64,000 nucleotides of DNA from Lepidodermella squamata (Eukaryota; Animalia; Gastrotricha). Location: NCBI GenBank assembly GCA_047495785.1, contig JBLDXI010000001.1, forward strand, positions 1,922,001 to 1,986,000, given 5' to 3'. The position numbers and the translations under genes were made by a program. Numbering within the stretch: the first letter of the stretch is position 1; each line of letters opens with the position of its first letter. Positions 1 through 64,000 of the stretch are shown here, in pieces. The notes beneath the pieces are model-generated. The model saw only the letters and a program-made list of their open reading frames with translations, ran no database searches and was not told where the DNA came from.

Positions 1-212
1 GAGGCCGAAATGAGGATTTCAAAGGATTTTGAAAGCATTGACTTTCCACTTCAAAGTTCGACAAACTCTGAATTTTCATGTCATCTCAATTTTTTGTCCC
101 GTGAAACATTTTGTAAAGCTATGAGAATTTATTATCTCGACCCTGGAAAAATATTCGCTCCCACACTTGTTTTATTAGGAAACTCTTGGAATCTTAATCT
201 CAAGTCGTTTGA

Positions 213-503
213 ATGGCGAAGGAAAGATCGTTAGCGAAGCTCGATGAAATGCAGTCTAGCTTATTCCGTCTAATTCAAAAGTCAGGTTTGGATGATACGA
301 TTCGTTCTTTTGCCGTCGAGCAGGTGAAGGCGATCAAATACTTGCGCGAGCTCATCGATCGGGAGTGGCCGGATGCTGCTAAGATTGCTGGCGGCTACAA
401 CTTCGAAATGACGCCTGAAAATTCCTGCCCCATTTGCCTGAAAACTATCTCACGGAAACGCGACCTGAAGCGGCACATTGCCACGGTTCATACACGTAAA
501 TAA
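213..503 (+). CDS. Mini zinc-finger protein (helical N-module + 1 C2H2)
   Basis: Intronless 96-aa ORF; finger CPICLKTISRKRDLKRHIATVH; N-terminus resembles the next gene (MAK..., EQVKAIKYLRELI..W.D, YNFE...NSCPIC). Confidence 0.8.
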   Translation: MAKERSLAKLDEMQSSLFRLIQKSGLDDTIRSFAVEQVKAIKYLRELIDREWPDAAKIAGGYNFEMTPENSCPICLKTISRKRDLKRHIATVHTRK

Positions 504-732
504 ATTTGGGACCATACTCGGGGTGGAAGTCAATTTTCTTAAGTATTGTTGAATGGAGTACGCTGAATTTTTCATGGAAAATGATTGCAATTTCATCTCT
601 TTTCGTAAATAAATCTATAATCGTAAATGAATGAAAATTTCGAACTTGCTGATTTCAGTTTCATTTTTAATATGGCGACATGATTGGAGGGTTTCAAATT
701 TTTTAGACTTTAAAGAGTGGCTAAATCCCTCA

Positions 733-1199
733 ATGGCGAAAGCAAAGTGCTTGAAATTAGTAGAATCGATGAGATCTTCCATGACGAATTTGATGATCGA
801 ATCTGAACTGAAGGAACCCGACATGCGATGTCCGCACGAACCAGCCATAACGAAGCAAGTCGAAATGCTCAAACAGCTTGAACACGAAATTTCGGCGAAT
901 TGGGCTGATCCAACTGTTCCTAAAACGAAACGTAACCACGCTTTTCCAGGGGTAAAGAAATGGTGTTGCATCTTCATTTCAATTTGTTAGTAGTAGAAAC
1001 TGTTTCCTACGCTTTTGAGAACTTGGCTGAAAACGTTTGTCCGGTCTGCGGTCTTGAAATGAAGAACAAATTGGTCGTGAAGGGACACATGGAGGCTCGT
1101 CACAATCCGAATCCGAAAAAGTTCCAATGCGACAAATGCGAAAAGTTCTATTTGTTTTCTGGAAGCTTGTCTAATCACAAAAAGAGCGCTCATCAGTGA
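733..1199 (+). CDS. Mini zinc-finger protein (helical N-module + 2 C2H2)
   Basis: ATG 733; phase-1 intron 932-990 joins ORFs 631..990 and 960..1199; fingers CPVC...HMEARH and CDKC...HKKSAH. Confidence 0.8.
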
Positions 1200-1280
1200 C
1201 GACTTATCGATTATATTATTTATCTAGCTGTTCTCCCGATTATTTTTAGATTCTCTATTTAATCTAAGGCAAAGTGAACA

Positions 1281-1996
1281 ATGTCAGGTAAGAAAAATCT
1301 AATTTATTAGGGTTGGATGTAGCATTTGTTATAGGCGATGAGCTGAATCGTGACGAAACAGCCCTGCAGGCTATCGATGATATCGGGCAGGGCTGCCTTG
1401 GAATAATGGAAAGCCTCTCCGCAATCGAATCAGGCCTAGAATCATCGATTCAAAGGCGCCTTATCCTCGAAACCCTCACCTCTCAGCTCATGAAAGTTGA
1501 GTACCTGAAATCCTACATAACTCGTAATTCGTTATTATAATTTCTGCTCTTGAATTTTTTGTTCCTTTTATCAGATGTGATGGGTCGTAAGTCAGCAACT
1601 GGTAAACTTATTCACAACTTGACAAACAAGGTTTTGACGAATGGCGTTGTGAAATCGAATCGCGGCCGGAAACCTAAGCTAATATTGCCCGCGAATTTAC
1701 CTCTGGCTCCGTTACCTCCTCTAAGTGAATCTTCAACAAAATCCCATAACCCAACTCCGAATCCGTCTGTTGTCCCGTCGGTGGAAGTTATAACGATAGA
1801 CGATGATGTGACTAGCAGCAGTACTCCGACTTCGAAAGCTTCGTCATCGGTGAAGTCAAGTGGAACTAGCTTAGTCTCATCAAATAGTGCCACTCAGTCT
1901 TATCCGACGGTATTTGCCTGCCGATTATGCCCTTATTTCTATTGCTCGAAGAAGGATTACGCGCAGCACGTTGAAATTGCCCATGCAGGTGGATAA
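1281..1996 (+). CDS. Zinc-finger protein with helical module, AT-hook-like RGRKPK, SIM-like VEVITIDDD, 1 C2H2
   Basis: Introns 1288-1334 and 1524-1574 (GT-AG, phase 1) join ORFs 1313 and 1550 in frame; finger CRLC...HVEIAH. Confidence 0.8.
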
Positions 1997-2098
1997 ATTG
2001 GTAATTGGTGATGTCTTTGTTCCGTAGTAAATTCATCTGTTTCTCACGGGAAAAGGATCTGATTCTTGGGAAATTTTAGGTAGAGCATTATCAAATTG

Positions 2099-2613
2099 AT
2101 GACTGATTTTAAGCCCATCAGCAAGAAATCGAAGATTCTCGGGATATCTCACGAGATCGAAAGCAGCAACATCAGTTTATGGAACATGTTCGAAGTGCCT
2201 GGTAAGAAGAATGTCCTGGAAGTTCGTGGCTTTTTAATCACGCAAGCCGAACAAATTCGAGCTCTTCGAGAGCAAGTTGAAGCTTTGGAAGACTATGATT
2301 TCCGCATTGGTTAGCAAACTTTCCATTTTACTGATCCTAATTTTCAAAAAATAAATTCTTAGAGAATCCGTTCCTATGCAAAGTTGAGACTCCCGAAGAT
2401 GACGACGTGTGCCTGATAGTCGACCCTCCGACTTTACCAGCTAAAAATTCCAGTGTCACCCCGGTAAAGCCAGCACCCATCCCGGTCAACACACCTACTC
2501 CGGTCAAGTCTCCTACCCTAGCTTTTCCGACGAAAAAACGGTGCGAATTCTGTCCGGCGACCTACTCGGACCCGTCCACGCTTCAGAAGCATGTCGCCCG
2601 TGTTCACGCTTAA
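2099..2613 (+). CDS. Mini zinc-finger protein (helical module, SIM-like DDDVCLIVD, 1 C2H2)
   Basis: Intron 2310-2362 joins ORFs 2096 and 2407; finger CEFC...HVARVH. Confidence 0.8.
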
Positions 2614-2757
2614 AACAAAAACTTCGTTTTCGAAGATTGATTTCTAATTTATAATTTTGCCCTGATTTTGCTCTAAAATATCGTGGAAATCCCTTAATTT
2701 TTTTCTAGCTAGAAGCTGAAAACTGAATAATTTTTCTAATAATCGAAAATTTGAAAC

Positions 2758-3267
2758 ATGAGCGGAGAAAGTAATTTTCGGTCCCAATTTTCGATGACGT
2801 TCCGAAATTCTCGTTTTTCAGAGCTGGTGAAAAGTTCCCAGGTATTGCAGGAATATGCTGGTTTGATTTCGATTTGCAAGTCGCTGAGCAAATACTTGAG
2901 AGAGGTTGCACATGACCCTAACGCTGTGGAACGCGCCGCTGAGAATTTCGCAAGGAAACTGTCTCCTCACGCCCAACTCATCGAACGATGCCGCAAAGGA
3001 TCTTCCCTACGAAAACACCATCAGGATTCAATTTCGAAGGTTGCTAAATCCGTCAGTGAAACCGAGCGTAGTTCGTCGATGGAATGCGCCAAGTGCCCGA
3101 TTTGCGACAAGGTACTGATGAAACGCAACATGCGCGATCATCTGGCTATGCACGAAGCTGACCCGCCGAAATTCGTCTGCAACAGGTGTCAACAGGTCTT
3201 CCGCCGGCGTCGAAGTCATCTCAAACATTCGGTCAAATGTAACGCTCTGATGGAGCTTGACGATTAA
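2758..3267 (+). CDS. Zinc-finger protein (C2H2 + C2HC)
   Basis: 169-aa ORF; CPIC...HLAMH, then CNRC...HSVKC. Confidence 0.8.
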   Translation: MSGESNFRSQFSMTFRNSRFSELVKSSQVLQEYAGLISICKSLSKYLREVAHDPNAVERAAENFARKLSPHAQLIERCRKGSSLRKHHQDSISKVAKSVSETERSSSMECAKCPICDKVLMKRNMRDHLAMHEADPPKFVCNRCQQVFRRRRSHLKHSVKCNALMELDD

Positions 3268-3328
3268 ACTGACTCTTTCGGGTTGATTTACTTCTTTTTC
3301 CTGTGTAGATTTTGATTAGAAATTCTAA

Positions 3329-3843
3329 ATGGCTGAAGGTCGACATTCTAGCAAGCAAATATTGAGGATGCTGGACCTTTTGGAGGTCGAGTCAAAGACT
3401 CCGATTTCGCTCCGCCCTCCAATTGTCCAGCACTATTTGGGTAGAGCTTGAGACATTTTAGACCAAAAATAATTGTGTTTTTGATAGTATTAAAGGAAGA
3501 ACGAGATGCGAAACTTGCTTTGAAAAATGCGAAGGTCGAAGCCCAGAATGAGGACGTTACTGATTTGCCAGAAATTGATGACGACTGGTTTTTCGAATCA
3601 GAAAGATTGCCTGCTACCCGCAACCTCCGACTTCCACCCCCGAAGCGCTACCATCCGTGTATTCACTGTACGAACTCGTATCGTTTCCCTTGGCAGGTGA
3701 AACTTCACCAGGAAGAAAAACACGATTTGTGGAGCTTGCTGTTCAGCCTTGACTGCGGAATGAGTTATGATTTCTTGAAGAAAGTTGACCGAAAACGACG
3801 ACGAGCCCCTTCTCCCATTCCTATCTATTCAGTGAACTGGTAA
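3329..3843 (+). CDS. Mini zinc-finger protein (1 C2H2)
   Basis: ATG 3329; intron 3441-3487 joins to the ORF 3448 frame; finger CIHC...HQEEKH. Confidence 0.75.
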
Positions 3844-3882
3844 CTAGTTTCTCTTCCCCCTGTGTTTTTTAGATTGTTACTA

Positions 3883-4340
3883 ATGGGATCGAACCCTGCT
3901 GTCGAATTCACTGACCTAGTTTCCCAGCTGCGGAAGATGAATTCCAACATGAATGAGCAGCTATCAAGTAAAATTTCGAAGCGATTTTACTGAATAATTT
4001 ACCCTGTAATCTAGAGTATCTAGCTGCTGCGCCGGTTTTCAGCGCTTTCACCGAGTATCTATCCTGTGAACTCGAAGTGATCAACAAGATGGAAGTAACT
4101 CATGGTATAGTCGCCTCTAAACTTGTCACGTTATTGGACAACGTGAATAAGCTGGAGGCGGGGAAGGCCAAGCCTGTGTTAACCGCGAAACAAGCTGTAC
4201 CGAACCCCGCTGTTAAGGAGGAGCCATCTGAAAAGATCCCCTGTGAACTGTGTCATAGAGAGTTTTCTAGCAAAGAAACGTTGAAAAAGCATGTTAACAG
4301 ACTGCATGCTGAACTCGAATTCCAGCCAACTTACATTTGA
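3883..4340 (+). CDS. Mini zinc-finger protein (helical module + 1 C2H2)
   Basis: ATG 3883; intron 3968-4014; finger CELC...HVNRLH; SUMO consensus VKEE. Confidence 0.78.
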
Positions 4341-4381
4341 TACTTGAATGCAATGTTTTTTTTTATTGGAGAATTTAAAAA

Positions 4382-4693
4382 ATGTCATCATCTAACGCCC
4401 ATTACGAGAAAAGGATTGCTGAACTCGAAGCTGCTAATTCCGCGTTGAAAATTGAGGTTGAGCAATTACGTAAAAAAATCGGATCTTCTGGCGATTCGCA
4501 TTACGCTTTTGCTTCCACGGCTGCCCTGCCGCCCAACGTTTGCCCCATTTGCAATGTTGCTGCTTCGAGTGCGTACAGCCTGAAGAGCCACATGTTCCTA
4601 CACGATCCCGTTCCACGATTTTCTTGCAAGAAATGTGGTAAGAAGAGCCGCCAGCCTCAAGGTCATCGAGCTCACGAACGTAGCTGTAAATGA
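4382..4693 (+). CDS. Coiled-coil + 2 zinc-finger mini-protein
   Basis: Heptad repeat IAELEAANSALKIEVEQLRKKI; CPIC...HMFLH-DPVPRFS-CKKC...HERSC. Confidence 0.85.
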   Translation: MSSSNAHYEKRIAELEAANSALKIEVEQLRKKIGSSGDSHYAFASTAALPPNVCPICNVAASSAYSLKSHMFLHDPVPRFSCKKCGKKSRQPQGHRAHERSCK

Positions 4694-4820
4694 TTGAAAA
4701 CGAGACCTTAGCGGAAACATTCATCAATGCTCACCATTTTCTATGGTTTATCATAATTTTTGTTTTTTTTCGATTAAAATTTGTATTAATAGAAATTACT
4801 AAGTCATTTGAAGGCAATCA

Positions 4821-5135
4821 ATGAATCCTGAAATTGAGAACTTACGGAGGGAGAATTTCGAACTGAAGGCAATCATCGAAAGGTTGAAAACAGAAAACAG
4901 CGCTCTTCTCGCCAAGTTGGGTTCAACGACTAATTCGGAGACTTATTCGTTCGCTCAGCCTCCCAGCTTGCCGGCTAACACGTGTCCGATTTGCAGTGAA
5001 AAGCTTGGAAGTGCCCCCAGTTTGAGAGACCACATGTTTCGGCATGACGCTGTGCCGCGATTTTCCTGTGATGACTGCGGTGTGGCTTTTCGCCAGGTTC
5101 AAGGATTAAATAGACACCGCCGCAACAAGCATTAG
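4821..5135 (+). CDS. Coiled-coil + 2 zinc-finger mini-protein (paralogue of 4382)
   Basis: Heptads IENLRRENFELKAIIERLKTENSALLAKL; CPIC...HMFRH-DAVPRFS-CDDC...HRRNKH. Confidence 0.85.
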   Translation: MNPEIENLRRENFELKAIIERLKTENSALLAKLGSTTNSETYSFAQPPSLPANTCPICSEKLGSAPSLRDHMFRHDAVPRFSCDDCGVAFRQVQGLNRHRRNKH

Positions 5136-5201
5136 ATGAATTTTTCATAATCGATGAACTGAGCTCAATAACCTGCCTCAATGTCTTGTGATCTAATTTA
5201 G

Positions 5202-5522
5202 ATGACCTTGCCTGAAGATCGTATATTAAACCTTGAAGTATTGCTCTGTCAACAATCGACAAGAATTCGTGACCTGGAGAACAAAATTAGCTCCATATTG
5301 AATGATAACGAAAGATTCATGTCAAAAATCATTGTTCAAGTCGAATGGGCTGTTAGCGAGATCGAAATTCTCTCGAAGCGAATTAATGCCATTCGCCAGA
5401 TCAGTGAGAAGGTTTGATGGTTATGTCACATTGTCCCTCTCATATTTGTCAATAATTTATTTTAGGAGGTCTTGTTATCTTTGTTGCCAGATAAGGAGGA
5501 AATGCTATTTTCGTTTCGATGA
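5202..5522 (+). CDS. Small coiled-coil protein, no finger
   Basis: Heptad pattern; phase-0 intron 5412-5465 adds EVLLSLLPDKEEMLFSFR*. Confidence 0.6.
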
Positions 5523-5824
5523 TCAATAATCTATTTTCTACTTTTTACATTCATCCTATTTTTACTTGAAACCTCAACTTTTTTGTTGATTAAAATTGCA
5601 GATATGCAAAATTGAAAAATGCCGATCACCTAATTATTGAAGTTCAAAAGATTCTGCTGGTTTCATATTATCCTATTTCGACGCCAAGCATTCAGAAATT
5701 CCCATATGAAATCAGCTGAATCTTTTTTTGCTTCGAAAACGAAGAGTTTGGCTTCTTTGAATTTTGTGCTTCGGGTTCATTAGGTTTTTTTTCGGGATTT
5801 TGTATTAATTTTTAGCTCGAACGA

Positions 5825-6132
5825 ATGAGCTTGTTGCAGTCTACTGATATTCGGTACGAGATAACAATCATGCGATTGAAGCAGCAGAATGCGAAACTCG
5901 AAGGTCAGGTAGCCGCTCTGGAGCAGCGGTTGGCGGACGCCTCCGCTGTTTTCGATCGATTAGCAGCCATTTTAGCCAACGTCTTTGAGGTAGATCAAGT
6001 GCAAGATGAAGTAAGTCCTAGCTATTTATTCATTTATTCTTGACATTTTGTATTATAATTTCCAAGGTGAAGATCGAAAAAGAAGATTTGCGAAAAGCTG
6101 CGATGCGTGAATTGCCCAAGGACCTCGAGTAA
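5825..6132 (+). CDS. Small coiled-coil protein, no finger
   Basis: LKQQNAKLEGQVAALEQRL; intron 6011-6066 (gtaagt...ccaag); last exon VKIEKEDLRK...DLE*. Confidence 0.65.
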
Positions 6133-6345
6133 ATTTAATAAAAAACTTGTTTTGCTTTGACTCGGTTTTATTGATGACGAAATGCACTGTCTATCTAGAT
6201 TCACAGTATTGTTACATTTTTTATTTTTATCCCTGAAGTTTAATTTCCTGCCTGAAGCTAAATTTAGAACTACGGAATTGAACCTGTATTTGAATCATGT
6301 CTTTGTCCATGGAAATTGAATTGGAGCCAACTTTTGTTTTGCTGA

Positions 6346-7622
6346 TCACATGGTAATGTTTATGAAAACAATGATGTAGATCGTCAAGGATCCTAATCCA
6401 GTAAGAATGGCGAATGCCAGATCGATCAGGCGGATGAGTTCCATACGGAGTAGTTTCTTGTAGTGCCAGCTTAGCGTGACGTCTACTACTTTCCTGAAGT
6501 CGGACCATTGAGATAGCAGATTTGAAACTAAGGCATAAAGAGTGAAGACCACTGAAATAACAAAATGGCTCGAAACGAAAACGAGAGCATTAGGAATCTG
6601 GCTAGAGCTTGGAATGAGGCTTCCTACGATCGACTGATAGACGGAAAAAGCGAGAACAACTGTCACGCAAAATGCTGGTCGGTCAGGGACATCCGGCTGA
6701 AGCAGAAGGGCCCCGAACAGGAGACTCAGCAGGCAGAAACATGGCAAAAATATGTTGATGAGGTGCAGACTGGACCGGCGTCTGATTACAAAGTAGAACA
6801 CAGCTCTGTGGTAAGTTTTGTTGGGAGCATTGGCGTATTGAACTGGTAGAAAGTTCGAGCCCGATTCTACCAGGCTCCAGTCGTTCACTTCGCTCATGAA
6901 AGGATAATCTACGTCGTCTTCGGTGACGGCTAGCTCGACCGATGTCAGCACGTTGTGCCTTGTATTGTACCATGTTTCTAGCTGGACAGAACAGTTTTGG
7001 ACATCATATGGAAATTTTTCCAAGCTGAAAAATATGCATTAAACTCCATATTTTATCGAAATTTTGAACTCTAGTCTTACTCTAATGGGCAGTACGAGGT
7101 GAAAAAGCCCACTGTCCTAAGCAGGACCTGGCCATCGCTGTAAAAGCGGGTGAATTGTTGACCCGTATAGAGGTTTTGCATTAGCATTGAGTCGGCTGAA
7201 TTAATGTGCTCCATAGGTGGCTGATACGTGTTTGAAATCGGCACCAAGAAGGAGGGTATGTCGTTCCAGTCCGATGTGTTCCATCTTACGCAAGGGTGGT
7301 TCCATCGCAGATTGAATTCTGATGCTAGAGAAAACGTCTCTTCCTGCTCGTTCAAGTTGAGTAAACGAAGCGGAATGAAGGATATTTCAATTGACATTGG
7401 CTCGCTTGCATTGGTCGGCCTGTCGAGCTCGTAGATACCGCATTTGCTTGCAAAGTGGTATCTCAACTAAGGAAAGAAAAATCAACCGGGATTAGGAAGC
7501 TAGTACTGACAATTTTCCCTCACCCTTCCTTCCGGCGGTATGTAGTTTGTCTCGCCTTGAGTCGAAGTTGCCATGATGACTGCAGTCATTAAGATGAAAA
7601 ATCCAAGCGTCACAGAGCTCAT
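6346..7622 (-). CDS. Cys-loop ligand-gated ion channel subunit, nAChR-like non-alpha (copy 1)
   Basis: Signal peptide exon MSSVTLGFF...YIPPEGR; Cys-loop YCPL-x-LEKFPYDVQNC; four TM helices; 3 exons. Confidence 0.92.
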
Positions 7623-7781
7623 TTTTGCTTTTCAATGCTGCCTTGCAGCTTTGATAGCTATGAGCTGGTGTTCGTGGAAAATTATTTCAACTCTCTGGTT
7701 TCCGCTTTCATAGATTTTCGAAGCAATATTCTTGAGCGAAATCAAATAAATTCCATAAATATATCGAATGTAATATCCCTA

Positions 7782-7819
7782 CACGTGAGTCCTCACGTAA
7801 CTGACGTCAGCGTGACGCA
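7782..7819. promoter_or_regulatory. Cluster of ACGT-core sites (E-box CACGTG, palindromic CRE CTGACGTCAG) upstream of LGIC copy 1
   Basis: CACGTG 7782-7787; inverted repeat acgtgag/ctcacgt 7783-7798; ctgacgtcag 7801-7810; ~160-200 bp upstream of the ATG. Confidence 0.4.
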
Positions 7820-8541
7820 ATTATTGTTATTCGCCTATGTTCCATTGCCATCGCAGTTGAAAAATTGAAGGTGGTGTGAGAAGAAAGTAGAAAGGAAAAA
7901 AGGAGAATGACTAACTTGACCTCGCTCCAATGCGCCTTCCCGAGAAGTAGCGAGTGAAAATTATGAGAAATTTTAACTTAATAGGGAAATATTTATTTAA
8001 AAGCTTTGGCATTGGCTTTGGAACTGGCTCGAGCCATTCGGTATTTATTACTGTCTACTATGACTTGCAATAAGGAAGTAAGCCCCGGCTCCCCGGCTCT
8101 TTCCTATTTCCAATGCGTCACAACAGACCTAGTCTTAAACCATAGCGATTTAAGACGAAATCACACAATTTTCGAGTTGTATACGCATTTTTCCGCTCAG
8201 GTTCCAGCCAAATGTTATGAAACTTCGAAGAGAAGTGCTCTGAATGCCGGGAATTATTTCGTCCGAATCTTGCGCATTTCTAGCTTTTAAAATGGGAAGT
8301 CAAATTGTTCATGGCGAATGGTCTTGTGACTTGTGACCTCGTTGGCTGCGTCACGGAGCCTTTATTTCAGTACCTTCAAAGTCTTAGCCTGTTAAATAGT
8401 TGTTATTTCATCAGTTAGTTGTCCTCTTTTTTTAAAGAAATATATGCACAAGCAATTGCCAAATGTTTACAACCAGTGTTTACAATCAGGAATGCTTGCT
8501 TGATGGAGGAATGGTAGAGAGAAGTCAAATCGGATTTCGTG

Positions 8542-9805
8542 TCAAATCATAAGATTGTTGAAAATAACTGCATAAAGAGCAATGGATCCCAGGCTAGCCA
8601 GCGTAGAGAATGCGATATCTGGAAGTCGAATAAGCTGCATAGGAAGCGGCAGCTTGATACGACAAAACGGCAGTACTTCAATGGTCTCTCGGTATCTTGG
8701 CCTCAGTGATAGTTCATTCGAGATCAAGGCATAGAGCGTGAAGAAAACTGCGATAACTAGGTGGCTTGCGACAAAAATCAACGCATCGGGTACCTGACTC
8801 GAGTTCGGAATCATTTCTCCAACTATTGACTGATAAACTGAAAATGCGAGGACAACCGTAACGCAGAAGGCTGGCCGGTCTGGCGCATCTGGCTCCATCA
8901 GCATTGCCCCAAAAAGCAGGGTCAATAAGCAGAAGCAGGGTGCGAAAATGTTGATGAGGTGCAAACTCGGGCGACGTTTGATTATGTAGTAAAACGCTAC
9001 TCTATGATAGGTTTTATTCGGACTGGTTGCGTACTCGACGTTGAGAAAGTTGTAACTCGACTTGATCAGAGTCCAGTCGTTCACGTCACTCATGAATGGG
9101 TAGGCTGCATCGTCCTCAACGACCTGATATTGAACCGAATTGAATATCATGTTCCGTGTATTGCGCCATGTTTCGAGTTGTATTGAACAATTTTGAACGT
9201 CGAATGGGAATTTCTCTAAGCTGAGAAGCATAGGAGATAACTTTTGTCAATTGCTTTATTCAGCGATGATGCTTACTTCAATGGGCAGTACGAGGCGAAA
9301 AAGCCAGCTGTACGTAATATAACAGAGCCATCGCTGTAGAAACGAGTGAACGGCTGTTCTGCATACAAATTCTGGAGTAGCATCGGATCCGCGGAATTGA
9401 CGTGCTCGATCGGAGGCTGATAGGTTTGCTCCACTGGTATCACAAATGATTGTATACCGTCCCAGTCTGAAGTGTTCCACTGCACACAAGGATGCTGCCA
9501 GCGTAGGTAAAGCTCGGAGGTGACCGCGAAAGTTTCCTTCTGCTCATTTAGATTGTAGAATCGCATTGGCAGGAAGGTTATGTCTATAGCTGTAGGTTCG
9601 CTTGAATTCGTTGGGCGATCCAACTCGTAAATGCCGCATTTTGTTCCGAAGTGATACCTGACCTGCCAATTTATTAAGATCCGTTCAATTTTCGAAGTAC
9701 GGGAAACGTGCATTTGTCTCTTACCCGACCTTCGGGGGGCATGTACGATAATCCTGCGAGGCTGAACGAAAGTACCAAAATCAAAGGCAGTATCGTCAAG
9801 TTCAT
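8542..9805 (-). CDS. Cys-loop ligand-gated ion channel subunit (copy 2)
   Basis: MNLTILPLIL...YMPPEGR; Cys-loop ...FPFDVQNC; M2 DRPAFCVTVVLAFSVY identical to copy 1; same intron positions. Confidence 0.92.
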
Positions 9806-10180
9806 TGATTCAACAGCTTGCGGATAAAATTGGACAGAATCTGAAATCAAGGTTGAACGCTCCAGCTTTATTAATATCATTTTTTCGTGGTTCCCGGATA
9901 TTAACGCAACGAAGCCTGCGCAAAAATATATCTCTATTGAATGATTGTTCAATATTTTATTGATTTTTGATACTGTTCTTCAATATGGATGAGATGTAGA
10001 TGTTCCTCGAATTATCTTTTCAAAATCGGATAATTTAATGCACCGAGGCCTAGAAATCTCGCTATGGAGCCCTTGATATGAACAAGATTTACAAGATCGT
10101 CATCGCAAAAACTGGTCAATGTGACTTGGCTGAGTTAAAAGCAGGACTTTCTTTTTCTGAAGGTCGAAGCTCGAAGCAAA

Positions 10181-11617
10181 TTATCGACCAGACATTGAAC
10201 AAACAAAACCTAAGCTCGTGCCATTGCCAGTTGAAATGTATATTACGAGGCGTTTGAAGATAACGGCGTAGATGATTATTGATCCTAAACTGGCCATGAT
10301 CGAAAAAGCCACATCTATCAAACGTACGAGTTCCAAGTTGATCCGTGGATGATCATTATGTTCCAATGTATCCGCGTCCGTTCCGCGCCCAGGTTCATTC
10401 AGCCAAATTATTTCAAATTGAACTGGTTTCTTTAATTCAGATTTATGGGACAGCACATTGGCCATCAGAGCATGAAGCGTAAATAGGACAGCAATCACAA
10501 AATGGCTCGATACGAAAATCACCGCATCAGGAATCTGGCTGGAACTTGGAATCAAGTTTCCAATAATCGAAAGATAGACGGAAAAGGCGAGAACCACTGT
10601 AACGCAAAATGCCGGCCGATCAGGAACCTTTGGTTGCAAAAGCAGCGACCCGAAAAGAAGAATTAACATCAGGAAACATGGTAGGAAAATGTTGATCAGG
10701 TGTAAACTCGCCCGGCGTCTGATTACGAAGTGAAAAACTGCTCTGTGGTATGTTTCGTTCGGAGAATCGGCGTATTGTATTGGTAAGAAATTTGCATACG
10801 AATTTAAGAGGCTCCAATCGTTTACCTCGCTGATAAAGGAACCAATCTCGTCCTCTAGGAATTCTATCTTAACTGATGTATATATGATGTACTTCGTGCT
10901 GTACCAGGTCTCCAGCTGGGGAATTATGAATTTGTAAAAGCTCTGAAAAATCTCGGCGAAAAGCTTATACCTGTATAGAACAGTTTTGGACATCGAACGG
11001 GAACTTTTCCAAGCTTAACATTGAAAATTGTTAGATTATTCTGTAAACGGGATCGTTTGAATCTTACTCAAGTGGGCAGTACGAGGTGAAAAGCCCAGCT
11101 GTGTGCAGGAGAACAGAACCTTCGCTGCTGAAGCGAGTGAATTGCCGATTAGGGTAAAAGTTCTGCATCAAGATCGAGTCGGCAGAGTTGATGTGCTTAA
11201 TCGCTGGTTGATAGGTTTGTGACGTTGGTACTGTGAAAGAGGATATCCCGTTCCAATCTGAATCTTTCCATTTAACGCAAGGGTGGCGCCATCGGAGATT
11301 TAGATCCGATGCTACAGTGAAGGTCTCCCGCTTCTCGTTCAAGTTGTGGAAATTAAACGGAGTCAAGGTTATTTCGACCCGAATTGGCTCGCTGGAATTG
11401 GCTGGGCGGTCGAGCTCGTAGATTCCGCATTCACGGGCGAAATGGTTCCTCAACTGTGAAAACGGAAAATAGTTTCATTCGCTCGACGGAAAAGCTGATC
11501 TCGTACCCTTCCTTCTGGTGGTATGTAATCTGACTGGCTATCGGTCGAAAATACGTTCGAAGTCTCTTCGGCGAAATAAATCAGAGTAATTACTATGAAT
11601 GATTCGAGCGGTTTCAT
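10181..11617 (-). CDS. Cys-loop ligand-gated ion channel subunit (copy 3)
   Basis: MKPLESF...YIPPEGR; same architecture as copies 1 and 2, plus an extra intron 10916-10970. Confidence 0.9.
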
Positions 11618-11991
11618 TTTTGATTCTCCATGCCTCCGAAGTTCTGATACTAGGTAGTTTAACAGTAGTCATATAGATAGCTCTAGCAAATTGTTTTGTC
11701 TTCGATTCGGAGCACGAGTTGAGGAAATTGGAGTCTGGCCAATGTTTAATCGAATGTTATATTATTATTAACGTAGCCTTATTTTTTCGGCCCATCGGAT
11801 ATTAGTGTTTCGGTCAAAAACAAGCTGATATTTCGCGCTGAGTTGAAAATAAGCTATCCTCAATTGAGTACACTCGAATGCGAGTTCGGCTTGTACTAAC
11901 TAAGACTAATGTTTTGACTTCTGGTTATGACTTTGATAGGTCCCGTGTTAAATTTTTACAAAGAAATAGACGCATCTCCGATCCTTCTGGC

Positions 11992-12627
11992 ATGTATCTA
12001 AGGAAAAGGAAAGCAAAGGACTGCTCAAATCAGTCTCCGGCCACTCGAAAGAAATCGCCTGACTCAAACTCTCATGTCCCTTGTTTTCTATGTAAAAAAT
12101 CTGTCCCAACTCGCCTTGACTTGGTTCGTCATGTCAGAGTGGATCATCAGCCGGACCCTAATGTCGAAGAGCCTGTCAGAAAATCTTGGCTCTTTTGCGA
12201 AAAATGTGACCAAAAGTGTAAGAATGTTGCCGAACTGAAACGTCATAATGACATCGTTCATGAGCGTAACGCTCCTCCGTTGTCTTGTCCAGATTGCGGC
12301 AAAACTTCGTCGGTATTGACACGTCTAAGATCACACATCGCGAGATCACATCGGCCGATAAAACGCCGAAAATGCGAAGAATGCGTCAAGTCATTCGTTG
12401 ACACAAATTCGCTATGGAAGCATCGATTACGTTTTCATGCTCCGAAGCAGGAATTTCCCTGCCAGAAGTGCGATAGAATACTGAAAACCAAGCTAGCTCT
12501 AAACACTCATGATCGAACAATGCATTTGAACGAAATTCTCCGTCGATGCTGTTTCTGTTCTATGGCGTTCAGACACCAATCGAATCTTACAAGACACGTG
12601 AAACGGCAACACATTCAGCGCAAGTAG
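11992..12627 (+). CDS. Multi-C2H2 zinc-finger protein (6 fingers)
   Basis: Repeated CxxC...HxxxxH in ORF 11878..12627; likely ATG 11992 (MYLRKRK). Confidence 0.88.
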   Translation: MYLRKRKAKDCSNQSPATRKKSPDSNSHVPCFLCKKSVPTRLDLVRHVRVDHQPDPNVEEPVRKSWLFCEKCDQKCKNVAELKRHNDIVHERNAPPLSCPDCGKTSSVLTRLRSHIARSHRPIKRRKCEECVKSFVDTNSLWKHRLRFHAPKQEFPCQKCDRILKTKLALNTHDRTMHLNEILRRCCFCSMAFRHQSNLTRHVKRQHIQRK

Positions 12628-12945
12628 GCTTGGTCAATCTCGGAAAGTGGCTCGTAACTTCGAGTTTGAATTTCGGCTTGAGTTCAGTGTTTGATACCGT
12701 GGAAATGGTCTTCGAAAAGCAGCAGTTGTCTATTTCGAACGGGAAAGTGCGGGCTGATTCAATCATATTTTCAACTTTTTTTGATGATTATTCCAAGCTC
12801 ACAAATGAACTCTTCAGTGATATATCGAGCACAAATACCAACTTTAGGTGGAGAGTTGCTCTTTTGAAAATGTCATTTTATGTCTAGAATTGAAAGTTGA
12901 GCAACTTGTGCGAAATTTTATTTTTGAACTTCAGTTGCTTTCAAA

Positions 12946-13809
12946 ATGTTCATACGCTGCACTAAATGCAACAAGAGTTTCGCTTCATCGAAGCTATTGA
13001 AGGGCCATATGAAAATGGTTCATGCCCCAATGAAGCTTGATTCTGCGAGTTTTGCCTCGTCGAAGCTAGTGAAAGACCATACGAAAACGGTGCATGCCCC
13101 AACGAAGCTTGAACCTGGGACAATTTCAGAAAGAAAAACACAACCTAAGTCGTTGAAACGTCGTCTTCCATGTGATGAGTGCAACCGAATGTTTCCAAGC
13201 CCGGCCGATTTGAGTCGTCATAAGTCCATCACTCACGAAGGCAAAAGCTCGAAAATTCGTTGTGGGATATGCAAAGCTAAGTTTGACTGTCTGGAAAGCT
13301 TGAGAAATCACAAGACGTACAAACACACAAATAACGTTATAAGACGCAGCTGCAAGTTGTGCTCGAGAAAGTTTCGAAGTATTCGTGACGTTCAACGTCA
13401 CGTCGACATATTTCATAAAAAAGCGGCAGCTCCTCTTAAATGCCAGCATTGCCCGAAGACTTACGATAACAGGAACTCTCTTCTCACGCACTCGTTGAAA
13501 AAACATAAGGAACCGCGTCGTTATCAGTGTTCGTATTGCCCTGGAAGCTACAGCGACTTTTCAGGGTTAGCAAAGCATCGGCGGCGATTTCACTCGGATT
13601 TACCGCCGATTGCCTGTAAGCAATGTGACCTGACATTCCTCAACCGGCCGCAGTTTTTGAGCCACATGCGAATGCTGCATCGCGAAAAACAACAGAAGTG
13701 CGATGTATGCGGCAAGACTTACTCGTGGAAATCGACCCTGTGGAACCACAAGAACCGATGCCATACGCCCTTGTCGCCCAGAAAAATTGTAAAATCGGAG
13801 CCAGAATGA
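12946..13809 (+). CDS. Multi-C2H2 zinc-finger protein (~8 fingers)
   Basis: Intronless 287-aa ORF with tandem C2H2 fingers; C-terminal VKSE SUMO consensus. Confidence 0.9.
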   Translation: MFIRCTKCNKSFASSKLLKGHMKMVHAPMKLDSASFASSKLVKDHTKTVHAPTKLEPGTISERKTQPKSLKRRLPCDECNRMFPSPADLSRHKSITHEGKSSKIRCGICKAKFDCLESLRNHKTYKHTNNVIRRSCKLCSRKFRSIRDVQRHVDIFHKKAAAPLKCQHCPKTYDNRNSLLTHSLKKHKEPRRYQCSYCPGSYSDFSGLAKHRRRFHSDLPPIACKQCDLTFLNRPQFLSHMRMLHREKQQKCDVCGKTYSWKSTLWNHKNRCHTPLSPRKIVKSEPE

Positions 13810-14049
13810 AAAACTAAATTTTACTCGAATTTACAAACTGTATTTTTTTGTTTCGGAGCCTCTCCCGAATTGCATCAACACGGATAGTGTTTATTTGGGA
13901 TTGCAATGCGTTGTTTTTTTTATGAATCTATTATTTTTTAATTTATCCATAATCCGATGGACATCACTTCGGACTCAGTATAAAGAATAAATCAGACTGG
14001 GAGGGTTGAATTTTTCCGTTTCCCTTTTTATTTTTTAGATACGTTTTTC

Positions 14050-14715
14050 ATGACTGTTGTGTATTGCCTCACGTGCCATACAACTTTCGCCTCGAAAACC
14101 CTGCTCATCAGCCACAAAAATGTGGTTCACGGGTCGAATCGGGTACCCAAAGTTGAGATGGAAGGTGGCTCACGTTTGAAAAAAACTGGGGAAATTCTAC
14201 ATGCTCGAAACTCAGTGCCCCATGCACCAAGGTTTAAATGTGATACTTGTGGTGTTAGCTTCAGTAGTAGACAAGGATGTTGGATGCACAGGAAGGCGAA
14301 CCATTCTTTAAATGAAAAATCACAGCTGTTCCGTATTGGCGAGTCTGTCAAAATCGGGCCGAACAAAGAAGTCGGATTGCTACTGCGCAAGTGCTGTATT
14401 TGCCTGAAGTCGTTCTCCGCTGCAAAGGATCGGAAAATACACATGCGCAATCACAAGCTCAAAGTAACGAGTGGTGTCAAATGCTCCGAATGTCCCGCGA
14501 AGTTTCGTGATCGATGGCATATGTCAAGACATCGAAAGGGAATTCACTTCGGTCCTATGCGACCTTGTGATCTGTGCAATCAGAGATTCAGCTGCATGGA
14601 AGACCTTAACTCGCATAAGAGGCAATTTCACGTCATGAAACGATGCAAGGTGTGTTCAAGAACTTACAAATATCGTGCTAATTTATCTCGGCATGTCAAC
14701 AAATTTCACAGTTAA
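14050..14715 (+). CDS. Multi-C2H2 zinc-finger protein (6 fingers)
   Basis: Intronless 221-aa ORF with C2H2 repeats. Confidence 0.9.
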   Translation: MTVVYCLTCHTTFASKTLLISHKNVVHGSNRVPKVEMEGGSRLKKTGEILHARNSVPHAPRFKCDTCGVSFSSRQGCWMHRKANHSLNEKSQLFRIGESVKIGPNKEVGLLLRKCCICLKSFSAAKDRKIHMRNHKLKVTSGVKCSECPAKFRDRWHMSRHRKGIHFGPMRPCDLCNQRFSCMEDLNSHKRQFHVMKRCKVCSRTYKYRANLSRHVNKFHS

Positions 14716-15141
14716 ACTATGAAACTTCGATTCTCCCTCTGTTTACGTATTTTATTTGAAGATCAGACTTTGAAAATTTCATTATGATAGTACATCTGTC
14801 CTGTGCGAAGAAGCAATGATTCAATGAAAACATGTAATAAAACGGAAATGGATAGACGTGACTGCACGATTACGCTATATTTTCTAATATTTAGATAATC
14901 TTTTTTCGAATTTTTGGTCTAATTGATGCAATAGCAACTGAAGCAAGAGCCGCTTTTATGGCCGGTGATATCGCAGAAATAGCATCCTGTTTATCGCCAT
15001 GCTAAAAAATGCGACGCGCCAAGAATAGGTACCTAATCGAATCTGGTTTTTTATACTGAAAAGCGATTGGCTGGTGCATTTTTATCTTCATTGCGCACCT
15101 CGTATTGGGCTGCTTTTTTCTTGTCGTCTGAATTGGTAAAA

Positions 15142-15380
15142 CGGGCGCTACCCCCCCCCCCCCCCCCTAACTTACTGGGGAATTTGGCTCAGAGCCGCGC
15201 CGGGCGCTACAATTTTTGTTCTATTTTTCTTCCGAAAATTCGTCCCGTTTCTTTCTGAACAGCGATGCGGCCGACCCAGAGCAAGTCAGCTATCAATAAA
15301 GTAGCAGGTCACCGGTGTGTGCGCGCGGTGTCGCCGCCTTAATTACACCGCTGCAGTGCGCACTGCACCGCCGTGACCTG
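15142..15380. promoter_or_regulatory. GC-rich island with C17 tract, direct repeat and nested inverted repeats; candidate promoter of the downstream array
   Basis: cgggcgctac at 15142 and 15201; C17 at 15151-15167; palindrome tgcagtgcgcactgca 15352-15367; lies in the long gap just before the dense gene run. Confidence 0.35.
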
Positions 15381-15566
15381 ACGATCGATGACGCCATCAC
15401 TGCTCACTATGCCCAATTTATTTATTGCTCATTCATGGCTTGAGATGTGGAGTAGTTATTGCCCGTCGTTTTGGCATGTTCTTGCCTAATTTTTCCGGAT
15501 TACTTTTCACTACCATTTTGGTGTTTTTTGCGTAGATGTATTTTATTACTTGTTGTGATACTGGAA

Positions 15567-15836
15567 ATGAATAGCGACGACAAACCACTTGATTTGTCGA
15601 AGCGTTCAAAGTTTTTAGATGAGCCACTATCACCACCTGAAGCGGCCGAAATGTGTTCTAAAATACTAGCTGATGTCGCCGAATGTCTCCAGGTGTTGAG
15701 TCATTCTGTTGCTCGGTTTAACGCAAATGGTGATTTGTATCGCATATCTGGTATTCTGGCCGGCCAGCGGTGCGCTGTTCGTTTTGTCAGCACGATGATT
15801 CGCGAACAAATTGTTGCGAGCGATGATAAACATTGA
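15567..15836 (+). CDS. Finger-less helical-module protein with CtBP-binding PLDLS motif
   Basis: MNSDDKPLDLSKR...; helices ILADVAECLQVL and ILAGQRCAVRFVSTMIRE resemble the N-module of neighbours. Confidence 0.65.
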   Translation: MNSDDKPLDLSKRSKFLDEPLSPPEAAEMCSKILADVAECLQVLSHSVARFNANGDLYRISGILAGQRCAVRFVSTMIREQIVASDDKH

Positions 15837-16014
15837 AGACTGCGTCTTCTTTTCATGATTTTATCTTGCTTGTTTTACTTACTTGATATTTTCTAATGCG
15901 CCACGGCTTGGGTTCTGCTGGCACTATTGCATGCCCTATTGCATTTTTACTGGTGAAATCGGAGAATTTAATTCTTGTTCGATTTTAGAAAATTTACGGA
16001 ACATTTTCAGCGGC

Positions 16015-16826
16015 ATGAATTACGGTAGGAAAAGTTTGGCATAGCGCCAATTTTAATCCTCTCTTGACTTTTCAGAGCAGTACCAGCGAGATCTTTTGCA
16101 ATTCGTCGGTCAGCTGGACAACTTGAATGAGTCGATAACTCAAACAATCGCCGGTCTGTAAATTAATCGAAGATTTTAATATCATTATTTTTTTTAATTT
16201 TTCAGCCGCTGCGAGTTCGAATCAGCCGCAACCGATTTTAGCGCTCTGTATGAATCAGTTGATTTTTCAGAGCGGCCTCATTCGGTTTTTGACGCAAAAA
16301 ATTCAGCGTACTACGTTCAGCGATTTTGCTGTCAATCGTTCGTTTTTTTTGTCCTGATTTTACTCGACATAATAATTTATCAACCACTACAGAACCGCCA
16401 CTTGCGCTGTCTGCTGTCGATAATTTGTTGCCCCGTAATATTTTCGACCTGATGCAAGCGTCGGCGAAAAGCAAAGAAAATGCTGTTTCCGCCGCGAGCA
16501 AAACCGTGAATCAGGCCGAAGACAATATTCCACTCATCCCGGTTATAGCTAACAACAACAGCGCGAGTAAGCTGCCCTCTATCAACACGATATTGCGTCC
16601 TGGTCAGTCGACGCCGTCTGTTTCACCAGCCCCGCAGCCACTTACCCCCGGTGACTCGATCGGCGCATCGCCGGAATCGAACGCGGAAGGCCAGAAGAAA
16701 CGCGAATTGCGCGACGCCGCGGTCGATGCGCGTCAGATTTGCGATTTGTGCGAGAAAAATCTGCCCACATTGGAACTCTTAATGCGCCACTACGAAAAAG
16801 TTCACAATGTTTCATTTTCTAATTGA
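16015..16826 (+). CDS. Helical-module + 1 C2H2 protein
   Basis: Introns 16025-16075, 16154-16205 and 16308-16392 give an open frame; finger CDLC...HYEKVH. Confidence 0.72.
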
Positions 16827-17071
16827 ACGCACGGTTTTTCTATCGAAATTATTAAACGCGATTGCCAGTCTATCGCATTTATTTGTTGATTTTTCCAATA
16901 ACTATCGCCAGTCGGGCGTTTCGGCCTGTACAGTTCCTAACGCATTTTAAGCTCAATTATTTTGTATTTTTTGAGAATAAATAACATTGCTAGGAATATG
17001 ATCCTCTCAATTAAGGCCTGTTGTAGTTGTAAATATTTTTAGACCTTGTTACTTCCGATAATTTGGCTAAT

Positions 17072-17323
17072 ATGCGTTGTCGATCCAAGTCTGTTAAGCA
17101 GCAGGCGACGCATTTATTGCGAATTTCCGCCAGATTGGAAGGTAAAATTATTCATTTTTTCGGGCGACAATCAATTTTATTTGTACATTATTCAGAAATC
17201 AAAAATGCGATGAAAAAGGACGGGGTTACTGAAGCACTTCTAGCTGAGCTGGAAGTTCTCAAGGCTGAATTAACCAAGTCGAAAACTGGCCCTCTTCCTT
17301 CCCCAGAAGCCGCGAAAAACTGA
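17072..17323 (+). CDS. Small helical/coiled-coil protein
   Basis: In-frame 54-bp intron 17142-17195; EALLAELEVLKAEL. Confidence 0.5.
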   Translation: MRCRSKSVKQQATHLLRISARLEGKIIHFFGRQSILFVHYSEIKNAMKKDGVTEALLAELEVLKAELTKSKTGPLPSPEAAKN

Positions 17324-17532
17324 AAAAATCATTTTGCATTGGCTTTTCTATGTTTCTGATATCGGTTTCAATTTTTACTTCATTTTAACGATGAGTCTTG
17401 CTAGTCAATGAGATATTCTGTACAAAATCTGTTGTTATACGTTGATAAGTCCGACTGACTTACTGTTCAATAGTAAAAAATATTTTGGTATACGGCAAAA
17501 TTCAATTTTCTTAGATGAACATGTAAAAATTG

Positions 17533-18213
17533 ATGAGAAAAATGGCTCGAAAGACACATTACCATCAACAACATTCTGGCAGAAGGCAGAGTTATTCAAA
17601 TCAAAGAAATCGTGGGGCTGTAGGTCAATCGAATCGGCAATATTCCGGAGGGTATCATCAGGAGAACTCCTATCAAGAATATTTTGAGCGCCCAACTCCG
17701 CAGCACGATTACAATGTCAACTTCAACGCAGTTAGAAGGCCACAACATTTTCGAGGTTGGTCAATTTTTTTAATAATATTTTTATTTAAGGTGGATTTTT
17801 TATAATTTTTTATAATCTCCTGAAATTATTCCTAATTTTCAGATCAATACTCTGCCAATCCCCCGCCGGCTCTTGATGCTAATGTCTATCAGTTATGCCG
17901 AGAACTTGTGCGGAAAACCGAGGAAAATGCGCAACTTCGAGAGCTGTTAAAAGGCGCGCTCAGTCACCCGTCTGACCTGCGCCGCGAACTTGTCGAATCG
18001 CGCTACGACTCGCTTTATCGCCCGTCTCGGCTATCAACAAACTCAAATCAACCACGAAAACGAATCCAATCGAGACCCCAAAATTTCAGCCAGCGGAATG
18101 CGAGTTATCGAAATCAGCGGAACAGAGGCCGTCAAAATTATAGACGGAATCAGGGAAATGGCGGATCGAAACGTGGCTCAGAACACGAGTGCAAATTGGA
18201 GAAAGTTTATTAA
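17533..18213 (+). CDS. R/G/Q/N-rich low-complexity protein with central coiled coil
   Basis: Intron 17756-17842 joins ORFs 17530 and 17908; SYxNQRNRG occurs near both ends. Confidence 0.65.
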
Positions 18214-18235
18214 TATAATAAATTTGGAATGATCG

Positions 18236-18852
18236 ATGCCTAGGTTTTATGTTGAACAATTTATGGCGGATCGTTATAACTGCGAAATCGATGGCCACGG
18301 TCTTCACTCATCGATGGAATTTCTTTTGAGCGAATCAGCGGTTTATGCTGCTGCCTTGCTCGAGATGGTTCAAGGTAACTTCCCATATTTTATTGGAAAT
18401 CTAAGCCTGACTTGTTCTAGACTGCGAATTGGAAAGTGATGCTAAAGGTCAGGACAAGGCGAAAATGGAACGAGGCGCTATTAAGGCGTCAAAATTGGCC
18501 GAGGCTGCGAAAAACGAATGGCTACTGAGAAGTGAACGACTCGTAAATTTCGCCGTCCCTATTATATTTTCGCTAATTTTCAGAGGAATGTCGGCGTCTC
18601 CGTAGAAGATTGAACAACGATAGTGATTCGTCCCCTTCATCTGTTCCATCGGCCTTGTCGACAGCTGATAATCCGCGATTGATTTCTGGAAGACTCGTTT
18701 ATCTGATTCTTGCTGCGATTGTTTTTCTGCTTGGTTTCTACGTCGGATTCTACATGATCGATGCTTCTCAATTTTCAAGCGATTTTGTCACTAATTTTAT
18801 GAAGGAACCTATTTCGTCGCGAACGGATATGATTGTTGTCGACTTGGAATAG
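18236..18852 (+). CDS. Helical protein with C-terminal transmembrane segment
   Basis: Introns 18376-18420 and 18532-18583 join to ORF 18610; TM LVYLILAAIVFLLGFYVGFYMI. Confidence 0.62.
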
Positions 18853-18918
18853 CATTTTTTCCTATTTTAAATTTTTCAAATTTTTTTCAATCGTGATGGT
18901 TTTAAATTGTTAGTTGAG

Positions 18919-19810
18919 ATGTTACCTGCTGGGCACGTTCTTCGGCAATGTTTGGATCGTATTAATGAGGCCAGCTCTTTTACTGCTCAACTAGTTTCAA
19001 GTCAGTTCGATTTTTATTTTTATTTTCAAAAAATATTTTTTCACTAATTTTAGCTTTGGACTCTAAAGCAACGCTTGGGCAGATAACTGTGATTCAAACA
19101 AACTGCATCTACATCTGCGCGATGAATAAGCTGGCCCAGGCTGTACTCGAAAATTTGAACAAATCATCCACGATTAGTCAAAACAGTGTCTCGCACCTCC
19201 CGCTATCTCCGTCATTTTCATTTTCTAACTGTGATGATCGTTCAAGTATTGCCTCGGTGTTTTCGTCTCCGAGAAATGAAATGATTCTATCTGCGCTCAA
19301 TTCAACCGATGTGACTCCGTCAACCAGCAATACCAGCTTAACCACAGGAAGGAGAAATGACGTACAAATTGTGAATCTTCAAAGTATTTTAAGGCGGAAG
19401 AACCGAGAGATTCCTAGTGTTCTTAAAGAAATAGTCGGCGATGAAAGCTGCGAAACAGTGCGAAATCCTGTTATCGACCTGCCTCTGGCTGAAAGCCCGC
19501 CTCAAGTTGAAGGTGGGCTATCTTTTACCGAGTTTTCACATTTGACAAAATTTTCTACTAGATTGCATTCAAAATTCAGTTGATGATTCATTGATTCCCA
19601 TGGAATGCTCCCTGCCATTACGTATGATTGGCTTATTTTAATTTAATTTCCGACTTTTTTGTAATTTTAGCTCCTTTGCCCTCCGAAAAGCAGACCATTG
19701 AAGAAACCAGCGTCGACCTTATCCCTAAATTTGTGCCGAAGCGACTTATGAAGAAAAAGCCCCCTCGACGTCGACGCCTTTGCTTTGGGCGCAAAAAACG
19801 GGCTAAATAA
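18919..19810 (+). CDS. Helical-module protein, Ser-rich, basic C-terminus (no finger)
   Basis: ATG 18919; intron 19001-19053 into ORF 19056; further short introns lead to ORF 19628 ending KKKPPRRRRLCFGRKKRAK. Confidence 0.58.
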
Positions 19811-19978
19811 AGAGCGGACATTCGATATAGAATTACAACCTAAAATTTTCAATCTTGTAGTCATTTTAGCCGAACCCGTTTTACTAGCGATTACTCGCGA
19901 TTATATCCGCTCAATAAATAGCAATTAATTTTTTAATACCAGCTGCATTTTTATTCTAAAGTGCGATTGATTTCTGTA

Positions 19979-21123
19979 ATGGCTGGGCCAATTTCATCGA
20001 ACGAGTCGATTGATGACCTTTTGATGACATTTCTTCTTGAAATTCGAGATGTCTCCTCGTTTGTCAATGATTTGATTTACGGTCTGAATTTCCATTTCAT
20101 TTTCGCTATTTGAACTATAATCGAAGTTTTTCAGGTTTGACTCCGGTTGCTACACGAGGACAAATTGCTGTTGTTCATAGTCACTACTTGCTGCTTGTCG
20201 GCCTTATTCATCAGGCTATCGGCATTTTGCGGGGTAAATCTGGGAATAACGACCCCGAAGCTGAAAACAAAGCCGTTTCGCTGGAAGTTCATCGCTTTTT
20301 CGAGGAGTACCCATCGACTACATCGACGGATGAGTCATCATTCATTCCGATTCCATCTCCGCTGGGCGCTGAATTGATGGAGCAATCAGAAACCGACTAC
20401 GGCTTGGAAGTGGCGATTGTTGAAAATATCAGCGATCTAGTACCTTCAACTGCGAATTTTGCACCAGAAGTTCCCGTGCATTTGGTCCCTATCGCAATTC
20501 CTGAATCTGATGACCCGATGCCGGCTGATAATTTGAAGATCGGCAAACACATCAGTCGAGCTCGAACTCGCTCCGCTACAGGCTCTAAGAAACGATCCAA
20601 GTCTAACATTCATAAATCAGGTGAGGAATCGAATTTTAGTTTTTCGACTGGGAAAATCGACTTTTTTCATAGAAGACAAACGATCCAAATCTGTCACGAA
20701 ACCGCATGGAGATAAGAAAAAGCGAGTCATGAAGCGTAAATCGACGGGCGAATCTATGTCGGCTGTTTCAGCTAAATTCCGAATTGTTTCCGATGATATC
20801 TCTCATAGAAGGGCTGCTAAACCCGGGCCTCTCTTAGTAAAATCTGGCAAGGCCTCGCATGGAGCAGAGACCAATGGAATAAGTGAGTTTTTCTAAAAAA
20901 TTTCCGTTTTTATTTGAGCAGTTTTTCGCAATTTTTACAAGTTGGCCTGACGTGTCCGGTTTGTCGAAAAGTGTACTCGAAAAAAGCAACTTTGAGAGTT
21001 CATATGAAGATTCACGACTCTAATTTTCAGCCATATCAATGCCGATTTTGTTCGAAAACGTTTAACTTCTACGCTAACCTGTATTCTCACGTGAAACGAT
21101 TCCACATTATAAATTTGAAATGA
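19979..21123 (+). CDS. Helical-module + 2 C2H2 protein
   Basis: Introns 20082-20134, 20621-20672 and 20883-20941 give an open frame; fingers CPVC...HMKIH and CRFC...HVKRFH. Confidence 0.78.
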
Positions 21124-21163
21124 GTTTTCATATCCTGAGTCATTGAATTAGAGCGTTCATAAG

Positions 21164-22245
21164 ATGCTTCGAAAAGTGCCGTCGAGAGGTTGCTTAAGGC
21201 GCGAGAAAGAAGATTTCACTTTTATCAAGGCGAAAAGTCTGGAAGTTCTAAAAAGTGAGTGAGTTTTTGGTTCGAATTGAATTCCCATATGATGTATTCA
21301 ATCATCCAGGTTTTTCCTCCTCGATTTCCCGGCGATATGACCAGGTAGGGTCGTTGATTAGTATCGTACAACTTTGCGACAGGCGAAAAAGCGAGCTCGA
21401 AGGCCCACGAGCTGCTCTTAAAGGAAGCAGTTCAGGATATGAAATGAAAAAAGAAATTGCCGATATTCGTAGTATTGATCTGGAGATAATAGACATTTCG
21501 GATGAGTCGGAAGGAGAACATGAAAGAAACCTAGTCGCTGACGCGGCGGTTCACCCGGAAAGCACTGATCCCAGCGAAGAGGACCTTACTACTCATCACG
21601 TAGAACTTGGAGGAGCTGTTGTTGACGGTATTCGAATTCCTCAAATTTTGCACGAGAAATTAGGGATTACTTAGTTTTAGCAAATTTGCAGCCGGCGGTT
21701 ATCAAAAAAACAAAACGTTCTCGGGGCCGCCCCAGAAATGTCATGGCCGAAACGAAAAAGCGACGTCGCCGATATTCTAAAACTAGTCCGAAACGTCGCC
21801 TCTCTGCAAAAGCTGGTGAGTAATTTCATCGCGACCCTTCTCGAATTTTACCTCGATATGTCTAGAATTGGTGGTCTTTCCAGGCGAACAAATTCGTAAT
21901 GTCGTAGTCAAACCAGAAAACGCCGAAAAAAGCAACAACGACGAAAAGGAGAAAGGTTATAATATTCCACTTCATAGCGATTCTCTGAGTTCAACTGATT
22001 CTATAATAGGAAATGCGAAAATTTCCCATTTCAAGGAATTTGGGCCGAACAAGGTTCAGTGCAATAATTGCGGGCGTGTGATATCAAAAAAGGCGAAGGG
22101 TCATCATCTTATTCGTCATGGCCTATCCCGGAATAATGCGATAGAATGCGATAAGTGTGGATCAGTCCTCGGGTCGTTGTCTTCCTGGTACCGGCATTGC
22201 AAGATAGGATGCCAAAAGCCTGACAATTCAACATCTCTTTCTTAA
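21164..22245 (+). CDS. Zinc-finger protein with SIM-like motif, AT-hook (RGRPR) and 2 fingers
   Basis: Multi-exon; LEIIDISDESE; KRSRGRPRN at ~21715-21740; CNNC...HLIRH and CDKC...HCKIGC. Confidence 0.75.
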
Positions 22246-22299
22246 CCTGTCCATAAATTTGAGATTTTATGGACAACTTATAACAGACTTCTTCGGTTT

Positions 22300-22600
22300 A
22301 TTTTTTACAAGTCTTGACACACATCACCGTCTAATCAGCCTGGATTCGATATGACAATACTATGCTGATGGCTGATTTATCGGGGTTTTCGAGGTCGACA
22401 TTTTTTTTAAATTCACCGTAATTTAATATTTCTTAACTCGTCACCCCTCGAAATAGCGACGAGGATGTGAATTTGATCTAACGGAATGAAGGTATTGAAT
22501 AGTAAGCCTCTCGTTTGATTTGCTATGAAAATACTATGCTGATAGTTGATTTATCGGACTTTTCGAGTAATAGGTCCTATGGTCGAAACAAACTTACATT
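22300..22600 (+). pseudogene. Decayed partial copy of the gene starting at 23858
   Basis: ttacaagtcttga vs ttacatgcctga (ATG lost); cacccctcgaaatagcgacgaggatgt...aaggtattgaatagtaag matches exon 1 and the donor of the 23858 gene but contains a stop. Confidence 0.6.
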
Positions 22601-22697
22601 GCTAGATCCGATTGAAACAATTTGCTCTGTTATTTTGCGCATATCTTTTTTCTTTTTTTCCCAATTTAAGATTGTTGAATCCCATCAGTGTTTCTTA

Positions 22698-23731
22698 ATG
22701 CTTCGAAGGGGGGTTTCTAGAGGTCCCTTGACGGTAAGACTCGAAGAAAAAGATTTGAATTATATAAGAGCGGAATGCCTAAAGGTGCTGGGAAGTGAGT
22801 TTTATTACTTCGCCTATGTTCCCATTTGATTTATTCAATGCCGCAGCTTTTTCGGCCTCGATTACCCGTCAGTACGAGTATGTCGGGTCGTTGGTCAGTG
22901 TCGTTCAACTTTGCGACAGGCTCCACCGCGAGTTCGAAGAGCGACGAGCTGCTCTTGAAGATAGCAGCTCAGAAAATGAAATGAATGAAGGGCGCGAAGA
23001 CGCCCCAGCTAACACTGCCGAGATTTCTGAGGAATCTGAACCGGAAGGCGCAAGCGAAGTAAGTCTTGTTAGTGATGCTGTTGGTCAAGCCGATCCTAGC
23101 GAAGAGGACCTTACTGCCCATGTTGAACTTGGAGGAGCTGGTATTCGGATTTTTTGCGTCTGAAATGAGACATCAGCGATTTGTGTTTGGCAGCTTATGA
23201 GCCTGTTGTTATCAAGAAGCCGGTGGCGAAACCTTCTAAGGGCCGCCGCAGAGCAGTTATGGTGAAAAAGCGACGTCGTCTTAATCCTAAGACAATTCCG
23301 AAACGTCGCCGCATTGCAAATGCTGGTAATTTTCCGAAATTCCGAATTAATGAAATTCATTCTTGCTAGTCTTTTCAGTCGAAAAAGTTGATAATGTCGT
23401 AGTCAATCCAGAAAGCACTGAAATTCCACGTCTAGATGACGCAATCAAGGCTGAGAGCGGAAAGCAGACAGGTTTAATCATTCGATGTGATTACAAATCT
23501 TTGACTGTTCCCAACTCCATAACAGGAAGCGAGAACATGTCCCATTTCAAGGAAGTTGGGCCGAAAAAAGTGCAGTGCAACATTTGCGGGCTTGCGATTG
23601 GTTCAAGGTCGAAGGGTTCTCACCTGATTCGACACGGCCCTGCGCGGAAGTACACATGCGATAGTTGCGGGAAACAGTTCGGTTCGCCGTCATCGTGGCA
23701 ACGTCATTGCCAGAAAGGCTGTCCGGCCTGA
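22698..23731 (+). CDS. Zinc-finger protein, tandem paralogue of the 21164 gene
   Basis: Shared blocks VGSL.S.VQLCDR, DPSEEDLT, SHFKE.GP.KVQCN.CG; same intron positions. Confidence 0.78.
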
Positions 23732-23857
23732 CAATTCATCAGCTAAAACCTTGTTTTTAATGCACTTGCGACTTCGTACAATTTGAACACTGTAAATATT
23801 TGAGATTTTATTGAATAATTATACCGTTAAAACAGAGTTCATCGGTTTATTTCTTAC

Positions 23858-24770
23858 ATGCCTGATTACATCACTCCTCGGATCAGCGAGGAAGAGGTAC
23901 ATTTCATCCGGAATAACGCGCTTAAGGTATTGAAAAGTAAGTCTTTCGGTGGGTTTCATACGAAAATACGAAGTTGAGTTTCTTCAGGTTTTTCGAGTAA
24001 TATGGTCAAAAATTACAATCAAATCGGGTCGCTAGTCCGGGCTGTGGAACGCTGTGACTCAATATTGGCGAAATTCGCGAAGAAAAATGTTTCCTTCAAC
24101 GAAGAGGTTGAAGTATCGACTTTTGAACCAGTCGAGCAGTCTCTCGTTGATATAACTGATGATGACGATCCTAAAATCAACATGTTGTTGATACCTAAAA
24201 TTCGCAAGCGGGTGCGTAATCGGAGAGCTGTAAATCGCAAATTAGTGGAATCAGGTTAGTTGTAACTTATCGGAAATCTTAATTCTTACCCACCGCTGAT
24301 CATTCAGATGATGAGCTGTTATCCCGTCACTGGAATAATCCCGAAATGGTTGTCGTAGGTCCCGCTTTCAGCCTAAAATCTACCCGATCTAAACCAGGTA
24401 ATTTTTAGGTGGAATTTTTGTTCCATTGGCTGGCTTTGGCTTCGTATAAGTCAATTGATGAATGGCTAAAATGTCAGAATTTGCGAATGAAAATTGATTT
24501 GAAACTCGTTTTACCCAGCATCTGCTCAACTTGAAACGTTCACTACATTTAAATGTCATTTAAGGTGCGCCCCAGGTTGAGGAAAAAGTTGCCTCCTCGG
24601 CAATAATTGGATGTAATATCTGCGGTCGAATTCTGTCGTCTCGGACTAGCCTGTTCAATCACATGAGGCTACACGACAAGACCCCGCGTTTCAAGTGTCG
24701 TAGCTGTGGCAAGGCCTATTATCAGAATCAGTCGTTGCGCGTTCACAACCGGAGACCTTGCAGCAGCTGA
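23858..24770 (+). CDS. Zinc-finger protein (related N-module, SIM-like LVDITDDDD, 2 fingers)
   Basis: NYNQIGSLVRAVERCD; last exon (not in ORF track) CNICGRILSSRTSLFNHMRLHDKTPRFKCRSCGKAYYQNQSLRVHNRRPC. Confidence 0.72.
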
Positions 24771-24875
24771 ATTCGAAAAAAGTCAACTAATCTTGTGCTA
24801 TCCCATCTGAGAAAAAAATTCGAAATGATTCCGATACCTAAAAAATTGATTTAGAATTCAATTTATCATTAGGTT

Positions 24876-25233
24876 ATGTCAGAAGTATTTTCTACCGAAT
24901 CAAACGTTTGTGAGTTCCTTCATTTTGCGTTGATATTGTTGACCAAACCTCGTCTTTTTCAGGGACGGGTAATTTCTGCCACCTTGAGATAGTCATTTTA
25001 TGTGTGTAACTTCAGAGGTCATGCGAATTCTCCGTGAAAACAATGAAGCCCTTCTACAACTTTCGAATTTGATGGAATTTCACAAGACTGTTTTTCAAGG
25101 TCTGATCGACCATTTTCAGAATCAAACCCCACGTGCTCATGTAAACCACGTGGATTCAGCTCCCGAAGTTCCGGAAGTCGTTCTCATCGAAGAAAGTGAC
25201 GAAAATAGTGATGATTGTGTCATAGTAGAGTAG
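24876..25233 (+). CDS. Small helical protein ending in tandem SIM-like motifs; includes a 6-nt microexon
   Basis: Introns 24910-24962 and 24969-25015; C-terminus EVVLIEESDENSDDCVIVE*. Confidence 0.6.
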
Positions 25234-25279
25234 ATTAAAAATGACTTTTTCAACTTTATTTCGGTAGTCTTTCAAATTT

Positions 25280-25752
25280 ATGAGTTCGAGGAGTGATTTA
25301 GATGGAATCTCCCCATCAATCGATGATTCGCTGATCAACGCTATTCCTACTCAAATTTGGTCGGCTATGAAACGCGATATCCGCGAATCGAAATCCGCTG
25401 ATTGGTTAAACTTGCCTACCGAAACGAGGCATCCTAGTAAATCCGACTCGCTAATACAATCGCGAAGCTTGCTCAGGCTAGTTATCCGCCGGTCTTCGTC
25501 GAATTACATGGTCACGCCTGTGGTAATCAGTTGGCTCTTTCTCATTCAAATGTCTACGAGAATTTTATTTAGCGCCGTTCGATTGTCAAAAGGCTGGCAA
25601 GTGAGCAGTCGTTCGTTGTGGAGAAGCCTTCTTGTGAAACCTATCATGAAAGTTACGCTCGCCAAATTTCGAAGGCGATAGGAAACGTACCCTCTCTTTT
25701 GAAATTCTGGTCGCGAAAAAAGGCGTCGAAATCTCCCCGCAGACCGTCTTAG
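25280..25752 (+). CDS. Uncharacterised basic protein
   Basis: ATG 12 nt after an AG; phase-0 intron 25523-25572 gives RRSIVKRL...SPRRPS*. Confidence 0.45.
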
Positions 25753-25845
25753 TTTTTTTTTACTATTGATCCTATGTTTAGCTACTTTTCAATTTTTATT
25801 GGTTCCTGAGTCTTTTTCACTGAATTTTCTAGGAATTTTTTTTAA

Positions 25846-26211
25846 ATGCCCAGCGAACTGGAGAAACTCACTCTAGTTCAGAGATTGGAAAGAATGGCTC
25901 TGATTGTGAAATTTGGCTTGCCAAATTTTCAGAAGCCGGATTCGCCCTCTGTCAAACCTGCCGAAAAGAAATTGCCGAAGTTGGAGCCATCGGAAACTTG
26001 CGAAAACTGCCCGCCTGCTAAGCCCGATACGAAAATCGATGCATCCGACAAATTTAAATGTAAAATTTGCGGCCGGGTTTTGTCGTCTCGCGGCTCAATG
26101 TTTCATCACATGCGAATTCACGATGCTGTGCCCAAGTACAAGTGCAACATTTGCAATCGACCATTTCACCAATTTTCGTCTCTTTATACTCACAAGAAAA
26201 GATGCAAATAA
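25846..26211 (+). CDS. Mini zinc-finger protein (C2H2 + C2HC)
   Basis: CKIC...HMRIH-DAVPKYK-CNIC...HKKRC. Confidence 0.85.
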   Translation: MPSELEKLTLVQRLERMALIVKFGLPNFQKPDSPSVKPAEKKLPKLEPSETCENCPPAKPDTKIDASDKFKCKICGRVLSSRGSMFHHMRIHDAVPKYKCNICNRPFHQFSSLYTHKKRCK

Positions 26212-26250
26212 GCAATTTTACATTGATTTTATTTTAGAAATTTGTTGTCG

Positions 26251-26445
26251 ATGGATTTGTCGATTTTTACGAAGTTACAGTCGTATTTGGAGTCTTTCGA
26301 TAAAGACGAAGAGCACTGGTACGGCTGTACGATTTGCAAGAAGTCATTCAGCAACCAAAGTATCTTGAACGAGCACAAGAAGCAAGTTCATGCGACAAGC
26401 CCATGCAGCAGTTACTCGTGTTCACCTTCTTTATCAGGTTGGTAA
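26251..26445 (+). CDS. Micro zinc-finger protein (1 C2H2)
   Basis: 64 aa; CTICKKSFSNQSILNEHKKQVH; starts 39 nt after the previous stop. Confidence 0.7.
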   Translation: MDLSIFTKLQSYLESFDKDEEHWYGCTICKKSFSNQSILNEHKKQVHATSPCSSYSCSPSLSGW

Positions 26446-27148
26446 AAAAAAACGCAATCGGAAAAGGGCCAGTAATTTTACTCTGAAAATATCAAATTTT
26501 ACGAAATTTTTTCAAGTTTTTAGACTCAAATAATTTGATTTTTTCTGAATAAGCACTGATGTAATAACAAAATTCTTAAAATAGTCCTTTGCGCAACAAT
26601 CTTGCGATTTAATAACACAAATTTTAGAATTTTTGACCACGGTTTTATAAGGGCATCCCTCCCTAAATTCGGCCACTTGGCGAGTTTTCCTACTTTTCCA
26701 GCCAGGTACCTTGAATTATGGCTAATTTTGAAGTCACCTCGACTTTTTTGCGATCACGTGCTTAAAAAATCATTAAACCAAGGCTCAACAATGCGAATTT
26801 CTTGAGTTGCGTGCGAAGAAACGGCTGCACAGCACTTGGTGTCCAAATTTCGGCCGGTCGCCGAATTTAGGCAGTGGCCGAAATGAGAGATTCCTGCTCT
26901 AATTGATTGGGTTGAACATTTTTTATGAGCTAATGAATGAATCATCATGAATTGATGTTCACTATTTTGCCGCGCACGATTCAACTTCGATTGTTGCGTC
27001 AGCTTGCTGCTGACCTTCGCCATTCTTATTTTTTCGACGTTTTGTCACATCGGGATTCAAAGTGGCGTTAATCCCTTTAAGCACACACCTCTTGAGTGTG
27101 GTATTGTAGTCTCAATTTGTACCTTCGTGATTTCCCGAGGTCGTGTTC

Positions 27149-27706
27149 ATGTCAGGTTTTCTATCGAAGTTCTTTTTGTTCGTCTCGAATAATTCGTAAT
27201 TTTTATTTCAAGTTGAAGCTGATTTCAACATTTCGGAGGCCCTCGATGAAAACTTGCCTCATTTCGTCCTGGCCGTACCAGCCAGTCGCTGCCTGATTTG
27301 CTTCGCCAAATTTCGCGTCAAAAGCCTGCTAGTCCAGCACCAGCTCACAGCCCACGGCCCGAAATCAGCCACCAAGTCGAAACAACAACCAAAGAAGGCG
27401 TCGAATTTTCACCAGAAGGTCGAAAAAATCGATGCGCCGATTGTGACGTATCGCTGTTTGCTGTGTTCGAAAGATCTAAGTGACCGGCGCAGTTTGATTC
27501 GCCACGAAAACGGGGTTCATCGACCGAACGATCGGCCGAAATGCACGCGATGCGGTAAAAATTTCTACGACTTGTCCACGCTACGCCGACACGTCCGAAA
27601 GGCGCTGTGCGCTAAATTCAAATGCCTCAAGTGCTCGCAGTTTTTCGATGACGAGCTGTCGCTGGCTAAACACAAGAAACGTGGCCACAGTCAAGGAAAT
27701 CGATGA
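27149..27706 (+). CDS. C2H2 zinc-finger protein (4 fingers)
   Basis: ATG 27149 and intron 27156-27212 restore the frame of ORF 27254. Confidence 0.8.
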
Positions 27707-27884
27707 AAATGTTCGCAATTTTACTTTGATAATTCGCTTTTCCTAATCAATTTTACTTGCAAATAAATGGCTCCAATCATCAATTTGGTTCATGATTTTC
27801 GTATGTAAAGAATAAAAAATTCATTGCTCGTTTTTTCGCAATTAGCAACCATTTTTCCAAGAGTTCCATCGAAATCAGAAAATC

Positions 27885-28705
27885 ATGTACTCGCAGTGGA
27901 ATTACGGAAAATCTTCGCTGTTTTCTGGCGAAATCATTTCGATTGAAAATGTGAATGAGCTCGAGATGGGTTCTTCATGGCTGCTGGCTGATACCCCGCC
28001 GAATTCAACGCCCTCCCGAGACTCGGTTGAACCCGACTTTGTTTTTCCTGCCCTCATCAGCTCTATGGTCGGTTTCAGGCCCGCCCCGCCTAGTGACGAT
28101 GAGATGGTCGATATTGAGGTGGAGTCAAGTACCAAGACCAATAGCCTGAAAAAGTTGAGCAAGAGAAAAAAGCGGGACTACTATATCACACGAGTGTCTT
28201 CCTCTATCAAAATATGCAATAAAAAGCAGGAGAAGAAGAAGAAGAAGAAACCTCAAAAAATCGTGCCAAGGTCTAGAGATACTCGCAGTAGATCGGCGAA
28301 GAAACCAGCTTCTTCCAAGCCTAAGAACGCTGCTAAAATGAGGAAGCCTAGGAATTATCGAATACCGCAAGATGCCGCCTATCGACTGGAACAGGTAGAA
28401 GGGGCGGTCAGTTTGGTGGCGCATTTCATTATTTCTGACCCACAGGAATTCTTCCGGCATAACAAAACACCCGCTCACAATATCAAGAGTAAATTAGCGA
28501 AAGAAATGGGCGTGAAAGTCAATTTTGTAAGACTGAATTTTATCCACCTTAATTTTTCTAACGAAATGTTCAATTTTATCAGATTCGCTACTGGTACGTT
28601 GAAAATCGATCTCGCCTCAACCGGGCTAAGCGGGCTGCGGACCCGAACGGTTGCCCGAGTTCTATCGAAACAGTAAGCCGACCCGGTGAATGTCTCGTTG
28701 CTTGA
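27885..28705 (+). CDS. Divergent homeodomain protein
   Basis: Removing introns 28394-28445 and 28527-28582 gives RKPRNYRIPQDAAYRLEQEFFRHNKTPAHNIKSKLAKEMGVKVNFIRYWYVENRSRLNR. Confidence 0.75.
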
Positions 28706-28776
28706 AAAGAAGATATTTAATCTATTACGAAAAATGACTGTTTACCATGAAAATTAGATATTATTTCACTATTGCT

Positions 28777-29550
28777 ATGGAATTGATCTTGGATGATATT
28801 CGAAAACGGAAGGCTGGTATTCGCTCTGTTTTACCCACCATGCCCCTATTGAGGTGTTACAAACAGCTTCAACACGTGAACAGCGTTCTGTATTTGAAGC
28901 TTCAATCCGGTGAGTCATTTTCTCCTTGAATTGTTATTTCAATATTTTTTTATTTTCAAGTGGTTGACCTTGAGGGCAATCGGCTGCCAGAGTACACTAA
29001 TGCATTGAATTACCTATCAATGCAATCCGCCTTATTGTCCCAGCTAAAATACCGAGTCCCAGCGTTGTGTGAAGCGAAGAAACCGCGCCGTAGTAAATCC
29101 AACAACTCCGCGCCACCTATAGCCCAAGAAGTGGTGGTCGAATCAACCCCGGCCCCCACCCAGAGCCGCAGCTACATGGCCGATGCCATGTGCCCCACGT
29201 GCTTCAAAACATTCGCCCGCCGCGCCGATTCAATCCGCCACCAATTCACAGCTCATTGCGAAAAATTGACTCAAATCACGTGCCCGGAATGTCCTGGTCT
29301 GAAAATTCTTAAAAGCGTGCGAACTTATGAGATTCACATGCTTAAAATGCATGGAGGCACCAGTCAGGATTCGACCCAGGCCAAGTGCCCGGTGTGTAGC
29401 CTGGTTTTCCGCCGGAAAGCTAGTGTTACAATTCACATTCGGAATGCTCATAGGATGGTTACGGGTTCGAAATCCCAGTACCAGGCGGATAAGGGTTGCG
29501 ACTGCAAAAATTGCACATATGTCAGGGCTTTGATTGACGCATCGACTTGA
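28777..29550 (+). CDS. Helical-module + 3 C2H2 protein with terminal CxCxxC
   Basis: One intron ending at 28960; three fingers; tail GCDCKNC. Confidence 0.8.
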
Positions 29551-29594
29551 GTAATAAAAATAAGTTCAGTTTTTATAGAAAAATAATTTCCAAG

Positions 29595-30182
29595 ATGAAT
29601 CCAACAATTTTGAAGATGAAGCAGGTTATCAATTCGCTGATTAGCTTGCTGCAAACACCTGGCGCTGATACTTCGGACACTTATTTGAACCTCTGCATGG
29701 CTAATGTCCTCTACTTTCGCGATCTAGCTGGAGCTCTTGATGACTCATCCGCACCGTCATCATCAGCTTCTTCGCCGCAGATCAATGAACTCTCGACGTT
29801 GTGGCAGGATATTATGGAAAATCCTCGCCCGATTGAGGAAAATTCTGTTGGTGGACAGGCTGCTGAAATGGAAAAATCGGATCCTGAAGAGATGGCTGTT
29901 CGAGAAAGTCGATCTCTTCATGCCGTGGAAAAAGGTAAGAAGGCCGCTAAAACCCGCGTTTCTACTACATCGGATGCTGAGGATTTAGTCGTTCGGGAAA
30001 GTCGATCCCTTCAGGTCATAAAAGAAGCTAAACCAGCAGCTAAGAAGCCCGCTAAAATCCGCAAAGTTTCGAAGAAAAAACCTGTTGATGTTGACAAAAC
30101 TACCTGTAAGGAGTGCAACAAAACTTACGCCCAAGCTGGTGGTCTCAAGTACCACATGCGTGTTAGACACAACAGTCAATAG
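29595..30182 (+). CDS. Helical-module + 1 C2H2 protein with internal repeat
   Basis: LCMANVLYFRDL; VRESRSL repeated twice; CKEC...HMRVRH. Confidence 0.8.
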   Translation: MNPTILKMKQVINSLISLLQTPGADTSDTYLNLCMANVLYFRDLAGALDDSSAPSSSASSPQINELSTLWQDIMENPRPIEENSVGGQAAEMEKSDPEEMAVRESRSLHAVEKGKKAAKTRVSTTSDAEDLVVRESRSLQVIKEAKPAAKKPAKIRKVSKKKPVDVDKTTCKECNKTYAQAGGLKYHMRVRHNSQ

Positions 30183-30247
30183 ACAAATTGATTTTTTTCC
30201 GATAAAAAATTTTCTGATTTTTTTCGATTATTTTAGACGTAATTTTA

Positions 30248-30559
30248 ATGCAGTCAATTAACGCGAATAACATTCGAGACGTCGCTGATTCGTTGCTTCA
30301 CGCACTCGAATCCCCGGCTCGGCCGTTATCTTGCGAATTTTTCAGCCTTTGCCTAGCTCATGCCTTCTACCTGCGAGATTTAGTCGCTCGTTACGAAGAG
30401 CAAGAAATGCCTCCGATTTTGTTCAACGAGTCTATCCCTCTGCCGGAGAATTTGTTGAAGCAACAAGATTCTGCGACTAGTTTCTTCTGCCCACACTGCC
30501 CGACGAAATTCAATCGCAAATCTGACAGAACGCAGCACATAAAGCGGCATCATAAGTAG
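30248..30559 (+). CDS. Helical-module + 1 C2H2 mini-protein
   Basis: LCLAHAFYLRDL (homologous to the previous gene); CPHC...HIKRHH. Confidence 0.82.
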   Translation: MQSINANNIRDVADSLLHALESPARPLSCEFFSLCLAHAFYLRDLVARYEEQEMPPILFNESIPLPENLLKQQDSATSFFCPHCPTKFNRKSDRTQHIKRHHK

Positions 30560-31042
30560 TGCCTGCTGAAATGTCGAAGAAAAATACTTTTTATTTTGAC
30601 GATTTACGATATACGAACCTAGCTATGAGCTTCCGGTGTGGATATAATCGCGGCTTTTTTTGCGTTTCCGACATGCCTATATTTTACTCTTATTGTTTTC
30701 CGTGATGGAGAACAAAAAATTGTTGACCACCGGGACTGAAAAATGAAGCAATTTCACTTGTATATAATAATACAGCGCATTTCTTAGCAACTCATTGTAA
30801 TAATGTGCACCTTCATATTTTTGTTCTAGATGATTGATCGCTATCACGACCGCACCTTGATGCATGGATATTATTATTTTTTTAGTCTCAGAATGCTAAT
30901 ACATGTAAGATATTTTTACTGCACTTGATATGCAATGATAGCATTGCGTATTTTTTATTTTATATTACTAATAATTTTTCAATTTTTACCCGGTAATTTT
31001 TCAATTGATCATTCGATTGATATTTGATTTTTTGATATTCAG

Positions 31043-31497
31043 GTTTATCGATCTCCTGTTTCGAGTGGATATCCGACGTTGATCTGAACGATTTCGATGA
31101 ATTCGACTACAAGACAAACTGCAGATTCTGCTATTTTTCCTATGTGAATTCCTCTAGTCTATTAAGGTGGATTTTACTGTCTGTTTTCTGTTTTACGTGA
31201 ACAATGGTTATTTTTTAGGATAAGGCGGGGTTGTACGAGAAATTTCGATTGCCTCGCGTTCTGCAAGGTAATTTTTTTGTTGTTTTTTAATTTTTTTTAA
31301 TTTTTTGTCTGCAGATTATTGAAATGAGCGACGAAGGTGCGGATTGTTCTTGCTGTGATGTTGACTATTGTAACGGGAAACGGGTGAAAAATATAGCCGC
31401 GGATTTGTTTAAACTCAACTACTCCGTTTTAATGCTTCCATTCATTCATTTGATATTACATGGATTATTCGAAAATCAACAGGTTGAAATAAAATAA
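31043..31497 (+). CDS. Ly6/uPAR (three-finger, quiver-like) protein; 5' exon unresolved
   Basis: Spliced exons LSISCFEW...NCRFCY / IRRGCTRNFDCLAFCK / ...DCSCCDVDYCNG followed by a hydrophobic tail; absent from the ORF track. Confidence 0.7.
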
Positions 31498-31815
31498 GAA
31501 TTGTCCGAAATTTGAGTCTCGCAACAAAAGTTTTATTAAAATAAAGTAAAATCGGTTTCCAATTCGAGTAAAAACAATACAGTGACGTTAACCGCTGCTG
31601 ATTAAAATAAGAGTATTGTAGCCGTCTTAGATCAAATTGACAAAAAAATAAAAGAGTACCTAGCATTTCTAACATGATTATTGCAGTCTTGAATGAGACA
31701 CTTTTTCACCCGCATTGGCCAATTCAAACAAACAGAAAAACAAACACAAAACAATTGACAGGTAGAGAGACTCGTTCGTCCATATCATGCATTTTGGTTT
31801 CTCGAGACTACATAC

Positions 31816-34800
31816 TCAAATACCGAAGTTGGGCGATGATGTTGTTGTTGTCAGGAAAGCATCACAGTTCGGTTGAGGCGGGGATCTCGAAACGGCGCCT
31901 AATAGATGAAAAAACACATTGAAGAATCCGATTTCCCATGAACCCACAGCCTCAAAAAACCGAAAACAATCACCAGATGCTTGTGGGATTTTTTCCGTAT
32001 AATTTTGATGGCAATAAAACATGATACTGAGGGCCTAAATTATGAAATAACTTACGGCAAAATCCATCTCCGGTGCTAAGTGGTCCCAGTAGTAGGTAGT
32101 CTTCTGGGCACTGATAGCACATGTTTGTGGTTCCGCAGATTCGGGTCGAAGGTTGCTGGCCGTATTGAATCGGGTCGAGAGTACATCGGCCACCCTTCGC
32201 AATATTCAGCGTAGAACCTTCACTCACACAGATTGTCTTGGTTTTAAAGGTTCCGGTCGATTGCTCGACGTAGCCGACTAAAGCTCGCTGGTTGTACTGG
32301 CCGCAGGCGCAGCGGCCACGTAGGCAAGTACCGCCAGCGTAGGTGAAGCCGGCCCAGTTGCCGCCGGGCACGCGGCACTCGTTCTCGTCGGAGCACGGGT
32401 CGCCGAACTCGCGGTTGATGCACGTTTGCGTTGTGTTGTCCCACAATTGCCAAATATTAGCGCAGTCGCACATGTAGTAGTCCATGTTGCAAGTCAGGCC
32501 TTCAACGCACTGATTGCTCGATGAACACTCGTCGCCGTAGCCGCCAACGCCGCGTTGCCGGATGCAGTCACCGCCGGTATAGGACGGCTAAAAATAAGCA
32601 TCATAAGTTTAATTATTTTCAGTATTTTTTCCAGGTATTCTAGAGAGCATCATTGCGCACCGTTGAGAATTTAGGTCAACCGGCGACCAGTAAATTTTTC
32701 TCCACAAATTAGCTATAATTTAATAACTTTTAAATATGGGGGTGACTTTTGTTGAGTTTAATCGGGCAATTTTCAAAGATTTTTTCAAGATTTTTTCAAG
32801 ATTTTTCGCTTTGATGACGTTTCCAAATTATTAATGATTCCGAGACGTAGCAATCAGGTCGATCTCGTGCTAAGAATAAAATAATAAGAACCTAAGCCAT
32901 GAACTATAAATGTATGGGCCTCGGAATCTCCGTTTTCAGAAATGAAAAATTCTGAAAACGGAGATGAAAAATTAAGGAGGATTTTTCAAAATCAGGTGAT
33001 AAAGAGATTATTGCGATTTTTCTGATTCTGAAAGCTGAATCAAAATATCACTAGGACAACATCTCTCCCATCCCAGTTTTCAGTGAATAAATCTTACCGA
33101 GTAGCCCCATTTGCACCGGACAATGCCGCGATCACACCGGGCGTTTTTCGGGAGGATTTCGTTATCCGAGTAGTAGCAAACGTCATTAAGCGTGCGGGCC
33201 ATAACCGGGTAGCACAGGTTCATAATTGCGTCGATAGCATAGCACGGCTTGCATGCGCAGAAGCCTCTTGTGCACGGCGTATCAACGTTCGTGGCAATGT
33301 TGCAGATTTCATTCGTTCCGCAGTCGGCATTCGTTGAACAGACTAATTTTTCATCAATCTAAATGAAAGCTGAACTGATTTATTGCAAAGCTTACTATCG
33401 CCGACTCGTTTTCGCATGACTGGTTCGGTCGTAGGAGCTGTTGTGGTCGTAGTTGATGCCGTAATGCTGTACCCGAACTGATCGTAACCAGGCGGAATGC
33501 TGCCATCCCGATTGAAATAACCGGCATCAATATCTTACGATGATAAAAAAACGAGATAATTTCTCTTAAAATCGAAGATGGGTCGATAATTACTTTGAGG
33601 CCGCTGTAGGTCAAATGCGATCTGATTTCTCACCGTTCTACACGTTCCTTTCTGATAGCCGTAATTGTCCATGCTGTATTCTTCAGGACACTAATTTTGT
33701 GTCGAAAATCTATAATTTCACTCAAGCTCTATCAATTAATTTTTTTACCTGGTAACAAACGGTTCCAACCTCGCAGACGCTTGTTTGGGTACTGGCACCA
33801 TAACCGATCGGGTTGATGGTGCACCGGACTCCTTTTTTAACGAAAGATGCGCCCGAAACAATGCAAACGGTTTTTGTTGTCAGCGTGTTGTTTTTATCCA
33901 TGACGGTGACTCGAACTTGCGAGACGCCGTTATCGCTGCAAACGCACATGCCGCGCACACACCGTCCCTCACGGTAATTATACCCATCGAAATTCGTAAA
34001 CCACGTGTACCAAGGATGGGCGTACACATTGCACTGAGCGTCACCTATAAAAAAATAAATTGATAAAATTAATAATCTTAAATTAATAAAAAATTCCAAC
34101 AATTCAATAATAATCTCGCATTTTTTTTAATATCGAAAATTTCATTTTTAAGTTAAATAAAAATTATAATTACGCGTGCATGGGTCTCCGTACTCGCGCC
34201 TTACGCATTTTTGCCTCGCCATGTCGAATCGCATATAAACAGCCCGGCAGACGCAGATGTACTTGGCGCCATCGCCGCACTGCATGTCACCCATGCAGTC
34301 GGAGGCTTTCTGGCACGGCGCACCCTCGCCCAATTGATTGTATACAGGCTGGCCGGATATGCCACCGCTGGCGACCGGTCTCACGCAGGAATTGCTGGAA
34401 TTAACAAAGTCAGGCAGGCAAACGACCAGATTACTACGGCAGAAAGCGTTAGCCGGTAGTACTTCATAAGTGAAGTTTGAACACGACTCGTTCAGCCTTC
34501 TCTGAACGACTAAAAAACCAAAAATCAATCAATCAATCGAAAGGGCTTTCTTCCTTAAAAAATTACGTCTTTGGCACGTTCCAGAGCCATCGTCGATAAA
34601 ACCTTGAAGGCAGGTGCATATGCCTTTCTCGCAAGGTGTGTCCTATGTAAGGTGTTAAAATATTTCGGCTATAAATCGGGAAATATCTCACCAGATCTTT
34701 ATTAATAATGCACTCTTCGTTGAAACTGCACTCATTGTTATTTGAGCACACTATAAATTGAAAAAATTGACATAATTTCGAAAAAATTGAGGCGAAAATG

Positions 34801-34890
34801 GCACTCACTTCCACCGGCGGCCGAAACTTGGCTGATCGCCAAAACGGCGAGTAGCCCCGCTAACAGCAACACCGTTTTCACTGAAAACAT
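31816..34890 (-). CDS. Secreted cysteine-rich (EB-module-like) protein with two tandem ~200-aa units
   Basis: Signal peptide MFSVKTVLLLAGLLAVLAISQVSA; repeated RE[YF]GDPC...G.C.RG.C.C...K.TVC...C..DPI.YG...CYQCPE; multi-exon. Confidence 0.8.
32775..32807. repeat. Intronic short tandem repeat (~3x caagattttt)
   Basis: Read directly from the sequence. Confidence 0.6.
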
Positions 34891-35642
34891 CCTCCCGTCG
34901 TGACCAGTTGGGCTATTTTTGACCGCTTATAAATTTCTAATAAAAAAAAACGTAAAGCGTTATTAGGTACCAGGTCAATTCCGGAATTTCCTGATCTCTG
35001 GGTGGAACTGGGTCGATTATTTTTAGCCGGTATTATTTCATTTTAAATACTGGAAGTAAAAAAGTACTGATCAATGTTTTCAAGTGCGTTGTGACACAAA
35101 GAACAGGTGTGTATTTGACGCACGTGAGTTCATTCGATGGAGGGCGATAGGGTAACAGCCAGGCAGCCAGCCAGCCGGGGAGTCGAGCGCATTTCAGCAG
35201 CAGTCGACGGCAATTATTTTATTTATTGTTATTATTTACTGCACGGCGTGTTATTACTAAGCTAATGAATACAAAAAGCCGTGAGAAATGTGTTTGAAAT
35301 TTTGACGCGCGCGCGCACCCTCGCACACACACACACATACCTTGGGTTAACACGCATTACGATGAAGAAAAAAACGTGTTTTCAGTTGTTTTAATTCTGC
35401 AGCAATGTCTCGCTGTAAGTGATAACGATAATAATAATAGCCATAATCCAGTGCACCCGCACCTTGTTCACCCAAAAAATATACGGGGAAAACTTGACCA
35501 GCCAAAATGTAGCGCTGTTCAAATGAGACACCCAGACGCGCCTCGCGTATTACCGGTGCACCTGAAAAAACTGGACAGTACCGGATATGCACTGGTCGTT
35601 AAATTTATTTTTTAGCAAGCGTAAAAATTGACATTATTTCAG

Positions 35643-38601
35643 CTAATTTTGAGACAAACAAAAGCTATCGTGTAGATTTGAGTTGCCGAATAAGCAGTTG
35701 GCACAGATGAGATTTTCTTGACAAAAATCGCTGCCGTCGGGTTCGGGCGAGCAGCGCTGTCTTAATGAGCGCGCCTCTTCATTAACCGGTACACATCTCA
35801 ATTTCTTCTCGGCCTCGGTATTTTTGCTGCTCGAAGTTACGGGGTAATAACTGTGTTGCACCGGTTTGAAGCCGTCGCGGCATTCGCACGTTGACGAGGT
35901 AGTATTGCACAGTGAATTCGATATGACGTAACAGTCGTCATCGTTCGAACATGAATCACCAATTTCGACTAAAAAACATAGGATAATTATTTTTGTAATT
36001 AAGGCAGCTTTTTCGCACCTTGTGTGCATGAGTATTTCAATCCCGATTTTTCATTTGATTTGAAACCAGCCGGGCAGGCACAGGTCCGATTTGTGCATCG
36101 GAGACCGCGGAAGCACTGGGAATGATCAGTGCAAGGGTCGCCGATAAATTGCGACTCCCAAACTGTGCAATCAATGGGCGATCCTATCTGACCAAAGTGC
36201 ACCTTTGCGTCCTTAAAAAATGAATAATTTAATTGAAAAAAACAGGAAAATTGATCTATTCACTAATGAGTGCCATTGACGGCTGAATTGGATCGCTGAA
36301 TCGCATTGACATATACCAAATTGGCATTTGGTCCGAGATGATGCGCAATCGTTCGAACAACTTTCTCCCAAAGCTAGCAGGAAATCGATTTGAAAGTTAA
36401 AAATAATATAGTTAAAAATTACTTGGTTGACATTTGCCGCGAATTTCTTCGAAGCCTGGTGCACATACGCACTTGCCGTATTGCCCGCAAACTGGCGCGA
36501 CAAGGCCGCAAACCAGGTCGCCACGCTTCACTGAACAATCAGCGTTATCAACACAGATATCGCCTAATTTCGGCATTTTCAGCGCGCGCTGTTCCTGCTG
36601 GCTTTCAATCTTCGAATTTTCCACGTAATTTTCGATTTCGGGCTGAGGTGAAGTTGGAGCAGGGTTATCATCGTTTGATGCAAATTTCGAGCGAAGACAA
36701 ATCATGCGATTTGATTGAGCTCCACAGCTAGTGCAGGTTGAGTTTTTGCCACATCTACGAGTCACGCCTTCATTCTTTGTACCACAAGTTTCATTTTCTG
36801 CAGCGAGTTTAATTGATGTTGAAACGCAATTCAGCGCGTATTTGCCCGTCTTTGGTGACCTAATTCGCTCGGTGGTGTAGCCCGTATCACAGGTGCACCT
36901 TTCATTTTCGCAATGGCTGTAAGGCGCTAGGAAGCAATCATTGTTCGATTGACAGAAGTCACCGATCTCGTCTTGAAAAGAAATTTAAATAAAAAAGAAA
37001 TTTTATATTGAAATTGGGGCTCACTATTAACGCAAAGATATCGCTCAGCATATCGCCCAGGAGTTCCGTCGATTTGCCAATATTCAACCAAATGAACGCT
37101 TTCAGAATCGATTCTTTGACCCCTGGGGCAGGTACATCGCGCCGTGTTGTCAATGGTCGTACAAACCATGTTACCATGGCAGTCCCAAGTTCCATTTAAC
37201 GAGCAAGTGTAGCCGTAGAACAAACGGGCACGTTTCGAAATGCACTTCATTCCAGGTCCGATTTGCCAGTCGGCCTCACATTGGCACTGGCCGTTAATGC
37301 ACTCGGCATTCTCGTCAATGCATAGATCTGTGTTTTTGTTCTTACAAGACTCGCCTAGGCTCAGGGCTGAAAAAATTTAATTTTATAATATTTTTTCAGA
37401 ATTTATTAAGCTTGCCTCGTTTGCAAATTCCAGTGATAGGATCGGCCTGATAACCAGAGGAACACAAACATTGGCCTGATTCTTGGCAACCGTCCAACGG
37501 CTTCGAACAAACCATCGCCGGGTCGGAAATTGAGCAATCACTATCCGCGGTACATGTGATTACTTCACTTGATTTTAGCTCAGCCTTAACCCTTCCAGCT
37601 TCGTTGCTAGTAAAAGGTTCATCGTTTGATTTGGTGCAAATTTTGAAGATTCCACCCTCATTGTCGCAAGTTGTACATTGCAAACCATCGGTGCATAGGC
37701 TATTTCTGCGTGGTAAACCAGTCGGATAGGCATCTCCGCAATAATCGCCCTCATTTTCCAGCAATGTATCATTCACTGAAATACACCTCGCCGAAGTTCG
37801 GGGTTGTTGGTTAGGGTAGCTGTAGAATGTTGTAGTCACTTGTTTGAACCCGGGCCTACAAGAGCAAGTTTTCGTTTCGCCGCCACTGCAAATGGTGAAT
37901 TGAGCACTGAAGCAGTCTTCATTTCGACTACAACCATCGCCGATTTGGATCGAGACGCACGTTTCGTCATTGTACCGAGTGGCACTAGGACACCCACAGA
38001 TACCTAAAAATTGTTGGAATTAAATCTTAATTTTTTAATTTTGAAATTTTTTGAACATTTGAAATTTATATAAATAATGATTTTTTAGCAAAAAATTTCA
38101 ATTTCCGAAAATTAGATGCGATTTATGAGGTCGAATTTTTCCCTGAATTTTTGCATTTAAATTTCAAAAATTACCTGCCAAGCACGATAGTCCATGATTG
38201 CAATATCGCCTCAAATTGCAAACCTCGCCGTGCCCAACATATTCAACCGGAGGCGATCGGGATCCAGTTGCGGACCGGTAGCTTTCTGCTGTCGATGTGA
38301 TAACCTGATCGTCCAACTTCATTGTTGTCGTAGCTGTTAACCGCCGCGTTGTAGAAGACAACGATATCGAAGGTGTGCAAATACCAGAGCCGGGTGGAGT
38401 TTCGACGTAGTTATCCGCACATGCACAAAATCCGAAGCCACAAGCTTTTGCCATCCATCGGCAGACAACTCCACTTTCGGATGGCCCGCAATCTGAGGTC
38501 AGTTGACACCTGTCACCTAATTTCAACGCCCAGCTGGGGCTGGTTGAAGACAGCAGTACTACAAGCCCGGCGGAAATTATCATCGGGCTACTGCAAAACA
38601 T
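35643..38601 (-). CDS. Secreted multi-EB-module cysteine-rich protein
   Basis: Signal peptide; repeated LG[DE].C....DC.....C....C.C..G[FY] modules across at least 6 exons. Confidence 0.82.
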
Positions 38602-39655
38602 TGTTGACAATAAAATGTTCAATTGTTATATTTTTACTACAGCGCGGTGGATGTGTAGAGCTCAGCAGTTCATGATTTAGCGCACAGGTATCATCTCGCG
38701 TATCACATTGTCGTTTTTCTTATTCTTCTTTGTCGTGTGTTTTATGTGAGTTATAAATTCGCTGCATTTTTACAACATGTGTATAGCGTAAAAACTTTAA
38801 CGCTCGTAAGAAAACGCGGCTCCTCGGCTTATAAGCTCGTGTCAGGTATCACGTTGTCAAGTCTTAAGAAAGATGACGAGTCGAGAGAGGATTTAGCTGT
38901 TGCTACCGTTGTGACACGCGCAGGTTAAAAGTTATAGAAACAACTTATAACATTTTCGAGCTTTGTTGTAAATAATTGATATAATAACAACACGAATGGT
39001 ATAAGAATAACAACGGTATAAAAGCCGGTGACTGACTTGCTGACGCACCGCGAAGCAATTTGCCTGGCAATTTAGGCAATTAAACATTCAAACTACAAAT
39101 TTGATTGAATTATCGAGGACCAAAATAAAAAATAATCATATGGGAAAGCCTTGAATTTAGCGAGACTGTGTGAAATCGAAAATTTATCTTTTATAAGATT
39201 TTTTTTTAAAGAATTAAAAAATTGATTAAAATTATTTTTAAATTTGAAATTGATTTTTTTTAAATCAATATTGCCCACCAATTTTAAGCAATTTTTCACA
39301 TTTGCAAGATGCGTTATTCAACTAATTTTCGACGATTACGGAACCTTGGCCCAGCTTTTGCTAGAAGAAAAGACTTCGATTTGAACTTTTTCGCGTTTAT
39401 TTTTCATTCATCAGCCACATGTTTAACATCAGAGATTTTTAGCTATTCAAAAATTGGATTGACAATGGATCCATGCTAAAATATAGATAAAATAAAATCG
39501 CGATTAATAGGAAGAAAATTTGAACTAATTCCGCTTGATTAAAGATCACGACCTCGAGATAGAAAATGGAGATGATTAAGATTCCAAGAACAATAATGTC
39601 CTTCGCCTCTCGAAACGTAACAGCGAAGGACACCTTGTTAACTCGATTCACTAAA

Positions 39656-41240
39656 TTACTTGCCAGATTTCTCTGACAAGAAAGCGCAGGTTTTGTCGGA
39701 ATAGCCGTCGATCAAAACGAAAGCAGCCGATAGCAGATTCTCGCCAAAGCCCGTCACCGCGGTTTTGCACTCTTCATTTATCGCCTTGGCAACAGCCTTG
39801 ACGTCTTCTTTCGTTGTATTGCACTGTGAGCTTGAGTCGAATCTCTTATTGCCATGCAAAATGTCACCGAGACGATCGACAGTAGGCTGTACCGTGGCAA
39901 GAGCTGTCTTCACGCATGCCTGGTTTTGGTACAATCGCTGCAAATCATCGTTGGCGCATAAATAGCCGGCAAAGGTGAAGTGGCGCCTAATCCAACTGGC
40001 CTGAACGTGCCATTCCTCGTGGCCGTCGCCATTAGCCAAGTCTTGCATGTCATTGATCAACTTTGTGACGGCAGTAACATCACTGGAAATAATAATAAAA
40101 AATTCCCCCTTAAAATTGATGAATTAAAAAATTTCTTTTGCTATTTACGATTTGCACCGCCACCAGTCGCTTGCACACTCGATCGTCGAGTTGAGAAAGA
40201 CGCAGAAACTGTCGACAAGCTCAAGGCGCGATGTAATCTCCGACTCGCTGAGGCTTGTCAACGAAATAGGGTCCAAGCCCTCGAAAGACTTAGCCTTAGT
40301 CAAAACCTCCAGCTTGAGATTGTGAGCGAAACACCGGTATTTAGCCGCCGTAGTTTTGGCGCTGCAAAATTCAGGCTCAACTTCTTGCTCCGACTCGACA
40401 ATAACCTCAGCCGTGTCATTGCCCCAGTCGAATTCGAGCCATTCAGAGCGGGTTCGGTTGATAGGGCAAGCATCGGCCGAGAAGCCCGGGACGATGGTGA
40501 AAGAAGACGAGAGGAATTTGAACACAGTGTCGGAAATGTCGGATGAGCAACCGTTCTCGACAACTTCCATGAGATCAAATACGCCGGTTTGAGCTTGCAC
40601 GCAGCGGTTGCCGAAATCATTCGACGCCAGGATGTTGCTGAGACGCTTCAACTGAACGTTTCGGAAGTGTTCGCTGGCGTTGGCGAAGGAGTTGACGATG
40701 CACTCTTTCTCCGTGAGGATCTTGCGAAGTCCGTTGGCTTTGTCGCAAACCAGACCGGCGTATCGCATGTAAGTCTGGATTTTGTCGGAAGGCAAGTGCC
40801 ACTCTGACTTGTCCGGGCCGTTCACGGTGTCTTGGACAGCATTGACTAAGCTAGTCACAGCTTCGATATCCCTAAAATGAGAAAAAAATCCGTGATTAAA
40901 GATTCGAATTTCGTAAGATTTAATAAGTGAAAATTGGAGAATAAGCTTACCTGCTGCATTCGTACCAAATACCAGCTCGGCCACATGTCGTCGATTCAAG
41001 GAAAGGATTGCAGAACACGTCCAAGGCGTCGATTTTGTCCTGGATTTGCGCCACCTCCATTTTCGTTAGAGCAACCAAGTTGACATCCTTAAGTATCGCG
41101 ACTCGTTTGAGAATTTCAGCCGTGAAAAGTGGGGTTAGGCACGTATAAGGAACGGCTCTTGAGTCGCAGAATTCCGGATCCTCGGCCGAAATGAGAGCAA
41201 TTGCGAGGTTGACGAGTACAGCTACGGCGAAACGAGCCAT
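39656..41240 (-). CDS. Secreted helical cysteine-containing protein with two internal repeats (DUF19-like, tentative)
   Basis: Signal peptide MARFAVAVLVNLAIALISA; repeats EWH.....I......AG..C.....L......C; 3 exons. Confidence 0.72.
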
Positions 41241-43320
41241 ATTTTGATAAAGCTAGGTATAACAAGTTGTCGAAAGAAAATTTCAGAAACTAGTAATTAA
41301 TAATGTGATCTCCGGCAAGTGGAACCGGCGTATTTTAAATCGCAGCGTACTCCTCCGCCTAATCTCGTAGTGAAAGAGAGCCGCCTACGGAGGTGCGCGT
41401 GGTTTTTTGTCGCCAAAAAATGCAAAACTACAACAAAGTGAGAATAATACGTGTTGAATCGAGGGATTACTAATAATTGATATATTATTGTTTTGTTCAC
41501 GTTTAGGGCTTTTTTAGCTCTACCATCTATAATAATACAGTAAATAGTCGTCGCTGAAGCGTGGTTGAAAAGCAACATGCGTGCACGGAGGCGCCAGCAA
41601 TGATGACGCGCGTGTGGTGAAGAAGTGGTGCTCGGCGCAGTGTTGTCACGCCGGCCAACGTAGCCACGACTAAATAAATAAGGATTATACAAAAACTGAG
41701 ACGGTTATAATCGCGTGATGATTAGCATATAAATATCACCAATATCATTACAGCGGGTTAATTTTTTTATTATATTAAAAAACTGCATAAATCCTAGCTC
41801 ATTAAATACCGGCGTCTGATGATTCATCCAGCACCTGGGAATGAATAATCCGCAGATCGTGAACATTAGAACAAGGTTAACAAGGATTGGTTATCTGTCT
41901 TGATGAACACTCTGAATACGGACAATCTAGCGGGTTTTTTGACGAAGGATCAAAGAAAAATTGCTAATATGCTATCAGGAACGCACCCCTGCTGAGAATT
42001 ATGATTCATGCATTTTTCCCAACCTTACCCTAAATCATGCACGCGAAGAAAATCGTGAAAGGTGTGCCGGCTTGAGCAAGAACGATTTTCAGCTTTCACC
42101 AAGGCCTGATTTAGCTTTTCTTGTTTTCCACAATGCTCTTACCCACTATCCTACCCACTTACCAAAACCCCAACGTACCCCTGAAAGAGCTTCCCGATAT
42201 GGGCTAGCGTGGGTATAAATGTGGCATAATTCTTCCAAAATCTGTTGAGTAGCTAGCGCAAGATTCATCGCCTCAAAATGGGTTGGTTAGTAATTTTGCT
42301 CACTGAAACAGAAGATCTAACACTAAATTGGCAAAATGTAAAACCAGATTGAACAAGTCGTAATTGAGGTCAAATCTTCCAACGAAATAGCTGAAAATGC
42401 TTAGTTAGGCCGAGTCACGCACCAAGAACAAAGCTTGTACGTGCTTACTATTTGAAAAACGTTACCGACTGGCCACAAAGAGCCGAATGGGGACAAAGTT
42501 CATTGATCAGATTACGAATCAATTTAATGAGGAGTTTCCAGAAATTGAAGAGTTCCATCGGCCATCGGCGAAAGAATGTTTGACATTCTTCAATTTCTTA
42601 AACTCCCTGAACTTTGCCCCCTGCGGCTTTTTGTGGCCGCACTGTATTTTACTACATGAAAAATTGACGTGTGTCTTAGTCGTAGCCTAGAAGTTGTATA
42701 TCTGCTTGACCTCATTTTCCTCATTTTTTCCTCATCAACTTAGCTTAGAAAACGTCAGTTGCTCCAAGTACTTAAGTGGAGATGGTCAAACTTTCATTTG
42801 TCCGTTTAACCTTATTAAAACCGTTATAGTGGATACGAAGTGTTATTCGAAGTTGGCGGCTCTAATGCCGATGGCGACGGCTATTTTGCGCCGCTGTTAT
42901 TCACCAGGTTGAGCCCTTGGCTAGTATAGAACCTAAACGGTCAGGTAGACTGGTCGAGTCTTGACACCCGGGTTTTTGTTCCTCATTCACAAGACGCCAA
43001 AGATGGAGGGAAATTGGTGTAAAAATCAAATAAAATGAGTGTGGAAAACATTGAGGAATGAGGCGGATTCAAGACAATATAAAGCAAAATAAATATTTAA
43101 AATTTAAAATTTTATGTAAAACTTGTATTTTTTGCTGGTAAATTCCATCCCCTATCCTCGGCAACCCTACTAGCCTTGTTTGGATATCGGTCTCTGTCTA
43201 TTGTCTATTGTCTTAGAAGCGGCATCCGATGTTAAAAATATCGCCATATTTTACAATTTTAATCGCTAATTTTTATTCGATCAAAGATGAAGGCTGATAA
43301 ATAGCTTATAGACTTGAATT

Positions 43321-43806
43321 TTATTGGAAAAGATTGACTAGAAGCGCCACAACAACCATCATGGCCGCTGAAGAGTATCGAAGCGTAGCACCGGTATTGC
43401 ACAAGTCTTGGTCGTTGCAGAAGCAGATGTAGCTTTTCATTTTCTTGCCAACGCTCAAAAATTGACAGCCAAGCTCTTGGTTAACCATCCCGCAGCTCCT
43501 GAAAGAGAACATTTAGGCTGGCTAATTTTTAAATTTTTAGCGCGAACTTAGTTGTTTTTGTAACACCGTCCTCAGTCGTGTACCTCGCTCCGCAGTTCAA
43601 GCAACCATTAACTTCCTCTACGGCCTCAGGATCAGCCTTGTCGACCGGGAATTTATTTGTGTAACATTTCATTGCTTCGACTGTAATACACAAGAAACAA
43701 ATGGAAATTTTGCCGACTTTCTGATAAATCACTAAATACCTTGCGAAAATGAAACGGCTAGCAAGACTAGGCCGATGACACAAGCAAAATACGCTACCTT
43801 TGCCAT
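43321..43806 (-). CDS. Ly6/uPAR three-finger, GPI-anchor-type protein
   Basis: Signal peptide; MKCY...CLNC...RSCG...GC...ICFCNDQDLCN; hydrophobic C-terminus. Confidence 0.85.
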
Positions 43807-44111
43807 TGTGATGATCGATAAAGAAAATAATTAAGTCGGAATAGGTTTGTCAACTGGTTTTTACGGACTGAACAATGACTCTCGCCCATTTTTTCACTTC
43901 TTATCTTGTCTGCAGGGCTTATCAAAGTGATATCAGGCGATGGTGCCACCATTACCGAGTGCGTTGAGATGAAAATGCTGATTTTTTGCCCACTCTTTGC
44001 TCAAAAGGACCCATCATGAATGAGCTCGGGTGAATGGAGCTTCTCTTATGATGAATATTGCGACTCTCTCAGCTAATATCAAAGGCTACGTCGATTTAAT
44101 GGCGAGAGATT

Positions 44112-45432
44112 ATGGCTACCAATTTTTCAGGCGTGATCTCGAAGAATCAACTTATTCTACCTTTATCAGTTTTCGTAGCCGGTTTCCTTCTATTCTATTC
44201 ACTGCTACATCATAGAAAATTCTACGGATTTTGGACCAATGCCAAGCTATTTAAGAAATCGATTAATTGCCGAGACGACTGGCCTGATTTCGAATTTTTC
44301 ATGCCAATCTCCGCAAATGAGACCAGCCTGTTTGAAATCAGAAACTGGTTCTTACCATCACTAGTTTTATTCTGGCCAAGATCGCCTACTGTCAAGCTAT
44401 TATTTGTGGCTGATGCTGATAAGCCTGAAGCCGTGACTGTCGCTGAAAAAGCGGTGAATGCGACGAAGGTAACCGCCAGTTTCGCCAAGGCTCGATATTC
44501 CCTTGTCGAACCTGCGATCAGGACGAGGCGTTATCTCGATCGGCCTCAATGGGTCAAATTTTGGGCTGATAATTTGACGACGACCCAGTTCGTCGCTTTT
44601 GTCGATAGTGATACGGTTTTCTCAACGCGAGTCACTTTCCGTGATTTATTCGAGGGCGGAAAACCAATCGTAAGAGCGAATTTCGGGAAACCTAAAGAAT
44701 TGACCGGCTTCTGGTATAGAGTTTCTCAAGGGACATTAGATTACACCGGTTTCAAAGGTAAAAATCCTATTTCCTAATAAATAAATGTGACCTATGATTT
44801 TCACGTCAGAACCATTCAATTGCATGTCCTACTTCCCGGTTGTGATTAGAAGGACCCATTTTAAAGAAATTCGTCAAGTCTTAATAGACCAATATCTGAA
44901 ACTCGAGCCGAAAAACGCGAATTTCAACGATGCTATAGAGCATTTCCTATCTCAAAACTACTTTTCAGAATTCAACATATTTTGCGCAGTTTTGTGGAAT
45001 AAATTTCGGGACGATTATTTCTGGATAATCAACGACGTCCGGCTGCCTATTAAACTAATTGCCCCGGGCCAAGTTGATTCTATCGAGGAGGCTGGCATTA
45101 CCTTGGAAATGCTGAATCGAACCCGGCCTCATATCGCTATTCATTGGAGCTATCAAACTCTCACGCCTGATAAGCGTCGGATAGCTATTGAAGACGTTTT
45201 TCGGCTCGGCGTTTGCTATTCAGCGCCCTCGTCATCTCAGCCGAAATTTTGCGAAGCGATGAGAGTTGACCGGTGGAATACAACGAATCTGTACGAATTT
45301 GCCTTTGAAGCTGAGGATTTTTCTATGGTTCGTGGTGCTTTGCAATCTCATGTGGACAGAATCACCCTTAACGACCAATGTCCTCATTACTGGGACAAAC
45401 ACATTTTGGCCTCTTTGATTTATGGAAGATGA
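44112..45432 (+). CDS. Type II membrane glycosyltransferase-like protein (GT-A fold, DxD)
   Basis: N-terminal TM LILPLSVFVAGFLLFYSLL; KFWAD...FVAFVDSDTVF; intron 44758-44809. Confidence 0.72.
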
Positions 45433-45964
45433 AGAAATAAAGAAAAATTTCAGGATTTATTCTTCGGTAATTTTCTGTTTATTTTACCATCTTGAAAAGC
45501 TGATTTAACGCGATATTCAGCTGATTTCTAATTGAATCCAAGAAGTTTTTACTCAATGGATATATTCTTAACTATTCATGTCCATCATATCATTTGAATA
45601 TATATAGAAATTCGAGGGATAATCCCATTCTTGATTTACTTTGTTTTGACGTTAAGCGAAGCGCACACCATAAATTCAGGGCTCCAGCGATAAAACTTTT
45701 AGACTCCAGCTGTAAATTTCTGAAAAATATGGTTTTTCGAGTGACTTAGATGAATTCAGTCCCGTAATTGCGTATCGTATGCGCAGCGTACATCGTTTTT
45801 GAGTAAACACGTTTCGTAGCCGGTGAAATGACTCATTTCCACATACACAAAAAGAATGATCCACCAATCACACCAGGTTATTTTTTATTAGCAGATCGGT
45901 ACAAATAATATGGTACAACAAAATTCTTATATCATTAAGGTTACGAATAACATTAACATGAAGG

Positions 45965-46189
45965 TTAACATCCAGATGAACCGAATCCATTATGGCCAAT
46001 TGTCGAATCTGCTGCTACAGCATTTTGGATTGGTCCCTTTACTTCTACGGCTAATTCTAAGCGACCGTATTTTAAACAGACTAACTGTGTCATACGGTCG
46101 CCTATTTTAATAGGGTAAGGTGTTTTGCTGTTGTTAGCAAGGCACACTGCGATTATTTCGGTGTAATCTCGGCGTCTTAAAAACAGCAC
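45965..46189 (-). pseudogene. dUTPase fragment (motifs 3-5, degenerate)
   Basis: RDYTEII (motif 3), GDRMTQL (motif 4), GHNGFGSSG (motif 5); no intact N-terminus. Confidence 0.8.
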
Positions 46190-47323
46190 AATTTTATTTT
46201 TATTTTGTTGATGGTTTTCATACCTAAAAATCCTGGCCCCCTAGTTTTTTCAACTTCCTCGGATATGTGCGGGCAGTTTTCAAAAGCAGCCTATCCCGTG
46301 TCAAACAAGATCAGACTTGTTTTACATGATAGGACACACTATTGCCCGCGGCATGTCTTCCTCTCTTGTGCGTTATCTACGGACTGAAATGATCAACTCT
46401 CTCGAATTTGCTGCCATTCAGAACTTGATAGATAACTTCGAGCCAAATTTCGTTCATTTGGATGCAATAATTTACTTACTTGTGTAGCGGCTCTTGAATA
46501 CTAGAGTGACTTGTGGATAAAGAACCCCGTGGTTACACGCGCATCTCCTGAAGTAGCATACCAGCGTGCCCAGAATAGGGCTCGTTTTTCTGAATTTACT
46601 TTGTCTCAAGATTACCTCGTGGTCCTCTACCCGACTTCGTAGGTTAGGATTCTTGTATAATTTCTCTGCTGATTGCGTTCTTTTTCCCCTTTTTTGGCTG
46701 CTCGTGTGTCTTCTTCAGCGTTACAGGCTGTTTCCCTATCTCTTTTCCTGGACTACTTTTTCCCGAGTGTTGACGGTGCTTCGGCCCTGTAATTTTCGTT
46801 TTCTCCGCTTTGCTAGTAGTCTCTCTCCTTGTGACCCCCTTGCTTGATAACTACCCCGCTCTTGATAATCCCCTTGCGCTCCCGTCTGCAAGTTTTGTTG
46901 ATGAGCACGATTTACTTTTTGGGGGAAAGCCCAAGTCTGGTTCCTTGCCCGCTTTTTACCATTGAACCTGGCTATTTAACTGCTGCTGAAGTCTTCAGCA
47001 AGGCTACTGATTATATCTCGGCATTATTTCCGCTGCTAAGATTTATGGACCCTTCAGAGTTACTTCCTACAAACGACCGATACCTGGACGGAGCTGCGTT
47101 GCAATGCCGGGTCTCATGCGCTACTAAGGCGACAAATGAGTTTTTCTCGAATTCTTTTTGTTCGATTTTGTCGGTAATTTTCGCGGTGGGCTTATTGCCT
47201 TAGAGCACATCGAAGAGTGCTGTATACGAGCTGTTCGCAGGTTGGTACCGTCTAAAATTGATGCGATTCACCCTGGTGGCATATGAACTTCAATCCCATC
47301 TCTTTTCGGCATATCTGTTTCGG

Positions 47324-48227
47324 TTTTGATCGCTATGGATGCATCTATTCTCTTGTGATTATGTAGGTTTCATAATTATTTCATGCCTACTTTTCAAAGC
47401 CTAGGAAATGCTCAACCCCCAAATGTTTTAATTTGTTTCTTTTAGGTTTTAGCTGATTGAATGTCGTGTTCTGCAATAACCATGCCTAGAAAGTCCTTAC
47501 ATCTAGAAAACCATCTCGTATACAACAGCATGACGATTATAATGACCTAATTGCCATTTCTTTTCGTCGAGAATAGTTTTTCAAAACTTTTCATCCATAC
47601 TTTTGTAGCCGCGTGCTTAGGCGCAGGGCGCAGCCACTCAGTAATCACCTTAATGCATGTTTGATTACCAACCTGATTATCGCGGCTACCGATGTGAGCG
47701 CAGGTAGCACACCGTAACTACAATCTCGATTTCAGGAAATAAAGGAAATCGACTGTATGCTCCTGTCGATAGGGAAATTATCGGGAATTATCGGAATAAG
47801 TTGACTTGAAAAGAGTAGCCTTGTTGAAGCTTGACAGAGACACTACAACTTTAACCCAGATAACACGGGTTACACTTTTTACCGCCGAAGAGGTGTGGAT
47901 CATCACCACCGTTCAAATTCCACCCCTCGCGATTACTAGTTTGTCGTTCTTCGTTGTTACTCGCCGCTGCTGCTACGATAAGGTCACAACTCTGCTTGAT
48001 GCCATTTAGAAAAGCGTCCGGTCTAACGCCGATGCCTAGTTTGCAATGCATACATCGAATAACACGCCGCATTACCTCGCAAAATTCATAATTTGTTGAG
48101 CATTTTCTAGGGTCGGAAAAGTGACATGAAATATAGTTATGAAAATCCAAAAAATTGCCGATACAACTCGTTAGATCCTACAACCTACATAATCACAAGA
48201 GAATAGATGCATCCATAGCAATCAAAA
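47324..48227. repeat. 46-bp inverted repeat (47324-47369 / 48182-48227, 45/46 identical)
   Basis: ttttgatcgctatggatgcatctattctcttgtgattatgtaggtt vs aacctacataatcacaagagaatagatgcatccatagcaatcaaaa. Confidence 0.9.
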
Positions 48228-48896
48228 TAGGTCGCCTAGGCCAATAATAGAGGAAGAGGCAGCCATAAATTGAATCGAAAAATAAATGTGGAAAAATACG
48301 CAACAAAACCAGTGCACTAATCAATTATTGCAAACCAAGCTGCTCGAAATATAAACACCACTTATTTAGAGAGCTGACGGGTTGCAAGGAAACGGCATAA
48401 CATAAGAAATCTGACATATTCTTATATATTCTGATTCTGATGAGATACCTGACAGGATGTAGCCACCAGATTAAAAGCCGCATTTTAAGGTATACCAATC
48501 GTTGGCGCAATAATTCTTTCCACCGATCTGTCAATAAAAAGATTTCATGGCATGAATGATCGAATATTCTATTTGTTTACGTTGAGGTGAATTGTTAAGC
48601 CACCCATTAAACGTGTTCACAAACGCTGTACATACGGATGCGAGGTTGAAGAGCCCTTGGTACTACAGGATGTTCAAGAAATAATGGTTGGGCTATTTTT
48701 GGAGTTGAACTTTGGCCAGACGGCATGCGATATTATTCGAGAGCTGTCAGGAACTTATTTTTCATGAATTAGGAGAATTAGTCTTCACCTCAATTTTTCG
48801 TGTAATTTTTAAAAGGAAGTGGAATATGAAATTTGAAAAAGAATGAAGTAACGGAGAATAGCTTGAAAGCAATTCTGAGATTATTTGTCCGGAATA

Positions 48897-48922
48897 TTTC
48901 TTTTCTTTTCTTTTCTTTTCTT
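48897..48922. repeat. (TTTTC)n microsatellite
   Basis: Read directly from the sequence. Confidence 0.7.
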
Positions 48923-49749
48923 ATCAATGCAGGGTCGTGAACTTTCAAATATCTGGTTTCCAGTAGTACTTATTACCAGCTTCATCCGAATGCTTTCCAC
49001 GCTCTGAAAACAATTATTGATACAGTGCAATTTAATTTTATAATTTTCAACTTTCATTCATTTGCAAAACATTTCGTCATCTCTTTTGACGGATTGGCTT
49101 TTAATGTCTAGCAAAGGCGCATGGTTTACCTAAATATGCATAAAAATTTCCGATTTTTTCAAACACTTGTCATTCCATAACCATGATCGCTTACATTCCC
49201 GTGCTGGAACTTCAAAGCAAGTGTTGCAAATAATATTGTGACCCATTTTATTAGTGCGCAAATTGAACTAATTTTGCGCGCGTGATATAGAGATCGCAAA
49301 TTCCGGACGTAATGAAAATATGTGAACATCATTCATAAACAACGGCGATTGCTAGGCGAAGATAAGCAAATTAGCATTTGTCACTTTACTAATATACCAG
49401 CTGCCAGCTACCGGTATTTTTTCAATAAAACGGCATTATTTTTAAGGTGTAATAATTCGAGTGAAAACACACCGGCAACATTTTTGACGCGACAAAACGT
49501 ATATTATAATAATCTAAAGTTTACAAAATAATGTTAATACAATATTTATCCAAGTGTGTTACTATCAGGCATCGGGTAGACAGCTTTACTTTTCGCATGT
49601 ACAGCGGGTCGATGTGTTATAAACCTGTGTATTGTTATTAGGAGAGCACCGGCCATGTGCTGGTACTCAAAGTACCACCGCCTGTTGTCAAAGTCTCGTG
49701 CTCGTGCGATGCAAGATTTTTGCCTATTCTTACTACATCTCGAAACACG

Positions 49750-50499
49750 ATGACAAAAAGCAGCAGCAGCATCGACTGCTGGGCCCTATTCATCACCTTA
49801 ATAAGCTGCTACCTTAATTTCTCACTCTCGGCCGTCGCCGCCGCCAGCAATAATTACTACCAACACTCGCCGTCGATATACGACGAAGAGAACTGCTTCA
49901 TAGACAGCCAATCAAAAGTTGTAACATGCGACGGAATCGTCAAAAAATCGCACTGTACAACGCCCGTTAAGCCTAAATACGGCCATTTTGTGCCGATAAA
50001 ACTAGTTCACTTTGTCGGAGCCAGAATCAAATATACGTGCGGCCGCAAGTTGAAGCAGCAAATGGGCGTGGCTAACGAATCGGAATGCCTGTGGAACGGC
50101 GAGTGGTCGCTTAAAACACCCCCTCGTTGCTATTGTGATAGCGAAAATACACCTGAACTCATTTTCTCCGCGATTTCCGATAACTGCCTCGAACTAGTGG
50201 AATGTTTGATCGAGCAAAGTGGCGGTAAGGAAAAAATTGAACCAGAAATTCCTCCTTAAAATTAATTTAAAAAAAAAACAGGCAAGTATTTATTTCTTGA
50301 GGACGATTTCGGTTTCTCTCCCCTCGCCTGGGCGGCTAAACTCGGCAATTACGACATGGCGAAGCTGTTGCTGGACCTTGGAGCACCATCAACTAAAACA
50401 GGGATATCAGATTTGAGTCGATCTCCAGAAAAAGTGGCACTCGAAAGCGGTCATTCGAGCATAGCACGGCTCATCACAACTTTTGCGTTAAAAAATTAA
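49750..50499 (+). CDS. Signal peptide + Sushi/CCP domain + ankyrin repeats
   Basis: CTTP..PKYG...G..IKYTC...ECLWNGEWS...PRC; intron 50225-50281; exon 2 DDFGFSPLAWAAKLGNYDMAKLLLDLGA...SPEKVALESGHSSIARLI. Confidence 0.78.
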
Positions 50500-50950
50500 T
50501 AATTTTTATTATTATTATTATCAAATAGCTCATTCAAATATTTTTGTAAAAAAAATTGTTTAATAAAGAATTATGTCTCGCGATGCTGCTGCTATTGTTT
50601 GCGCAGGGCGTTTTTTGATTCGCGCGTATTTATTTTGGCATCTCACGTTCAGCCGGCCCCACGCGCCGGATAATGAAATTATTACGTGTTAACATGTTAC
50701 TGGCAGTACTCGGCTTGCGAGGCGCATTGTTTGCACCGAAAGCGCTCAGTAGTTTCGATGACTGTTACCGCAAACACAGAGCGTAACCTTTGAGATGTAT
50801 AGTTGAGTGGTGGCCGAGATTTCTCGACTTCAGTTATTAAACACCAAATATTATTTTATTTTGATTATTTTGAAAAAATTAACTTTGAACAAAAAGCATC
50901 CTACAACTCCATCGATGAAAGATGAATTTATTTTTGGGCGTTGACGACAG

Positions 50951-53900
50951 ATGAGAACATCGACAAAATCAACGTTCCCGCTTTTGGTTTGTCCGATTTC
51001 AACATTTCGAACATTCCGATTAATAATTTCCAATAGATACATAGCTTAGTGCTTCTCCTTATATCTGTGGCTTTTGCTGAGTGTTCCAACAATACCGTCG
51101 GACGAAGTAAGAAATTTCATCATCGTAATTTCGCCATTTATTGTTGCGTTCTTGCAGTCTGCTCAAATAACGCTGATTGCTCGGGTCCGAACGAACATTG
51201 CGCAATCGACAAAAATTTCGTAAGATTTACGGCCCGCTTTTTTCGGTGACCTAATTTCTAGAATATCTTTTTTAGGATTCACCTTGCAGATTAGGTTATT
51301 GTTCGTGTCTACCTTGCCATGCGTTGAATGCAACAGAATCCTGTGATCCAAGTATTGTGTCATCTTTCAGCTTTCAGCCACCTTAAAAGTCGCGCTATTT
51401 TTAGTTATTTCGAGGCGGCTTGGTGATTCATGCGATCCAAGATTACCGGAAAATCAAGAAGTTTTGGCTGAAAATGCTCACTGTTCGAATCAAACCAACA
51501 CTGTCATTTGCCGCTACGGCTTACCCCAGGGCAGAAATGGCACTTGCCCCCCGAAACCAGGCATTTACTACGAGGGCGAAGAATGCAAAGATGCGTTCGA
51601 TTGCCGTGGCGATATGATTTGCTTACGGGGAAATAGCACCTGCTCTTGCCCGAACGAATCTGATAAATTCGACCCGGAAAGAAATGCTTGCGTGAAACGG
51701 GAATTCGGAGATTCTTGCCAGAACGATAACCAGTGCAAAGTTCGCGGGTCAATTGAAAAGGGCGGCTTCACCTGGGACGCAGCTGCCTGCGTTAACGGCA
51801 GATGTGGCTGTGGACTGGGTGATCACGCTACTCGCGTCACTATTATGGACCCTAAGACTCAGATGCTGGTGCAAAAAGACATCTGTGTGACAAATGGAGC
51901 ATTTATCGGCCGAACTTTTATGGGGAATTGCAATGTTGACCCTATTTACGCCGGTGACCTCAAGGATACTCGCATTTGCTCGACTGACTTGGTATGCCGG
52001 CACTGCCCAGAGGACAATTTTCGTCTACAGACCCTAGGAAAGTGTCGTAAGTGTTCGAAATCTATATCGAATTCATTTTTAAGGTGCGTTCTTTCTAGGC
52101 AAGGTCATCACACCTCCGAGGAAACCTTTGTGCTACGGCGGTTTAGAAATTCAAGTACCCCAGGTGGCAAATCAGCAAATACTTGCGACATCTCGACCTT
52201 TTGTGCCCGATATAGCCATTTCACGTGACGATGAATTCACTCCGATTGCCGGAACTCGGCCGTGGTTACCTGAGATCACAATTCCGCTTACCTTGGTCAT
52301 AGTAGAGAAACCTAAGGTTGGTACTCCTACTGCTTCTCCGATCATAGTTCCATCGGTTGAGAAAGCTGGGCCACCTCGACCAGCTATTCCTGAAATCAAT
52401 ATTGCAATAAAGCCGGAAAAAACCTCGCCAGCAACGAAAAGGTCAGACCTATACACCACTTCGATGAAAACTGCCTTAACGAGATCCTGGGTGAATGCAA
52501 CTGACTCATCGCAGTCAAACTGGACTTCAAGTGGTAATGCAACTGACATTCCTCGAGTTCAGGTTCCAGATATTAAAATTACGAGAAGCCCTTACTTCCA
52601 GTTGAAGGAAGATCCGGAGCCCACTACAACTGTTACTGAAGGTCCAAACTCAACAAAAATAATCATTTGGCCGATGGCTGGCAATCGAAATGGAACAGCT
52701 TCACATAGAGATGGCGTGACAGTTGCTGGCCTTAATCCGAGACAACCCAGCTCTGATATCGAAATGTCGAATTCAAGCCGGGTCTTAGTGCCAGACATTA
52801 GAATAACGAAGGGCGAGGGCTTCTCTTACACAACCAAAATCTACTATTCCGGCGATGCAGATTATCAAACGAATGGCACTACTTTATCTTCTCCAGCACC
52901 ATCCTATCCTTTCCTCTCAAACTCAGGGAACGAAAACAGTCCGATGTTGATTCCGGTGATTACCGTGAATACTTCAATCACTAAAGAACCGATGAACTCT
53001 AGTAGTCTGACACGGGTTTCAATCCCTGAAATTCGAATACCGGTGGCGATTCGGCCGAATATCACTGAGCCTATTGTTCGACCGTCCGTTGTTAATGTCA
53101 TTTCAAGCAATTTTTCTGGCACTAATTCATCAGGATCTGCGGAATCTTACGTTTCGACCAATAATTCGAGACCGGCCATTCCCGAGATCAGGATCCGCAT
53201 ACCATCTGATCGTGCATCCATCACCAACATTACGCTTGGAAATGCGACCGAACCTCTCGATCGAAACAATACCGCTGAGACTGAAATACTGATAGATATA
53301 ACCACGACAAATCTGCCCTACTCTTCCATCGGCACGCGCCCAATGATTCCCGAGATTCGAGTTACTCCAAACGCTGCTGTAGCTCGAGCTCCAGACATGA
53401 TCATTAATTCAAGTAATTTAACGGACGAATCTGGGAATTATTCCTCTATCAACTCAACACGACCGGCGATACCTGAAATAAGAGTGTCAGTCAGCCGCCT
53501 TAATCAATCTGAGTCGATGACTCATCTGCCTACCAATGACTCCATGCGGCAAACTTTGGTACCGGAAATACGAATTACGCAACCACCGAATGATGGAGTC
53601 TTTAATTTCTCTGAAATCAGGCCGATTGATATCGGGGAGAAAGCGAATTCGTCCACTACAACCGTCGATGGCATGACTAGCAGAACCCCTATTCCTGGCA
53701 TTGAAATTACAACAACGCCTGAGAGTCAAACAACAGTTGCGTCTGATAGTTTGACATCCACTTCTGGGATGAAAAGCACCTCTACTCAGCAGACTTCTCG
53801 AGCGACATCGATTCGGCCTGATATACCACCAGTGAGAGTGACGATTCCAACCACTAGAACTACACTTGCTTCGACCACTGACGGTCCTGTTTCTACTGCC

Positions 53901-56900
53901 TCTGGAGTGAGCAGTGGTACCCAGTCTTCTTCAGAGGCCCTGAGCACGAAACCACCTTATTTGGCCTCATCATCCAGTCCTGGAGCTGATTACTCGGCAA
54001 CTACTGCAGACTCTTTCATGACAACGAGAGCTTCAGTGCCGGACGTGAGAATTAGAGTTACAACCACGAAACCTTCAACTTATTCATCGACCTCACCATC
54101 GCCATCCTCTAGTTCCAGATTAGATGGCTTATTATCAACAGCCTCTTCCCAAGCATCTGTTACCCCAACTCTTTCTATGACATCAACGAACCTAGCTGGA
54201 GGAGATCGTGGAAACAACTCAACGCCGGTTGGACAAGGACAGCAATTCCTAAGTTCTACTCCAACGAGGGATAATTCAATGTCGACGATCACTCGGGCTA
54301 TTCCCGATGTTCCAAGAATCAGGACCACAACTGAGGGTAGCACATCCACTTTGAATGGACCCACAATCGATGATTCATGGAAGCCGAATCAATTTGACAA
54401 TTTGAATGAAACTACAAGCAGAAATTCGACTCGGCCTGATATTCCGGAGATCAGGATCACTACTCGCCAAAATAGCATTTCAACTCCCTTATATACGCGT
54501 CAAAGCATCCCCGATATTCCCGTTGCGCGAACGAGCACGGCTTCCGTATCCAAGGATACTCTCCCGACTTCTACCTCAGAGACTACCCTCGGAAGTGCAT
54601 TAACTGATTCTACGTCCGAGTCCCCGGTAAATTCCTCGGAATCACATTGGACGGGGAATTCACGAGCAGCAGTACCTAGCATCAGAGTAACCTCAAGCTA
54701 CGAAACTCAAAAAGTGACCTACCCGCTTGGCGATACCACGTCGCTTGATACAGAATCCACAAGATCTGAGTTAGATGGGGGAAATACAAAATCATCAAGG
54801 CCAACTATCCCAGCTATCCACGTCACCAGTCAATCGTTAGCCGTTGGTATTGGGGACCTAGATAAACCGACAACACTATCTGGGACATCTATAGTTGTTC
54901 CTGGAAATCAATCGGATTACTTTACAAGTCGAGCAAGATCTTCGATTCCAACGATACCAAGAGTATTGATTACAAAAGTACCACTTACTTTCACGTCAGA
55001 TAGCTCTGATAAGTATCTCGGAGGATCTGATCAACCTAATAGCACCGACTCAAATGTTACGTTTACTTCGAGACCGAATTTGACAATTGCCGAAGTCACT
55101 TCTACAAACATCGCCCGCGAAACGATTTCGAGTGATCGAGTGACCGCCCTGAACAACTCAGTGTCCTCATACGAAAGATTTTCGCGCCCTTCTATCCCGA
55201 CGATAAGAATTACAGCGCCCACAACTTCGGCAGCTCTAGCCGCAGATGAGGCCACCACGACTTCGGCGAATTACCCGCTATTAATTGAAAACGCGACTGA
55301 ACAAGGGGCTAATTTTAGCTCTAAGGCTCGTGTTAATGTTTCAGAGATTCGAGTTACTCGTCCACCTGGTTTGCTTTCAACGAAATGGGTATCTGAATAT
55401 GCCAATACAACTGCCAGTAACTCGACCAGTGATTTGGGAAACAACTCGACGATGTCGAGACCTTGGGTTCCCGAGATCAAGATTACTAGACCTTCCTCTA
55501 CAACTCAGATGGTTCCTTTGGCAACAAACTCTGAAACATCTTCAGATTCAAGCCAATCGGACCAGGCAACTACCGTCTCTAAAGCAGTTTCGAATGAAAC
55601 AACCGTATCTGTGAGACCTGGTATCCCCGAGATAACAATAAGATTTACCAGACCCTGTGCAATTGCGGAACTGACGACTACAATGGCGAATTCCTCTGGC
55701 CTGGTTACGTCTTTTCCACTTGAAGTTGACTCTGAGAATTCGACGACCCGTCAAACGGTTAAACCAAGTATTCCCGCAATCAGAATCACCACTTCTGAAG
55801 TTACAGTAACATCTACAACCCTGTTGAACTCAATGAAGACATCGTCAATCTCCGAGTACGTCACTAGCGATACGAGTCATATAAACGGGACGGTTGCTGC
55901 TCTGAATAGTTCTGAGTCTTCACTTGGGAGCTTTACTCGATCAGCGATACCGGATATAAGGATTACGGCACCCTCAACGGTGCCAACTTTCACTGCTGAT
56001 ACCACAATCTTGTTTCCAACGATTCAGTCGCTGTTCGTTGAGAATACGACCGATTCTGGGGCTAAATTTAGCAACGCAAGCCGCCAAGCTGTCCCTGATA
56101 TTAGAATAACTCGTCCTCCTGGTTTACTCTCAACGAACTCAGCCATCAACCTTGACAATGCGACCTCGACTAACTTCACCACTGCTTCTCCACAGCAATA
56201 CTCAGCGATTTCCAGATCTTGGGTGCCTGAAATTAAGGTAACAAAACCCTCAGCAGCTACAGAGACCACTCTGTCATCAAATAGCTCTGAAACAACGGGT
56301 TCGAATGTTTCCAAAACGGACCAGGCAACGAATTATTCTTCGCCGAATGTCACTGCAAGATCCGAGAGACCTGAAATAACATTGAGATTCACAAAGCCGG
56401 AGCTCTTCACAACGGCGGTTGCTGATTTCTCAGCCACAGTAACACATCCAACTAACGAGAATGACTCCACATTCAACAGATCTAACGGAACTATGGGTCA
56501 GTCTAGCAAGTTCAGCATTCCGGTAATCAAAATAACGACACCGGAACTTCAGACCTCAACAGCATCACCCTCTTATCCGACGAACATAACATCGGATGTT
56601 GTAGGCCTGTCTTGGAACTCTACTGTTATGGTACCTGAAATTAAAATTACGAGACCGCCTCTTACGGTTGAGCTGACCAGTGTTTCTATCGATTCAAGCT
56701 TTACAACTCCTTACCCCGCTGTTTCGGCTGCAATGGATGAATTGAACAGAACCAGTAACGTTTCGAAATCTGCCGAGTTGCACATTCCTGATATAAAAAT
56801 AACAAAAGAGCCGAGTCCGCCGCCGTGGACAACTATTGTCCCTTCTATCTCGGGAATAAATATTTCAGCAGCTTTTTCTGGTAATGGCTCTAACTCATCT

Positions 56901-59900
56901 GACGGTCTCCAGTCACCAGTTACGGGACGAGTTCGTTCAACTATTCCGGCCATACGAATAACCACAGAGTCTTACAAATTGGATGAAAACTCAAAGCTGA
57001 ACTCTACCGTGATTAAAAAAGATAACGGCACGCAAATTTCACCTGGCTATACTATATCCGAAATCGCAGTTACTCGAGGTCAGACTGTTGCTACAACTTC
57101 ATCCTTCGAAATCTTCTCGCTGGTTAACACCAACTTTTCAAATACTACCAGTGCTATCACAGCAAGGCCGTCAATCCCTGCTATTCTTATAACACGTGAT
57201 AAAAGCCAACTCGATGGCGAAACCGGTAACAGAACGGTTTCTGACGATAATGACGCCTCAAATTTTACCAAGGCGCAAAGCGAAGCTAGGGTGACTATCC
57301 CAACTATCAAAATAACGACACCAACTCCTCGCGGCGATGATTCAGCTACCACAACGGCACAATTCGAGGTTTCGATTCCTCCTGAGTTTCTCAACGGATC
57401 GTTGATGATCAATTTCACTGCCTTTACCGTGGAAACAACAAATGAGACATCAACTTCAAGACCTACGGACCCTGTTAGGATTACGTTAGTTCCTGATATC
57501 CGGGTGACAAGGAATCCTGCAACAGCTGAAACTGATTCTGCCGCCGTGCGCCTTGATACTACCACTACCGCAGTCTTAGAGTCTAACTCTAGCACCTCTC
57601 TGGTTCCGATGATGACAAGCCTCTCGGCTCCGAATGAAACGGCTACACGTTCTTCCGAACAAATCAGCGTCGTTATAACGGTTGACGCGGGAAAATTCCG
57701 GCCGACTATACCTGAAATCAGAGTGACTGAGCCGTTTTCTCGCGTTTCTGAAGCAGTAACAACAGCTCCTTTCGTCATTACCACCACGCAAAGTTTTCCA
57801 GCGTTGAATGGATCCTCAGAATCAATTCCTATTGGATACTCCTATAATATCTCGACGAGGCCTTGGATACCCGAAATTCGGATCACAAGGCAACCTGTCT
57901 TTTCCAGCGAGACCATTGGACCCACTGTTATCAATGCGACCGTAACTTCTTCATATTTTACCGATTCACATTTAAACATCAGTCATATGAATGAAACGCT
58001 GGCGAACAATCACTCAAATGCGAGTGCACGTCCCATTGTGCCCGAAATTCGAATAACAATCAATCCTTTTGAAAGAGCGTCCACCATGCAACCCGATCAT
58101 GAAACAACCTTGACCTACACAACACGGGACGAATCGTACACGAATGATGAGAACAGGACGACGACGCTGAATTTCAACTCATCTACTGGTTCCACTGGAA
58201 CGTCGACGAGGCCAATCATCCCCGAAATCAGAGTTACCACGGAGCGTCTCAACATTTCTCAAGTAGGATCAACTCGATCTTCGATGTTAGATTCCGACGG
58301 CGAATCAACTTCAAGCGGTGCACGAACTGAGAGTACAGTCAGCTTTTCAGCAAGGCCATCGATTCCGGATGTGAAAGTGACAACATCTAATTATGGCTCC
58401 TCGTCAACTATAAAAGGAACTGAAATCAACGCGGAAAATTCTACGACCACAAATAGTGCATCCGGTGATACTATTACGCCAATAGTGATTACGATTGATG
58501 CTGCAAATTTTTCGACTTCGCCATCGTCAACATTTACCTATTCCTCTATTCAAAATTCATCATCAGATCGAATTCCAAGACCAACAATCCCAGTCATAGT
58601 GATCACCTCATCTCCATCCACAACCGCCTCAGAAAAAAGTACAAAGTTCATCGAAACAAGTTCTGCCGTGGCAGCAACAGACCTAACTTCAGTTGTAACT
58701 CGAATCCCTACGATACCTCGTATCGTGGTTACAGAGTCTCGCCAGACTCTTCAGCCTAATTCAGGGAGCTCTGCGGAAAGCTTGCTTGAATCAACAACAG
58801 TCGCCTCGTCAGGTTCCGCTTCGGGATCAACAGAAGGTATATCTACCACTCAGTCTCTTTCTGCTAGAACTTCCAAGTCAGATGTTGTTTCCACCACGAA
58901 TTTGCGATCTGGCGGCTCTACCTCGAGTATCGAAGGAGCGTCAACATTTTCGAATAAAAATAATATGACTACGCTATCGAACAGCGTGACCTCCGCTACC
59001 AGCCTTTCGACTACCCCATCTAGTTTGATAACTACTGTACTTGCAGACTCGAACTCTACGATTATGCGATCAAAATCAACAGTGAAAGCCGGTTTCAGCA
59101 CTCCTATTTTCGTCACATATTCATCGACCATTTCAACGACGCCAGGTGTATCGCGTCCCGGTACTTCACCTACGACAACTGTAAATATTGTCGTTCTGAT
59201 AACAAGCCCTACTCGACCGCTATCTGTATCATCCTCGGCGACTACTTTGGGCTACGGCGATTCTACCACCGGATCGACACGAATAGATGGAGTGCAGTCG
59301 TCAACCACGAATCCGAATATTCGAATGAGTTCAACTGCTGTTTATGGCCAGTCATCACAGGCAGCATCATTAGTGACACAATCTACTACATCATCACTTA
59401 ATGATACCAGCCCAACGTCGGCTTTGAGATCTACAGAAATTGGAAAATATTCGAGTATCGCGACCACAACTGCTAGACCAATCAACACTTCGAGCTCGCT
59501 GTCGACTAAATCCGCGAATTTTTCATCTGGCACAACGACGAGATCCTCCTTGTCTTCAGTTTCTTCCCTTTCGCCCACCGTTTCCGGATCAACAAGGAGT
59601 ACAAGTCCTCTTGTTAGCCAGTTTTCAACGCGTGATTTCCCTATGCTGAATGGAACAACACCTTCAACCGCAACATCTTACTCGATGAGGTCTGAAACAA
59701 CTTCGAGCACCACAAGATCCCTGATATCGGTCGACAACACAACGACTAGTACTCGGAGAATTCCATCAGAATCAACTACGGGCGCGTCGTTATCAACGCC
59801 TAAAGTTGTGGATCCTCAGACTAATCATAGCACCATAAGCAGTACCAATCAAAGAGTCAATACGACGTCAACTTTCACCATCGAGAAATTTACGAGTTCA

Positions 59901-62900
59901 ATGTCAAACTCTCGATCAACCCCGACTGCTCCGATCAGCCTTAACCAATCTGCTTCCTCATCCTCGTCATTCACAACTGTCACGCTTGTGCCGACGACGT
60001 TGAAGAGCATTGACACTCCTGTCTCGACAGAGGGAGGATTAGTGACTACAGCTGCTAGTGATATCCGGCCAAGCCAGTCAACAATAACTGGCATGCTGAA
60101 TCAGACGACAATTGGAGTGACTATTTCGACTCTGGCTCGAAATTACTCATCGAGCAGCCTCCTGCCAACCTCGACCATGCGTGCTTTGATGTCGACAACT
60201 ACTGGCCAAACTATGCCATCGACAATCTCTACAGCGAAACCTCCGGGAACATCCTCTGTGACAGCACAGACCAGTTCAAGGCTTACTACTGCTTTGCCTG
60301 CCACCGCGTTAAATTTTTCGACTGGTGCATCGACGAGATCACCCTTAGCCTCACTTTCAACGGTTGCGTTGACCAACGTATCAACAACTATTTCAGGTTT
60401 TCCAGTTGTTAGCCAGAAGTCAACGCAGGGCAACGTTACATCGGCTTTCACGACGTCTCCACTAACAGCTGCAATAAGTTCTACCTCTTCTACCACTAGG
60501 TTAACCTCTTCGGCATCCTCAGCAAGGCCAGAGACAACATCGATTCGGGGTAACGCTACAGCATCGCTCACCCCGACTGACATTAGTACAACTACGCCTG
60601 GAAGTAGAACGGAATCCACTACGTGGACATCATCTGCACCTGTTAGTATGCTGTCGCAGACTACGTCGAGCAGCGAAGTCACAAAGACGAGCAGCATATC
60701 GCTGGAACCGACTGGCACAACCTCATCTTCCGTTATTTCACCTGGGTACCAGAATCGGTCAACATCTTCCCTTTCGACTACATCTGCGACCACCACGCGG
60801 GTAACATCGGCTAATCCTATAAGCGTCACTATGGTAGGCGGATTGTCGACTGCGCAACAAAGACCTATTAGCTCAGTTAGCTCTTCATTGAACAATTCTA
60901 CTCAGTCGACGTCTGGAGGAACGACATTGACGGCGGGTGAAAGCTCCTTGCGGACGACCGTGCCAATTTCCTCCACCGCAGCGTCGTCAACCCAACGGTC
61001 GACTCAACCGCCTTCTGTTACTACAGCTAGAATCACGGCAACAGTTTCAACTTCATCGAGGACCGATGCGCTTTTCAATGCTACGTCATCAGGTTCCTCC
61101 CCCATCAGGGATTCAACCACTCGGTCATCACAAGGTTTTGATTCGTCGACAAAGACCTCCTCGCCTTCAAGCTTGAACTCCACTTTGAGTTCGACTGGAG
61201 TTTATAGCAGCTCAACTCAAAGGACATCGGCAGCAAATTCGACCATTCAAAGCAGATCTACAGCGGCATTGACCGAAACGTCAACCCCGTTCAATCGTTC
61301 AGCTACTCTTGTATCAGAATCTGTCTCGACCGTTACCTGGAATTATAGTTCAATGAGTTCAGGTCCTCCTGGAAGCCAGAGTTCTCGATCAGCGTCGGCT
61401 TTCACAACGCCGTCAGTACCGGTCACGAGCTCCACTTCTACAAATTTAACTTCGCCGGCAACGTCCTCACTCAGGTCAGAGACAACGTCGATTCGAAGCA
61501 ACACCACTGCAACGCTTATCCGGGCTGAGATTAGTACAACTACGCCTGGACGTAAACCAGAATCATCTACATCTGGAAGTGTTGCGTCCCAGAGTACTTC
61601 GAACATCGTAGTCACTAGGTCGAGTAACATACCGCAAGAAGCGATCAGCACTACGTTACGTTCCATCATTGAGCCATCTGCGAGTCCTACGCCGTCCACC
61701 CAATCAATCTCATCCTCAACTGGACATCAGAACCTTTCTTCCTCGGCAACGGCTACGAACACCATGCGTATACTTGTGTCGTCTACTGTAACACAAAGCC
61801 CTGTTAGCTCAGTCACTAGCTCACCATTGAGCAGTTCTATTAAGACGACGTCCAGTGCAGGAACATTTGGTAACAACTCCTTGCCGACGATTATGCCCAT
61901 TTCCTCCACCGCGACATCGCCAACACAACGGTCGACGCTATCATCATCTGTTACAACAGCTAGGATCTCGACAAAAGCTACGTCATTGAATTCCTCTTTG
62001 GCGGATTCGACCACCAAAATCTCCACGTCTTCAAGCTTGCACTCCACTTCGAGTTCGACAGGAGCTTACAGCACGGCAACGCAAAGGATCTCGATTGATA
62101 ATTCTACCATTCAAAGCAGGTCCACGGCGACATCAATGCCTATTTCTAGCAGTGTATCGACATCGGCTCGAACAGCAGAAAACAAATCGACTTTCAATCC
62201 GATAACCTCGACAGTTACACCATCCAGTCGTTCGACGACTCTTGAATTTGTCTCTATTCAGACTGGTACGATTAATTCCAGTTTGACTTCGGCGTTCTCA
62301 GCTTCGGCGACTACCATCAAGACCGTAACCAACCTGACATCAACAACTGCGCTTTCGAGCAATAAGACTACGACCATTTTTCCTTCAACATCACCCACAC
62401 CTACTGTTCCATCTGTTACTTTGAAAACCTCGCTTTCTTCTTCGAGCACTGGAACGCCCCGACCTCCTGTAACAGCCACATCAACAAACGCCACGACAGT
62501 ACCTGGCCAGCAAAATGTTACTCGCATCTCAACTTCAGGCGGTGTCGTGTCGAGCTTCACCATCACAGCGAATCCGACTAGCCGAGTTTCGTTCACTGGA
62601 AAGACTACTGAAGCCGGTTCCCGATCTACTACATCTTCTAGGCAAACCACTTCCAGTGATACTACTCAGTCATCTTTGGCCTCTTCAACTAAAGACTCAC
62701 TTTCAGTGTCAACAAGGGCAGGAAATAATGCAACTGACAGCACGAAAACATCATCGACATCAAGTAGCTCGGCGTCGGGATTTTCCAGCGTTACCTCGAT
62801 ATCTGGACTTGAATCCACTGCTCCTGCCACTACTACCAATCTGACGCCGATAATTACGTCCGTGGCATCCAACACTACTTTGGCTGTAACCAGAATCACC

Positions 62901-64000
62901 GCGAGTCTTTCTCCAGCCACGAGTTCTACGACGGTGCGATCAACATCGGTAAACATCGAGCGCACTACAACTTCTAGAGACTCTACAATCATGACTACGA
63001 AGCAAAGGGATATCTCTTCAACAACCGTTAGCTCGACATCTACAACTGTTAGGACATCTCTAACAGCCGATGAGACGTCATCATCACGTGATTCTTCGAA
63101 ATCTACTACTTCCGCGTGGGAGTGGAGAAGTTCAACTCCAACTTCGACAAAAGCTGATTCGACAACTCAAAGCAATGTTTTGTCGACTACTGCTCAGTCG
63201 ACTCCGTACTGGCGGTGTCCAGGCTGGTTCACTCAGCTTATTGAAACTGCCGGACTAGGAAACTCGCCAACAACTCCGCGCTCAACCACTGAGTCGGAAA
63301 TAAATGCTGCGGTGACTCAAATTTCACCAAGAGCAACCTCTCAAATCAGCTCTCCTGCAACCAAGCCATCATTCCCGAGTCAAAACTTCACATCGCCGTC
63401 TTTCACAACCAACTGGATGTTTACGAAGTCTACGAAGAATGTCGATCGGCTTAGTACTAATCAGTTCCCGCCAACGAAGCCCTCGACAAACTACCAATTC
63501 TTTGTATCTCACTCAAAATCTGGTTTCAGCGAAATCATCATTTCGGGGTATACCAGGTCCGAAGACGGTATGGTCGAACTGCTATACTTTATGCTTGGCC
63601 TAATGCTCAATTTTTTCAGATGAATGTGACGGAGAAAGTGATGCGATGCCCTATCAACAGTGTATTCGAACACCCTGTGGTACTCGCCGGGTTTGCAGAC
63701 CCGGATACGTTGCATCTTTAGTCAATCCTAAATTATGCCAACCAAGTAAAAATAACGATCTTGCTAAGAATTATTGGTAATTTATGCTATTTTTAGTCAA
63801 ATTTCTGAGACTTGGCGATCCCTGCTCTAAAATCGCTATCGACCAACAGCTCCCACCTCATACGATTTGTCGGGAGAACAAAGTTATTTGCAACTTATTC
63901 CATTACGAGAAAGACGGCACATGCGTTCCTATCGAACGCGGTCAGTTCGGTGACCAATGCGGTAGGTCGAAGAACCGATGCCTAGATGGCGATGGCCAAC
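50951..64000 (+). CDS. Giant secreted mucin-like protein: Cys-rich unit - ~3800-aa Ser/Thr domain - Cys-rich unit (runs off the window)
   Basis: Signal peptide exons from ATG 50951; intron 52047-52098 leads into the 3831-aa ORF; donor ~63568 leads to further Cys-rich exons (LRLGDPC...GQFGDQC). Confidence 0.88.

Follow-up and report, generated by a model that had tools for sequence, protein, structure and literature searches.

How the small, closely packed genes of one locus in the gastrotrich Lepidodermella squamata are transcribed, whether as a single unit, as several units or one by one, is the question raised by positions 213-30559 of a 64,000-nt stretch of contig JBLDXI010000001.1 (positions 1,922,001 to 1,986,000, forward strand), referred to here as the window. 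The answer favored, with moderate confidence, is an old lineage-specific tandem cluster of approximately 32 small, intron-poor genes that would be transcribed in several polycistronic runs, with processing coupled to a spliced leader (SL), and not as one mega-operon.

Gene content and layout of the cluster

A sequence-only reading of the window had counted approximately 33 same-strand genes. Their number, strand and location stand, with 32 plus-strand models in 213-30559, split as 11 (213-6132), three (11878-14715) and 18 (15567-30559). The models were built by hand with the help of a home-made gene finder, and the 5' ends of H2 and H14 are unsure. Introns, verified and modelled, are mostly 43-64 nt long, as in a small-intron animal genome. 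The first block and the genes that follow it are as follows.

G1, 213..503, plus strand: ORF of 96 aa, one exon, helical N-terminus and one C2H2 finger (Pfam zf-C2H2, E=1.8e-4)
G2, 733..1199, plus strand: 135 aa, exons 733-931 and 991-1199, two fingers
G3, 1281..1996, plus strand: 205 aa, exons 1281-1287, 1335-1523 and 1575-1996, one finger
G4, 2099..2613, plus strand: 153 aa, exons 2099-2309 and 2363-2613, one finger
G5, 2758..3267, plus strand: 169 aa, one exon, helical hairpin and two-finger module (Pfam)
G6, 3329..3843, plus strand: 155 aa, exons 3329-3440 and 3488-3843, one finger
G7, 3883..4340, plus strand: 136 aa, exons 3883-3967 and 4015-4340, one finger
G8, 4382..4693, plus strand: 103 aa, one exon, heptad-like helix (coiled coil judged by eye) and two-finger module
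G9, 4821..5135, plus strand: 104 aa, one exon (Pfam zf-C2H2, E=6e-9)
G10, 5202..5417, plus strand: ORF of 71 aa, helical, no finger
G11, 5825..6132, plus strand: 83 aa, exons 5825-6010 and 6067-6132, helical, no finger; AATAAA at 6137
Channel genes, 6346..11453, minus strand: three Cys-loop ligand-gated channel genes in tandem (ORFs and Pfam), interrupting the array
M1, 11878..12627, plus strand: one exon, six fingers; start at 11878 or 11992
M2, 12946..13809, plus strand: 287 aa, one exon, eight fingers (Pfam zf-C2H2_4, E=4.5e-27)
M3, 14050..14715, plus strand: 221 aa, one exon, six fingers; the strongest upstream acceptor of the set ends at 14038

The third block consists of the H genes, among which H1 may be the first exon of H2 instead of a separate gene.

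H1, 15567..15836, plus strand: 89 aa, helical, no finger
H2, 16393..16826, plus strand: terminal exon, one finger; candidate start ATG 16015
H3, 17072..17323, plus strand: 65 aa, two exons, helical, no finger
H4, 17542..18213, plus strand: 194 aa, two exons, R/G/N-rich, no finger; AATAAA 4 nt past the stop
H5, 18263..18852, plus strand: 163 aa, three exons, no finger; alternative ATG 18236; one hydrophobic membrane-span-like stretch near the C-terminus (by eye)
H6, 18919..19810, plus strand: model of 226 aa, three exons, no fingers
H7, 19979..21123, plus strand: 326 aa, four exons, C-terminal two-finger module
H8, 21164..22245, plus strand: 307 aa, four exons, two fingers
H9, 22698..23731, plus strand: 291 aa, four exons, paralogue of H8
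H10, 23858..24770, plus strand: 213 aa, four exons, N-terminus like H8 and H9, two-finger module
H11, 25000..25752, plus strand: low-confidence model of about 219 aa, three exons, no finger
H12, 25846..26211, plus strand: 121 aa, one exon, two-finger module
H13, 26251..26445, plus strand: 64 aa, one finger
H14, 27213..27706, plus strand: terminal exon, four fingers
H15, 27885..28705, plus strand: 254 aa, two exons, basic runs, no finger
H16, 28777..29550, plus strand: 240 aa, two exons, two to three fingers; AATAAA just past the stop (29553)
H17, 29595..30182, plus strand: 195 aa, one exon, helical hairpin and one finger
H18, 30248..30559, plus strand: 103 aa, one exon, last gene of the array

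A C2H2 pattern scan found 50 motifs on the plus strand, all within 426-30553, and one on the minus strand across the whole 64 kb; zf-C2H2 or zf-C2H2_4 was confirmed by Pfam in the proteins tested. Fingers are borne by 23 of the 32 genes. The other nine lack them and include short helical or coiled-coil-looking proteins, the R/G/N-rich protein and the one with the membrane-span-like segment, and therefore the earlier label of transcription regulators does not describe the whole set. Nor are all the genes "mini", since several at 15.5-25 kb have three to four exons and encode 200-330 aa. Most finger proteins carry one or two C-terminal C2H2 fingers, while M1-M3 and H14 have four to eight, with mostly H-x4-H spacing. 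At the N-terminus, ahead of the fingers, is a short helical module, either a hairpin of two helices or a heptad-like helix, with acidic and basic linkers between. For instance, AlphaFold placed helices at residues 6-21 and 29-53 of H18 (pLDDT 77-90 across residues 1-50) and at 19-49 and 54-110 of G5, where pLDDT was 72-81 only across about residues 31-70. The module probably serves oligomerisation, and the proteins resemble nuclear regulators. Among the proteins and exon fragments scanned, no Pfam N-terminal domain was found.

The array had been described as an operon-like set of approximately 33 co-transcribed genes; a single operon spanning 213-30559 now appears very unlikely. It would fit the position of all zinc-finger-type genes on one strand and the operon-like junctions found throughout the span, but the array is not continuous, being broken by 5.7 kb, of which 6.3-11.5 kb is occupied by the three opposite-strand channel genes (DNA repeat periods of 2.2 kb and 1.75 kb; Pfam Neur_chan_LBD E=1.8e-11 and 4.1e-9 in the middle copy). 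Gaps of 318, 407, 452 and 851 nt divide it further, the last containing AATAAA signals and, in a GC-rich segment, 16 consecutive C. Moreover, the largest operons in the cited work have seven genes in Ciona (PMC7986045) and nine in a chaetognath (PMC12460157).

Junctions between neighboring genes

The short stop-to-ATG gaps quoted previously proved exact: 39 nt at G6-G7 (3843/3883) and H12-H13 (26211/26251), 40 nt at H7-H8 (21123/21164), 41 nt at G7-G8 (4340/4382) and 44 nt at H16-H17 (29550/29595). The 22-nt gap at 18213/18236 is also present, but the next in-frame ATG, 18263, is the likelier start of H5 (gap 49 nt); between the H4 stop and this ATG lie an AATAAA (18217) and a TAG that could act as acceptor (18241-18243). 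Overall, gaps measure 39-102 nt at 14 of 29 junctions and 126-245 nt at 10.

The unpaired acceptors reported before the ATGs are confirmed and do not occur at random. Of 30 start codons, 19 have a T-rich (T/C)AG in the 45 nt before them, compared with a rate of 14% for non-coding positions and with 3 of 30 on the mirror strand; P is about 1e-9. This enrichment is slightly inflated by the start codons of G2 and H5, which were partly chosen with acceptor positions known. AG was the most enriched dinucleotide after the T tract (4.4-fold), all others reaching 2.3-fold or less. From the stop to the acceptor, the spacing is 26-31 nt at 7 of 24 junctions and falls at 2-25 or 32-37 nt at none; for instance, the first base past the acceptor AG is 29 nt beyond the G6 stop at G7 and 26 nt beyond the H12 stop at H13.

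The 14 gaps of 39-102 nt, the lone T-rich AGs and the fixed 26-31 nt spacing are the reasons to propose that many neighbors may be transcribed together as several polycistronic runs, of which G1/G2-G10 is the longest candidate. Cleavage at the 3' end of each upstream mRNA would then be coupled to SL trans-splicing of the mRNA that follows, a mechanism known from operons of the tunicate type, which have hardly any spacer between cistrons. An AATAAA lies at or just past the stop of H4, H6 and H16, so that cleavage would fall near the next acceptor; against the proposal, canonical AATAAA or ATTAAA is absent from most tight gaps.

The same junctions could belong to monocistronic genes that are transcribed independently and packed extremely closely, each from a minimal promoter placed in the 3' UTR or 3' end of the preceding gene, an explanation that is possible, if doubtful. 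The T-rich AG would then not be a trans-splice site. It would be a T-rich element of the core promoter or of the 3' end, or else serve as acceptor for a short, ordinary intron in the 5' UTR. Tandem duplication yields same-strand order anyway. However, the 39-66 nt gaps found at 10 junctions are too small for a 3' UTR with a cleavage site plus a promoter, and the enrichment is specific to AG after a T tract, not to T-richness alone. A 39-nt gap also has no donor for an ordinary 5'-UTR intron, unless the donor lies within the upstream gene.

Evidence from cDNA contigs

RNA-derived data consisted of a thin cDNA contig set (118 Mb, with many fold-back joints). Several cluster genes are expressed. 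G1 is covered by contigs at 209-346 and 317-503, and its cDNA 3' end at approximately 627 is marked by an untemplated A-run and the cDNA-synthesis adaptor, 14 nt past AATAAA 608-613. G10 is covered at 5175-5572, and in G3 the intron 1524-1574 is spliced out, the loose end of the contig before 1575 being equal to 1513-1523.

The SL-operon signature claimed for the locus stands for its very short same-strand gaps and the enriched lone acceptors before most ATGs, but not for the leader itself: no spliced leader was seen on any cluster gene in this thin 118 Mb set, which also held no contig clearly bridging two genes and no clear polycistronic RNA. The only contig reaching a predicted acceptor, that of G5 (AG 2707-2708), stays colinear with the genome over 24 nt or more before the AG, and the loose 15-mer on this contig is a diverged copy that matches 2683-2697 at 12 of 15 positions. 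This contig could be a precursor, the G4 3' UTR, an untrans-spliced G5 mRNA or contaminating DNA. That no leader was seen and that the G5 contig is unspliced favor monocistronic genes, as does the separate 3' end of G1, which lies 78 nt ahead of the next acceptor-type AG, that of G2, ending at 706.

The sequence-only reading had itself considered that the units might be exons of a few long genes. This case, or that of decaying pseudogene or viral-insert ORFs, seems highly improbable. In its favor, a crude gene finder accepts a 211-nt intron that links G1 with G2, and the H1/H2 and H13/H14 boundaries are unsure. The G1 3' end and the in-frame ATG and stop of each unit contradict the long-gene case, for most adjacent units no in-frame join exists, and the presence of spliceosomal introns, including the one whose splicing is seen in cDNA, counts against a viral insert. 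Haplotype differences that are overwhelmingly synonymous in the predicted frames speak against this explanation as well.

Paralogy and selection

Comparison with a second haplotype gave 31 synonymous and 6 non-synonymous differences, from which a rough count of sites puts omega at about 0.06; third codon positions hold 33 of the 37 (P=2.5e-12). Synonymous changes account for 7 of 10 differences in G1 and 14 of 15 in G3, and the sole coding indel, at 2471 in G4, is 3 nt long. The cluster genes are under strong purifying selection today, and the earlier description of them as fast-evolving is not supported, given these counts and a dN/dS of about 0.39 in the youngest paralogue pair, H8/H9 (BLAST E=2e-52, DNA repeats of about 1.5-kb period). 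The proposed chromatin-regulator toolkit likewise gained no support, and the analysis gave evidence neither for nor against its suggested role in germline, meiosis or TE silencing.

Under the favored explanation of several polycistronic runs, the cluster would have grown by tandem duplication of neighboring genes. BLAST and DNA repeats identified neighboring paralogues in G1/G2 (E=0.002), G8/G9 (E=1e-4), H6/H7 (E=1.5e-4, with the H7 N-terminus), H8/H9/H10 and H17/H18 (E=4e-7), and alignment showed one two-finger module common to G5, G8, G9, H7, H10 and H12. The duplications are old, and dS has reached, or nearly reached, saturation in the other paralogue pairs that could be scored. Most neighbors show no detectable paralogy, and duplication alone therefore does not explain the uniform packing, a further point against independent monocistronic genes. 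A search of 5.8 billion proteins with G9, the sole finger protein searched, returned no relatives.

Comparison with known operons and zinc-finger clusters

Operons of Ciona intestinalis have a median spacer of 1 bp and up to seven genes, and those of Oikopleura dioica are defined by a spacing of 60 bp or less (PMC7986045). The cluster resembles these tunicate SL operons in its same-strand genes with almost no intercistronic spacer; with the acceptor 26-31 nt past the stop at seven junctions, the upstream mRNA 3' end and the next acceptor must nearly coincide. It differs in that neither leader nor clear polycistronic RNA was seen in the cDNA contigs here, and in its content of paralogous and non-paralogous small zinc-finger genes instead of housekeeping genes. 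The candidate run G1/G2-G10 would equal or exceed the largest operons in the cited work (PMC7986045; PMC12460157).

Candidate operons of the chaetognath Paraspadella gotoi have genes less than 250 bp apart, the longest with nine genes (PMC12460157), and the spacer in C. elegans is about 100 bp (PMC7986045; PMC12460157). In both chaetognaths and nematodes, a lone acceptor precedes each downstream gene (PMC12460157; PMC7986045). The short same-strand spacing is shared with these operons, and the 78-nt spacer from G1 to G2 (cDNA end 627, acceptor 706) is similar to that of nematodes, whereas the genes here are nuclear-regulator-like and many spacers are far below 100 nt. In P. gotoi, metabolic and housekeeping functions are over-represented among operon genes, while development and signalling show a negative association with them (PMC12460157). 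A long run of regulator-like genes in an operon would be atypical, which counts against the favored explanation.

Mammalian KRAB-ZNF and insect ZAD-ZnF genes are lineage-specific tandem expansions in same-strand runs, with an N-terminal interaction domain (KRAB or ZAD) followed by long C-terminal H-x3-H finger arrays with TGEKP linkers, and they lie kilobases apart with their own promoters. The cluster is similar in its lineage-specific tandem expansion, its same-strand runs and the N-terminal module ahead of the fingers. It differs in having mostly one or two H-x4-H fingers, gaps of tens of bases and no Pfam N-terminal domain in the sequences scanned.

Phillips and Dernburg in 2006 reportedly described the zim-1/zim-2/zim-3/him-8 operon of C. 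elegans, four genes with a meiotic role. Its products are small paralogous proteins, encoded on one strand, that have two zinc fingers at the C-terminus and N-termini that diverge. They may be compared with the present cluster by analogy only, the latter being about eight times larger and heterogeneous.

Gene content and layout of the array

The array consists of 32 modelled genes on the + strand, arranged in three runs with a group of opposite-strand genes between the first two. Gene models were built by hand, with support from a simple dynamic-programming gene finder for which the clearest ORFs served as the training set; the finder is unreliable beyond the array.

Gene runs and fingerless members of the array
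213-6132, + strand: G1-G11, 11 modelled genes
6346-11453, - strand: three diverged Cys-loop ligand-gated channel genes in tandem, inside the zinc-finger cluster
11878-14715, + strand: M1-M3, three one-exon multi-finger genes
15567-30559, + strand: H1-H18, 18 modelled genes (H2 and H14 are modelled as terminal exons, with provisional 5' ends)
G10, G11, H1 and H3, + strand: short helical proteins, fingerless
H4, + strand: R/G/N-rich protein, fingerless
H5, + strand: protein with a single hydrophobic, membrane-span-like stretch near the C-terminus (judged by eye), fingerless
H6, + strand: paralogue of H7 without fingers
H11 and H15, + strand: fingerless

The sequence-only reading had described about 33 mini transcription-regulator genes (11 + 3 + 19) in one mega-array. 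Its count is closely reproduced by the models (11 + 3 + 18, all +), but only 23 of 32 genes encode fingers, the other nine being fingerless, so "transcription-regulator" does not describe the whole set. The term "mini" does not suit several H genes, which have three to four exons and encode 200-330 aa, and the array is not uninterrupted, being split by 5.7 kb containing the three channel genes. GC content is ~0.42-0.43 across the array region, and the modelled introns are mostly 43-64 nt long, starting with GTA or GTG and ending with a T-rich TAG or CAG. The channel gene copies share 66-81% DNA identity in the reported repeat families, with repeat periods of 2.2 and 1.75 kb; a word-indexed search with one channel-gene exon gave zero matches, and close relatives seem to be absent from that collection.

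Intergenic junctions and candidate acceptors

The distance from stop codon to the next ATG was measured for 29 pairs of successive same-strand genes: 14 gaps span 39-102 nt, 10 span 126-245 nt, and five are larger (318, 407, 452, 851, and 5745 nt). Gaps of 39, 39, 40, 41, and 44 nt quoted earlier are all exact, while a quoted 22-nt gap exists but would become 49 nt with the likelier start, the in-frame ATG at 18263. In 19 of 30 cases, the 45 nt before the start codon contain a T-rich stretch closed by TAG or CAG, compared with a background of 14% of same-strand non-coding positions and with 3/30 in the same windows on the other strand (P ~1e-9). When AG was swapped for each other dinucleotide, AG proved the most enriched, at 4.4-fold against no more than 2.3-fold, so the lone acceptors that had been proposed before the ATGs hold up as an AG-specific feature. 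Spliced-leader operons are recognized by same-strand distances too short for a promoter, seen here in 14/29 gaps, and by an unpaired acceptor shortly upstream of the start codon, seen at the 19 starts; judged from the predicted genes, the junction layout is that of a spliced-leader operon.

At seven of 24 junctions (G2/G3, G3/G4, G6/G7, H7/H8, H11/H12, H12/H13, and H16/H17), the base directly following the acceptor AG is 26-31 nt past the upstream stop, and none of the 24 has an acceptor at 2-25 or 32-37 nt past it. This spacing suggests a fixed minimal 3' UTR together with coupled 3'-end and acceptor signals. AATAAA is present at or just past the stop of H4, H6, and H16, so cleavage would fall close to the next acceptor; at G1/G2, the measured cDNA end is followed by the next acceptor after 78 nt. 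In the proposed mechanism, the polypyrimidine tract and AG ~28 nt past each stop would have two functions, as 3'-end signal for the upstream gene and as trans-splice site for the downstream gene. The 26-31 nt spacing would offer a simple sequence handle on the coupling of 3'-end formation and trans-splicing.

Transcripts and the search for a spliced leader

Two public runs contain this DNA, one of cDNA (2015) and one of DNA (2024). The 2015 run is assembled cDNA with thin contigs and many fold-back joints, and was compared with one stretch of at most 6,000 nt. One join, from 1523 to 1575, corresponds to the predicted 51-nt G3 intron spliced out. A contig end after 627 passes into an untemplated A-run and then a SMART-type cDNA adaptor, and because this end lies 14 nt past the AATAAA at 608-613, G1 produces its own mRNA with a 3' UTR of 124 nt. 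Parts of G1, G3, G5, G6, G8, G9, and G10 are covered by contigs, and G2 and G4 thinly.

No spliced leader was found among the loose ends of this run, the sole RNA-derived one, whose thin assembled contigs have unreliable 5' ends. The only contig to reach a predicted acceptor, that of G5 (AG at 2707-2708), is colinear with the genome and passes the acceptor unspliced; it could represent a precursor, the 3' UTR of G4, an untrans-spliced G5 mRNA, or library DNA. A loose 15-mer before 2699 was considered as a leader and rejected, being a diverged copy (12/15) of the adjacent genomic bases 2683-2697, offset by a 1-nt length polymorphism that is also present in the 2024 DNA run. It is matched that well at only four places in 128 kb (both strands), occurs nowhere else in the window when two mismatches are allowed, and was not found in papers by a literature text search. 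Rfam, searched with the window at gathering thresholds and at E <= 1, revealed neither an SL RNA gene nor an RNA gene of another kind, and a tRNA search found none.

Polycistronic runs or separate promoters

The tight junctions would be explained most economically by several polycistronic runs, which we consider reasonably probable because a promoter and a 3' end together cannot fit in 39-66 nt. The same lack of room counts against the main rival, separate compact promoters with another role for the T-rich AG, which is possible though unlikely; were it true, the cluster would be one more lineage-specific tandem zinc-finger expansion. Returning to polycistronic runs, the more specific joint reading takes the G1/G2 to G10 run (nine or ten genes over 5.2 kb), with H3-H8 and H15-H18 as possible further cases, for true polycistronic regulator-type zinc-finger units with a dual-role tract and AG, and is rather unlikely. 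A single operon of ~33 genes, as originally envisaged, is very unlikely because it would have to extend across the three channel genes on the other strand and across gaps as long as 851 nt; one such gap contains AATAAA signals as well as a GC-rich block that includes 16 consecutive C.

The unusually GC-rich block and its run of 16 C lie at 15150-15420 in the 851-nt M3-H1 spacer. The block has no Rfam match; it may be part of a repeat, or it may act as promoter region of the H run.

By the general view, animal operons contain chiefly housekeeping genes; small zinc-finger genes clustered this densely, under selective constraint and with operon-type junctions, would put that rule to the test. G1/G2-G10, if one unit, would stand out for its length as well as its content, and the joint reading, if true, would describe the longest animal operons known so far, of a gene class otherwise excluded from operons. 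Operons of the chaetognath P. gotoi reach nine genes at most, and their genes show a negative association with functions in development and signalling (PMC12460157). The tight junctions of the array resemble tunicate-type operons with near-zero spacers, and its G1/G2 junction resembles nematode-type operons (PMC7986045). The comparison with C. elegans HIM-8/ZIM made in the sequence-only reading is an analogy of layout only.

Finger types and protein architecture

Fingers were scanned with the pattern C-x2-4-C-x12-H-x3-5-H/C and checked against the Pfam zf-C2H2 families. The + strand carries 50 motifs, all within 426-30553, as against a single chance match on the - strand across all 64 kb. Among 10 proteins tested, G8, G9, M1, M2, M3, H14, and H16 exceed the curated cut-off of Pfam zf-C2H2 or zf-C2H2_4, and G1, G5, and H17 score slightly under the cut-off of zf-C2H2-type families; the predicted finger-bearing proteins of the array belong to the C2H2 zinc-finger proteins. 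About 39/50 fingers, judged by motif length, have H-x4-H spacing, and most proteins have one to two fingers with linkers of the type HDxxP[KR]FxC. Classical Krueppel-type factors differ in having at least three tandem fingers, TGEKP-like linkers, and a known N-terminal effector domain; membership of that poly-zinc-finger class was rejected on finger number, on the non-TGEKP linkers, and on the lack of any match to KRAB, ZAD, SCAN, or BTB in the Pfam scans. Pfam matches extend to the ZNF451, ZNF598, JAZ, and zf-met finger types, so DNA binding is not a given.

The typical product has a helical N-terminus of 50-100 aa, then a linker that is acidic, basic, or both, and ends with one to two fingers. 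AlphaFold models the N-terminus of H18 as a two-helix hairpin (helices 6-21 and 29-53, pLDDT 77-90) and that of G5 as a hairpin of lower confidence. Foldseek, run on the PDB with the H18 model, gave nothing at E <= 0.001, its best rows being generic helical-hairpin oligomerisation modules, and the hairpin is therefore proposed as an oligomerisation module by inference from the model.

Motifs resembling SUMO-interaction motifs (a hydrophobic core plus an acidic run, such as VEVITIDDD, LEIIDISDESE, and SLVDITDDDD) occur in G3 (~1683-1710), G4 (~2390-2420), H8, H10, and H11; they were set aside as not significant (7/32 proteins vs 4.2 +/- 1.7 in shuffles). The C-terminus of H15 (27885-28705), IRYWYVENRSRLNRAK, spans an intron and bears a faint likeness to homeodomain helix 3 with one residue extra; a homeodomain reading was dropped, the tested part having no Pfam match.

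Paralogy, age, and constraint

Sequence comparison of the N-termini recovers only groups of neighbouring paralogues (G1/G2, G8/G9, H6/H7, H8/H9/H10, and H17/H18), and hhalign profile-profile comparison of N-terminal modules between gene groups found no deep homology. A two-finger module, CP[IV]C...HMxxHDxxP[KR]FxCxxC...H...C, is common to G5, G8, G9, H7, H10, and H12. The only DNA-level repeats remaining are H8/H9/H10 (period ~1.5 kb) and the channel genes. H8/H9 have a dN of 0.285, a dS of 0.73, and a dN/dS of 0.39, and dS is saturated or nearly so in the other scorable pairs. Saturated dS, few surviving DNA repeats, and N-termini with no similarity found between groups together argue that the cluster is old and heterogeneous rather than a young, fast-evolving family. 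The 452-nt H8-H9 spacer contains, at 22278-22567, degenerate copies (repeat families D8, D10, and D12) of the H9/H10 5' exon and intron region, which are remnants of tandem duplication.

The earlier description of the genes as fast-evolving is not supported: constraint between haplotypes is strong. Over 200-3436, the DNA run contains two haplotypes, one equal to the window and the other ~3% different (depths ~52 and ~85). Coding models hold 37/40 listed differences, of which 33/37 fall at third codon positions (P=2.5e-12); 31 are synonymous vs 6 non-synonymous, with omega ~0.06 by a rough site count. The sole coding indel is of 3 nt, and five of the six other indels fall in introns or spacers, the sixth lying directly after the G2 stop. 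The accompanying idea of a chromatin, germline, or TE-silencing toolkit found no support. Over 3610-6150, the same run shows a single sequence at depth 127, and heterozygosity shifts abruptly within the cluster.

The exact G8 protein has no record in public assemblies, a word-indexed single-protein homology search with G9 gave zero matches (close relatives seem to be absent from that collection), and the N-terminus of G5, used for a feature search of the ESM Atlas, gave no usable match. The profile of the aligned two-finger module (A2) had 156,519 matches among 1.84 billion proteins, with giant poly-zinc-finger proteins filling all top places and no specific family or taxon standing out. Beyond generic C2H2 fingers, proteins combining a helical hairpin with H-x4-H fingers matched nothing in the G9 search, the module profile, or Pfam; the array proteins may be small nuclear adaptors of a class peculiar to this lineage.

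Elsewhere in the window, 31970-41240 (-) and 51464-63623 (+) contain ORFs that all lack zinc fingers: cysteine-rich ones on the - strand, possibly secreted, one with a Sushi domain, and a mucin-like, Ser/Thr-rich one of 3831 aa.

Follow-up and report, generated by a model that had tools for sequence, protein, structure and literature searches.

Helical-hairpin heads of several sequence families in a tandem array of small zinc-finger genes

Results

The window studied here (the whole stretch of DNA that was analysed, 64,000 nucleotides of the Lepidodermella squamata genome) holds an array of small C2H2 zinc-finger genes, most of which have a common architecture. Their heads are predicted to consist of 50-80 residues, approximately, of amphipathic helices, as a rule two helices joined by a Pro/Gly loop. 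Between the head and the one to three fingers lies a linker of low complexity, and a few genes are finger-less. Judged by their sequences, the heads do not form one recognisable domain: they appear to sort into at least four small families of neighbouring genes and several singletons. We favour, with about even confidence, an operon-like tandem array of hairpin-and-finger genes with several head families, a history of local duplication, and a dimer function proposed by analogy. The claim is at present a modest one: a common architecture carried by several sequence families that look unrelated.

The array and its genes

Fifty-seven finger motif matches lie on the forward strand between 426 and 30553, all of the C2H2 form C-x2,4-C-x12-H-x3-5-H. 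The main type in the array is C-x2-C-x12-H-x4-H, and the H-x4-H spacing is found in 39 of 50 fingers. The Pfam family zf-C2H2 (PF00096) matches G1, G28777, G29595, G30248, G5 and G8, with several matches slightly below the cut-off for a single finger. Ten successive genes are packed with 40-229 nt from stop to ATG, and in many of them the ATG is preceded by a pyrimidine tract and AG.

Table 1 Features of the array; positions refer to the window.
Feature	Position	Strand	Description
Mini-ZF array	213-30559	+	Head-to-tail small C2H2 zinc-finger genes, compact invertebrate genome
G1	213-503	+	Single exon, 96 aa; hairpin 213-365 (aa 1-51), linker, one C2H2 finger 426-491
G1 poly(A) site	near 627	+	cDNA loose end made of poly(A) and SMART oligo
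G2	733-1199	+	Hairpin 733-903; two fingers, 1038-1103 and 1128-1193
G2 intron	932-990 or 952-1019	+	Single, inferred
G3	1281-1996	+	Exons 1281-1287, 1335-1523, 1575-1996; one finger 1919-1984
G4	2099-2613	+	Exons 2099-2309, 2363-2613; hairpin 2099-2300; one finger 2542-2607
G8	4382-4693	+	Single leucine-zipper-like N-terminal helix, two fingers
G9	4821-5135	+	Single leucine-zipper-like N-terminal helix, two fingers
G10	5202-5417	+	Coiled-coil mini-ORF without finger
G11	5825-6043	+	Coiled-coil mini-ORF without finger
G15567	15567-15836	+	89-aa ORF, stop 15834-15836; two predicted helices; no zinc finger
G16015	16015-16826	+	Exons 16015-16024, 16076-16153, 16206-16307 (or to 16337), 16393-16826; helix 1 and helix 2 on different exons; one finger 16740-16805
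Three paralogous genes	starts 21164, 22698, 23858 (21164-24256)	+	Helix 1, phase-1 intron, helix 2
G28777	28777-29550	+	Exons 28777-28909, 28961-29550; phase-1 intron separates helix 1 from helix 2
G29595	29595-30182	+	Single exon; hairpin 29595-29750; long acidic/basic linker; one finger 30105-30170
G30248	30248-30559	+	Single exon, 103 aa; hairpin 30248-30406; one finger 30488-30553; zf-C2H2 match

A preceding sequence-only reading had singled out nine second-helix peptides. All nine are encoded on the forward strand (at 309, 844, 1472, 2231, 15753, 16256, 29011, 29691 and 30347), each in the N-terminal part of a separate small gene; the positions under which it had listed them (213, 733, 1281, 2099, 15567, 16015, 28777, 29595 and 30248) are the ATGs of these genes. 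It had also allowed each protein only one or two fingers. G15567 has neither a finger, on direct reading of its sequence, nor a Pfam match, and G28777 carries a minimum of two: those at 29191 and 29386 are clear, and a third between them is probable.

The mini-ZF genes are real and constrained, since cDNA records their splicing and polyadenylation and the changes between haplotypes are predominantly synonymous. The cDNA covers one intron (1523>1575, in G3) and one poly(A) site (627, in G1). Between the window and a second haplotype we count 30 synonymous versus 5 non-synonymous codon changes, and 33 of 37 changes fall at third codon positions. Taken gene by gene, synonymous and non-synonymous changes number 5 and 2 in G1 (the latter both in the linker), 14 and 1 in G3, and 7 and 1 in G4. 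Most gene models in the array were inferred from sequence, without RNA confirmation, among them that of G16015, which was built from GT-AG sites and reading frames with no RNA check.

A further cDNA loose end, at 2699, was considered as a spliced leader and rejected: it differs from the genomic sequence directly upstream at 4 of 15 bases and has no preceding AG. With so few mismatches, it probably represents a diverged allele. An Rfam scan of the whole window returned no matches. The array is broken by three ion-channel genes on the opposite strand and by a few non-finger genes; the nearest clusters of the ion-channel genes, by language-model features only, are those of nematodes.

Shape of the heads

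Structure was modelled for two members, G1 and G30248. Both AlphaFold2 models give helix, a loop of 5-7 residues, and helix, with about 52 residues in all: the helices span residues 2-22 and 28-51 in G1 (pLDDT 88-92), and 6-21 and 29-53 in G30248 (pLDDT 77-90). Chou-Fasman prediction, a crude heuristic, predicts, in nine of nine genes, an N-terminus with two helical stretches separated by a Pro/Gly break. The helix-loop-helix originally described is borne out by the two models and, in outline for all nine, by the heuristic; G3 departs from it, as its helical N-terminus probably comprises three helices. Three are likewise predicted in G7.

When the G1 model was compared with the PDB and the Atlas by shape, Foldseek retrieved generic hairpins only. 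Rop, PKN HR1b, designed DHD heterodimers and the histidine-kinase DHp superpose on it with an rmsd of 0.9-2.5 Å over 48-66 residues, at E values of 0.37 or more, none of them significant. Hairpins of two helices are so simple that no functional weight can be placed on these matches.

Sequence families of the heads

Significant similarity between heads is confined to neighbouring genes. G29595 and G30248 are paralogues (phmmer E=1e-6), and the nearest paralogue of G1 is G2 (phmmer E=0.03-0.04 in a search of 1216 ORFs from the window; p=2e-6 by shuffling). The pair G1 and G4 is borderline: its score of 45 lies above the reversed null, with a Bonferroni value of 0.11. Two more families stand outside the original nine. 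The heads of the three genes starting at 21164, 22698 and 23858 are clearly related (pairwise scores 106-174, p<=4e-11) and share the architecture of the listed genes, while G8, G9 and G11 (4382, 4821 and 5825) form a linked family, with E=2e-3 between G8 and G9 and a score between G8 and G11 that exceeds the reversed-sequence null.

The heads of G3, G15567, G16015 and G28777 show no significant similarity to any other head in pairwise or profile comparison. Recurrence of the module at low identity, as the sequence-only reading had it, goes beyond chance for G1 and G2 (with G4 borderline) as well as for G29595 and G30248, and leaves these four unlinked. Between families, hhalign assigns no pair a probability as high as 2%; with family profiles this shallow, at 2-3 sequences each, a missing profile signal is weak evidence of non-homology. 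The only candidate link across families joins G1 and G29595, with a reciprocal phmmer E=0.5 and a shuffle Bonferroni value of 0.036, and its score equals the reversed-null maximum. Scores of the other 127 cross-family pairs are indistinguishable from reversed-sequence controls. Finally, HMMs built from three and from five members, searched against all window ORFs, found no further members above reversed-database noise: the best non-member was G10 (E=0.27), compared with reversed controls of E=0.92 for the three-member and E=0.033 for the five-member model.

Known domains and outside relatives

Pfam searches with eight of the nine listed heads (all but that of G16015) gave nothing at E<=1, KRAB (PF01352), SCAN (PF02023), BTB/POZ (PF00651), ZAD (PF07776) and bHLH/HLH (PF00010) included. 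CxxC pairs, as expected of ZAD, occur in 0 of 9 heads. Both models show two helices in about 52 residues, unlike SCAN, and the heads, all-alpha in both models, are too short for BTB/POZ; no basic stretch precedes helix 1, as it would in bHLH. The original statement that the module is none of KRAB, SCAN, BTB and ZAD is upheld for the heads scanned. Across ten ORFs, Pfam found beyond the fingers only coiled-coil look-alikes below cut-off (Shugoshin_N, TMF_DNA_bd, bZIP), G10 being the one with a Shugoshin_N-like coil.

Searches of a protein word index retrieved no relatives for G1, G9 or G30248, and a PDB sequence search gave nothing below E=0.04. The profile of the G1, G2 and G4 heads, run against 1.84 billion proteins, had a sole match, a 2954-aa HEAT-repeat NACHT protein (E=5.8e-4), which we dismissed as a helical-repeat look-alike matched in three stretches. 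An ESM Atlas feature search with G1 returned generic small C2H2 clusters, mostly archaeal, and was driven by the finger. From these protein searches the heads look lineage-restricted, in agreement with the first description.

Discussion

We propose that the array is largely operon-like, in a genome that would use spliced-leader trans-splicing, and that an ancestral gene made of hairpin and finger went through repeated local tandem duplication. The hairpin would then have diverged fast between paralogues, under purifying selection inside each gene. By analogy with known systems, two hairpins may pack into a four-helix bundle and form homo- or heterodimers. Paired one- or two-finger units could in that case read a longer composite DNA site, and finger-less members could serve as competitors. 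Dimerisation of the hairpins is, on such analogies, plausible.

The sequence-only reading went further and treated all nine heads as one homologous domain. Extended to others in the array, with divergence past pairwise recognition and a combinatorial oligomerisation code, this is a possibility that we entertain tentatively. In its favour stand the helix-loop-helix plan that adjacent genes share in corresponding positions, and also a glutamine in helix 2 at a core position of the heptad, seen in 11 of 70 pattern matches versus 3.0 expected (p=2e-4) and in 9-10 different genes, the motif being short and partly spotted by eye. Of the inferred introns, 12 of 13 are 47-59 nt long and in phase 1, several at helix boundaries, a uniformity for which the ion-channel genes gave no reliable control. 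Both traits are shared across families and speak for the duplicated array that we favour as well. G1 and G29595 supply the weak bridge described above. Yet that bridge does not rise above the reversed-sequence null, the hhalign values are low between all subfamilies, and four heads (G3, G15567, G16015 and G28777) stay wholly unlinked. A leave-one-out test on helix 2 is only weakly positive (combined p=0.006, a value that helical composition could account for). Only four or five of the nine are joined by sequence, and a single domain in all of them is not supported; a lack of profile-profile similarity among members had been named beforehand as speaking against it, and between subfamilies such similarity is indeed lacking. 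Since profiles and scores carry no signal across families, the case for a common ancestor of all hairpins is drawn from their architecture, their adjacency, the intron phase and a single weak motif. At the opposite end, amphipathic or coiled-coil helices arise easily, and the heads could have independent origins, their likeness being one of composition and periodicity and the genes being related through their fingers only. Cross-family scores equal to reversed controls fit this account, as do the distinct N-terminal types (leucine-zipper-like in G8 and G9, Shugoshin_N-like in G10, three helices in G3 and G7) and the multi-finger genes at 11878-14715, which have no hairpin head. We nevertheless think it unlikely, as it leaves unexplained the enrichment of glutamine at one core position, the consistent phase 1 of introns found where helices end or begin, and the recurrence of one plan in adjacent tandem genes.

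The hairpin might also act without self-association, as an effector or cofactor-docking element that follows a KRAB-like logic and recruits a common co-repressor or SUMO-dependent machinery. Clusters of finger genes often bear effector heads, as known from KRAB, and SIM-like (hydrophobic plus acidic) linker motifs at 1787 (in the Ser/Pro-rich linker of G3), 2395, 21486, 24143 and 25177 may point to chromatin partners linked to SUMO. Where proteins dock on one common partner, the surface tends to be conserved; here the heads differ strongly from one paralogue to the next, and Pfam finds no KRAB match: we hold this explanation to be distinctly improbable. The fullest version of the dimer proposal derives all array heads from one lineage-restricted hairpin domain with a buried helix-2 glutamine, forming selective four-helix-bundle homo- and heterodimers that, together with finger-less competitors (G15567, G10 and G11), would make up a combinatorial DNA-recognition code. 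We consider it rather doubtful. Our preferred reading stays with several head families in a locally duplicated, operon-like array.

Heads specific to a lineage have arisen more than once in clusters of zinc-finger genes (vertebrates have KRAB and SCAN, insects have ZAD), and such heads set the partners for pairing or recruitment. The array would add a minimal case from a little-studied invertebrate with operons, in which a hairpin of some 50 residues is combined with one or two fingers and some members are finger-less. If the hairpins dimerise selectively, it would be a natural test bed for how very short DNA-binding units obtain specificity by pairing, and the locus would also show the diversification of pairing codes after tandem duplication. 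Were the single-domain code true, it would represent a novel solution alongside ZAD, SCAN and bHLH/Id.

Each of these systems resembles the array in part. SCAN of vertebrate C2H2 proteins is likewise an all-helical N-terminal head in clustered finger genes; it mediates selective homo- and heterodimers and measures about 84 aa, with five helices in a domain-swapped dimer, compared with two in the models of G1 and G30248. KRAB is also a short N-terminal head in clustered finger genes, with two predicted amphipathic helices, fast-expanding clusters and often an exon of its own. Its sequence is strongly conserved and docks on TRIM28, whereas the heads studied here are not conserved across the array. 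Two HLH copies form a four-helix bundle, and Id-style members devoid of a DNA-binding part titrate their partners: the array shares the helix-loop-helix, and the finger-less G15567, G10 and G11 recall Id. Unlike bHLH proteins, those of the array lack a basic region and would bind DNA through a finger far away at the C-terminus, and the dimer itself is a proposal. Rop, PKN HR1b, the histidine-kinase DHp and the designed DHD pairs, the best superpositions of the G1 model, are dimerising antiparallel hairpins, but they have no sequence relation to G1, and so simple a fold matches by geometry alone.

ZAD homodimerises, and heterodimers are confined to close paralogues (PMC7913770). The ZAD-C2H2 genes of arthropods are similar to the array in that a lineage-specific N-terminal domain sits on tandem-expanding, fast-diverging C2H2 genes. 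They differ in the domain itself (about 75-90 aa with four zinc-binding Cys, against all-alpha heads of about 50 aa with no CxxC) and in their usually many fingers, against 0-3 in array proteins. The GAGA factor, for its part, combines a single C2H2 finger with a head that is a 120-aa BTB fold, and needs oligomerisation for strong cooperative recognition of its site. The Pfam GAGA family matches the fingers of G1 (E=0.004) and G5 (E=0.0015) below threshold, with coverage limited to the finger.

The nine genes

The sequence-only reading had assigned nine peptides to the N-terminal helical stretches (heads) of small C2H2 zinc finger (mini-ZF) genes. All nine were found on the + strand, and the positions under which it had entered them proved to be the start codons of nine distinct small genes, which we modelled from reading frames and GT-AG sites. 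One of them, G15567, had been counted as a mini-ZF member; it encodes no finger.

Models of the nine genes with helical heads, and position of the peptide in each
Gene	Coordinates	Strand	Peptide	Basis
G1	213-503	+	309	reading frame/GT-AG model
G2	733-931 + 991-1199 (alternative intron 952-1019)	+	844	reading frame/GT-AG model
G3	1281-1287 + 1335-1523 + 1575-1996	+	1472	reading frame/GT-AG model; 1523/1575 junction in cDNA
G4	2099-2309 + 2363-2613	+	2231	reading frame/GT-AG model
G15567	15567-15836	+	15753	reading frame/GT-AG model
G16015	four exons, 16015-16826	+	16256	reading frame/GT-AG model
G28777	28777-28909 + 28961-29550	+	29011	reading frame/GT-AG model
G29595	29595-30182	+	29691	reading frame/GT-AG model
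G30248	30248-30559	+	30347	reading frame/GT-AG model

The mini finger genes are real. cDNA contigs of one public run continue after 627 into a poly(A) tail and then a SMART-type oligo; an AATAAA lies at 609-614, the poly(A) starting 14-19 nt downstream. One contig of the same run joins 1523 directly to 1575, confirming the second intron of G3. In a DNA run, some contigs match the window exactly and others represent a second haplotype that differs by about 3% (200-3436). Third codon positions hold 33 of the 37 variants listed for G1-G5, where 30 changed codons are synonymous and 5 non-synonymous. The heads alone count 10 synonymous and 2 non-synonymous changes, indicating that they are under purifying selection today despite the great divergence of the paralogues.

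Shape and outside relatives of the heads

AlphaFold2 placed helices at residues 2-22 and 28-51 of G1, joined by a loop (pLDDT 88-92, with a thin alignment of G2 and G4), and likewise at 6-21 and 29-53 of G30248 (pLDDT 77-90, with G29595); the finger parts of both models were poor, as expected without zinc. A Chou-Fasman pass, crude and heuristic, agreed with both models and gave two N-terminal helical stretches with a Pro/Gly-containing break in all nine genes, a third helix being probable in the G3 head. The proposed two-helix architecture is therefore present. The G1 model fits antiparallel hairpins (helix-loop-helix) to about 2 Å over about 60 residues, namely Rop, PKN HR1b, designed heterodimer hairpins, Med7/Med21 and histidine-kinase DHp; no structural match to it was significant, the best Foldseek E-value being 0.37.

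The sequence-only reading did not recognise the heads as KRAB, SCAN, BTB or ZAD, and the eight N-termini scanned (all but G16015) gave no Pfam match at E ≤ 1 to any of these or to HLH. The CxxC pairs that characterise ZAD are missing from the heads, and neither of the two that were modelled is long or complex enough to be SCAN or BTB. Word-index protein searches and PDB sequences yielded no relatives of the heads, and neither did profile searching across 1.84 billion representative proteins, where the sole match was a HEAT-repeat NACHT protein. The closest systems in logic are finger clusters headed by ZAD, SCAN or KRAB, bHLH/Id pairing, and GAGA factor with its one finger and BTB oligomeriser.

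One module or several families

The sequence-only reading inferred that a single lineage-specific oligomerisation domain is common to all nine N-termini. Searched with phmmer against all 1216 ORF segments of the window, G29595 and G30248 matched each other at E=1e-6, G1 and G2 at 0.03-0.04, G1 and G4 at 0.2, and G1 and G29595 at 0.5; G3, G15567, G16015 and G28777 found no match there. In a shuffle test of 136 N-terminus pairs, Bonferroni correction left a trio of paralogous genes that had gone unlisted (starting at 21164, 22698 and 23858), G29595-G30248, G1-G2 and G1-G29595 (0.036), with G1-G4 borderline (0.11). Reversed sequences, in which composition and the periodicity of helices are unchanged, served as a stricter null, and the only pairs above it were those of the trio, G29595-G30248, G1-G2, G1-G4 and two further array genes, G8 (4382-4693) and G11; the other 127 pairs scored like the null (mean 23.9 vs 23.8, Mann-Whitney p=0.38). 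Profile-profile comparison with hhalign gave a probability below 2% for every pair of subfamilies or singletons, and HMMs of three and five members recruited no extra member above reversed-database noise.

Between groups, then, there is no detectable profile-profile similarity, an outcome that the sequence-only reading had named as refuting its proposal; since the profiles are 2-3 sequences deep, this absent signal is weak evidence against distant homology. Of the nine heads, four or five are linked by sequence, and G3, G15567, G16015 and G28777 stand apart. What had been noticed is a genuine architecture and, in part, a genuine family. Members of each sequence family are neighbouring genes, as expected under local tandem duplication. 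The best reading is that the mini finger genes arose by tandem duplication and carry helical hairpins at their N-termini that diverge fast; by analogy, the hairpins are probably used for pairing.

Some traits cross the families. In 19 gene models scanned over residues 1-90, the generic heptad pattern h-x2-X-x3-h-x2-h-x3-h has Gln at X in 11 of 70 matches, against 3.0 expected (p=2e-4), and these lie in helix 2 of G1, G2, G3, G4, G15567, G16015, G28777, G22700 and G10; for a narrower Gln pattern, 10 of 14 window matches fall inside the array. Such a polar side chain in the helical core recalls the Asn with which leucine zippers set their register. A leave-one-out test of the remaining helix-2 positions was weakly positive (combined p=0.006), which may reflect helical composition. 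Twelve of 13 inferred introns (932-29000; in G2-G7, G16015, the trio and G28777) are 47-59 nt long and in phase 1, only 1524-1574 being RNA-confirmed and a phase-0 alternative (952-1019) being equally plausible in G2. Several of the introns fall between helix 1 and helix 2, in G16015, G28777 and the trio, and just past helix 2 in G3, G4 and G16015. Fingers of the type C-x2-C-x12-H-x4-H, as opposed to the classical H-x3-H, make up 39 of 50 (about four in five), including those of head-less multi-finger genes at 11878-14715; a TGEKP-type linker is absent from all array fingers, these genes included.

Layout of the array

GC content is 37-50% across the window and about 42% in the finger-gene array, and GT-AG introns in small genes measure about 47-59 nt; this is a compact eukaryotic, invertebrate-type genome. 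A motif scan counted 57 C2H2 fingers on the + strand, all lying within 426-30553. Ten successive + strand genes at 213-5417 are spaced, stop to ATG, by 229, 81, 102, 144, 61, 40, 41, 127 and 66 nt; in many of them a pyrimidine tract and AG stand directly 5' of the ATG. The last three array genes (28777-30559, +) are spaced by 44 and 65 nt. Trans-spliced operons are laid out in this way, and the finger genes form an operon-like battery, but no array gene showed a spliced leader.

Other head types occur within the array: G8 and G9 (4821-5135, +) carry single leucine-zipper-like helices, G10 a Shugoshin_N-like coil, and multi-finger genes from 27254, like those at 11878-14715, have no head. Finger-less helical mini-ORFs, all on the + strand, are G15567 (89 aa), G10 (5202-5417, 71 aa) and G11 (5825-6043, 72 aa); they are possible partners or competitors of the finger proteins. 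Part of 5244-5631 is covered by cDNA contigs.

Three Cys-loop ligand-gated ion channel genes, tandem paralogues on the - strand (6346-11453; Neur_chan_memb match), interrupt the array; their nearest ESM Atlas clusters are nematode, a lead and not an identification. Also inside the array, an ORF at 17836-18210 (+), with no finger and no Pfam match, starts as a coiled coil and ends in a tail rich in Arg, Asn and Gly (RNRGRQNYRRNQGNGG). The trio (21164-24256, +) are clear finger-gene paralogues in which a phase-1 intron divides the head; in the first two introns the 3' halves resemble each other, so that their translation imitates a conserved peptide (FPYDVFN / FPFDLFN). Head-finger linkers repeatedly place a short hydrophobic core beside an acidic/Ser run (for example V-I-T-I-DDD and I-I-D-I-SDESE), at 1787, 2395, 21486, 24143 and 25177 (+), and more weakly near 3570 and 28113. 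SUMO-interaction motifs have this pattern, and the linker stretches are candidates for them; a strict version of the pattern matches 7 times in the window, and 4 of these matches lie in the coding frames concerned.
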